Source: a virus (taxonomy: Duplodnaviria > Heunggongvirae > Uroviricota > Caudoviricetes). Taken from it: DNA of 29,121 nucleotides. The DNA lies in IMG/VR virus record IMGVR_UViG_3300032030_000021, positions 1 through 29,121 of that record; one strand, given 5' to 3'. The translations under genes and the position numbers were made by a program. Below are positions 1-29,121 of the stretch, piece after piece (the first letter of the stretch is position 1; each line of letters opens with the position of its first letter). The notes beneath the pieces are model-generated. The model did no database searches and was not told the origin of the DNA. It saw only the letters and a list, made by a program, of their open reading frames with translations.

Positions 1-276
1 GCTCAAGGCCAGAAAGGCGGAAATGGCATCACGGGACCTGTAGGATATACCGGAACTACTCCTTCCGGCGGCGATCAAGGATATCAGGGTACTCAAGGTA
101 CTCGTGGATCTCAAGGTTACAGTACTACCGGTACTAGAGGCACACAAGGCGCACAAGGTGTACAAGGCAATAGAGGTACTAATGTACAAGGCGCTCAAGG
201 CCAGAAAGGCGGAAATGGTGGTAATGGAGATATCGGATATACTGGGACTACAGGAACGGGAGGAGATCAAGGATAT
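1..276 (+). repeat. 192-bp (64-codon) higher-order repeat inside the collagen region
   Basis: gctcaaggccagaaaggcggaaatgg at 1-26 and 193-218; gatcaaggatat at 73-84 and 265-276; both offsets are 192 bp. Confidence 0.85.
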
Positions 277-1386
277 GCGGGTACTAAAGGTACTAAAGGT
301 ACTCAAGGTACAATAGGTACGGCTGGTACTAGAGGTACGCAGGGTGCGCAGGGTGCGCAAGGTAATTGGGGTATCTGGGGTAACTGGGGCACCTATGGAA
401 ATCCCGGTGTGATGATTGTTGGTGAACAAGGGGGATCCGGAACTGTTGGCATTCAAGGCCCAACCGGCACATCATTCTATGTAAACTTTTATGCTGAGGG
501 TGGTGGCGGGAGTGCTATTAACTGGAACACCATGAATTTAAGCATGACCAGGAAGTTTAATTCGACAGGCAATGATCACCCGGGACATACTGACATAATA
601 CTTACCTCCGCATGTATCAGTAACAATCAAATATCACAGGGTATTTTGTATATCTTTATTGATCCTTATTATGTAGCAACCGTAACACAAGAGTCTTGGA
701 GGCAACCAAAATATACTACTATTGTAATAGACTCCGTCGAACTAATTACAGGCATAAAATTAAATATAGCAAACTATAATCACTATGAGAATTATATCAG
801 AGTAACAAATGTTTCGGGCACGGATATACCAATTAGTATAGGGTGGTATGGTGGTCTTATGGTGGATATAAAAGAAACCAATGACGATACAACTGCGGAA
901 ATTATGGGATATACATTCTATGATGGAACGAAAACAACACAAGCGGCGTGTGAAGTGTTTGTTCAAGATGAATTATGGAGTGGATATATGTTGCCGAACA
1001 CGAAAACTGTAGAAATAAGCTATGTTTCTCCTCAGGTTATTACTGATACGAGTTATTTTAATGAGGGCAATTGTTGCAGATCCGAAGGAGTTATTACAAT
1101 ATCCGGAGAAATGTCATATATTGGATATTGTGATTATATGACGGAAGGCTCTTGGGTAGAAGTAATTCCCGCTATTCAACCAGAAGGCGAGGAGCTTCCA
1201 AGCAGCTTCACGAACGAACCGGTTATTAAAACCGGCAATAACGGAAATCCTGTATATTTCTATACTCCACAAGCATATAATCGAGAACTGGAATCCGGTT
1301 TATATCCTCACGATTGGACACCGGGTATTGTAGGAAGTCCAATTACATGGCCGGTAAGATCCAGAACTACCCCATATTATCAATAA
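1..1386 (+). CDS. Collagen-like (Gly-X-Y) fibre protein with C-terminal globular domain; 5' end lies outside the window
   Basis: Frame +1 is open from base 1 into the listed 409 ATG. Bases 1-470 translate as AQGQKGGNGITGPVGYTG...GTQGAQGAQGNWGIWGNWG...GEQGGSGTVGIQGPTG, followed by a ~300-aa non-repetitive domain. Ends TAA before a terminator. Confidence 0.85.
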   Translation, partial: AQGQKGGNGITGPVGYTGTTPSGGDQGYQGTQGTRGSQGYSTTGTRGTQGAQGVQGNRGTNVQGAQGQKGGNGGNGDIGYTGTTGTGGDQGYAGTKGTKGTQGTIGTAGTRGTQGAQGAQGNWGIWGNWGTYGNPGVMIVGEQGGSGTVGIQGPTGTSFYVNFYAEGGGGSAINWNTMNLSMTRKFNSTGNDHPGHTDIILTSACISNNQISQGILYIFIDPYYVATVTQESWRQPKYTTIVIDSVELITGIKLNIANYNHYENYIRVTNVSGTDIPISIGWYGGLMVDIKETNDDTTAEIMGYTFYDGTKTTQAACEVFVQDELWSGYMLPNTKTVEISYVSPQVITDTSYFNEGNCCRSEGVITISGEMSYIGYCDYMTEGSWVEVIPAIQPEGEELPSSFTNEPVIKTGNNGNPVYFYTPQAYNRELESGLYPHDWTPGIVGSPITWPVRSRTTPYYQ

Positions 1387-1396
1387 ATGAATATAC

Positions 1397-1419
1397 AGAT
1401 CCCTTCGGGGGTCTTTTTT
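1397..1419 (+). terminator. Rho-independent terminator
   Basis: agatccc-ttcg-ggggtct stem (cUUCGg loop, one G-U pair) followed by a T run, just after the fibre gene stop. Confidence 0.85.
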
Positions 1420-1447
1420 ATTATTATATAAATTAAACAATTCTAAT

Positions 1448-1870
1448 ATGATTTCATTAAGAAACTTTATATCCGATACAGTGGATTCGGTAAGACCAGA
1501 TTCACTTTCTAGATTATATAACAATCTCTGGGGGGCGTATTCTAATACTATTATGAGAAGACTTCCGGATGAATCGTATGAAATTACCGGACACGCTATT
1601 AAATATACCGGATATTTTGTTAATTTACTCACATGTAGAACTGTACCACAATCACCGCTTATCAATCTCGATAAAAGTTGGAATGAAATCTTGATCCGGA
1701 ATAACATGTGTGCTTGGTTTGACAAAGACGCATCCGGTTTTCCGATTATTCGCATAAAAATGTGTTGCGAGGAATGCAAACCCGGATTAGAGATTCCGGA
1801 GGGCGTAGACGCAATGGATGTTTGTGACACATTAACATGTATAGAACCATATAAAACACCAGAAGATTAA
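1448..1870 (+). CDS. Hypothetical protein (140 aa, Cys-containing C-terminus)
   Basis: ATG with A-rich leader; TTATTATT at 1418-1425; next gene starts 5 nt after the stop. Confidence 0.75.
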   Translation: MISLRNFISDTVDSVRPDSLSRLYNNLWGAYSNTIMRRLPDESYEITGHAIKYTGYFVNLLTCRTVPQSPLINLDKSWNEILIRNNMCAWFDKDASGFPIIRIKMCCEECKPGLEIPEGVDAMDVCDTLTCIEPYKTPED

Positions 1871-1875
1871 TATTA

Positions 1876-3555
1876 ATGAGCCAAACCACCACATATCAGG
1901 CACAAGTACCGATAACTCCATCGGCATCCCGGCAATCTACAATAGTTCCCACACCAGGATGTTCTATTAAGAGGCTGCTGACGATCACCGTACCTATACG
2001 TTTTAGAGAAGTGCATGTGTGGGATGAAGCCACTGATATTACTAAATCGTGTTTATACTCTTGGAGTACGGATTCTATATGCTGGACTAATTTTGTAGCA
2101 TATGATGAATATCTACGAATAGCTCCTAATATAGAAACAGATTTTTATCTAAGAATTATACTTTTTGCCGGATTTACTCAACTATCGTTAGATTCCGAGA
2201 TCATAGATTGTTATAATATATGTCTTTGGCAAGAAAATCCATATATTGAGAGTCTTTGCGAACAAGCAACCGCTATAGATTTATACGGGAATCTAGATTG
2301 TGCATTATATATGCAGCAGCAATTATCCGATTATATTGCATGTATGATAGGAATACCTTGCTATTATTTTCGGGTTTTGCCGGATCAAGATACATCCGAT
2401 CTTACTTTTAAAGAATATGTGCTGCATAATGTCGAGGATGTCAAATATATAAAATTAGTAACACAAGACGGAGAGATGCCATCTTCTCGTCCGATGATGA
2501 CGGATTTTGATTTTGACTGGGATACGGATTGGGAAGTGGAAGTAGGAAAATCTATGTTTGCACAAGCATTTGGAGACACCGCTTTTCCCAAACAGAGAGA
2601 TTTTATATATATTCCAATGATGAAGCGCATGTGGGAAGTTAATTCCGCCTACGACGAAAAACGGGAAGGGTTTATGTGGAGACCCACTACTTGGAAGCTA
2701 GGGTTGGTTAAGTTTAATGAAAAAACCAATGTGAATCAAAACGATTTTTCGGAAATCATAGATGGATGGTTGGTCAATAAATACGAGGATTTTCACGAAA
2801 ATGAATTAATAGAACAAGAACGGGAATCCGGTACAACCCAAACAGAAACTCCAAAATATGCGGCTACCAATTTATATAACATATTCATATCCGACAGCAT
2901 TCGGAAATCTATAACGGAATCCGAAAAATCTAATATTATACAAAGACAATATAATCAAAAGGCCAATGTAGTAGCCAGAAACGCCTATGATTTCAAGGAG
3001 GAAGACTCCATTATGACATATCAGAAGGGATGGTGTGGTGATTCCGGCATGTTATCTTTTATTATAGAAACGGAAAGAGCTTCCGATAAAGATATTATAA
3101 TACTTGGTCCGGGATTGAATATATCTACATCTATAATAGATGAGAATAATTATTCCGTAAACTTTTTGGGGTGCTCCGTGATATTGGAATTAAGAAGAGC
3201 ATATCAGATTGTAATCAGATGGAGCAGAAATACGTTTTCGGTAGAAATGTCGGCTTGTGAATATAAATGCAGATATAATGCACCTATTCCAAGACCGGAA
3301 ATGTTCATATTTGACTACCTGAACCCTATAAATTCATTATCTCCATATAATAATGACCTATCTGTTTCCGAAATGATCTCCATGATCATATCTCCGGCTC
3401 CTTATCTGATAACTAATATCAAACTATATAACCAATATTTTTCTTGGGAGGATGCCGTGAAAGAAATATGCAAATATACCACTAATCATAAATCATGTAT
3501 TATTAATGATCTTGCTCGTCCAATAGAGGGGGAATGGGGATTCGCTACAAGATAA
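1876..3555 (+). CDS. Putative neck/head-completion protein (T4 gp14-like central domain) with N- and C-terminal extensions
   Basis: 559-aa ORF. The central segment IGIPCYYFRV...FKEY...FGDTAFPKQRDFIYIPMMKRMWEVNS...WKLGLVKF resembles the gp14 pattern as I recall it; not verified by HMM. Confidence 0.5.
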   Translation: MSQTTTYQAQVPITPSASRQSTIVPTPGCSIKRLLTITVPIRFREVHVWDEATDITKSCLYSWSTDSICWTNFVAYDEYLRIAPNIETDFYLRIILFAGFTQLSLDSEIIDCYNICLWQENPYIESLCEQATAIDLYGNLDCALYMQQQLSDYIACMIGIPCYYFRVLPDQDTSDLTFKEYVLHNVEDVKYIKLVTQDGEMPSSRPMMTDFDFDWDTDWEVEVGKSMFAQAFGDTAFPKQRDFIYIPMMKRMWEVNSAYDEKREGFMWRPTTWKLGLVKFNEKTNVNQNDFSEIIDGWLVNKYEDFHENELIEQERESGTTQTETPKYAATNLYNIFISDSIRKSITESEKSNIIQRQYNQKANVVARNAYDFKEEDSIMTYQKGWCGDSGMLSFIIETERASDKDIIILGPGLNISTSIIDENNYSVNFLGCSVILELRRAYQIVIRWSRNTFSVEMSACEYKCRYNAPIPRPEMFIFDYLNPINSLSPYNNDLSVSEMISMIISPAPYLITNIKLYNQYFSWEDAVKEICKYTTNHKSCIINDLARPIEGEWGFATR

Positions 3556-3738
3556 TATTGGAAATATGAAGCCGCATATGAAGTATCCCCCGATACTGAA
3601 AGTCGAGGCGTGCCCGGATATGGGAGTTTTTCGGGTTATGATGGTCTGAAATTTTATATTCGTGAAGTTGAAGAACTGATAAAAAAAAATATTTTTCATA
3701 ATCGCATAACGCGCCAAATTCAAGCGATCTCTTCATAA
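3556..3738 (+). pseudogene. Start-less coding-like fragment in frame with, and directly after, the neck gene stop
   Basis: 60 sense codons (YWKYEAAYEVSPDTESRGVPGYGSFSGYDGLKFYIREVEELIKKN...) from 3556 to TAA at 3736-3738; no ATG in this frame. Confidence 0.35.
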
Positions 3739-3844
3739 GATATATAAATGTATATTTTTGGAGAGATCTTTTGTTATACGGCAGATAAATGCGCATAAAT
3801 AATATATTTTTGAATATTATTTTAAGAGAACTAAAAAATATTTT

Positions 3845-4252
3845 ATGAAAACTCTACAAGAATCTATAATAGGAAGGCGGTCAAGTGATCGTACAATTAA
3901 TATAAATGATATAAAAACCGGAGATATTATAAAATTCCGAAGTGGTTTGTTGGCTATGGCTTACATCAATGAAGATAATTATTATTCCGGATTTTATTAT
4001 AATTTTACTAGTCCTAAGATGAAAAATACCACTAATTTAATAATGAGTAGTATGTTTTCAAAAGATTTAAAACATAAAATAGTTGACTATCTCGATATTA
4101 TAGATGTATACAGAGACCCTAATAATATTATAGGTAGCGACAAAAATTTTAAAGGATTTAAGGTCGGGCGGGATTATTCGGCTTTAGAAAAATCTAACCT
4201 TCAAAGACTGATAGATAATGGAGATTATGTAATAATATATGAAGAAAAATGA
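3845..4252 (+). CDS. ESIIGRK-leader family protein 1 (shared LxTGDIV...DIIDVY body)
   Basis: Starts MKTLQESIIGRRSS; body has IKTGDIIKFRSG...FSKDL...LDIIDVYRDP; GAATCTATAAT at 3860-3870. Confidence 0.85.
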   Translation: MKTLQESIIGRRSSDRTININDIKTGDIIKFRSGLLAMAYINEDNYYSGFYYNFTSPKMKNTTNLIMSSMFSKDLKHKIVDYLDIIDVYRDPNNIIGSDKNFKGFKVGRDYSALEKSNLQRLIDNGDYVIIYEEK

Positions 4253-4659
4253 AGACATTACAAGAATCTATAATAGGACGAAAAGGTGTCTCTTCCGGTA
4301 AAACAGGATTGTGGCAAATAGGTATGTTAGTTCCGGTATCTTCCAATAAAAAAGGCAAGATATATGACATATTGACACATATAACCGAGCAAAATAATCG
4401 TAGAGCTCGTAGAGCTAATTATGACAGCTATATAGATCAGTTATCCGATCTTTTGAAAATAAAATCCAATATTGCCGGTTTTAGAAACAAAGCGGAGGCT
4501 ATAGAAGTAGCTCAAAAATATGCAAAACAGATAAATCCGTCAGAATACAGATTTATAGGGATTACCAGAAGTTACGATGATGAACCGGGGTCTTTAGATT
4601 GGGATTATATATTAGGAATAGACAACAATCGTAAATTATTCATAATGCATAAAAATTAA
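4249..4659 (+). CDS. ESIIGRK-leader family protein 2 (unrelated body)
   Basis: Starts MKTLQESIIGRKG; ATGA overlap with the previous gene; GAATCTATAAT at 4264-4274. Confidence 0.85.
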   Translation: MKTLQESIIGRKGVSSGKTGLWQIGMLVPVSSNKKGKIYDILTHITEQNNRRARRANYDSYIDQLSDLLKIKSNIAGFRNKAEAIEVAQKYAKQINPSEYRFIGITRSYDDEPGSLDWDYILGIDNNRKLFIMHKN

Positions 4660-4669
4660 AAAAGAACAT

Positions 4670-4906
4670 ATGAAATCACTCAAAGAAAAAATCCAAGAAG
4701 AGATGGCTACCCCGGCTAATACTATGGGCGTTGGAAATCCGGTTCTCCCCGGTATGAATGGGGAAATAGGTTCCGGCGATACTTTTGTGGGTACGGGCAA
4801 GCCCAATGAGTCTAAAACTATTCCTATAAAGAAAATCAAACAGAAAAAAGGAAAAGGATATAAAAAATCCAAGAAATATCTTGAATGTCCCAAAGAAGAA
4901 GAATAA
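4670..4906 (+). CDS. Small protein with Gly/Pro-rich middle and Lys-rich tail; possible internal virion/DNA-binding protein
   Basis: MKSLKEKIQEE-MATPANTMGVGNP...KKIKQKKGKGYKKSKK; leader resembles the family leader. Confidence 0.7.
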   Translation: MKSLKEKIQEEMATPANTMGVGNPVLPGMNGEIGSGDTFVGTGKPNESKTIPIKKIKQKKGKGYKKSKKYLECPKEEE

Positions 4907-4963
4907 CCTATAAGAATTTATAAAATGAATTGATTATTTACAAAAAGAAAATATATAATACAT

Positions 4964-6613
4964 ATGAAAAGTCTATTTGAACATTTACAAGATTTTATGG
5001 AGGGTTGGCATACATCCTGGACCGAACCCGAATTCATGGGAGCTAAAACATCGACGGGTGTATATAACGATAAAGGTGAATATGCTACCTTTGTATTTAA
5101 TCCAAAAACTAAAAAATATGAGGCCACAGATCCAGATTCCGGTGATGTCTTATCTATGGATGATGTTATGCAATATTCATACGATACGGGATATGCTCCT
5201 ATGATTTGTCCTCCTAGCGTTGCAAATAACGATCCAAACAACAAATATAACCAATTGAATTTATCTCTCATGAATGTTGGGGGTAAAATCGAATCTTCCG
5301 AGAATGTAGATAAACTAAACGGTAAAAGCGCCGGTAGTTGGGCAGTGAATCCTCATATGACGGACGATGAACTTAAAGAATGGAAAAAGACGTCCCCGGA
5401 AGCATATAATGAAAATAGAGCCAATGTTCAGATGTATTGGAATTCGGTAGCTAGTCCGTCATCAAGAGAACACGGTGTGGCTGTAGTAGGTAAGGCCGGA
5501 TGGGGTAAATCCGAAATTATGACGTCGGTAGCCAGAGCGTCCGGATATGATGTCATCATTGTAAATTTGTCTATGGCAGCGTCTGAAGATGTATTGGGTA
5601 TTCCGGTTCCCGATAGAATGGCTTCCGGACAATTAAAAACCGAATATGCAGCTCCGGGTTGGTTGGCGTATGTAGCACAGCATCCTGATGATAAAATTTG
5701 CATTTTCTTTGACGAATTCAATCAAGCCAGCATGGATGTATTGGGCACTATTCAGAACTTCTTACTTACCAGAACCGTTAATGGGGTGGAATATAAGAAT
5801 ATTAAGTTTATGGCTGCCGGTAATGAAAAATCCGAGAACAGATCTTTAGTGAGAATGGAAGATCTGAACGCTATTCACCAAAGATTCAAAGTATGGCATT
5901 GGCTAACCGACTGGAATTACTATTTCGATTGGCATAGAAAAGAATTTGAAAAGAAACTTGGCAAGCCCCTTATGGATGAATTTGATGCCAATAAAGAATC
6001 TTTTGCTTCTCCTAGAAACTTAACTATACATATTTTCGGATGGATAGAAGAAGCTATTAATCATCTTAAAAAAGACCCTACTGATGTATCTATTTACACG
6101 GGAGACCGTATATTGACTATGTTCTATGACAATTCTATTGCAAAATGGAATGAGGATGAACATAAATTCGAGCAAATTTCAGATTCACAAGCCAAAAATC
6201 TTGCCGATCTAGCCGACTATGTAGCTAAATATATATATGATGCGGCTATCGGTGGTTCTACCAACACCGGATCCGGTCACACCTTCGGTTCCAAAAATCG
6301 TACTACTATGGAAAAATCGGATGTTCAAAGATTGAGAGATATGATGCAGGATGGATTTGTATTGGCGGAAGACGGTAATACATATGGTATATGTAAAGAA
6401 AACATCATGTATGTATTTGACGAATCTATATATCCGGCGGAAGTAGTAGAAAGAACTGTCGAAACACTGGAAAAAGTGGAAGGCATTAAATGGAAATATA
6501 CAACCAAAAAACAATGTAAGGCCGGATGCAAAAAAGAAGGAATTGCCGATAATATAGAAGTAGACTTGGATAAGTTTGTTGCCGATGATAAAGGTAATGT
6601 TACCGAAAAATAA
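4964..6613 (+). CDS. MoxR-type AAA+ ATPase
   Basis: Walker A GKAGWGKS, Walker B IFFDEFNQ, sensor-1 FMAAGN, Arg finger AIHQRF; adjacent to a vWA gene. Confidence 0.85.
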   Translation: MKSLFEHLQDFMEGWHTSWTEPEFMGAKTSTGVYNDKGEYATFVFNPKTKKYEATDPDSGDVLSMDDVMQYSYDTGYAPMICPPSVANNDPNNKYNQLNLSLMNVGGKIESSENVDKLNGKSAGSWAVNPHMTDDELKEWKKTSPEAYNENRANVQMYWNSVASPSSREHGVAVVGKAGWGKSEIMTSVARASGYDVIIVNLSMAASEDVLGIPVPDRMASGQLKTEYAAPGWLAYVAQHPDDKICIFFDEFNQASMDVLGTIQNFLLTRTVNGVEYKNIKFMAAGNEKSENRSLVRMEDLNAIHQRFKVWHWLTDWNYYFDWHRKEFEKKLGKPLMDEFDANKESFASPRNLTIHIFGWIEEAINHLKKDPTDVSIYTGDRILTMFYDNSIAKWNEDEHKFEQISDSQAKNLADLADYVAKYIYDAAIGGSTNTGSGHTFGSKNRTTMEKSDVQRLRDMMQDGFVLAEDGNTYGICKENIMYVFDESIYPAEVVERTVETLEKVEGIKWKYTTKKQCKAGCKKEGIADNIEVDLDKFVADDKGNVTEK

Positions 6614-6627
6614 ATTAAAATAAGCAT

Positions 6628-8730
6628 ATGGCATACGTTTCTATTGATAGAGACAGTCTGGCATTCACTAAGAATAGTATAAATAACGTAGATCCCGGTA
6701 ATCAAAAATTCTGCCGGGATCTCGTTGAGTTTATAGATATGTCTTGCATAACTTCGGATGATGACTTTTTCTATGATATGATGAAATTCATTCGATTTAT
6801 GAAGATGGACGGAATTGCCTGTACTGATACAAATGGTCTCATCATGATGAATCCTCCGCAGATGTTCAAATCTTTGCCGGAATGGGATTTTATTTATGAT
6901 CATGAATGCTTACATCAATTATGGGATACTTTTGGGGTAGCCGATAAGATTCAAGCTTCGGGTCAGCAATATGATCATGAACTTTTGAATATAGCCTCGG
7001 ATTGTGTTATTAATGACTATCTTGACTTTTATCGCGGCAAATCTATTCCCGGCGGTGCTAATGGAGGCCTAGTAACGCCGGAAAGTGTGAAAAATGACTT
7101 TGGTGTGGTATATGATAGATCCGTGGATACGCAGTATTCATTATACATAAAGATTATAAAGGCTTGTCAAGAAGATCCGAATCTAGCTAAAAAGATGAAG
7201 CAGAAATTCGGCAAGTTGCAGCCCAAGAAAGTAACTTACATGCCGCCCGGAAAAACCCCGCCCCCGCCTCCTCCTCAAAAGCATTCTCCGGATTTTATCA
7301 AGGGCTGGTGTGATGCTATCAATGATGTGTTTAAAGGAAAAGTAGATCCCCTTACTTATAGGCCAGCAGTTAACTTTATGAGTTTTGCCGCTAAATCTTC
7401 TAAGTCCGCTGATTGGCAAGCCGGTTATGATGCTGCTATGGAGCAGATCCGGATAGGCATGGAACAAGGCATCCAAGTTAGTAGTGGTTCCGGTGGTAGT
7501 GGTGGTGGAGATCTTCCTCAGATCCCGTGGGATATTCCTCCACAAGATCAAGACCAAATAGACAATATGGATGGTGATGAAGCTTCTGATACAGCAGACC
7601 AGGCCGCTCAAGAAGCCGAGCAGGCCGCTCGTGAAGCAGAAGCCGCTAACGATGGCTCCGAAAGCAAGCAAAACAATGCTAAAAAGGCTAAGGAAGCTGC
7701 CGGAAAGGCCAAAGAATTCGCCAGAAAAGCTCAAGATGCAGCTCGTCAAGGAGATGAAAAAGGAGCTAAAGAGGCAGCCAAAGAAGCGGTTACGGAGGCT
7801 CGTAAGGCCAAAGCGGCGGCGGAAGCCAACAAGCAATCCGGAAACAGAGGAAAGAATCCCGGCGGTGGTCCGAGTCAACGTGGTGACTATGAAGGATATG
7901 CCGAATTATCTTCAGAAGAGCTTTCCGAATTGGAAAAAGAGATGATCAACAACGGTACTATCCGAAGTGATACCAAAAAGACTTTAGGAAAATATTTAAG
8001 CCAGAGTGGTGGATTCATCGGCAATTTCCTCAAGAAGTGCAGAGTATCCAAAGATATGAAAGAATCCGGATTAGCTACCGATACAGGTCAAAAGAAAACC
8101 AACTGGGGCAAAAAAGTATTCGGTGAGATGAGTGATTATATTGCGGACATCGTTCAAGACCGTAAAATGCAATATAAACGCACATATGCTCGATTCAAAC
8201 GCGGCGCTATGGTTCCGGAGCCCGGAGAATTTTTATCCAAAGGCAAGCAATCTATAGAGGATAAATTCCCGATATCTATAGCATTCTGGGTGGATTGCTC
8301 AGGAAGTATGGGTAATGGCAACGGATCTGCTCTATACAATGCTTCCAAGTGTATGTATGCTCTTGCAGGCGCTATTGAAGATGAATGGTCCGATGAAGCA
8401 CTGATTTCCGAATTCGCCTTTGAGTATTATGCTTGGGATACTAGTATATATCCATTAAGAAAAGGTCAGATGCCATACAGTGGTGGAAGCACCATGTCTT
8501 TGGATGAATTAGTCAAAGGCATGATGGATCGTAAGAACACCAGCATGATCAATATTGTAATTACAGATGGTGGTGGTGGCTTGGGTTCCGCATTCGATAG
8601 ATATATCAAAGGAACCGGAAGTCTGGTAATATTCGTAACCAATTCACAGACACCGGATGTGAAACGCAAAGCGGAGAGCAGTAATGAACTTTCTTATGTG
8701 GAGGCTCCTTCCGATTTCAGTCTTAGTTAA
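6628..8730 (+). CDS. HExxH metallopeptidase-like domain plus vWA domain protein (DUF2201-like MoxR partner)
   Basis: IACTD...FIYDHECLH in the N-terminal part; low-complexity Pro/Gly/Ala/Lys linker; C-terminal MIDAS motif WVDCSGSM and IVITDG. Confidence 0.8.
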   Translation: MAYVSIDRDSLAFTKNSINNVDPGNQKFCRDLVEFIDMSCITSDDDFFYDMMKFIRFMKMDGIACTDTNGLIMMNPPQMFKSLPEWDFIYDHECLHQLWDTFGVADKIQASGQQYDHELLNIASDCVINDYLDFYRGKSIPGGANGGLVTPESVKNDFGVVYDRSVDTQYSLYIKIIKACQEDPNLAKKMKQKFGKLQPKKVTYMPPGKTPPPPPPQKHSPDFIKGWCDAINDVFKGKVDPLTYRPAVNFMSFAAKSSKSADWQAGYDAAMEQIRIGMEQGIQVSSGSGGSGGGDLPQIPWDIPPQDQDQIDNMDGDEASDTADQAAQEAEQAAREAEAANDGSESKQNNAKKAKEAAGKAKEFARKAQDAARQGDEKGAKEAAKEAVTEARKAKAAAEANKQSGNRGKNPGGGPSQRGDYEGYAELSSEELSELEKEMINNGTIRSDTKKTLGKYLSQSGGFIGNFLKKCRVSKDMKESGLATDTGQKKTNWGKKVFGEMSDYIADIVQDRKMQYKRTYARFKRGAMVPEPGEFLSKGKQSIEDKFPISIAFWVDCSGSMGNGNGSALYNASKCMYALAGAIEDEWSDEALISEFAFEYYAWDTSIYPLRKGQMPYSGGSTMSLDELVKGMMDRKNTSMINIVITDGGGGLGSAFDRYIKGTGSLVIFVTNSQTPDVKRKAESSNELSYVEAPSDFSLS

Positions 8731-8753
8731 TAGAAATTTTTAATATGTTTTAC

Positions 8754-8781
8754 AAAAGACCTTCCCCGAAGGTCTTTTTTT
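8754..8781 (+). terminator. Rho-independent terminator
   Basis: aaaagaccttc-cc-cgaaggtctttt inverted repeat plus T run after the vWA gene. Confidence 0.85.
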
Positions 8782-8833
8782 ATGCCTTAATGTTATGATG
8801 CCGGAGTATATATAAGATTATAATTTATCAGAT

Positions 8834-11800
8834 ATGGATAATACAAGTCTTAATGAAGCTCTGCAACAGTACCGGGTATTGCATACCCCCGTACATCTTT
8901 CTATATATCAATTCTATGCTAAGCAGAAATTTTCAAAACCTAATATTCTCGAATGTGAATCCGAAGAACGGGAATCGTGGAAAGAACGGGCTTCCACCCC
9001 ATCTATCACTATTATAGATTCTATCAAGGGAAAAGTAGGCCGTATCGCTACCCTTTATGATCTTCTGGAAACGCTGACCAATCCGGCGCGCGCTAACATC
9101 ATCAAAGAACGCCGGAGTGTCGTCTATAGCTCTTGTGATGGAATTCGTCCTATTGGTTCTAATGCTTATGACAAATGGAATGGGTTTCAAGTTATAGATA
9201 TGGATATCAAGAATCGGGAATATGCCGCTTATCTCAAAAAAGAACTTTTCAAGCGCCTGAAAAAGTATAACTGGTTCTTCGGAGTGGCCTTCTCTTCCTC
9301 CGGCAAAGGTCTGCATATATATACCAAGATACGCATACCGCAGTCCGATGATTCCCGAAAGAAGAAACTTCTATACTTAGTCAACTATCGTCATAAATAT
9401 TCCTTTGTCTATCTAGCCTGTATCAAGGTCTTAGAAGATATGAAGGATGAAGATGGTAACCCTATTTCTAAAGATATCCTGCTCAAATGGCTGGACATGG
9501 CTATGTTCAAACCTCAGCAGGGGGCTTTTATCGGATATGATCCGGCGCCGCTTATCAACTCAGGATTCTTCGAGGATTTTATATATGTGAACTTCGATAA
9601 TGTGGAAGATATGGGACACCCCGATGTGGACTGGGTCAGCTATCCGGATCTCAAGGAAATATTCAAACGTTGGGAATGGTTTGAAGATACGGAGGATAAA
9701 CCGGAGATAAATATCAAAAACGCTCCTGAACTGGAAGTAGATACTCACAATAAAGTCCACTACAAGCACTTTGAAAGATGGCGTCTGGCCAATACTCTGG
9801 TGAAACTTTATGGACTGGAACAGGGGTTCAAATACATGCGGATGATATGTTCTTCTAGTATATCTACCAAGGAAATTCAGGCGGACTGCACTACCGCCCA
9901 TACTCATGACAAGCCTATCGACGAATGGGCTATAAACCAGCTCAACAAATATCACGGATTTAATATTTCTATTGATAAGCCTCAAGTAGAAGAGCCGGGT
10001 ACCGACCGATTAGCTAACAACATAGAAGTCATCGATAATCCTACTTTGCTTAAAGAATCCGCTAATACAATAGTATTCAATATCACTAAAAACCAATACT
10101 TGGGAGACATCAAGCAGAAACTTATGGATTCTCTGGGTATGATCTCTCTGATAGACGCTGGTGCCGGTGTAGGCAAGACCGAGATGGTCAAATCCCTAGT
10201 AGATAAAGATGGCAAGCGCATACTCCTGGTAATGCCCTTCACATCCACCATCAAGTCTAAGATTGAAGGCAATCCCAACTGGGATTATTCTTACGGCAAC
10301 AAATCCCCTAAATGGGACAGGATGGGTATATGCATGACCATAGACAAGTTCTCGCGTCTGAACCTGATGGAAGTCAAGGAGATGGGTTTCGATTATATCT
10401 TCATAGACGAATCTCACCTCATGTTCCAATCGGAATATCGTCCGGTGATGGCTAAGGTCGTGGAGAAAATCCGGAACTCCGAGGTTCCGGTGGTGCTGAT
10501 GTCCGGCACTCCGGTGGGAGAAACCATTTTCTTTGAAGATCTTGTGCATCTGAAAGTCATTAAAGAAGATGTCCGGAAGAAGAATATCAATATCAGGATC
10601 ACCGGAAAACCTATTGATAATCTATGTTATATGTGTCAGGCCATGGCTCGGGATGTAGCTAACGGTGTCCGAGTTTTATTTCCAACAAACAAGGGATCTC
10701 TTTTCAAAGAACAGATCGAGGAATTAGTATCTTACTTCTTGAGAACGGAGTATTTCATATATGAACGGCCTATTGTCAATTACTACAAGAAATCCAATGT
10801 CGGAGAAGATTTCATGGATAAGGTCAATATCATGAAAACGGTGGATAAGACTAATATCTTGCTTTGTTCTACCTATCTCTCCGTGGGCGTGGATATTCTA
10901 GACCGTTTCGACTTCAATATATATTTCAATGACCTCTGGATGCCTCAGGAGATAGAGCAGTTCGCCAATCGTCTCCGATCCCATGATTTATTTATCAACA
11001 TCTATATCAATCGGAAAAATGCGGATGGAGATTCTTTGGATATCATAGACTATACTCCATGTAATTTCGCTCTGAACGAGGATGAAATCAAGAATGTGCA
11101 TTCCATTGTCCGGGCCTGTAACGCCATGATAGAGAGAAATCCTATAGAATATAGGTATAATTCCTTAGTAGCCAGCATTATAAGGGATAATAAATTTATA
11201 GAATATAATGATGTGGAGAACAAATATTACTTAAACGAGATTGCTTATAAGATCATTATGTTCGAACGGAAATACCGGATATATGTACAGCAGCTACCTG
11301 TGTTAATTAAAGGTATCCTTTCCTATGGATATCAATATAATGCTAAAGAACTAGGTGAGTTTAAAGGCAATATTTCGGAGGACTTTGTAGTAGATGACAG
11401 TATCAAGAATCTTTTGACCAGTGTAAAGCACAGCTATGAAGCAACTAATACGTCATTAGTGGCTGAACTGCTGGATATCATCACCGAAGACCGGCTTTAT
11501 ATCTTCAATGATGTCATGAAGGGTCTGTATGATATCAAGAAAGGACCGGACTGGAAGAATGATGAGTTGAATAAGATTATGATAGTCAAGAATATAGAAG
11601 TCTTCGAGAAAGTGGTGCCGTTGGTAGTGTCTTTTTCCAAGATGTTTGATATCTCGGATATCAAGGAGATGTTCGAACACTGCCGCCGAAACAATACCTA
11701 TTCCTTTGCGGCTATCCGAAGACTCAAATCCTTATGCAATCTTATATATAACTCCAAGCTGGATCGGCTGGATCTGCCTATAGACGAATTCATGAAAGAT

Positions 11801-12193
11801 TCCTATGCTTTCGTAGATAGCTGCCCGCAAGGTGTTGTAGCTCGCACCGGATTGGAACAGTTTATAAGAGACAAAGCCCGCAAGTATGCCGAAGCGGACT
11901 CCACCGAGGAGATTGTCATCACCCGATCTCCACTGACTATGGATGCTCTTTATGAAAAGCTCATGGAGATCTTCCGCTGCCTGATCAATGTATCCAGACC
12001 TCGCAAGAATAAGAAAAACAAGAAGAATCCTAATGAGATGGTGGTAGAAATGGAGAAAGTGATGCTGCTGTGGGATGACAAGAATACCAAGGCGGACAAG
12101 TTCACCCAGCAGCTAGCTTATCTCGGCGAGCTTATGGATAACTTGGAGGTCCGGGAGGAAAGAATTACTATGAAAGATATTAAGGAAAACTAG
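8834..12193 (+). CDS. Primase-helicase fusion: BT4734/VirE-N-like primase domain, PriCT-like helical region and SF2 (DExH) helicase
   Basis: WNGFQVIDMD and FSSSGKGLHIY (AEP-like motifs); DAGAGVGKT (Walker A), FIDESH (Walker B), LMSGTP (motif III), EQFANRLR (motif VI). Confidence 0.75.
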   Translation: MDNTSLNEALQQYRVLHTPVHLSIYQFYAKQKFSKPNILECESEERESWKERASTPSITIIDSIKGKVGRIATLYDLLETLTNPARANIIKERRSVVYSSCDGIRPIGSNAYDKWNGFQVIDMDIKNREYAAYLKKELFKRLKKYNWFFGVAFSSSGKGLHIYTKIRIPQSDDSRKKKLLYLVNYRHKYSFVYLACIKVLEDMKDEDGNPISKDILLKWLDMAMFKPQQGAFIGYDPAPLINSGFFEDFIYVNFDNVEDMGHPDVDWVSYPDLKEIFKRWEWFEDTEDKPEINIKNAPELEVDTHNKVHYKHFERWRLANTLVKLYGLEQGFKYMRMICSSSISTKEIQADCTTAHTHDKPIDEWAINQLNKYHGFNISIDKPQVEEPGTDRLANNIEVIDNPTLLKESANTIVFNITKNQYLGDIKQKLMDSLGMISLIDAGAGVGKTEMVKSLVDKDGKRILLVMPFTSTIKSKIEGNPNWDYSYGNKSPKWDRMGICMTIDKFSRLNLMEVKEMGFDYIFIDESHLMFQSEYRPVMAKVVEKIRNSEVPVVLMSGTPVGETIFFEDLVHLKVIKEDVRKKNINIRITGKPIDNLCYMCQAMARDVANGVRVLFPTNKGSLFKEQIEELVSYFLRTEYFIYERPIVNYYKKSNVGEDFMDKVNIMKTVDKTNILLCSTYLSVGVDILDRFDFNIYFNDLWMPQEIEQFANRLRSHDLFINIYINRKNADGDSLDIIDYTPCNFALNEDEIKNVHSIVRACNAMIERNPIEYRYNSLVASIIRDNKFIEYNDVENKYYLNEIAYKIIMFERKYRIYVQQLPVLIKGILSYGYQYNAKELGEFKGNISEDFVVDDSIKNLLTSVKHSYEATNTSLVAELLDIITEDRLYIFNDVMKGLYDIKKGPDWKNDELNKIMIVKNIEVFEKVVPLVVSFSKMFDISDIKEMFEHCRRNNTYSFAAIRRLKSLCNLIYNSKLDRLDLPIDEFMKDSYAFVDSCPQGVVARTGLEQFIRDKARKYAEADSTEEIVITRSPLTMDALYEKLMEIFRCLINVSRPRKNKKNKKNPNEMVVEMEKVMLLWDDKNTKADKFTQQLAYLGELMDNLEVREERITMKDIKEN

Positions 12194-12432
12194 TATTAGT
12201 GTTTTTGTCCGGATTTGGACCAGGCAGAACAATATGTGTAACTAATCAGCTCCAAAACTGGGATGAAAATTTAATTTCATTAAACCCAAACCTATTTGGT
12301 AAATGGGATGTAGTTAAAATATATCATAAACCGACAAACAAAACATTCTATAGAAAATCATCTTTTAAAAAATTAAATGAATATGTAGAATGGATCAGAA
12401 ATAATGTGAATCCTATAGTTATAAATCAATGA
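12184..12432 (+). pseudogene. 5'-truncated paralog of the ESIIGRK-family gene at 18810-19199
   Basis: ...NWDENL...KWDVVKIYHKPTNK...KKLNEYVEWIRNNVNPIVINQ* aligns with ...SWDDNL...QFDIVRVYRKPRNK...IKLKDYINWIIDNVKPININQ*. The frame is closed upstream by TAA at 12181; no leader is present. Confidence 0.7.
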
Positions 12433-12436
12433 TTAC

Positions 12437-12460
12437 AAAAGACCCCCCGGGTCTTTTTTT
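12437..12460 (+). terminator. Rho-independent terminator
   Basis: aaaagaccc-ccc-gggtctttt plus T run. Confidence 0.8.
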
Positions 12461-12515
12461 ATTCCTAAATATTTCGAGATCATAACATATATAATTATCA
12501 AATTATATACATAAT

Positions 12516-13616
12516 ATGATCAAAAACAAAACAACACTCATTATAGACGGCAACTGGCTGATGATGTCCCGGTTCGGAACCATGCAAGACCAATTCTCTA
12601 GCGAATATAATGAGAATGTCCTGCAGGTGGCTTCTAATGAACTAATAGATCTGCTAGCTCAGTCAGTTAACAAAATCATCAATTTCTTCGGCGACAATAT
12701 TGACAACATCATTATGGTCCAAGACGGAGGATCTTGGCGCAAGCATATTCGGAAGCCCAAACTATATCAAGAAGACTATAAAGGCAATCGTGTCAAGGAT
12801 GAAGGTACTAGCTGGGATTATGTCTGGAAATCACTAAGCCGGTTCTGTGAGAACTTTAAAGATGTAGGGATAAGCTGTTTTCGGGAAGATGACTGTGAGG
12901 GTGATGACTGGTGCTGGTACTGGTCTAAGACATTGAATAAGATGGGGATTAACACCATCATATGGTCTTCCGATCGAGACCTTCAGCAGCTGGTATCATA
13001 CAACCGGAATAAAACCTGGACGGTCTGGTATAATGATAAGAAAGGCTTAGTATGTCATCGGGATCTCCAAAAGAAAGAAGATCTATTAGAAGACATGCTG
13101 TCTCTAGATATGGGTAATCCGACATTCGATAGTCTGAAATCGGATCTAGATAGTATGTTTGTAGATGTGAACTTTATAAATCCATTGGATGTAGCATTCG
13201 AAAAAGTCATATGCGGAGACAGCGGGGATAATATCAAATCTATCATGAGAGTGAAGAAAAACGACCGGATAGCCCGGGTGTCCGAGAAGGAATGGAAGTC
13301 CATAAAAGAATCTTATGATGATTTTCAAAATCTTGAAAGTTTTAAGCATGATGCTAAGCTTATTATTAACGACCTTAAGAATTTGAAAAGATTCTCGAAG
13401 AATAAAGATTCTATGAAGGATTTATATCAGATGTTTTTATTCAATATGAGATTGGTTTGTTTAGACACCAAATATATTCCAAAAAAGATTCGTGATGCTA
13501 TGAATTCTCATAAGAAAGAATATGTGCAAGCCGATATGGAAAGTATCTTGAATAATTACAAAGTATTAGCACCGGATGAAGAAGTAGAAGTAGAAGAACT
13601 GTTTGATATATTTTAA
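12516..13616 (+). CDS. 5'-3' exonuclease / T4 RNase H-like flap endonuclease
   Basis: LIIDGNWL, VQDGGSWRK, YKGNR, CEGDD, IIWSSDRDLQQL and ICGDSGDNI acidic motifs of the FEN/PolI 5'-nuclease family. Confidence 0.9.
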   Translation: MIKNKTTLIIDGNWLMMSRFGTMQDQFSSEYNENVLQVASNELIDLLAQSVNKIINFFGDNIDNIIMVQDGGSWRKHIRKPKLYQEDYKGNRVKDEGTSWDYVWKSLSRFCENFKDVGISCFREDDCEGDDWCWYWSKTLNKMGINTIIWSSDRDLQQLVSYNRNKTWTVWYNDKKGLVCHRDLQKKEDLLEDMLSLDMGNPTFDSLKSDLDSMFVDVNFINPLDVAFEKVICGDSGDNIKSIMRVKKNDRIARVSEKEWKSIKESYDDFQNLESFKHDAKLIINDLKNLKRFSKNKDSMKDLYQMFLFNMRLVCLDTKYIPKKIRDAMNSHKKEYVQADMESILNNYKVLAPDEEVEVEELFDIF

Positions 13617-13640
13617 CACACTGCATTATTACAGTAAATC

Positions 13641-13664
13641 AACCGGGGAATTCCCCGGTTTTTT
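13641..13664 (+). terminator. Rho-independent terminator (perfect 20-bp palindrome)
   Basis: aaccggggaattccccggtt followed by tttt. Confidence 0.85.
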
Positions 13665-13727
13665 ATGGTTATAGAAATTCCTTAACTTATTAGAAAACCG
13701 ATTATATAGATTCAAAATAGAATAAAT

Positions 13728-14378
13728 ATGAAGAAGCTAAAAATTTTCACGGATGACATGCTCGCCAAGGAAGAAATTAAAGAATGGCAATATAAATTCA
13801 GAAAATTTGCACTGCCCCTGCTAATATGTTTTATTTTGGCGGTCGGATCTTGCATATGGATTGCAAAAGAATATTTAGAAATTAAAAAGGATACCGATGA
13901 AATCGTAAATTGCATTTCTCAAATTTCCGGCGAGACCGATGGAACTCTAGAGGCATTAATAGGAAAATATCATATGTATCCCAATAAGAAAATGTCGGAT
14001 AGTACGGTATATGAAATTATATGCGAATGTGGGGCCTGGTATCCGGAAATAATTATGGCTCAATACAAAATAGAATCCGGCGGCGGAAAAAGCACACTAG
14101 CTAAGTCATCCAATAATCTTTTCGGAATGAGAGTGGCTATGCGAAGACCTACTACACAGCTCTCCGGAACTTCTAATAGCGGATATGGTGTTTATCTCAA
14201 CTGGGAACATTCTATTATAGATAGAATTCTATGGGAAAGATGGATTTTCAAAGGAGAAAAACCAAACTATGAATCATATATGTCCAGACTAGAAACAATT
14301 TATGCGGAATCTTCTTGCTATCGCGCGACTATAGAAACAGCTGCGCGAAAATATGTTGTAAAACGCGTAAATCCATAG
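13728..14378 (+). CDS. Membrane-anchored GH73 glucosaminidase-like cell-wall hydrolase
   Basis: Hydrophobic N-terminal segment FALPLLICFILAVGSCIWIA; PEIIMAQYKIESG...SNNLFGMR catalytic motif; YAES near the C-terminus. Confidence 0.8.
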   Translation: MKKLKIFTDDMLAKEEIKEWQYKFRKFALPLLICFILAVGSCIWIAKEYLEIKKDTDEIVNCISQISGETDGTLEALIGKYHMYPNKKMSDSTVYEIICECGAWYPEIIMAQYKIESGGGKSTLAKSSNNLFGMRVAMRRPTTQLSGTSNSGYGVYLNWEHSIIDRILWERWIFKGEKPNYESYMSRLETIYAESSCYRATIETAARKYVVKRVNP

Positions 14379-14451
14379 CTAATTCAAGCGATCTTGATGG
14401 GAATAATATAAAAGGTCATTTAAAATAAAAACTCTTAATATATCACAAAAT

Positions 14452-14853
14452 ATGAACGACATTACTAATTTATACCAGGAATATCTAAAAATTCAAAAGA
14501 TCATTAAATCCTCATATAATATTGAAGAATATGATGATGACACAAAAGCGTGGCTTGAATCTCATTATAAAGGAACTTTTAATGGATTTGTAAGGGTATA
14601 CTTGCCGATATCAATAATTCGCAATATTTGTCAGGATTGGATTGATAAAGTCATTGCGGAGAATAAGATAAACCGATTTTCAAAAGGATGGATTGATCTT
14701 TTGTTTTTCGGTATAAAAGGCAAATTCAAAGAGAGGAAAAAATTCTTAAGCATGTTTTACGCCATATATTATGACATGGCTTCTAAATTAGATTTACTGG
14801 ACGGTGGACCGGATACTGAAGTTAAAACAACTACTACCGGATTCGCTATCTGA
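14452..14853 (+). CDS. Hypothetical protein (133 aa)
   Basis: ATG with A-rich leader; fills the gap between neighbours; no recognised motif. Confidence 0.7.
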   Translation: MNDITNLYQEYLKIQKIIKSSYNIEEYDDDTKAWLESHYKGTFNGFVRVYLPISIIRNICQDWIDKVIAENKINRFSKGWIDLLFFGIKGKFKERKKFLSMFYAIYYDMASKLDLLDGGPDTEVKTTTTGFAI

Positions 14854-14907
14854 TAATAAAAAAGCGATTATTTTTTTATTATTTCTAAAAATTAAAAAAG
14901 AAAAATT

Positions 14908-15189
14908 ATGAAAAGTCTTAGAGATTTTGTAACCGAATCCTCGGAAGAATATATAGAGGAAGTATTTGAACCGGTAATGGAGAGTAAAGTTACCGACGAA
15001 AAAAGCTTTCGTGAATGGGCCGAATCTAAATTCAAAGAAGTCTATGGTGATGAATATGATGAAAATAAAATGAAAAAAACTGTAGATGGATTGTTGAATG
15101 ACAATAAAAAACTGGTAGAAGATGGAGAATGGGGGGAGCTCGTCGGTATGATGAATAAATCATTTGCACCGGAATCCGATAAGGAATAA
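14908..15189 (+). CDS. Small acidic protein, possible prohead core/internal protein
   Basis: MKSLRDFVTES leader resembles the T4 CTS MKTYQEFIAE; further hydrophobic-x-E sites (YIEE, VMES); TTATTATT at 14876-14883. Confidence 0.65.
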   Translation: MKSLRDFVTESSEEYIEEVFEPVMESKVTDEKSFREWAESKFKEVYGDEYDENKMKKTVDGLLNDNKKLVEDGEWGELVGMMNKSFAPESDKE

Positions 15190-15211
15190 TTAATGAAGCA
15201 AATATTAAACT

Positions 15212-15239
15212 AAAAAAGGACTGTAAGGTCCTTTTTTTT
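15212..15239. terminator. Bidirectional terminator between convergent genes
   Basis: aaaaaaggac-tgtaag-gtcctttttttt with A and T runs on the two sides. Confidence 0.85.
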
Positions 15240-15618
15240 ATTTTATACGTTTGAATTTGTTATTTATTATAAGTTTCTGCAAAGCATTTTGACTAAAAAA
15301 TTCATCCTCGATTTCACTATATAAATAGTAATTGAGATATATACCTTCATCTCCATCATCTTCGTATCCCCATACTTCAATAATATTATATTTGCTTGAT
15401 CTTTTAGAACATAACTGATTATTGTATTCCGTAAGATATGGAGAAATTATTATATTGTGACTGGATCTGATTAATTTGCTATTTTGAAAATTATGCTTAT
15501 CAATGAGCACAAAATAGTAATTATTGTCGTTGAGTTTTACAACATATCCGGTTTTCAGATCATCTAGAAATACTCCGGACTTTTTCCTCCCTATTATAGA
15601 TTCATTAAAATACTTCAT
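15238..15618 (-). CDS. ESIIGRK-leader family protein 4 (shared body)
   Basis: MKYFNESIIGRKK...DLKTGYVVKLNDNNYYFVL...YNNQL...YNIIEVW; GAATCTATAAT on the minus strand at 15593-15603. Confidence 0.85.
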   Translation of the reverse strand: MKYFNESIIGRKKSGVFLDDLKTGYVVKLNDNNYYFVLIDKHNFQNSKLIRSSHNIIISPYLTEYNNQLCSKRSSKYNIIEVWGYEDDGDEGIYLNYYLYSEIEDEFFSQNALQKLIINNKFKRIK

Positions 15619-16195
15619 AAATTACATCATCTACTATTTTAGCTACCTTATCATCTCCTATTATATCATTAAGGAGTATGGGCTTTTTAGATTGGCTTGG
15701 GTTGGCTATATATAATGGATCTTTATATTCATACCCGTCTCTAACATGCGGAAATATAAATATAATAGTATTCCGAAATTCCGGTATAATACTCAATCCA
15801 TCGGATATGGCACTAGCCATAGCATCTATGTCCCATTTTGAATGAGTTCCCCATTCATCTCCTTGAAAAGTATATTCTACACATATGGCTTGTATATCAT
15901 TTCCGGATTCATTAAAGAATTGTCGAGGTACTGTTATCGGAAATATAGCACAATCTTTAGGGGCACACCAATTACCTAGAGTCCGAATAAGTTTGGAAGG
16001 ATTCTTATAAACTTTTTTAAATCCGGATCCGTTAGGATCATTTACGAGTCCAGCCCCATTATGATGAAATAAAGTATTTATTATCTTATAAGCTTTGTCT
16101 ATATTAAATTTTGCCGGATTGCTTGACATGTTCAATATAGAACTTAATGATGTAGTTCCTTTACGACCGATTATAGATTCTTTTATAGATCTCAT
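15605..16195 (-). CDS. ESIIGRK-leader family protein 3 (196 aa, unrelated body)
   Basis: MRSIKESIIGRKG; TAATG stop-start overlap with the RimK gene; motif at 16170-16180. Confidence 0.85.
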   Translation of the reverse strand: MRSIKESIIGRKGTTSLSSILNMSSNPAKFNIDKAYKIINTLFHHNGAGLVNDPNGSGFKKVYKNPSKLIRTLGNWCAPKDCAIFPITVPRQFFNESGNDIQAICVEYTFQGDEWGTHSKWDIDAMASAISDGLSIIPEFRNTIIFIFPHVRDGYEYKDPLYIANPSQSKKPILLNDIIGDDKVAKIVDDVIYEVF

Positions 16196-17850
16196 TATAG
16201 CTCGGTTTTTTCGATTTCCTTAGTCAGGAGGTGTGTCTTGGAAGGATTGATTATATAGCCCATCCAGCTCATCAATTCCCTATTCAGTAATATATTAGTG
16301 TTCTTCTTGATATCCGGTTCTTTAGCTAGTGCGATAGGAATATCGAAGATCATGCGGTTTCCTAGCCGGATGCTATGGAATTTCACAATAGGTCTGGTGG
16401 TTCTATTGCCACCCACAATAGGATTGCTTACGTCCTTATATTCTTTCTCGAAGGTAGTGCCTTGGATGGAGAATGTGACTTTCTTATGTTCTTCGTCGAT
16501 TTGCAGGTCCGGAATAGTCAGGCAGGTGGCTTTAGTGCCGTTGCCGGTATCCAGCTTGCCCAATAGTTCCAATGTATGTCCTTCATCTAGACTTAATTCT
16601 ACTGCTTCCACATATCCGGATTGTTTGTCTTGAAGGAAGAACTCTTTAGGATTAGTAAGCTCATTAACCATCACATTAACAAAATTCACACCCAGAACAT
16701 CGGTGATACCATCGGTACCCGGAGAGGCATTTAGTTCTAATACCACATTATCTCCCAGTTCTTTATTAGACCCTTTGACCAGTGGCATGATATCTACCGC
16801 ACACCAGGGGAGCTTGGAATACATAGCGGCTCGCAATGCTATCTGTTCTTGCTCGGAAGTGAGCTTGACCTTCTCGGCGGTAGCTCCTAGTGAGACATTG
16901 CTCCGGAAGTCACCGGAGATCTTCACCCTCTTCATAGCTCCTAAGATCACTTGTCTATCTCTCAAGGTCAGAACATGAACTCTTATGTCGCCCCCATCAG
17001 CTTCCTCTTTGGATTGTATGATAAGCTCTCTCTCCGGATCTACGGCAAAGATGGTCTGAAGGATAGCCATGAGCTTCTTGCCATCGGTCATGAACACACC
17101 GGTGCCGCCATGACCATCCAGGATCTTGACGACAAACTTCAGCTCTTCGTTCTTGTCGGAGTCTTTAGGGTTCCATTTCTCATTGACATCTTTCATGCGT
17201 TCATTAAAAAGCTCTTCGTTATGAATGATGTCTATAGAGAGCAGTGCAAAATTCGGTTGAGGGATGTCGTTTTTCCGCAATAGAGCGGCTGTCTTGTATT
17301 TATTGGAAGCTATCTGAGCGGGCTGCAGTGGATTTAATACTAGAAAACCTCTGTCTTGGATGATATTCAAGACTTCCTCGCAGTTGCCTTCTCCTTGTAC
17401 TCCCAATCTGGAAAATACTAGTGTATTAGCATTATTGAGACCTTCGAAATCCAGTTCATCATCATCATCTCTTATAGAGAATCCTTCTTCCGTTTCGGTA
17501 GCAATGGTTTTCTCCGCTAAGAATAGATGTAATTCCGGTACTAAAGATTTAGATTTTTTAATAGATTTGATAGCATCAAGAATATTTTTGAGAGTCTTGT
17601 TTTCTTTGGGATCTTTAGAGTTAGTGAATACTATCCAGTGTTCGAATATATTTTTGCATTCCTTGAATTTTAGATCCGCATATACTACGGGAAGGTCTTC
17701 CGATGGTGTTATTTTTTCAGGATCTTCGGGGTCATCGGTTTCCTGATTGACTTCCGTTATGGGTTCTTCAATAGGTTTAGTTGATTCTTGTATGTTATAA
17801 TATCTCCGGACATCTTCCGGAGACTCAAATTCGTTATACAACTTTTCCAT
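16195..17850 (-). CDS. rimK: RimK-family ATP-grasp ligase fused to a C-terminal retropepsin-like (RimB-type) protease, with an acidic N-terminal extension
   Basis: SNKYKT...IPQP, FVVKILDGHGGTGV, DIRVHVL, AMKR...DFRSNVSLGA, AVDI and VLELNASPG (RimK motifs); then GKLDTGN...R(T)RPIV...NILLNRELM (aspartic-protease-like). Confidence 0.8.
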   Translation of the reverse strand: MEKLYNEFESPEDVRRYYNIQESTKPIEEPITEVNQETDDPEDPEKITPSEDLPVVYADLKFKECKNIFEHWIVFTNSKDPKENKTLKNILDAIKSIKKSKSLVPELHLFLAEKTIATETEEGFSIRDDDDELDFEGLNNANTLVFSRLGVQGEGNCEEVLNIIQDRGFLVLNPLQPAQIASNKYKTAALLRKNDIPQPNFALLSIDIIHNEELFNERMKDVNEKWNPKDSDKNEELKFVVKILDGHGGTGVFMTDGKKLMAILQTIFAVDPERELIIQSKEEADGGDIRVHVLTLRDRQVILGAMKRVKISGDFRSNVSLGATAEKVKLTSEQEQIALRAAMYSKLPWCAVDIMPLVKGSNKELGDNVVLELNASPGTDGITDVLGVNFVNVMVNELTNPKEFFLQDKQSGYVEAVELSLDEGHTLELLGKLDTGNGTKATCLTIPDLQIDEEHKKVTFSIQGTTFEKEYKDVSNPIVGGNRTTRPIVKFHSIRLGNRMIFDIPIALAKEPDIKKNTNILLNRELMSWMGYIINPSKTHLLTKEIEKTEL

Positions 17851-17961
17851 ATATATTACATTGTTTGAACAAATAATAATCTTTTAAGAACCTATTCTAA
17901 AACTTAGAAACTATATATAAAAACGGTATTTTTTATTAGAAAATTTAAGAGATTTAAGAAC

Positions 17962-18666
17962 ATGACTAATAAAGTATCTGAATGGATTTCTAAAAAGAAA
18001 GATGCCTTCAAAAAAGCCCGCAAAGACAAGCTCAACAAGGAAGCATTAGCTAATTTATCAGAAGAAGCGGGGCCGCGATTTAATCTTATGGATAAGATCG
18101 AGGAGAGCCCCTATTACATGAAACCTCCGATGTCTAATGATTCCAAATCCCGGGAGATCCTGGAATCTCTACCACTCTCCAAGAATCTCTCTCAGACCAT
18201 GATTCCCGGGCAGATGGTATCATTTAAATATTTTGAACCTAAGACCAAAGAAGAGTTGGAATATTACGACGCGGCTCCTATCTGTCTATATTTCAATCAG
18301 TTACACACTAGCCAGGGTTTAAGATATCTAGGCTTCAATGTCCATTACTATCCCCCGAGGATGAGATATAAAGTCCTGAACAAAGTCTTCGAGATCTACA
18401 AGCCGGTATACTCCAAGTACTTCAAAGACGGCACCGACCGCCCTATGGATGCTTTTGACTATCAATATCTTATGAAAGCATTAGAAAAAGCCAAGCTAGA
18501 TTTCGGGGTCAGAATGTATATTCCGGAGCTAGTCAAAGAAGCGCGGCTGATCCCTCCAAAATACTGGGAGATAGCGGTATTCACGGAAGGATGGTTCAAA
18601 AAACGAACCCGCTTGGCCATTATGAATTATTGGTATCGGTGGAAAACCAAACATCTAGGTCGTTGA
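17962..18666 (+). CDS. DNA end protector protein (T4 gp2-like)
   Basis: PGQMVSFKYFEPKTKEELEYYDAAP...LGFNVHYYPP matches the gp2-family pattern (Y-D-x-K...LPYYD-x-P...GLNLHYLPP). Confidence 0.75.
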   Translation: MTNKVSEWISKKKDAFKKARKDKLNKEALANLSEEAGPRFNLMDKIEESPYYMKPPMSNDSKSREILESLPLSKNLSQTMIPGQMVSFKYFEPKTKEELEYYDAAPICLYFNQLHTSQGLRYLGFNVHYYPPRMRYKVLNKVFEIYKPVYSKYFKDGTDRPMDAFDYQYLMKALEKAKLDFGVRMYIPELVKEARLIPPKYWEIAVFTEGWFKKRTRLAIMNYWYRWKTKHLGR

Positions 18667-18673
18667 TAACCGA

Positions 18674-18769
18674 TTAAGAATCATCTTCAAACTCCCGTAC
18701 AAGACACACTATCAACACAATACATCCTAAAAAACTGCCCATTCCGATCAACGTTAACGCAAAAATCAT
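18674..18769 (-). CDS. Unlisted 31-aa single-pass membrane peptide
   Basis: ATG at 18769 gives MIFALTLIGMGSFLGCIVLIVCLVREFEDDS*: a hydrophobic span plus an acidic tail. It fills otherwise unexplained intergenic DNA. Confidence 0.55.
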   Translation of the reverse strand: MIFALTLIGMGSFLGCIVLIVCLVREFEDDS

Positions 18770-18786
18770 GACATATATATAAACTT

Positions 18787-18811
18787 AAAGGCTCCCGGAG
18801 GAGCCTTTTTT
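18787..18811 (+). terminator. Rho-independent terminator (stronger on the + strand)
   Basis: aaaggctcc-cgga-ggagcctttttt; only three T on the minus strand. Confidence 0.8.
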
Positions 18812-19199
18812 ATTGATTTATATTTATAGGTTTCACATTATCTATAATCCAATTTATATAATCTTTTAATTTTATAGGATTATATCGAACATCCCATAAA
18901 ATTTTTTTATTTCTAGGCTTGCGATAAACCCGGACTATGTCGAACTGTCTATTAATTCTATCAGAACCTGTCGCTTTCAGATTGTCATCCCAGCTGGTTG
19001 TATAATTAGCAGCAATATGAAATTCTCCAAAATTTCCAACGGAAGTAATAAAAGCATCGTGTTTATCATAATAATATTTTGGAGTAAAAACAAAAAATAT
19101 ACCAGCTACAGATTCTACTATATCGCCTCCTTGCAAGCTTTGTTTTGTGATCGAGATTGCTCCTTTTCTTCCTATTATAGATTCTAATAATGTTTTCAT
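18810..19199 (-). CDS. ESIIGRK-leader family protein 6 (shared body)
   Basis: MKTLLESIIGRKG...LQGGDIV...WDDNL...FDIVRVYRKP; ATGA overlap with the upstream paralog; motif at 19174-19184. Confidence 0.85.
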   Translation of the reverse strand: MKTLLESIIGRKGAISITKQSLQGGDIVESVAGIFFVFTPKYYYDKHDAFITSVGNFGEFHIAANYTTSWDDNLKATGSDRINRQFDIVRVYRKPRNKKILWDVRYNPIKLKDYINWIIDNVKPININQ

Positions 19200-19648
19200 C
19201 TTTCAAATATTTTAGTTACACCGGATTTGATCATATTACATATATTATCCTGTTGAATGGATTTTATTCCATTTCTTAACCATAAAGTTCCTGCGGGTGA
19301 CCGATATATAGTCAATGGGTTAGAATTAAACATTTTTTCCAGAGAAGGCTCTCCGTGGTAATAAAAATGATTATCAAATCTAGATAAATCTAATATAATT
19401 ACTTCAGTTAAACTGAATCCAAACACCAATATGCCTTCCGGGTAATAGTCCGTTGTCGGTATAGAATGAGAGGAGTTTGTTAAAACTTGAGAAAATTTAT
19501 TGACAAAAGAATTCAATTCACCGGGCAACCAAACAACTCCGAAAATATCCCTATTTTCAATCCAAAATATGTCGCCGGTCGATAGATTCGTTTTGCCTTG
19601 TTTAGTTATTCCCCTTCTTCCTATTATAGATTCTATTAGCGTCTTCAT
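19196..19648 (-). CDS. ESIIGRK-leader family protein 5 (shared body, divergent)
   Basis: MKTLIESIIGRRG...LSTGDIFW...FDNHF...LTIYRSP; ATGA overlap with the M15 gene; motif at 19623-19633. Confidence 0.85.
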   Translation of the reverse strand: MKTLIESIIGRRGITKQGKTNLSTGDIFWIENRDIFGVVWLPGELNSFVNKFSQVLTNSSHSIPTTDYYPEGILVFGFSLTEVIILDLSRFDNHFYYHGEPSLEKMFNSNPLTIYRSPAGTLWLRNGIKSIQQDNICNMIKSGVTKIFER

Positions 19649-20109
19649 ATTTTCACATATGTTTTTCCGTTATAATATAAACGTTGTTTCCGATTAGTGC
19701 CGTTCCATTTGTGAGATACATGAATCCATTGGGGAGCGGTGAGTGTACCTTTCTCTAAAATCAGCTGATCAAACGGCAACCTCATAGACACTATAGTATC
19801 AAAAAGCTTGCGCGTTTTGACTGTATCCAGCACGTTCTTGCCTCCCACTTTCTTAACACAATAGATATCCGCGGCTTGTCCGGACATATGCTGGCTGGTT
19901 TTAGAGCCGCCGACCTTAGAATTCAAGGCCTTGCAACGGTATCCGGAAGATACTATGATCGGACATCCCATCTTAACTCTCAATGGATCCAAGATATTTT
20001 CTATCAGTTTGGTGAGGTTTTGTGTTTCTATTATGCTGGGAACATTTTTTATGCCATATTTATCGGCGGTAGAACTCTTGCATAATTCGGATATAGTGAA
20101 GTATTTCAT
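19645..20109 (-). CDS. Peptidase M15 family Zn peptidase (putative endolysin)
   Basis: SSGYRC..LN..VGG...SQH..GQAADI...WIHVS (H-x6-D...H Zn ligands). Start reassigned to ATG 20109 (MKYFTISEL), which has TTATTATT 19 nt upstream. Confidence 0.85.
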   Translation of the reverse strand: MKYFTISELCKSSTADKYGIKNVPSIIETQNLTKLIENILDPLRVKMGCPIIVSSGYRCKALNSKVGGSKTSQHMSGQAADIYCVKKVGGKNVLDTVKTRKLFDTIVSMRLPFDQLILEKGTLTAPQWIHVSHKWNGTNRKQRLYYNGKTYVKI

Positions 20110-20202
20110 ATTATCAAGATTTTGACAAAATAATAATCTTATTTCATTACAATCATTAAGATCTTCAAATATTCGATTATATATTATCAAAATTAAGAAA
20201 GT

Positions 20203-20790
20203 ATGAAAATTATTCTTGTAGGAGCACATGGTACCGGCAAAACAACATTAGCTAATATGTTGAGTGACTATTATAATTGGCCTGTTATTGAAAGTGCAAG
20301 CCGCGATATCAAGTCTCTGATGGATTCGGGTAAGATTAATATAGGAGAAAAAGATTATCATGAACTGATTACGGCTATTAATGTCAAGTTATGGAAAGAT
20401 ACGGACCGTGCTAGCGATAATACGAATTTCATATATGCCCGGACTATTATAGATAATATCGCTTATAGTGGTGATTTTGTAGGTATTAATGATCTTCATC
20501 ATTCCGGATTATATAACCAATTGACGACTGTAAATGGTCTTAATGCCTTCCGAAATGCTGCGATTGTCAGGGTTCCGATAGAATTCGATCCCGAAGATGA
20601 TGGTGTCCGATATACGGATCCGGAATATCAGAAAAAAATCTCCGATCGCCAGCAGTGTATTTTATCGGCATTGTGTTATGATGGAATTATCGATCACGAT
20701 GATATTGTAGTGGTTCACGGCACTCCCGAAGAAAGATGCAATCAGGTAATATCTTCATTATCTAAGTATATTAACCATATCGATATCTAA
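20203..20790 (+). CDS. P-loop NTPase / nucleotide-kinase-like protein (AAA_28/NadR-kinase type)
   Basis: MKIILVGAHGTGKTTL Walker A; YARTIIDNIAY; VPIEFDPEDDGVR lid-like motif. Confidence 0.75.
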   Translation: MKIILVGAHGTGKTTLANMLSDYYNWPVIESASRDIKSLMDSGKINIGEKDYHELITAINVKLWKDTDRASDNTNFIYARTIIDNIAYSGDFVGINDLHHSGLYNQLTTVNGLNAFRNAAIVRVPIEFDPEDDGVRYTDPEYQKKISDRQQCILSALCYDGIIDHDDIVVVHGTPEERCNQVISSLSKYINHIDI

Positions 20791-20991
20791 TCCGGGAGAA
20801 TTTGCTCCTATATGCAGTTTGCTTCCTTTTTCGGTATTTAGAATATATATAATTTCATTTTTATATAATTCATATCGATCTATTATCCCAGAAGCATCTA
20901 TCTTCATGCATTTTGTTGTCATGTGTACGTTCTTGCCGATGATCGAGTCGGCAAATTCAAGATCATTATACAAATTGTTGTTGTCCGGCAT
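20758..20991 (-). CDS. Hypothetical protein (77 aa)
   Basis: ATG start; divergent from the 21024 gene; 33-nt convergent overlap with the kinase gene. Confidence 0.6.
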   Translation of the reverse strand: MPDNNNLYNDLEFADSIIGKNVHMTTKCMKIDASGIIDRYELYKNEIIYILNTEKGSKLHIGANSPGLDIDMVNILR

Positions 20992-20992
20992 A

Positions 20993-21013
20993 TGATTATT
21001 TTTAAAATAATCA
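20993..21013. promoter_or_regulatory. 21-bp palindrome between divergent genes
   Basis: tgattatttt-t-aaaataatca; each arm contains TGATTATT. Confidence 0.5.
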
Positions 21014-21023
21014 ATATTTTTTT

Positions 21024-22175
21024 ATGGCAGTCCCAGCATCATATCATATATATCAAACCCCTGTTCATGCCGTGGGAAAAAATGTAATAGCCGGCGGTGT
21101 TATATTGGATAGAGTCATAACCGATGAAGGTTATAGATATGACTTTTTTAATAAAAGCCATAAAGTAACAGAATCGGGAACAGCTTGGATGTATGAATTA
21201 CCTCCGGAAAACGCGGAACCCGCTCATATTGTATTAGACGCGTGTGTATCCGAACTTCAACCCGACCCAAATGATCCGACAAAACGGATATTATATAGCC
21301 ATATGATATTAGATTTAGACTCTGGTGAGCCGTATAATATAAATACGATGATATCTAATATTGGAAACCATATCGATAGTCTTGATCCGGTTACATATTA
21401 TAATCGGAGCGCTAATCAGATTATCCAAGGTATAGATTCCGGAGATCGTATTCTATTTGCCGTATTGTATAATATGTATTATTACAGATTCGAACAATCT
21501 GATGAAGGTGGCTATGTTGAATCGTTCTGGCCATATCTGAGTTTTACTAGAATGGATGCGACAAGAATGTGGTATAGTGCACTGGCATACAGCGTAGAAC
21601 ACGGAAACCGGCAATACAAACCCGGATCTAGTGAATATATTACGGATTGGCCCGGATATACACCCGGATATGCCGATTATCATCCTTATTACTTTATGAG
21701 TCATCCCGGATTAGTGTTTGAATGCTTCCGCGAATGTCCGGAAGAGGATTATACTATCCGATCTCTCAATGGATTTGATAATCATGGCGAATATCATGTA
21801 AATGCGTCTAGATTGGCTAGCATACTTACAGGTAATCATTGGGGATTGCAGATATTTGCTGATGGTGCATCTCCGTCATATGAACATATTGCAAATATTT
21901 TAGAACAGCAATCGCTTATAAATAACTTTTCCAATCTGCAATGCCCATATGGAAGAATTGGCTGGCCGTTATTTGAATACGAGGCACAACTTAATGTATA
22001 TTCCTCGGATAGAACATTAATATCCCTAGAATGTCAGAATAATACTACTTGGATGGATCCGAATACCGGTACGGAATATCCTACTAATATCCTCTATGAT
22101 AATGAACCTATAGATACTCCTTTGAATTATCCGATATTTGTAGCGATTGCCGGACATGTTAACCGTAGATGGTAA
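21024..22175 (+). CDS. Hypothetical protein (383 aa, Tyr/Asn/Pro-rich)
   Basis: Long ORF with ATG and A/T-rich leader; no motif recognised. Confidence 0.8.
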   Translation: MAVPASYHIYQTPVHAVGKNVIAGGVILDRVITDEGYRYDFFNKSHKVTESGTAWMYELPPENAEPAHIVLDACVSELQPDPNDPTKRILYSHMILDLDSGEPYNINTMISNIGNHIDSLDPVTYYNRSANQIIQGIDSGDRILFAVLYNMYYYRFEQSDEGGYVESFWPYLSFTRMDATRMWYSALAYSVEHGNRQYKPGSSEYITDWPGYTPGYADYHPYYFMSHPGLVFECFRECPEEDYTIRSLNGFDNHGEYHVNASRLASILTGNHWGLQIFADGASPSYEHIANILEQQSLINNFSNLQCPYGRIGWPLFEYEAQLNVYSSDRTLISLECQNNTTWMDPNTGTEYPTNILYDNEPIDTPLNYPIFVAIAGHVNRRW

Positions 22176-22236
22176 TTTTATGCTTAATATTTAGAAATTC
22201 CGCTTATATAATATTGTAATTGGAATAACTAAAAAT

Positions 22237-22629
22237 ATGAAGCGTTTAATTTTAAAGATTAAGAAAAAGCTCTCTATCAACACCGGAGAAAAAATTTCTC
22301 GTTCCGAACGTTATACTACTATGGCAGCACTGGGTCTGATGCGAATTCCCGACACCGAACTCTTAATTCACCCGACCAAGGATCGTTATTATATTCATGC
22401 CGGAAATGATCAGTATCTGATAATTATCAATATTTATCCGGCCACAGTCACTTTGATTAACCATAAGCTTTCACACGATGTTAAGTATAGCAGAAGAGCT
22501 ATGGATTTTTTACAAAACAAGTTTTTGGAAGTAACTGAAAAACGAAGAGATAAATTTGAAAAAAAGTTTTTAGATAATACCGAAAATTCACTCAGATCCG
22601 TTGCTCTCAGCATAATGAATTTAAAGTGA
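22237..22629 (+). CDS. Hypothetical protein (130 aa); stop codon lies in the IS right end
   Basis: ATG with A-rich leader; ends AAG TGA, where GTGAA (22626-22630) is the IS terminus. Confidence 0.75.
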   Translation: MKRLILKIKKKLSINTGEKISRSERYTTMAALGLMRIPDTELLIHPTKDRYYIHAGNDQYLIIINIYPATVTLINHKLSHDVKYSRRAMDFLQNKFLEVTEKRRDKFEKKFLDNTENSLRSVALSIMNLK

Positions 22630-22760
22630 ACTACCCAGCCGCTAAAGGCGGCCGAGCTTCCCGTCTTTGAAGAGATCCTTGCATTTATCGTAAGAGATCT
22701 TCTTCCCGGGCTTTAAGTCGACGGTCCCCGCCGACTGTATAGCTTTATAGAACCCGATCA
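22606..22760 (-). ncRNA. Predicted TnpB omega/reRNA scaffold plus flanking guide (5' boundary approximate)
   Basis: TnpB reRNAs are known to overlap the tnpB 3' end and right end. The guide would be the flank after TTCAC: TTTAAATTCATTATGCTGAG. Confidence 0.5.
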
Positions 22761-23172
22761 TATTCTTTGCCGCATGCACGTCCCGGTCTCCGGTCTCGCC
22801 GCATTTCGGGCACACAAAGGTCCGTTGGGATAGATCCATCGCGGCATCGGTCCCACAGGACAGGCAGCGCTTCGTAGTCGGAAACCATTGGTCTAACACG
22901 AATACATTATCTTTTCTTCTCAGCTTAGCCTTGACCCTTCCGAGCACGGAATGCTGGACCGTCTTGGATAGATGCTCGTCTTCGCGCCATTCCCGGTGCC
23001 GGACCCGTGTAGCCTTACCGGCTTCGCTTATAGCTCTATTTTTGTCTAATCGACTCATATCTAAATAATAAGATCCGGATTAATATCGTTAATGTTTCTT
23101 ATATTTATATTAGTAGCCAATCTGTGTATCCATGCAGCTAAAGGCTACACGGTTTTACAGATTGAAATTATA
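22626..23172 (-). mobile_element. Non-autonomous IS200/IS605-family (IS1341-like) mini-element
   Basis: On the minus strand the right end reads ...GGCCGCCTTTAGCGGCTGGGTAGTTCAC. The left-end hairpin CAATCTGT...CCTTTAGC...ACAGATTG spans 23118-23164. A candidate TAM TTTAT lies at 23173-23177. No tnpA is present. Confidence 0.8.
22642..23058 (-). pseudogene. tnpB: tnpB with a large in-frame internal deletion
   Basis: Keeps QHSVLGRVKAKL, WFPTTKRCLSCG, FVCPKCG (Zn ribbon) and DRDVHAAKN (RuvC-III). Only 138 aa; RuvC-I Asp and RuvC-II Glu motifs are not visible. Confidence 0.8.
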
Positions 23173-23187
23173 ATAAATTTTTGATAT

Positions 23188-24552
23188 ATGAAGAAAATAG
23201 TAGTTTGTGGTTTAGGTTACGTAGGACTGGTGCATATTCTAGGGTGCTGGATAAGTGCTCGGGACAATGGTGCCCGAGATTATATGTTTATAGGATATGA
23301 TCCGGATGAAGAGAAAATCAATAAAATCATGTCTGGTGAGTGTCCGATTGTAGAACCAGGTCTGCCCGAGGTCTTGAATGATGCCTTGAAGGATCCGGAT
23401 CATTTTAAAGTATGCTCCGATCCGGCCTGTTGGTACTGCGACCCGGATGTAGATATGGTATTTTGCTGTGTCGGAACCCCAATGTCCGATGATGGATCCG
23501 CTGATTTAAGATATGTATATGAACTGGCGGAGAGTTTCGGGGCACATATCGGAAATCTTCAAGCCACATTTGTGAATAAATCTACGTGTCCGGTTGGAAC
23601 CTGTAATGTATTGTATAATATTATTATTGGAAATTTAAATTTCGGTAATTCAAACATCGGAGTACTTTCCAATCCGGAATTTCTTGCGGAAGGAACGGCA
23701 TTAAACGACATGCTATCTCCGGATAGAATTGTTATCGGAGGTATAACGGATCATGTCGAGAGATTGAGAGAATTTTATAAGTCTATTGGCCTCATGCCAG
23801 ATGAAGCTGACTGCGTGGCCACTACATGGGAGAATGCCGAATTAATTAAATACGCTTCCAATGCCATGTTAGCCACACGTATTAGCTTTGTCAATGACTT
23901 AGCCGATTTATGTGAAAAAGTTGGAGCCGATGTAAGAATCGTGACCGAATGTATGGGTATGGACCATAGGATCGGACAGGCATTTTTAAAGCCGGGTCCC
24001 GGATATGGGGGGTCGTGTTTTCCAAAAGATACTAATGCATTATTGCATCAAGGTATATCTAATGGCGTAGAAATGAGGGTGGTAGATGCCGTTATTAGAA
24101 GTAATACATATCACCGGGAAAAGGCTTCCAATATAGTATCGGAACTTATCGGATATGTCGGACCTAAGGGTATTGGAAAAATCGGAGTCATCGGAGCCGC
24201 ATTTAAGTCCGGTACCGGAGACTTGCGGGAATCTCCGGCGGTAGATCTTCTCCGATATCTGGCGAATTTGGGTAAGGAAATTATGGTATTTGATGAGAAT
24301 GTTTCCGAAAAGGAGTTATCTTATGCCGTACCATGCGATCATCCGGAGCGCTTGATAATGAGCCCGTTAGAAGATTTAAAAGATTGTAATTTGGTAATAA
24401 TCATGAATCCGGAAAACATTGTATGGCCGGAAGCCGGAACTCATGATATCCGAATAGTATTAGATATGAGATGTTGTGTGTCCGATTCGACCATTAAAGA
24501 TTTTGAAAATCAAGGAATTATATATATCGGACACGGACGTGGTAATATATAA
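23188..24552 (+). CDS. ugd: UDP-glucose 6-dehydrogenase (UDP-glucose/GDP-mannose dehydrogenase family)
   Basis: GLGYVG, CVGTP, NKSTCPVGT, SNPEFLAEG, AELIKYASNAMLATRISFVN, GPGYGGSCFPKD (catalytic Cys) and AFKSGTGDLRESP. Confidence 0.92.
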   Translation: MKKIVVCGLGYVGLVHILGCWISARDNGARDYMFIGYDPDEEKINKIMSGECPIVEPGLPEVLNDALKDPDHFKVCSDPACWYCDPDVDMVFCCVGTPMSDDGSADLRYVYELAESFGAHIGNLQATFVNKSTCPVGTCNVLYNIIIGNLNFGNSNIGVLSNPEFLAEGTALNDMLSPDRIVIGGITDHVERLREFYKSIGLMPDEADCVATTWENAELIKYASNAMLATRISFVNDLADLCEKVGADVRIVTECMGMDHRIGQAFLKPGPGYGGSCFPKDTNALLHQGISNGVEMRVVDAVIRSNTYHREKASNIVSELIGYVGPKGIGKIGVIGAAFKSGTGDLRESPAVDLLRYLANLGKEIMVFDENVSEKELSYAVPCDHPERLIMSPLEDLKDCNLVIIMNPENIVWPEAGTHDIRIVLDMRCCVSDSTIKDFENQGIIYIGHGRGNI

Positions 24553-24627
24553 TATCTTTTATAGTGCACAATACTCGTAATATTATAAAGATTTATAAAA
24601 AACTTTTTGTATCAGATATATAAGAAC

Positions 24628-26370
24628 ATGATAAAAGTTTGTATTGCCGAAAAGCCTAATGTAGCAAAATCTATTGCTAAAGTTCTTGGTGTTCGAGATT
24701 ATAAAGACGGATATATAGAAGGAGATAGTCCATTGCTTGAGTGTCATGTGTTTGTAACCTGGACTTTTGGACACCTTTGTGAATTGAAAACCCCCGGAGA
24801 ATATAATAGGAGATGGAGTAAATGGAATCTCAGAAATCTTCCCATGATTCCTTCAAGTTTTGGAATTAGGGTTAAAGACGATGAAGGTATCAAAAAGCAA
24901 TTTAATACCATCAAAATGCTATTAGAACAATGTGATGAATGTATTAATTGCGGAGATGCAGGACAAGAAGGCGAATTAATTCAGAGATATGTTCTTCAAC
25001 AGGCCGGGTTCAAGAAGCCGGTCAAGCGCCTTTGGATTTCATCTCTAACGGATGAAGCTATTAAAAACGGTTTCCGAAACCTGGATAATGCATCTAAATA
25101 TGATAATGTTTATCGCGCAGCTCTTTGTAGAAGCATCGGGGATTGGTTAGTAGGAATGAATGCAACGCAATACCAGACTCTTATATCCGGTAATCGAAGC
25201 CTATTATACTCCGTAGGCAGGGTCCAGACTCCAACACTTGCGCTTATAGTGAATCGGCAAAAAGAAATAGATGCCTTTGTACCGGAAAAATATTATGATT
25301 TTACAGCCATTTGCCAAAAGGTAAAATTTGAAGGAGCCAATACATTTAAAGATAAAAAACAAGCCGAAGAGGTCTTCAAGAAAATCAAAGACCTTCCAAT
25401 GGTCATTTCCAAAGTGGAGCATAAGAAGCAATCCGAGAAGCCACCACAACTATTTGATCTCACCTCCTTACAGGTGGAAATGAATAAGAAAAACGGATGG
25501 AGTGCCGACGATACTCTTAATACCTTGCAATCTCTCTATGAAAAACAGCTGGTAACCTACCCACGTGTAGATACTCGTTATCTTCCGGAAGACATGTATG
25601 AAGAATGCAAGCGGATTCTTTCCGGACTCATCTCCGATTATGACTGCGAAGGCGATATGCCCGACGAAATTAAGAAATCAAGAGATATTTTTGATAATAA
25701 GAAAATTACGGACCACCACGCCATTATCCCGACCGGCAAATGGGATAGTAATATCACCTCGGAAGAGCATACCCTATATGATGTAATAGCCCGGAGATTA
25801 TTGTGTGCGTTTGCCCGACCCTTTCTTACAGCTAATACATATGTTGAGAGTACAGTTGGTGATGAGAAATTCAAAGCATCCGGGCGCACTGTTTTAGACA
25901 TGGGCTGGAGAGAGATAGCTCGTATCAAATCCGAAGATGAACCAATGCCGGAATTTGTAAAAGGCAAAGAATACAATCAGTCCATGAAGCTTAATTCTCA
26001 TACCACCAAAGCACCGGCATATTACACGGAAGCAACCTTATTAAGAGCTATGGAAACAGCCGGCAAGATGGTTACGGATGAAGAAATGGCGGAAGCTATG
26101 AAGGAAAACGGCATAGGCAGGCCATCTACAAGAGCCGCTATTCTAGAATTGCTTTTCAAAAGAAAATATTTAATTCGAGATGGCAAGTCTATCAAACCCA
26201 CCGCTACAGGCATATACCTGATTGATCATATCAAGGATCCCATTCTAAAATCTCCGGAACTCACGGGACAATGGGAGTGCAAGCTCCGCAAGATAGAAAG
26301 GGGTGAATATGACCCGAAAAAATTCAAAGAAGAACTTTATGATTTTGTTAAAGATATCGTAAAAAAATAA
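24628..26370 (+). CDS. topB: Type IA DNA topoisomerase (topoisomerase III, Bacteroidales-type)
   Basis: IAEKP, VTWTFGHL, NCGDAGQEGELI, RLWISSLT, SVGRVQTPTL, LVTYPRVD (catalytic Tyr), DHHAIIPT and GIGRPSTRA. ATG 24628 is preferred to the listed TTG 24607. Confidence 0.92.
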   Translation: MIKVCIAEKPNVAKSIAKVLGVRDYKDGYIEGDSPLLECHVFVTWTFGHLCELKTPGEYNRRWSKWNLRNLPMIPSSFGIRVKDDEGIKKQFNTIKMLLEQCDECINCGDAGQEGELIQRYVLQQAGFKKPVKRLWISSLTDEAIKNGFRNLDNASKYDNVYRAALCRSIGDWLVGMNATQYQTLISGNRSLLYSVGRVQTPTLALIVNRQKEIDAFVPEKYYDFTAICQKVKFEGANTFKDKKQAEEVFKKIKDLPMVISKVEHKKQSEKPPQLFDLTSLQVEMNKKNGWSADDTLNTLQSLYEKQLVTYPRVDTRYLPEDMYEECKRILSGLISDYDCEGDMPDEIKKSRDIFDNKKITDHHAIIPTGKWDSNITSEEHTLYDVIARRLLCAFARPFLTANTYVESTVGDEKFKASGRTVLDMGWREIARIKSEDEPMPEFVKGKEYNQSMKLNSHTTKAPAYYTEATLLRAMETAGKMVTDEEMAEAMKENGIGRPSTRAAILELLFKRKYLIRDGKSIKPTATGIYLIDHIKDPILKSPELTGQWECKLRKIERGEYDPKKFKEELYDFVKDIVKK

Positions 26371-26585
26371 TGATAATATTCGCTTCTATGATATTTTTAT
26401 TAACTTTAGCATGCATTTTCATGGTCCTGTATAGATACATATATGATTGCAATCGGACCAAAATCAATCCGGATACACAAGTTAATCGGAACACACCCGG
26501 CAATTTGATCTGGAAGCTTTTAGGAAGCTTCATTCCCATACTGCATTTGTATATTATATACTACGAAGCAAAAAATTTACGTTAA
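26370..26585 (+). CDS. Small membrane protein (71 aa, two hydrophobic segments)
   Basis: TAATG overlap with topB; MIIFASMIFLLTLACIFMVLY and LIWKLLGSFIPILHLYIIY. Confidence 0.7.
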   Translation: MIIFASMIFLLTLACIFMVLYRYIYDCNRTKINPDTQVNRNTPGNLIWKLLGSFIPILHLYIIYYEAKNLR

Positions 26586-26626
26586 ACTGCGGCGAGTTCG
26601 CAAATCAATTTTTTTCATGATTATGG

Positions 26627-26656
26627 GAAAGGCATTCTAATGAGTGCCTTTCTTTT
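26627..26656 (+). terminator. Rho-independent terminator
   Basis: gaaaggcattc-taat-gagtgcctttc plus tttt (one G-U pair). Confidence 0.75.
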
Positions 26657-26684
26657 ATTATTTTTGGTAGAATATACAAATAAG

Positions 26685-27401
26685 ATGGATAATTTTAGTG
26701 AACATGTCGGTTTTCAAGTATGGGATGGACATAATAATCTGATCGGCGGAGACGGCAGGATAGTATGCAAACGCAATGTTTGTGCCGTAAATCCAGATGC
26801 TATAGGTTCTCATTATGATATGATTAGTAAATTTATAGAAGAACAATATGACCCAAAATTCCATATATTACTAGCCTCCGGAGATAATATCACGGACCTG
26901 CAAAAATCCATGTCTCTAAAGCAATGTAAGGGCATAGGCGAAATCTTTGTGTTGAAACACAAGAATCTTTATACTACTCCGATAGTTAATTATAACATGC
27001 TAGATATTGTCCGGGAAGATCTTCGGCCAGTGTATCTTCATTGGGACATGATCAAAGATCCGGAATGGGAAAGACTTGAAAAATTCCTGAGAGGGCATCG
27101 GAGTCCCGTTGTATTATGTCATTTAGGTATCAATAAGGAATTCAACAATCAGAAATCCGTTATCAAAAAATTCAAAAAACTCCAAAAAGAATATGATAAT
27201 CTCTGGGGAGAGATCTCTTGGGATGCACTGGATTGGGTATGCAAATATCCGGAAAGTATAAAAGGGATGGACGAAGATCGGATATTCACCGCCTCCGATC
27301 TAGCTCCGTTGGATAATCAAAATAAACGGGAACTGCAAATAGCTTCCATGTCGGGATTGATCAGCAGCTCTAATAACATCAAAAAACTATTCGGAATATG
27401 A
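26685..27401 (+). CDS. Amidohydrolase-superfamily (TIM-barrel metal-dependent hydrolase)-like protein
   Basis: WDGHNN (degenerate D-x-H-x-H), PVYLH, PVVLCHLG, NLWGEIS and DRIFTASD in the usual order. Start reassigned to ATG 26685 because the listed 26640 start lies inside the terminator. Confidence 0.6.
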   Translation: MDNFSEHVGFQVWDGHNNLIGGDGRIVCKRNVCAVNPDAIGSHYDMISKFIEEQYDPKFHILLASGDNITDLQKSMSLKQCKGIGEIFVLKHKNLYTTPIVNYNMLDIVREDLRPVYLHWDMIKDPEWERLEKFLRGHRSPVVLCHLGINKEFNNQKSVIKKFKKLQKEYDNLWGEISWDALDWVCKYPESIKGMDEDRIFTASDLAPLDNQNKRELQIASMSGLISSSNNIKKLFGI

Positions 27402-27832
27402 AAACACTAATTGAATCTATAATAGGGAGAAAATCATCCAATACACCGCTTGTCAATGCCAGAACAAGACTCAGACAGGGAGATATTGTTTATTTTGAGA
27501 AGTCAAATTTAGGCCCATACTTGGTAATTTTGGACAAAAACTTATATAAAAGAATCAGCCAAAGATCAACACCGAAAGATGAGGCTGAAAAAGACGGGTT
27601 TCTTGTACAGAGTCAATATAAATATGGGTATTATATGGTACCATTATCCGGATATGATAAAGATCTTCGATATAAATTAAATTCGGATTATGATATTACA
27701 ACGGTATTAAGAGGAAACGAAATATCGTCGGATGATATTGAAGATGTATGGGATTTTATTGATTGGTACCATTTAAGTAATCTCACCGATAAATTCAAAG
27801 TAGTATTTAAAGACGAAAAATGGATAAAATAA
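27398..27832 (+). CDS. ESIIGRK-leader family protein 7 (shared body)
   Basis: MKTLIESIIGRKS...LRQGDIVYF...YLVI...YDKDL...YDITTV; ATGA overlap; motif at 27413-27423. Confidence 0.85.
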   Translation: MKTLIESIIGRKSSNTPLVNARTRLRQGDIVYFEKSNLGPYLVILDKNLYKRISQRSTPKDEAEKDGFLVQSQYKYGYYMVPLSGYDKDLRYKLNSDYDITTVLRGNEISSDDIEDVWDFIDWYHLSNLTDKFKVVFKDEKWIK

Positions 27833-27839
27833 ATTTATA

Positions 27840-28307
27840 ATGAAAACATTAACCGAATCTATAATAGGGAGAAAAAGTGATGCGATAGAATGGCCCGTTC
27901 TAGATAAAATCCGGAATCAGGAATTTTCGGATTTGATTCCTTATAACATTGTCAAGGTAGACTATTCCGAACCACATGGATCTAAATATGGAATAATAGT
28001 TCCGGAAGACATTGCGTCAAAATTCTTTGGAGTCCAATATAGGGAATACAAGGGAAAATGCGGCTCCGTTTTATTTTATGATCCCGCAACTCATGGAGAA
28101 ATAGTTTTTGTCGCAATAGATCATTATAAAAAACAATTTCCAAGACCATTTATCAATCGGGTGGGATTTGAAATAATTGATATATGGGATGGATCTAAAG
28201 CTTGGCGGACATTTGAATATCGTCTTAAAACAGTTGAAGATTATGCAAAATTCCTAAGGTGGTCCGTTGATAAACCGGAAGAATTTGAAAGAATGTTAAA
28301 ACCGTAG
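27840..28307 (+). CDS. ESIIGRK-leader family protein 8 (shared body, divergent)
   Basis: MKTLTESIIGRKS...DLIPYNIVKV...FEIIDIW; motif at 27855-27865. Confidence 0.85.
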   Translation: MKTLTESIIGRKSDAIEWPVLDKIRNQEFSDLIPYNIVKVDYSEPHGSKYGIIVPEDIASKFFGVQYREYKGKCGSVLFYDPATHGEIVFVAIDHYKKQFPRPFINRVGFEIIDIWDGSKAWRTFEYRLKTVEDYAKFLRWSVDKPEEFERMLKP

Positions 28308-28369
28308 CAAGATGTAATTTACAAATTCCAAATTATTTATTATTTAGAAAAAGAAATAAACAAAACATT

Positions 28370-28942
28370 ATGTTACCTCATATATCCCAATCTACCGCCG
28401 GTATTAATAAACACGACCCGGTATATAACAATATATTTGAAGCATACTTCACTATTCCCGAGGCATTACAGAGTGAATTCGGTAATGATGTAGCTGTTCT
28501 AACGGAACAAGTAAAATCTATTTCCGGCCTAGAATCTCTAGATAGAGCTCCCGAGGTTGTACAACAGACCTTCTTGGGAGCCAAGCGTTCTTATCTAGCT
28601 TCCCGTTTGGACGACACTTCTCATGAATTAGAGATCGTATTCCAATTGAATTTAAGAAACGGCACCGACAACTATATTTATAAACTTCTCAAAGCATGGA
28701 ATGCCTGCGGATATGATCAGAATACCGGTTCTACAACTTTGAAACCCGGATATTGTGCCGATTGGATGAAATTGGTTATCGGTAACCGCGGCGGCGATAT
28801 CTTCAGAGAAATCATTTATAAAGACGTATTTCCTTTCGGTGGTCTGACCGGCTGGAATGAAGCTACTTATGATTCTACAGGTGAGCTTATTGAAATCACC
28901 ATGAAACTTAAGAGCGATTGGGCTGCCGAAACTAATGCATAA
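28370..28942 (+). CDS. Tail tube protein (T4 gp19-like)
   Basis: 190 aa with NIFEAYF...VKSISG...FLGAKRSY...LEIVFQLN...YKLLKAW...YDQNTG...YKDVFP, the tube-protein pattern of a W followed by a FP motif; TTATTATT at 28337-28344. Confidence 0.75.
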   Translation: MLPHISQSTAGINKHDPVYNNIFEAYFTIPEALQSEFGNDVAVLTEQVKSISGLESLDRAPEVVQQTFLGAKRSYLASRLDDTSHELEIVFQLNLRNGTDNYIYKLLKAWNACGYDQNTGSTTLKPGYCADWMKLVIGNRGGDIFREIIYKDVFPFGGLTGWNEATYDSTGELIEITMKLKSDWAAETNA

Positions 28943-28982
28943 CTACACCGACCTTGCAGGGTTTGTGGAATATTACCCGACG

Positions 28983-29012
28983 AAAAATGGAGTCTCCGGA
29001 CTCCATTTTTTT
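28983..29012 (+). terminator. Rho-independent terminator
   Basis: aaaaatggagtc-tccg-gactccattttttt. Confidence 0.85.
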
Positions 29013-29041
29013 ATTATTAAAACAACAATAAATACAATATT

Positions 29042-29121
29042 ATGGCAGTTTTACCGGAATCACAGGCATATCAAAACGCACTAATTGCATTAAACACTAT
29101 TGTACAAGATGCATATAACGA
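29042..29121 (+). CDS. 5' end of a gene running off the window
   Basis: ATG 29042 gives MAVLPESQAYQNALIALNTIVQDAYN...; TTATTATT at 29011-29018. Confidence 0.6.
   Translation, partial: MAVLPESQAYQNALIALNTIVQDAYN

Follow-up and report, generated by a model that had tools for sequence, protein, structure and literature searches.

An oligonucleotide genome signature can be common to a phage and its host group. Palindrome patterns are species-specific, and the palindromes are usually under-represented (PMC3077040). In the cyanobacteria, HIP1 (GCGATCGC) and the alternate HIPs rCCGGy, GGCGCC and GCsGC have been described (Elhai 2015, PMC4390886; Xu et al. 2018, PMC5861425), and Elhai proposed a methylation-directed ratchet for the origin of HIPs (PMC4390886). 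Two further systems are relevant here: very-short-patch repair, represented by Vsr/Dcm in E. coli and by ScmA/VsrA (YGCCGGCR) in Caulobacter (PMC2715241, PMC12907096), and the 7-deazaguanine (Dpd) DNA modification of phages, of which DpdA3 forms a subfamily (Cui et al. 2023, PMC10516641). On CCGG over-representation in phages or in the Bacteroidales, a literature search of incomplete coverage found nothing relevant.

The window analysed here is 29,121 nt long and represents positions 1-29,121 of a 130.5-kb contig (G000) of an uncultured rumen phage belonging to a PAU/Lak-related clade; the contig covers ~61% of the phage genome, and ~39% is missing. The translation starts of the phage are Bacteroidota-like (Shine-Dalgarno 7%, A-rich at -3 and at -11 to -14). 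The first-pass annotation claimed a window-wide over-representation of CCGG, and this is borne out: the window holds 219 CCGG against 38.5 expected from base composition, and the excess runs through the whole contig, where every full 5-kb bin has 29-53 CCGG. The features concerned are as follows.

1-29121, no strand: dispersed excess of CCG/CGG and CCGG; 219 CCGG, with 476 CCG and 481 CGG on the + strand.
1448-1870, no strand: 140-aa ORF, with 7 CCGG at 1561-1800; a local example, no distinct element.
4964-6613, + strand: AAA ATPase gene, 13 CCGG.
13643-13658, + strand: terminator-like hairpin, each arm of which contains CCGG, with a T run after it; read from the sequence.
12447, 18795 and 28996: similar hairpins containing CCGG, read in the same way.
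21024-22175, + strand: 383-aa ORF of no known family, 12 CCGG.
22642-23188, no strand: putative IS relic (the label of the first-pass annotation), 547 bp, 47% GC, 7 CCGG (4.3x).
23188-24552, + strand: UDP-glucose/GDP-mannose dehydrogenase gene, 17 CCGG (6.5x).
24607-26370, + strand: type IA topoisomerase (Topo III-like) gene, 14 CCGG.

The hand counts that accompanied the claim (for 1561-1800, 4964-6613, 21024-22175, 23188-24552 and the 547-bp stretch) all proved exact, and CCGG does lie inside several terminator-like hairpins, as had been stated. The sites had also been placed mostly in a (T/A)CCGG(A/T) context; the preference is real, but "mostly" is too strong, as W-CCGG-W accounts for 108 of the 219 sites (49%), with ~38% expected. 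T is preferred before CCGG (49% at -1 in the window) and A after it, and TCCGGA occurs 248 times in the 130.5-kb contig (~1,900 per Mb).

In the contig, CCGG is 1.94x above a synonymous shuffle that preserves codon usage. Sites fall in all three codon phases, as first proposed, and each phase is enriched (391/365/141 observed against 257/150/56 in the shuffle, or 1.52/2.44/2.54x), while intergenic DNA contains 32 CCGG with 3.3 expected (~10x). The 981 CCGG of the contig compare with 175 expected at zero order (5.6x), 290 under a first-order Markov model (3.4x) and 913 under a second-order model (1.07x). Because a second-order Markov simulation of the window nearly reproduces the observed 219 (209 +/- 15), the tetramer amounts in this genome largely to a pair of CCG trimers that overlap; CCG outside CCGG is itself 3x enriched. 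In other words, the unit is CCG on either strand, and not the palindrome. Of the outcome that the first-pass annotation named as refuting its claim, namely that only a trinucleotide bias would be left, half came about: the excess survived the codon control, whereas the trimer control leaves 1.05-1.07x.

The main driver is the middle base of C-N-G, which is C or G at 80% of the positions where it is synonymous versus 31% otherwise. At fourfold sites in NC[N]|G the phage has A.10, C.44, G.36 and T.10, and before other bases A.27, C.21, G.10 and T.42; the synonymous C fraction reaches 0.89 in C[Y]GG and 0.75 in C[Y]GH, compared with 0.24-0.25 in D[Y]GH. The outer positions are biased too (odds 2.4-5). 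The pattern is strand-symmetric and independent of codon usage and gene class: the synonymous C fractions do not differ between genes of the + and the - strand, nor in genes of putatively high expression, and the odds are near equal in the two orientations (29 and 28). Translational selection is ruled out by this strand symmetry and by the equal bias in putatively highly expressed genes. Relative to the synonymous shuffle, the most depleted trimer is CAG/CTG (0.72), the central transition neighbour. Avoidance of CAG/CTG as a cause is also ruled out, because these codons show no avoidance when their middle base cannot change (Gln CAG 0.39, Leu CTG 0.17).

Like HIP1, the phage CCGG is a palindromic word enriched in all frames and in intergenic DNA, independently of codon usage, and a mutational ratchet is among the proposed origins of both. 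Unlike HIP1, its excess is 5.6x rather than 15-300x and falls to 1.07x after the second-order correction, its unit is a trimer, its flanks are T..A and not r..y, it shows no periodicity, it occurs in a phage, and no cognate methyltransferase was found in the contig (~61% of the genome). The phage CCGG is not a member of the HIP1 group.

A similar bias is present in bacterial chromosomes. The comparison used Bacteroidales-order genomes chosen for high TCCGGA, from the upper tail of 301. CCGG ranks first among the tetramers in G158, G210, G240, G259 and G236 (r 3.6-4.3), and G210 (Bacteroidota) has A.12, C.40, G.36 and T.12 at fourfold NC[N]|G sites, a near-exact match to the phage, with a trimer-profile r of 0.86. 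The C[Y]GG odds, 26 in the phage, are 37 in G158 and G210 and 15.6 when the CCGG-rich Bacteroidales-order samples are pooled. G006 belongs to the Spirochaetota, an unrelated lineage with the same pattern, many members of which rank CCGG first. As expected of a signature shared by phage and host, CCGG is first-ranked in CCGG-rich Bacteroidales-order chromosomes and its second-order residual is near 1 there, as it is in many Spirochaetota. Unlike the bacterial signature, that of the phage is stronger than in any bacterial sample tested, extends to C[Y]GH and comes without CTAG avoidance (0.52, versus 0-0.24 in nearly all compared bacteria). Among the weak points of the best reading are the phage TCCGGA density, above that of all 301 bacterial genomes (at most ~1,340 per Mb), and the barely avoided CTAG, unlike in nearly all of these bacteria.

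The signature narrows the host prediction to CCGG-rich Bacteroidota and counts against the Prevotella sample tested (CCGG ratio 0.32). The topoisomerase gene (24607-26370), which served as the handle for finding relatives, has best cellular matches of 51-53%, the named ones being Prevotella and Prolixibacteraceae. There was no spacer-like match to the phage in the six genomes of the family of G210, no close cellular homologue in two scans of genome contigs, and the TnpB comparison named no host.

Among the relatives, CCGG is the first-ranked tetramer in sister phages, and the CCGG ratio of L135 is 6.2 versus 5.6 in the phage. The C[Y]GG odds of close relatives are 8, 26 and 64, and free C-N-G sites are 90-94% C/G in L038, L131 and L135. 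The sub-clade of the phage has the strongest bias in the relaxed context C[Y]GH (3.8-13.6x versus 0.3-1.0 in sister phages). CTAG avoidance has been lost in this sub-clade; in sister phages CTAG and other words are almost wholly avoided. The strain-level contigs are 99.4-100% identical, except for one pair (96%), and therefore hold too few changes for a mutation spectrum.

We give a probability of roughly 55% to a context-directed substitution or repair bias toward CCG/CGG, strand-symmetric and shared with host-type bacteria, which would arise at a step in the host cell. Where it is free to vary synonymously, the middle base of 5'-C-N-G-3' ends as C or G, and the pull is stronger with a second G after or a T before, making CCGG and TCCGGA the sink. 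The cause may be a replication-error or mismatch-repair ratchet in a host-type cell, by which a mismatch at C-N-G would be resolved toward the CCG-carrying strand. Because the phage encodes its own family B polymerase and yet has its pattern in common with bacteria, a post-replicative host step, rather than the polymerase, would be responsible. In themselves the CCG and CCGG sites are probably functionless, and the pattern looks like a strong genome signature rather than a dedicated set of sites for binding or methylation. Of the HIP1-like process envisaged in the first-pass annotation, the DNA-level nature stands, codon usage being excluded and biased mutation or repair likeliest; a CCGG methyltransferase as driver, looked for in ~61% of the genome, is not supported, and the palindrome is not the unit. 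No enzyme behind the bias was found.

It is possible, though doubtful, that CCG/CCGG is favoured as a DNA-level feature (a protein-binding, nicking or shape signal, for example), either by weak selection across the genome or by biased gene conversion in recombination-dependent replication. A stationary model fitted to four lineages gives C[Y]GG a gain of about x20 and a loss of x0.75. A gain-only model fits these sites, symmetric selection being rejected at 2dLL 9-13 and protection-only strongly, at 41-53. For [Y]CG, the outer position, gain is, on the contrary, x2.0 and loss x0.43, as selection predicts, and symmetric selection fits where gain-only does not. Stationarity fails, since the C fraction at aligned C[Y]GG is 0.77-0.85 in G001, 0.89-0.94 in G000 and 0.96-1.0 in L038/L135; when G001 is left out, the rejection of selection falls to 2dLL 5-6, and lineages that decayed independently from a saturated ancestor could give the appearance of a high gain. 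Selection also accords with the retention of C between L038 and L135, at 27 of 28 C[Y]GG sites and at 17 of 17 C[Y]GH sites (controls 0.58), with raised transversions into the motif (A>C 0.67 versus 0.12 at DC[N]|GG), and with the conservation of CCGG between G000 and G001 (0.51, where the least conserved words, many of which contain CG, have 0.2-0.3). The spacing argues against it: the CCGG gaps are Poisson-like (CV 1.03, variance/mean about 1), with no short-range period in the contig and a kb-scale Fisher g p of 0.09, periods of tens of kb being weakly testable on 130 kb. The proposal of selection for densely spaced sites finds no support in the spacing. Moreover, the pattern recurs in unrelated Spirochaetota and Bacteroidota chromosomes, and therefore a virion function such as packaging is not the general cause.

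A modification or repair system encoded by the phage is unlikely; candidates would be the second DpdA with a ParB-like partner, FkbM, a DUF7487/Vsr-like/Mom protein or a gene in the missing part of the genome. As in Dpd phages, the contig encodes a DpdA3 homologue (40835-41638; 41% to the Flavobacterium immuto and Campylobacter CP220 enzymes), a second TGT-like protein (the second DpdA, 72442-73263) and a QueE-like radical SAM protein; two FkbM methyltransferases are also present, and the peak of C[Y]GH bias and the loss of CTAG avoidance in the sub-clade would suit such a system. However, other carriers lack the excess, both the DpdA3 phages (CCGG ratio 1.15 in immuto, 1.41 in CJLB-13 and 0.10 in phiST) and those with the second DpdA (0-1.6 in L119, L121, L123, L124, L125 and Campylobacter CC_R7), so neither DpdA is the cause and the Dpd system does not explain the bias. 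DpdA3 replaces all guanines and hence has no motif (PMC10516641), G005 has DUF7487/Vsr-like proteins with no CAG/CTG depletion, and bacteria display the pattern too. For the FkbM proteins, no viral relatives were retrieved, the PDB gave no match and the Atlas clusters were only generic FkbM; they remain a candidate lead.

[quoted passage not shown] Unlike such a footprint, the phage bias takes in transversions, beyond the reach of T:G repair, and outer bases, and neither the phage contig nor the best-matching bacterial genomes have a C5 methyltransferase or a Vsr above the cut-off. In the G000 contig (~61% of the genome), the PF00145, PF01555, PF02086 and PF05869 profiles had no match, no C5, N4 or N6 methyltransferase and no UDG (PF03167) was found, and Vsr (PF03852) gave only sub-cut-off matches inside DUF7487 proteins. 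C5 methyltransferases are rarer in CCGG-rich Bacteroidales-order genomes (6/24, versus 13/22 CCGG-poor ones; p = 0.035, kinship ignored). Vsr occurs in 4/24 and 6/22, respectively, with no positive association across the 46 genomes, and is absent from the five richest; G210, the closest match, has neither enzyme.

That the excess simply follows from the usage of codons or amino acids, or from avoidance of other words (CAG/CTG, CTAG or restriction sites), is already largely refuted: CCG makes up 41% of Pro codons and GGA 39% of Gly codons, and sister phages do avoid words, but the excess over the codon-keeping shuffle in all phases and between genes, the strand symmetry and the unavoided CAG and CTG codons speak against it, and G000 has no near-absent words and only mild CTAG depletion.

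We also speculate, rather doubtfully, that an undescribed, methyltransferase-independent CCG-directed repair or marking pathway exists in anaerobic Bacteroidota, and separately in some Spirochaetota, which the phage sub-clade may amplify, or encode for itself, to near saturation.

Phages avoid palindromes, and this one is clearly an exception; the best reading is that it shows an extreme form of a signature which bacteria carry too. It is of value as a test system: because the relatives differ in strength and one lineage is near saturation, complete genomes or population reads could show whether over-represented words arise through biased repair or through selection, a question that HIP1 also poses.

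The window contains 219 CCGG tetramers where base composition predicts 38.5, and the hand counts of the first-pass annotation proved exact on recount. The virus contig of which it forms the first 29 kb (G000; 130,540 bases, CheckV completeness 61%) holds 981, spread evenly at 29–53 per 5 kb, which is 5.6 times the zero-order and 3.4 times the first-order expectation and ranks CCGG first among tetramers. The spacing is random and without significant period (gap CV 1.03, variance/mean near 1). In a synonymous shuffle that leaves all proteins and the codon usage of the genome unchanged, the genes contain 462 CCGG, compared with 897 observed, with an excess in all three phases, and the intergenic DNA of the contig has 32 where 3.3 are expected. 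Because the excess both survives the codon-preserving shuffle and extends to intergenic DNA, it is a bias at the DNA level.

The first-pass annotation had held that a bare trinucleotide bias would leave no excess once trimers and codon usage were controlled. The codon shuffle leaves the excess standing, whereas fixing the trimer counts leaves little of it (second-order expectation 913 for the 981 of the contig, and 209 +/- 15 for the 219 of the window). Because 46% of CCG sit inside CCGG, holding the trimers fixed is to some extent circular, and these CCG were therefore excluded in a separate count: C preceding CG is enriched 2.9–3.1-fold without a following G and 3.6-fold with one. CCG is also the rank-1 trimer of the contig (z = 49). 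In other words, the unit of the bias is CCG. Fourfold sites of the form NC[N]|G (free base in brackets, | the codon boundary) carry C or G in 80% of cases, versus 31% before other bases; synonymous transition sites hold C with a frequency of 0.89 at C[Y]GG, 0.75 at C[Y]GH (H, not G), and ~0.25 in controls, with no difference between the strands or in genes presumed to be highly expressed. A weaker pull acts on the outer bases (odds 2.4 and 4.4), and TCCGGA is the strongest hexamer (2.9-fold). Where the middle base cannot change, there is no avoidance of CAG or CTG (Gln CAG 0.39, Leu CTG 0.17), so the genome is pulled to CCG rather than pushed from CWG. Pro-Glu dipeptides, for which CCG GAA contains CCGGA, are enriched 1.94-fold, as counted in the proteins of G000 alone, and the bias may thus extend to the protein level.

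The virus is a large T4-like phage with a Gp23 capsid protein, family B polymerase, NrdD, and a sigma factor. Its capsid protein shares ~30–34% identity with its counterparts in PAU, pT24, MA9V-2, and the Lak phages; its nearer relatives are uncultured contigs, presumably from the rumen, judging from study identifiers. Start regions are largely devoid of Shine-Dalgarno motifs (7%) and rich in A at positions -3 and -11 to -14, which is the pattern of Bacteroidota. Because of this pattern and the named cellular matches of the topoisomerase (Prevotella and Prolixibacteraceae), the host is probably a member of the Bacteroidota. Three further features were recorded, the first of which suggests recent movement of the gene.

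G000 109048-110289 and L038:6775-8016 (a close relative): 413-aa TnpB, 94% identical, at different locations
Window 3833-3876, 4237-4280, 15580-15622, 16157-16199, 19161-19203, 19610-19652, 27386-27429, 27828-27871 (both strands in the set of eight): repeated gene starts with a shared N-terminal tag
Window 12366-12430 and 18812-18876: two inverted repeats of 65 nt, complementary at 82% and separated by 6.4 kb

Among phages, CCGG outranks all other tetramers in the clade members G001, L038, G002-G005, L039, L118, L120, and L122 (2.4–4.7-fold) and reaches 6.2-fold in L135 and 5.9-fold in L131; no enrichment was found in PAU, Lak-A1, or LR756500. The sister lineages G002-G005 keep a second-order CCGG residual of 1.3–1.65 and nearly lack CTAG, whereas the window's sub-clade shows a bias relaxed to CCG and a CTAG frequency that is just halved. 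The CTAG ratio is 0.5–0.6 in G000, G001, L038, and L135, where avoidance is largely lost, and 0–0.2 in G002-G005, L039, and nearly all sampled Bacteroidales-order chromosomes. In L135, L131, and L038, C or G occupies 90–94% of free C-N-G positions, near saturation. The sister phage G002 (L018-L025) is nearly without CTAG, CTNAG, GGACC, CGACG, CCAGA, AGGAAG, CTTAAG, and GAATTC. These words are probably restriction sites of its host, and yet G002 encodes a DpdA3 homologue (41%) together with two N4/N6-family methyltransferases in tandem (L013, L014).

The bacterial sample comprised the TCCGGA-richest of 301 genomes in the order of a Prolixibacteraceae genome, and thus represents an upper tail. 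CCGG ranks first, at 3.6–4.3-fold, in G158, G210, G240, G259, and G236, all picked for high TCCGGA; a relative of G240 belongs to the Dysgonamonadaceae and G236 to the Bacteroidota. At C[Y]GG these TCCGGA-selected chromosomes have odds of up to 37, versus 26 in the phage, and the fourfold pattern of G210 (A.12, C.40, G.36, T.12) matches that of the phage (.10,.44,.36,.10) almost exactly. A Prevotella sample has a CCGG ratio of 0.32. The excess is common to many Spirochaetota; in the order of G006 (L055-L069), CCGG ranks first in many chromosomes, up to 4.9-fold, with a tetramer-specific centre and a strong outer-base bias. With ~1,900 TCCGGA per Mb, compared with at most ~1,340 among the 301 genomes, the phage bias exceeds every bacterial sample.

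Gain and loss at synonymous sites were fitted on an alignment of G000 with G001, L038, L135, and L131. At C[Y]GG, gain is ~20 times and loss 0.75 times that of the control; a gain-only model fits and protection alone is strongly rejected. At C[Y]GH both are altered (gain 4–7-fold, loss 0.35–0.5-fold). The C fraction at C[Y]GG differs between lineages (0.77–1.0), and therefore an apparently high gain could also result from the decay of a saturated ancestral state, which weakens the fitted rates. Weighing these fits with this caveat, we favor, at a probability of roughly 0.55, context-directed mutation or a mismatch-repair ratchet of the host type, which would drive the genome to CCG. The data establish the bias itself and where it occurs, and from them we infer an enzyme and a link to the host. 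Such a bias acts like the ratchet proposed by Elhai for HIP words (PMC4390886), but differs from HIP itself in size, Markov robustness, and periodicity (PMC5861425).

Weak selection or biased conversion is a less probable cause: a selection model is the best fit at the outer base, but symmetric selection is rejected at C[Y]GG (2dLL 9–13, dropping to 5–6 with G001 left out). A system encoded by the phage itself seems unlikely. The contig offers these candidate genes (L002 and L003 are stretches of G000):

G000 40835-41638: DpdA3
G000 72442-73263: second TGT-like gene (second DpdA)
G000 64120-64890 (L002:18120-18890) and 78490-79275 (L003:14490-15275): two FkbM-family methyltransferases, flanking the helicase-to-polymerase region
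G000 53296-54858 and 54855-56474 (L002:7296-10474): tandem genes immediately behind the capsid gene, for DUF7487 proteins with a weak Vsr-like segment

The second DUF7487 protein ends in a Mom-family domain (E 3e-8), and G002 has one FkbM-family methyltransferase. With a QueE-like gene, the two DpdA-type genes form a deazaguanine module, which we rejected as the cause: the CCGG ratio is 0–1.9 in carriers of DpdA3 or the second DpdA that lie outside the clade, and DpdA3 in studied phages replaces all guanines (PMC10516641). The second DpdA-like gene has a single match among 50,697 phage records, in the Campylobacter phage CC_R7 (PQ092953.1 177823-179068, L130; 57%), where it adjoins a small "DNA binding protein"; CC_R7 thus provides a cultured model for this gene pair.

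The methyltransferase-driven, HIP1-like process proposed in the first-pass annotation, with or without Vsr, is improbable. Searches of the contig (61% of the genome) yielded neither a UDG nor any methyltransferase of the C5, N4/N6, D12, or phage-Dam type, and for Vsr just sub-threshold matches within the DUF7487 proteins; this part of the genome lacks the pairing of Vsr with a C5 methyltransferase. Of the bacterial genomes, 6 of 24 CCGG-rich and 13 of 22 CCGG-poor ones encode a C5 methyltransferase, and the figures for Vsr are 4 of 24 and 6 of 22 (possibly incomplete genomes, counted without kinship correction). Transversions into the motif are also raised (A>C 0.67 versus 0.12), a pattern that T:G repair alone cannot produce. 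That the bias is a by-product is very improbable.

The literature searched, whose coverage is incomplete, yielded no earlier paper on a CCG/CCGG bias of this kind. Palindromes are usually under-represented (PMC3077040); the bias described here runs contrary to this rule and is an unusually strong genome signature.

Follow-up and report, generated by a model that had tools for sequence, protein, structure and literature searches.

The window analyzed here, the whole 29,121-nt stretch of DNA from an uncultured T4-related phage, carries eight small genes whose products begin with a common leader (Table 1). As the initial annotation had reported, all eight open reading frames are present, and over the first 12 residues each agrees exactly with the sequence it quoted. 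Their starts conform to the consensus M-[KR]-x-[LIF]-x-E-S-I-I-G-R-[KR], and the [L/I/F]-x-E that had been noticed at residues 4-6 is seen in every one of the eight. The fuller, 13-residue pattern of this leader, hereafter the tag, is M-[KR]-[THS]-[LI]-x-E-S-I-I-G-[RK]-[KR]-G; MKTLQESIIGRKGS is an example of a tag-type peptide. The tag is strictly N-terminal; where a copy lies inside a gene, that gene is a product of fusion or duplication.

Table 1. Tagged genes and neighboring genes of the window, and variant tag copies elsewhere on the contig
Feature	Position	Strand	Length (aa)	Sequence	Remarks
Tagged gene 3845	3845..4252	+	135	MKTLQESIIGRR	Tag 3845-3883; superfamily A body
Tagged gene 4249	4249..4659	+	136	MKTLQESIIGRK	Tag 4249-4287; basic orphan body, pI 9.6
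Possible relative, ORF 4670	4670..4906	+	78	Starts MKSLKEKIQEEM	After two tagged genes; L-K-E at residues 4-6
Tagged gene 15238	15238..15618	-	126	MKYFNESIIGRK	Tag 15580-15618; superfamily A body
Tagged gene 15605	15605..16195	-	196	MRSIKESIIGRK	Tag 16157-16195; orphan body
RimK-like ATP-grasp protein	16195..17850	-	551		First gene of operon with two tagged genes
Tagged gene 18810	18810..19199	-	129	MKTLLESIIGRK	Tag 19161-19199; superfamily A body
Tagged gene 19196	19196..19648	-	150	MKTLIESIIGRR	Tag 19610-19648; singleton body
Peptidase_M15_3 endolysin	19645..20229	-			Two tagged genes come next
Tagged gene 27398	27398..27832	+	144	MKTLIESIIGRK	Tag 27398-27436; superfamily A body, AlphaFold2 model
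Tagged gene 27840	27840..28307	+	155	MKTLTESIIGRK	Tag 27840-27878; second-family body, AlphaFold2 model
Variant copy	63519				Tag with doubled 5' half
Variant copy	66817				Internal tag in fused gene
Variant copy	102309				Tag split by 11-residue insertion

An ATAAATA late-promoter-like motif lies ~50 nt upstream of gene 3845, whose stop overlaps the start of gene 4249 (ATGA). Gene 15605 comes immediately after the gene for the RimK-like protein, and gene 19196 immediately after that for the M15 endolysin. ORF 4670 has no family match; a 21-residue motif in its product recurs in the capsid protein's N-terminal arm (pairwise E 4e-6).

A motif search of the whole 130,540-bp contig, which the initial annotation had suggested, found 36 ORFs that start M-x4-ESI[IL][GD][RK], and the contig holds three variant tag copies beyond these. 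Roughly one gene in four of this phage is tagged, and the tagged genes occupy at least 12 loci on the 130-kb contig, the window holding four. When a fully codon-degenerate tag DNA pattern was run against IMG/VR and the JGI metagenomes, multi-copy matches were confined to one contig clade; outside that clade the same pattern gave sporadic single matches, in short or unrelated ORFs. Judging by these searches, chance does not account for the shared tag. The ESIIGRK motif had not been recognised from any described family, and indeed no Pfam, PHROG or literature match covers it. A B-type tag DNA pattern gave 0 matches in IMG/VR. Proteins of the MKQKFESIIGRK type in contigs L021, L034 and L061 were set aside as a separate family with a chance match to the tag. 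Family-A bodies were not found in Lak-A1, Tenacibaculum pT24, PTm1 or Chryseobacterium MA9V-2, and an enriched N-terminal motif was absent from the whole genomes of Tenacibaculum pT24, PTm1 and Chryseobacterium MA9V-2.

We examined whether the bodies behind the tag are related to one another. The leader holds up as a portable module joined to bodies of different origin: BLAST sorts 196 unique tagged proteins into 53 clusters, which hhalign merges only partly. The bodies of 4249 and 15605 had been set apart from the other six and from each other, and profile comparison shows that each does stand alone; the other six, however, are not one group. By the same comparison 3845, 15238, 18810 and 27398 form superfamily A, the body of 27840 belongs to a second family, that of an eight-gene array at 47.7-51.2 kb, and 19196 joins 4249 and 15605 to make three orphans among the eight. 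The family-A body is also found elsewhere, with different leaders or leaderless. Searches for function returned little. Pfam and PHROGs gave nothing above threshold for the eight bodies, the ESM Atlas held no usable match for 15605, and word-indexed homology searches with 27398 and with 35512 retrieved close orthologues only. Fold searches, with the 27398 model against PDB Foldseek, AFDB clusters and BFVD and with the 27840 model against VIA-align wide, gave weak rows only, to SH3/PWWP-like barrels and NlpC/P60- or LRAT-like folds (Z <=5.2). No function was assigned to the modelled bodies because they contain no conserved Cys or His. Tagged proteins are less acidic than the other small proteins of this phage, with a median pI of 7.75 against 5.15, and 8 of 36 are acidic compared with 39 of 61, a difference that favors head packaging.

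AlphaFold2 models of 27398 and 27840 place the bodies at a pLDDT of about 90 and residues 1-14 below 50. Despite the low model confidence there, the tag is the sole invariant block of the alignments. As modelled, the tag is a disordered N-terminal extension outside the body fold. The same models bear on whether the tag could be a secretion or membrane-association signal in the form of a small amphipathic helix at the N-terminus. Read directly, the 13 residues include basic ones at 2, 11 and 12 and aliphatic ones at 4, 8 and 9, which would suit such a helix, but just three hydrophobic residues in all, and neither an h-region, a lipobox, twin arginine nor Cys. Arg11 would share a helical face with L4 and I8 by our own reading, and AlphaFold2 shows no helix in residues 1-14, so that we regard this function as very improbable.

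Codon usage separates selection on the peptide from selection on the DNA. Gly10 is written with all four codons, Arg11 with both AGR and CGR, and position 4, always I or L, with eight codons; codons flanking the central part of the tag vary synonymously. Variants of the tag, MKHLxEGLIKQRG and MKHIFEYLFSKKSD among them, are encoded by different DNA in other T4-like lineages, and these sister lineages retain M-K-x-[LI]-x-E-x-[LI]-[IF]-x-K/R. In tags of L092 Ser alternates between AGY and TCN codons, and about two thirds of L094 tags have no Glu. Selection evidently acts on the tag peptide.

The DNA of the tag is itself constrained. A 14-nt core, GAATCTATAATAGG, is nearly fixed in the clade although codon choice would be free: its codons are GAA in 36/36 tags, TCT in 30/36, and ATA in 35/36 and again in 33/36, against genome usages of 0.71 for GAA, 0.28 for TCT and 0.37 for ATA. 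The same bias is repeated in 166 further tags. Furthermore, similarity between copies breaks within the tag, with 56 flank-discordant pairs against 10 concordant ones and break positions at -16..-1 or +14..+25 relative to the core. Comparison with related contigs shows that at each of the four window loci cassettes have been gained, lost or replaced, and that the junctions lie in tags. L009 carries two additional cassettes at the 4249 locus, L010 is missing the 15238 body, and L007 and L038 lack the entire 19196 cassette, with the junction inside a tag. By these comparisons the tag is where gene cassettes are joined by recombination, and it is under selection at the DNA level too. The near-invariant core and the joint role had both escaped the initial annotation. 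Two other explanations of the core were rejected: a general promoter, because the occurrences outside tags lie inside genes, and a tRNA-gated ATA-ATA codon pair, the contig encoding no tRNA. No integrase was present among ~55 proteins scanned from the contig.

Given such constraint, the tag might be mainly a DNA- or RNA-level adaptor whose peptide has no specific job. The common 5' cassette end would then supply start codon, a favorable region for translation initiation and exchange homology in a host group sparing of Shine-Dalgarno sequences. The near-invariance of the core at synonymous sites fits this, as do the mostly purine third positions of codons 10-13, the recombination junctions that fall in the tag and the occurrence of duplicated, split and tandem tags; in addition, in 16 of the 36 tagged genes the start overlaps the stop of the gene before (gap -4 or -1), which suggests translational coupling. 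What an adaptor does not account for is the peptide, whose pattern is kept where the tag DNA differs, even in a lineage with free synonymous variation and Ser codon switches, and whose Gly10, Arg11 and aliphatic position 4 are maintained via many codons. Nor does AT-richness by itself explain ATA over ATT or TCT over TCA, and outside tags the core motif is not promoter-like in placement. We find a role mainly at the DNA or RNA level quite improbable.

Mobile cassettes bounded by short elements are documented in T4-type phages, where promoter-stem-loop (PeSL) regulatory cassettes were described by Arbiol et al. 2010 (PMC2839356). Like these, the tag is a short conserved DNA element that bounds small variable ORFs and through which modules are shuffled among related phages; integron cassettes offer a looser analogy. 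Unlike PeSLs, the element here lies within the coding sequence, as its first ~40 nt, and the peptide it specifies is under selection. The joint has neither promoter plus stem-loop nor attC hairpin, and no dedicated recombinase was identified.

The initial annotation had likened the leader to the capsid-targeting sequence (CTS) of T4 internal proteins (IPs), and the T4 record (AF158101, ipII and ipIII) confirms MKTYQEFIAE. Both T4 genes start with this peptide, and their DNA is identical over 33 nt. MKTLQESIIG matches it at 6/10 residues and 22/30 nt by our own count, too short a stretch to test homology formally, and the L092 tag MKTINEYLFS is intermediate, with E-Y-L against T4's E-F-I. T4 gp21 cleaves after L/I-x-E, often ahead of a small residue (PMC9026906); the gp21-type motif that had been claimed for the tag is present, the residue after [LI]-x-E in the tags being S, G or A. 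The two systems have in common a short N-terminal peptide on unrelated small proteins, a start M-K-T-x-Q-E with an L/I-x-E motif, and an S77 protease with a gp23-type head. The T4 gene order e (lysozyme), ipIII, ipII matches that of the endolysin gene and two tagged genes found here. T-even IP bodies are likewise highly variable, with >30 variants, and their loci are recombination-prone (PMC2839356, PMC3012670).

Head genes of the T4 type are encoded on the contig. A Peptidase_S77 prohead protease (Pfam 43.3 bits, cutoff 27; PHROG head maturation protease, E 8.8e-45) is fused to a scaffold domain in this phage; the fusion is encoded at 36102-37517, with the protease domain at about residues 1-190. 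A Gp23 capsid protein is encoded as well, at 51280-53169 (Pfam 81.1 bits, cutoff 24.4). By these matches, T4-type head machinery is present. The protease gene is immediately preceded by two tagged genes and the capsid gene by eight; four begin 3 nt past the baseplate wedge gene, and two come after the endolysin gene. Beside the protease, in a conserved position, is a 153-aa gene whose product starts MK(T/S)ITESILDR. We suggest that the tag is a derived T4 capsid-targeting sequence, with head packaging and cleavage of the tagged proteins, and give this slightly less than an even chance.

According to this packaging explanation, the flexible N-terminal tag would dock small, fast-evolving cargo on the prohead core, represented here by the scaffold part of the S77 protease fusion. 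Docked proteins would be enclosed in the head, the protease would probably trim them after [LI]-x-E at residues 4-6, and the cargo would enter the host cell together with the DNA. Apart from this, the core GAATCTATAATAGG and a few surrounding codons are the crossover point through which bodies are gained, lost and exchanged among paralogues and among related phages; with crossover at the tag, an incoming body therefore gains start codon and tag at once. Docking on the prohead core, packaging, cleavage after E6 and injection are all putative, as are the anti-defence role and the second signal in SIIGRK that the initial annotation had proposed.

Several observations speak against packaging or cleavage. 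By our own reading, two mature T4 internal proteins contain no [LI]-x-E. Tagged bodies contain it at 1.19 times the shuffled expectation, against 1.18-1.21 for untagged proteins; there is no depletion, which is evidence against cleavage. It is well established that in T4 the CTS is removed by the prohead protease after residue 10, where L/I-x-E occupies residues 8-10. In contrast, residues 8-10 of the tag are I-I-G, with Gly replacing the cleaved Glu10, and the 13-residue tag is strongly conserved beyond its only Glu. Seven strongly conserved residues beyond E6 would be odd for a discarded propeptide, and both the displacement of the putative site from T4's and the fact that Glu is not universal (L094) appear to count against packaging. 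So does the number of cargo species: 36-39 different proteins per genome would be far beyond T4's three. T-even IP genes are limited to two small loci (PMC2839356), three genes in T4, compared with 36-39 copies at at least 12 loci per 130 kb here. The joint lies inside the coding tag, whereas in the T-evens it lies in flanking promoter and stem-loop elements, and packaging of the tagged proteins is putative. Most tagged arrays are preceded by a TTATTATTT-type promoter-like motif, unlike the protease and sheath genes, which ATAAATA precedes; this difference between putative timing signals also appears to weigh against packaging. Finally, the tag PSSM found no tag-like site in scaffold or capsid protein, which likewise seems to weigh against it. 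LTES, IEES and IKES in the scaffold were considered as such sites and were not significant.

Some of the same observations would be expected if the tag docked a hub other than the prohead and the tagged proteins acted, unpackaged, in the producing cell. Candidate hubs are a cytoplasmic phage or host chaperone or unfoldase, RNA polymerase, the ribosome, or an enzyme that modifies proteins, for which the RimK-like ligase is an example. A disordered, conserved linear motif would suit docking of this kind, and so would conservation that runs past the putative cleavage site, bodies not depleted of [LI]-x-E and the loss of E from some sister-lineage tags. The RimK-like gene leads the operon with 15605 and 15238, and an AAA ATPase gene comes after 3845, 4249 and 4670. 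However, no one candidate partner adjoins most arrays: the RimK-like gene stands before 2/8 tagged genes of the window, and other arrays follow unrelated genes. Such a hub also does not predict the likeness to the T4 CTS in protein and DNA, or the clustering beside protease, capsid, baseplate and endolysin genes, and lineage-specific tag variants would be easier to reconcile with a partner encoded by the phage than with one from the host. We consider docking outside the prohead unlikely.

With respect to packaging, other phages provide precedents. In the giant phages phiKZ, 201phi2-1 and SPN3US, head and inner-body proteins are cut after S/A-x-E by gp21-like proteases (PMC9026906). The likeness lies in the many different head-loaded proteins per virion, which a diverged homologue of gp21 trims after Glu (PMC9026906), so that dozens of packaged species are feasible. 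The giant phages differ in having no single common N-terminal tag and in using large paralogous families, not 100-200-aa cassettes; no relationship of the tagged proteins to their processed proteins was detected. In phage P1 the N-terminal 30 residues of DarB suffice to direct a reporter into the capsid (PMC9024508). DarB, however, is one large protein of an unrelated phage, and the Dar proteins have no consensus.

A stronger form of the packaging explanation, which we regard as somewhat doubtful, would have a descendant of the T4 CTS joining the cassettes of an integron-like system, with a tag matched to its own scaffold in each lineage and small injected effectors for anti-defence or host takeover as the cargo. 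Tag DNA would serve as the crossover site in each gut or rumen T4-related phage lineage, and dozens of effector genes would therefore be swappable and head-loaded at once. Conservation beyond the Glu would then reflect extended protease recognition, by which tags are cut and the [LI]-x-E of the cargo is spared.

Whatever its function, the tag is one short sequence selected at two levels, as a peptide across lineages and as a 14-nt core within a lineage. Acting as the exchange point for cassettes, it accounts in concrete terms for the plasticity at the periphery of T4-type genomes. Should the tag prove to be a packaging signal, these phages would have by far the largest known repertoire of genome-delivered proteins, roughly a quarter of the phage genes in about 50 sequence families, and a simple sequence rule would be at hand to spot injected effectors in uncultured phages. 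The tag could also become a protein-delivery handle for engineered Bacteroidota phages.

All eight tagged ORFs of the window are real, with N-termini exactly as the initial annotation gave them, and scanning the window in all six frames locates M-x4-preceded ESIIGR-type strings nowhere but at these eight starts. The genome-wide motif search that it suggested returned 36 ORFs starting M-x4-ESI[IL][GD][RK] on the single 130,540-bp contig whose first 29 kb make up the window, besides three variant copies; almost a quarter of the contig's 163 called ORFs carry the tag. The motif, described there as unfamiliar, indeed has no entry in Pfam or PHROGs and none surfaced in a literature search. With a codon-degenerate DNA pattern, multi-copy tags were found in only one clade of uncultured contigs (IMG/VR 3300032030_000026, _28 and _107; Ga0310696, Ga0310697, Ga0265299 and AUXO01 contigs), and outside it the matches were isolated and due to chance. 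We found no tag arrays in the cultured relatives examined: Lak-A1, Tenacibaculum pT24 and PTm1 and Chryseobacterium MA9V-2 lack family-A bodies, and the last three, searched as whole genomes, show no enriched N-terminal motif either. Seven further genes of the contig (genome 115481-128159) start MK(V/I)QIRQGVFETNSS, which is unrelated to the ESIIGRK tag.

PHROGs matches include a tail sheath, a gp6-like baseplate wedge, a gp2-like DNA end protector, a tail fibre, DNA polymerase, helicase and ligase. The nearest GenBank relatives of the capsid protein (~30% identity) are Prevotella Lak phages and Tenacibaculum, Chryseobacterium and Flavobacterium jumbo phages. Together with the S77 protease and the Gp23 capsid protein, these matches identify the phage as a distant member of the T4 type, with Bacteroidota as its probable hosts.

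The tag is modular. BLAST clustering sorts the bodies of 196 unique tagged proteins into 53 groups, so that unrelated bodies stand behind one leader, as had been proposed. In profile comparison 4249 and 15605 (start 16195) each stand alone, in line with the initial annotation; 19196, which it had not set apart, is also alone. Genes 3845, 15238, 18810 and 27398 form one superfamily, and 27840 joins the family found in an array of eight genes at 47.7-51.2 kb. For 27398 and 27840, AlphaFold2 models were computed from the respective family alignments; they show well-predicted bodies (pLDDT ~90) and residues 1-14 below 50. Despite this low confidence, the tag is the sole invariant block in both alignments. 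No convincing structural relatives were found for the two models, and no Pfam or PHROG family for any of the eight window proteins.

The tag is also a recombination joint. When 199 tag-centred DNA windows were compared pairwise, 37 pairs were alike upstream and unrelated downstream, 19 showed the reverse and only 10 were alike on both sides. Likeness stops at +14 to +25, or starts at -16 to -1, from the start of the tag's 14-nt DNA core. Furthermore, each of the four tagged loci in the window is set apart from its syntenic counterparts by entire cassettes, whose junctions lie within the tags. Of the 36 tagged starts, 16 overlap the stop codon before them (gap -4 or -1). The aberrant tags at 102309, 63519, 66817 and in the related contig L058 look like traces left by unequal exchange at the tag.

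Coordinates of tagged loci, aberrant tags, promoter-like motifs and other genes
Feature	Position	Description
19196 locus	19196-19648	Body absent in related contigs L007 and L038, where a 55-nt stretch aligns to both tags
4249 locus	4249	Two additional cassettes in L009
15238 locus	15238-15618	L010 without body, plus extra cassettes beside RimK-like gene
27398 locus	27398	L017 retains both flanks and both tags, with an unalignable body instead of 27398
Fused gene	genome 66817-67641	Internal tag MSISESIIGRKG
Doubled tag 5' half	genome 63519-63977	MKHIS-KSITESIIG
Split tag	genome 102309-102641	11 residues inserted exactly between residue 5 and core
Tandem tags	L058:9507-9899	Two complete tags in a relative
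GATTATATA motif	~ -29	Before ligase, sigma factor, PurA-like/metabolic genes
TTATTATTT motif	~ -28	Before tag arrays, baseplate wedge, AAA ATPase
ATAAATA motif		T4-late-like; before protease and sheath genes
Promoter-like sites in window	upstream of 1448, 3845, 4964, 12516, 13728, 14908, 16195-17850, 21024, 28370	
Sigma factor	91639-92616	Contig-encoded
Protease-scaffold fusion	36102-37517	Peptidase_S77 (Pfam)
Capsid protein	51280-53169	Gp23 (Pfam)
Small ORF	4670-4906 (+)	78 aa
RimK-like gene	16195-17850 (-)	551 aa, ATP-grasp domain (Pfam, 88 bits)
Transposase-like ORF	22642-23058 (-)	138 aa, matches transposase PHROGs
Gene sharing a stretch with the 22642 ORF	genome 109048-110289 (-)	413 aa
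M15 endolysin, longest ORF	19645-20229 (-)	Overlaps dTMP kinase by 27 nt
dTMP kinase	20203-20790 (+)	Divergent start

We compared codon choice within and around the core. The E-S-I-I codons of the contig's 36 tags are GAA 36/36, TCT 30/36, ATA 35/36 and ATA 33/36, whereas its genes otherwise use GAA, TCT and ATA at 0.71, 0.28 and 0.37; in 166 further tags the core codons count 161, 152, 156 and 157. Chance would yield 35/36 ATA with p near 1e-14 if the copies were independent, and they are in fact related, yet change has saturated their bodies and neighbouring codons. The frozen core is a property of this lineage, in part also of L090, a T4-like contig, and its best reading is concerted evolution at the crossover site. 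It could also be that the tag is mainly a nucleic-acid-level adaptor. Around the core, however, residues are kept while codons vary freely: in 166 tags Gly10 is written GGA (79), GGG (55), GGC (20) or GGT (12), position 11 AGG, CGG, AGA or CGA, and position 4 is Ile or Leu without exception, via eight codons. Selection therefore acts on the peptide, and we consider the adaptor distinctly improbable. As a promoter, the core GAATCTATAATAGG was rejected; its non-tag occurrences fall inside genes and show no promoter-like behaviour.

Other lineages were reached with a profile of family A, the body type of 3845, which matched 411 representative proteins among 1.84 billion. Among the best 149 of these, the tag is canonical in 81 and variant in about 16; about 20 have another leader of ~25 residues and about 25 have none. 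This other leader, MKILNxxNFISERIKVKPVTNAE(W/L) (contigs L089 and L091; proteins P0058, P0077, P0078, P0132, P0134 and P0139), has I-x-E at residues 10-12, is common to adjacent genes on metagenomic contigs of only ~1 kb, and precedes the same SH3-like family-A body. Likewise, each variant tag is common to whole arrays. In L090, whose protease is 77% identical to this phage's, five genes start MKHLxEGLIKQRG, written in their own conserved DNA; in L092, 11 of 12 small genes start MKHIFEYLFSKKSDLDKI, whose codons vary freely at synonymous sites and switch between AGY and TCN for Ser; and in L094, 15 of 17 start MKxLK(E)(S/A)LIxK. Thus, the peptide pattern is what persists between lineages.

Several window genes beside the tags drew attention. 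The small ORF at 4670, after two tagged genes, starts MKSLKEKIQEEM and continues with ATPANTMGVGNPVLPGMN, a match to residues 56-76 in the N-terminal arm of the capsid protein (13/21 identical, pairwise E 4e-6); its product may be a small mimic of the head core or of the capsid arm. The RimK-like gene is the first of an operon that also holds two tagged genes, and has ~90% nt identity in related contigs; its substrate could be ribosomal protein S6, for example, or, speculatively, the tags themselves. The 22642 ORF shares the stretch HLSKTVQHSVLGRVKAKLR with the 109048 gene, both lie behind a near-identical hairpin-containing region (one mismatch in the 90 nt compared), and L038 carries a 94% identical copy at another position. 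This resembles a mobile element of the IS200/IS605 or TnpB type, the copy in the window being truncated. The Pfam match of the endolysin starts at residue 42, and the true start may therefore be the internal MKYFTISE.

We suggest, tentatively, that the tag is a putative capsid-targeting signal, which is the best-supported reading. Tagged arrays lie directly before the protease and capsid genes and immediately behind the baseplate wedge; they also follow the endolysin, as T4 ipIII and ipII come after the lysozyme gene e. A conserved 153-aa gene beside the protease has the tag-like start MK(T/S)ITESILDR, and tagged proteins are less acidic than the phage's other small proteins. Against packaging and cleavage, [LI]-x-E occurs in tagged bodies at 1.19x shuffled expectation, versus 1.18-1.21x in untagged proteins; the mature T4 IPII and IPIII sequences that were read contain none. 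In addition, conservation runs seven residues beyond E6, position 10, the cleaved Glu in T4, is Gly, and Glu is dispensable in L094, where about two thirds of the tags do without it. An extended protease specificity (E-S-I-I-G) would, speculatively, reconcile several of these counterpoints. Expression timing bears on the same question. Three recurrent promoter-like motifs stand at fixed distances from start codons across the contig, GATTATATA often preceded by a terminator hairpin and CTTAA-N-ATTT. Protease, sheath and 3845 have ATAAATA-like motifs upstream; most arrays lie behind a TTATTATTT-like motif common to baseplate wedge and AAA ATPase, which may count against packaging. That the tag instead docks onto a different partner seems to us unlikely.

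The capsid-targeting reading can be set beside T4 itself. There, ipIII and ipII do start MKTYQEFIAE, as the initial annotation stated, their start DNA being identical over 33 nt; MKTLQE variants of our tag share 6/10 residues and 22/30 nt with this leader. Those ten residues are enough to direct a protein to the head, with positions 4 and 7 important for targeting and 8 and 10 for processing; gp21 cleaves after L/I-x-E, again as had been claimed, and the internal proteins co-purify with scaffold gp22 (PMC9026906). In the tags of this phage, residues 4-6 form [LI]-x-E and the next residue is small. T-even internal proteins are a diverse set of >30 variants that share only the capsid-targeting sequence and are restricted to two recombination-prone loci (PMC3012670, PMC2839356). 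The tag system would belong with the T4 capsid-targeting sequence and internal-protein system, as a variant of it.

Follow-up and report, generated by a model that had tools for sequence, protein, structure and literature searches.

A nearly uniform 14-nt coding core in the shared leader of unrelated cassette genes of a T4-like phage

Why should eight genes of one phage, with unrelated bodies, begin with the same DNA as well as the same peptide? The question arises in a stretch of 29,121 nt (the window), which is the first 29 kb of the 130.5-kb virus record G000, itself 61% complete. An earlier note had listed an 11-mer, GAATCTATAAT, in eight genes of the window and had suggested that selection acts on the nucleotides besides the protein, the candidate roles being an internal promoter box, a translational-repressor site co-regulating the family, or a short stretch of homology by which bodies behind the leader are swapped. 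The note gave position and strand correctly for all eight exact copies; each begins 15 nt past the A of the ATG and is read in frame as E-S-I-(I), and the note's listing of synonymous variation in the flanking codons was right. It had overlooked a ninth exact copy (Table 1), which is treated as chance, because it lies on the opposite strand (antisense) within a helicase-like gene and is altered in the sister phage G003, whose orthologue has a changed first base and a changed following base.

The window is part of a T4-like phage fragment; G000 contains matches to a gp21-type prohead protease (PF03420, E=5e-13) and a gp23-type capsid protein (PF07068, E=1e-21). The best sequencing runs containing the window sequence are sheep gut samples, with one of them a possible source of the record, runs with small shares (X4-X18) being left out as habitat evidence, and the region is also present in RNA libraries, of a kind that cannot show transcript starts or level. 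Relatives were gathered with codon-degenerate patterns and orthologue look-ups, and leader copies were defined by amino acids only, giving 221 distinct copies. Two pairs of sister phages, G000 with G003 and G001 with G002, are each ~78% identical, and all four records are fragmentary (26-61% complete). In G000, 39 open-reading frames carry the leader M[KR]x[LI]xESIIG[RK][KR] or a close form. The bodies behind the leaders fall into ~130 distinct clusters among 213 copies, with no significant match in Pfam, PHROGs or Atlas searches, and a literature search found no published description of an ESIIG leader.

Table 1. Leader genes of the window and the stray 11-mer, with their counterparts in relatives
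Feature	Coordinates	Strand	Core and context	Relatives
Leader gene, 135 aa	3845..4252	+	First of tandem pair; 14-nt core 3860-3873	G003 has same upstream DNA and same body
Leader gene, 136 aa	4249..4659	+	Core 4264-4277; ATGA overlap with preceding gene 3845..4252	In G003, upstream DNA and closest body at different leaders ~770 nt apart
Leader gene, 126 aa	15238..15618	-	Core 15590-15603	Both flanks common to L080
Leader gene, 196 aa	15605..16195	-	Variant core 16167-16180, second Ile ATC	G003 inserts two more cassettes (808 nt) between upstream DNA and body, joined at the leader
Leader gene, 129 aa	18810..19199	-	Core 19171-19184	Body directly after M15 peptidase gene in G003, L048, L086 and L088
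Leader gene, 150 aa	19196..19648	-	Core 19620-19633	19196-19648 is a 449-nt leader-to-leader cassette, present in G000, L080 and L087, absent from G003, L048, L086 and L088
Leader gene, 144 aa	27398..27832	+	Core 27413-27426	G003 has same upstream DNA, unrelated body
Leader gene, 155 aa	27840..28307	+	Core 27855-27868	G003 has same body, unrelated upstream DNA
Stray exact 11-mer	9011..9021	-	Antisense within helicase-like gene; outside leader system	

Silent-site conservation and the leader peptide

The 11-mer had been called invariant, which is true of the eight window leaders, while genome-wide it is exact in 31/39 leaders and among relatives in 192/221; the G000 leaders that depart from it use TCC, TCG, GAG, ATT or ATC. 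If the copies were independent, the chance of eight exact copies out of eight would be ~7e-8 under family codon use and ~5e-6 with context-adjusted frequencies. Nor is the 11-mer the full unit: the second Ile codon is fixed as well, and the conserved stretch is really the 14-nt core GAATCTATAATAGG, which is perfect in 185 of the 221 copies and nearly restricted to leaders (89/93 matches). The core holds an interrupted palindrome, CTAT-A-ATAG.

The comparison with codon usage in relatives that the note had proposed places the E, S and I codons far above background. Across the 221 copies the core codons are GAA in 215/221, TCT in 205/221, ATA in 213/221 and ATA again in 211/220, against 0.79, 0.25, 0.54 and 0.54 for the same codons in the bodies of the same genes, that is, four silent sites 93-97% fixed where codon use would give 25-79%. 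Outside the core, Lys2 (AAA 0.79 vs 0.78 background), Ile4 (ATA 0.59, background 0.54) and the third base of the Gly codon directly after the core (A 0.51, G 0.32, C 0.11, T 0.06; body A 0.43) are near background, while some other leader codons are moderately skewed. The conservation of the DNA stops within 3 nt of the core edge, although the amino acids that follow, G-R/K-K/R-G, are still conserved. The fixation persists when a single copy is kept for each of 51 flank-linked clusters, and codons 5-11 of other genes do not have it (GAA 0.81, TCT 0.22, ATA 0.54). The nucleotide-level constraint on the core, which the note had proposed to act besides that on the protein, is real.

The constraint is soft, since 13/99 pairs of orthologues that share a body have different Ser codons in the core, compared with 30% in bodies. 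Variants occur at all four core silent sites even inside active arrays, and variant cores are found in 7/13 solitary genes vs 13/97 arrayed ones (p=0.002; the counts are small and include orthologue pairs). Genes with a degenerate tag use TCT in 7/14 and ATA in 9/14; the solitary leader gene at G000 63519, a stable gene on which silent sites might have been compared, gave no orthologues. Just 3' of the core, 7 nt vary more than their surroundings, scoring 0.71 between close orthologues where the flanks score 0.89-0.92 (7 pairs). Between orthologues, leader positions +14 to +30 from the core start change more quickly than the flanks on both sides, and small in-frame indels are frequent in the first codons after the core.

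The peptide has a possible counterpart in T4. The prohead protease gp21 follows an (I/L)xE cleavage rule, and the present leader has [LI]-x-E at residues 4-6 where the 10-residue T4 tag ends at E10. The two tags start similarly, MKTYQEFIAE in T4 and MKTLQESIIG here, and MKTxQExI is common to the present tag and to T4 ipII/ipIII. In T4, a capsid targeting sequence brings internal proteins into the prohead, where gp21 removes the tag by cleavage after Glu (PMC5694885, PMC7411985), and Ip1-3 are restriction-enzyme inhibitors (PMC12373910). From this resemblance we infer that the present leader is a T4-type capsid-targeting-like tag with a putative packaging role. The note had thought that the peptide could even be partly a by-product of the DNA, which gains no support from the conserved G-R/K-K/R-G stretch, where silent sites are largely free, or from distant phages, which retain MKxLxES with all kinds of Ser codon. 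Five such records, three of them with a gp23 match, have 2-21 genes each starting MKxLxES[IL][LF]D, with Ser encoded by AGC, AGT, TCC, TCA, TCG or TCT, and these tag-bearing phages are without the 14-mer.

Several further N-terminal families were seen. The distant records (G004-G008; L097-L131) contain the tag families MKxLYESILDD and MKSLxESLFD, whose own codons are partly fixed (ATA TTA; AGY; TTT). Three window genes (4670-4906, 4964-6613 and 14908-15189) start MKSL[KFR][ED], maybe weaker forms of the ESIIG tag; they encode two small proteins, the second acidic and head-core-like, and one AAA ATPase, whose sequence beyond residue 13 differs from the G003 orthologue. A second shared-leader family occupies G000 115481-128159, where several genes start MK[VI]QIRxxVFETNSS.

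Cassette exchange at the leader

The note had proposed looking for inter-strain breakpoints at the leader, and we found them between sister phages. Among leader-gene pairs (G000/G003, G001/G002), 18 share upstream DNA only, 17 share the body only and 7 share both. A different body stands behind orthologous upstream DNA in 16/25 leader genes compared with 8/73 other genes (p=6e-7), which supports the swapping of bodies behind the leader by short homology. Window examples are listed in Table 1, and the absence of the 449-nt cassette involves two different exchange points within the leader among the relatives. Informative sites map some exchanges to the junction of codons 2 and 3, others to the core or immediately behind it, and the furthest to about codon 13; this is the pattern expected when homology directs the exchange, and not when a recombinase crosses over at one fixed point. 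Any cause of leader conservation would bring breakpoints into the leader, and alone they are no proof of why it is uniform.

Searches of G000-G003 for RecA, Rad51, Sak4-like AAA_24 and Rad52 families gave no match, and none was obtained in these records, which are 26-61% complete, for reverse transcriptase or for tyrosine or serine recombinases (integrase, resolvase), the controls of the recombinase searches having matched; RegA and UvsX-C searches had no match anywhere, their controls likewise being without one. Joints in contigs of runs X1-X4 were considered as circles or rearrangements and rejected as mapping artefacts, having 20-40-nt sides at repeated leaders.

Unusual leader structures accompany the regular arrays. 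At L060 9522-9570, two tandem leaders stand in frame 33 nt apart, apparently from an imprecise deletion or duplication. Three unusual leader ORFs occur in G000 (66817-67641, 63519-63977 and 102309-102641): one is a fusion of two leader cassettes whose internal leader has an ATG at -12, and two are solitary genes in which ESIIG is shifted from the start, with two silent core changes each. An IS605 TnpB-like gene (413 aa; G000 109048-110289, minus strand) holds the full 14-mer in frame, as does the L085 copy and not that of L086; this was discarded as a mechanism, the core being lost in 1/3 copies. A shortened GC-rich ORF in the window (22642-23058, minus strand) has its first 22 residues and upstream DNA as in the TnpB-like gene. 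In the 240-kb phage G007, a reverse transcriptase gene (121723-122427, minus strand) lies near the major capsid gene.

Candidate causes of the uniform core

We think it rather probable that the 14-nt core is a homology seed inside a capsid-targeting-like tag under selection as protein, and that the turnover of cassettes keeps this seed uniform. Two constraints would then overlap, one on the protein as a tag and one on the DNA as exchange homology. By means of the tag, small proteins that are otherwise unrelated would enter the prohead, for injection at infection, with a gp21-type protease perhaps cleaving after [LI]-x-E6, and tag function would fix the amino acids ESIIG. The leader is the sole sequence common to unrelated cassettes, so their gain, loss and replacement proceed, as the breakpoints show, via homology-directed exchange between leaders, and the moving unit comprises a leader, its body, stop, spacer and ATG, as far as the leader that follows. 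Should a run of ~13-14 identical bases be required for exchange, the leaders that carry the majority sequence would recombine and spread more often, an advantage that would act over the longest run fixed at the amino acid level, and silent variants would appear and be continually purged. The choice of frozen codons may be due partly to accident and partly to a preference for AT-rich, weakly structured sequence close to the start codon. For two leaders of unrelated genes, the median length of the longest perfect match is 14 nt with the core vs 8 with background codons.

We modelled this in a toy population whose codons started at random within the amino-acid limits observed, under AT-biased mutation and with exchange requiring a perfect run; the codons converged on the ESIIG stretch. 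When the seed was hard and 13 or 14 long, all four core sites became fixed and the Gly third base stayed free in 5/5 runs each, with r ~0.9 to the data. Success was lower elsewhere, at 0/5 without a seed, 2/5 with a seed of 12, 1/5 with a seed of 16 and 1/5 with a soft threshold. The frozen codons varied between runs and sometimes matched the real core. The model demonstrates that homology alone can suffice under the parameters chosen, which is no proof. In T4, DNA is amplified and deleted via 6-10-bp microhomologies (PMC9391042).

Generic homology is set against a more specific possibility, that the 14-mer is recognised by an unrecognised recombinase, nickase or endonuclease which starts cassette insertion or excision at an integron-like, in-frame site, where repair tracts of varied length would account for the spread exchange points. 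The right edge, sharp within 3 nt while amino-acid conservation goes on, the interrupted palindrome, the drop to 0.71 just 3' of the core and the very high swap rate of leader genes would all suit such a factor, and it would give each incoming injected-protein cassette its start codon and packaging tag automatically. Yet the sharp edge arises from generic homology in the toy model too, exchange points vary, all four silent sites vary inside active arrays, distant phages bear the tag without the 14-mer, and neither a recombinase of the tyrosine or serine type nor a reverse transcriptase was found in the four fragments G000-G003; we regard this factor as unlikely. We also doubt that the core is primarily an mRNA element at +16 to +29, whether a repressor or small-RNA site co-regulating the family or an unstructured start region, with recombination as a side effect. 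Almost every copy has the core at the same distance from the ATG, an ATGA overlap couples 90/213 copies, and among 108 synonymous recodings only one gives a weaker mRNA structure than the native codons (107th of 108). However, TCA is the weakest-folding option and occurs in 0/221 copies, silent sites closer to the start are free, and the core decays in solitary genes. RNA folding revealed no shared structure among leaders, no convincing non-coding near-copy of the core was found that could be an antisense seed, and the RegA search was without a match, though its controls were as well. Weak structure as the sole cause was rejected, being a real bias that is too small and does not select TCT, and it may have biased which codons froze; a translational-repressor role for the core gains no positive support and is unlikely.

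The promoter reading takes the TATAAT as an internal -10 box driving the next gene of the array. The hexamer is indeed perfect, and the 11-mer agrees at 9/11 positions with GATTATATAAT, one version of the commonest intergenic motif of the phage, which consists of TTATATA with a CTTAA-like box ~20 nt upstream. Against this, the CTTAA box typical of that motif is missing at leaders, promoter scans for the sigma70-type -35 hexamer, which should stand 16-18 nt upstream, gave a best match with a mean of 2.1/6 vs 2.5/6 in control DNA, a TG extension of the -10 is present in 0/213 copies, and ATCTATAAT occurs in 0/386 upstream regions of other genes. The last genes of arrays, some facing a terminator, retain the core equally (41/45). 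With no -35, no TG and no intergenic occurrence, the internal promoter of the note is very improbable. Little credence can likewise be given to the absence of any constraint, with recent common descent and AT-rich codon bias making the core uniform: paralogues are not independent and the fixed codons are AT-rich and common, but codon choice is close to background in codons 2-4 and at silent sites just 3 nt from the core, a contrast that largely refutes it, and moreover the bodies behind the leaders are unrelated and the toy model without a seed yields no such profile.

Comparison with T4 internal proteins, PeSL cassettes and integrons

The homology-seed reading has close precedents. The ipI, ipII and ipIII genes of T4 and other T-even phages likewise combine a single conserved N-terminal tag with small bodies of diverse sequence (PMC3012670, PMC5694885, PMC7411985, PMC12373910), both phages have gp21/gp23-type head genes, and the tag DNA of T4 ipII/ipIII shares 47 identical nt including silent sites, like the uniform core here. 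The family is ~ten times larger here, with 39 genes in a 61%-complete genome against three in T4, and the predicted cut would come after residue 6 instead of 10, leaving SIIGRK on the product. Unlike the T4 ip genes, the present leaders share no upstream promoter or Shine-Dalgarno block, so that the homology lies wholly within the reading frame.

PeSL cassettes of RB49/phi1 and other T4-like phages show the same repeat-to-repeat insertion, deletion and replacement of accessory genes (PMC2839356, PMC4122927), their repeats driving gene gain and loss via circles with no known dedicated recombinase (PMC2839356). In both systems crossovers occur at varied points of the repeat, no dedicated recombinase has been identified, and the joins left by gene gain, loss or replacement lie within the repeat. 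The PeSL repeat is an intergenic promoter-terminator, whereas here it is a ~38-nt coding leader with a 14-nt perfect core; the leader was rejected as a PeSL proper, being coding, without a -35 (sigma70 promoter) and without a hairpin terminator. Mini-circles have been demonstrated for PeSLs, and the present system is known from contigs.

Membership of the integrons was also rejected. Integrons are arrays of single unrelated genes moving as units between short repeated sites, and the arrays here are similar in this respect, but no tyrosine recombinase was found in the G000-G003 fragments, there is no attC-like hairpin, the site lies inside the ORF and the exchange point is not fixed, exchanges ranging from codon 2 to ~13. 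The present case works like the T4 ip and PeSL systems, but with the repeat wholly in the reading frame.

One short stretch would be both protein address and swap site, with the incoming gene in frame, expressed and tagged, which offers a route for a large phage to maintain a fast-changing arsenal of probably injected proteins. The silent-site profile would provide an estimate (~13-14 nt) of the perfect match that exchange requires in nature, and it warns that fixed silent sites at repeated gene starts are no sure sign of a promoter or binding site. Used as a query, the core also gives easy access to ~130 uncharacterised proteins of gut phages that are candidates for anti-defence roles. A separate repeat of PeSL-like type occurs between genes, at window positions 8731-8833 and 12437-12515 and in many G000 intergenic regions: a recurrent terminator hairpin, AAGACC...GGTCTTTTT, is followed by the CTTAA-like box and then, ~20 nt on, by TTATATA, forming a PeSL-like terminator-promoter unit with non-sigma70 spacing.
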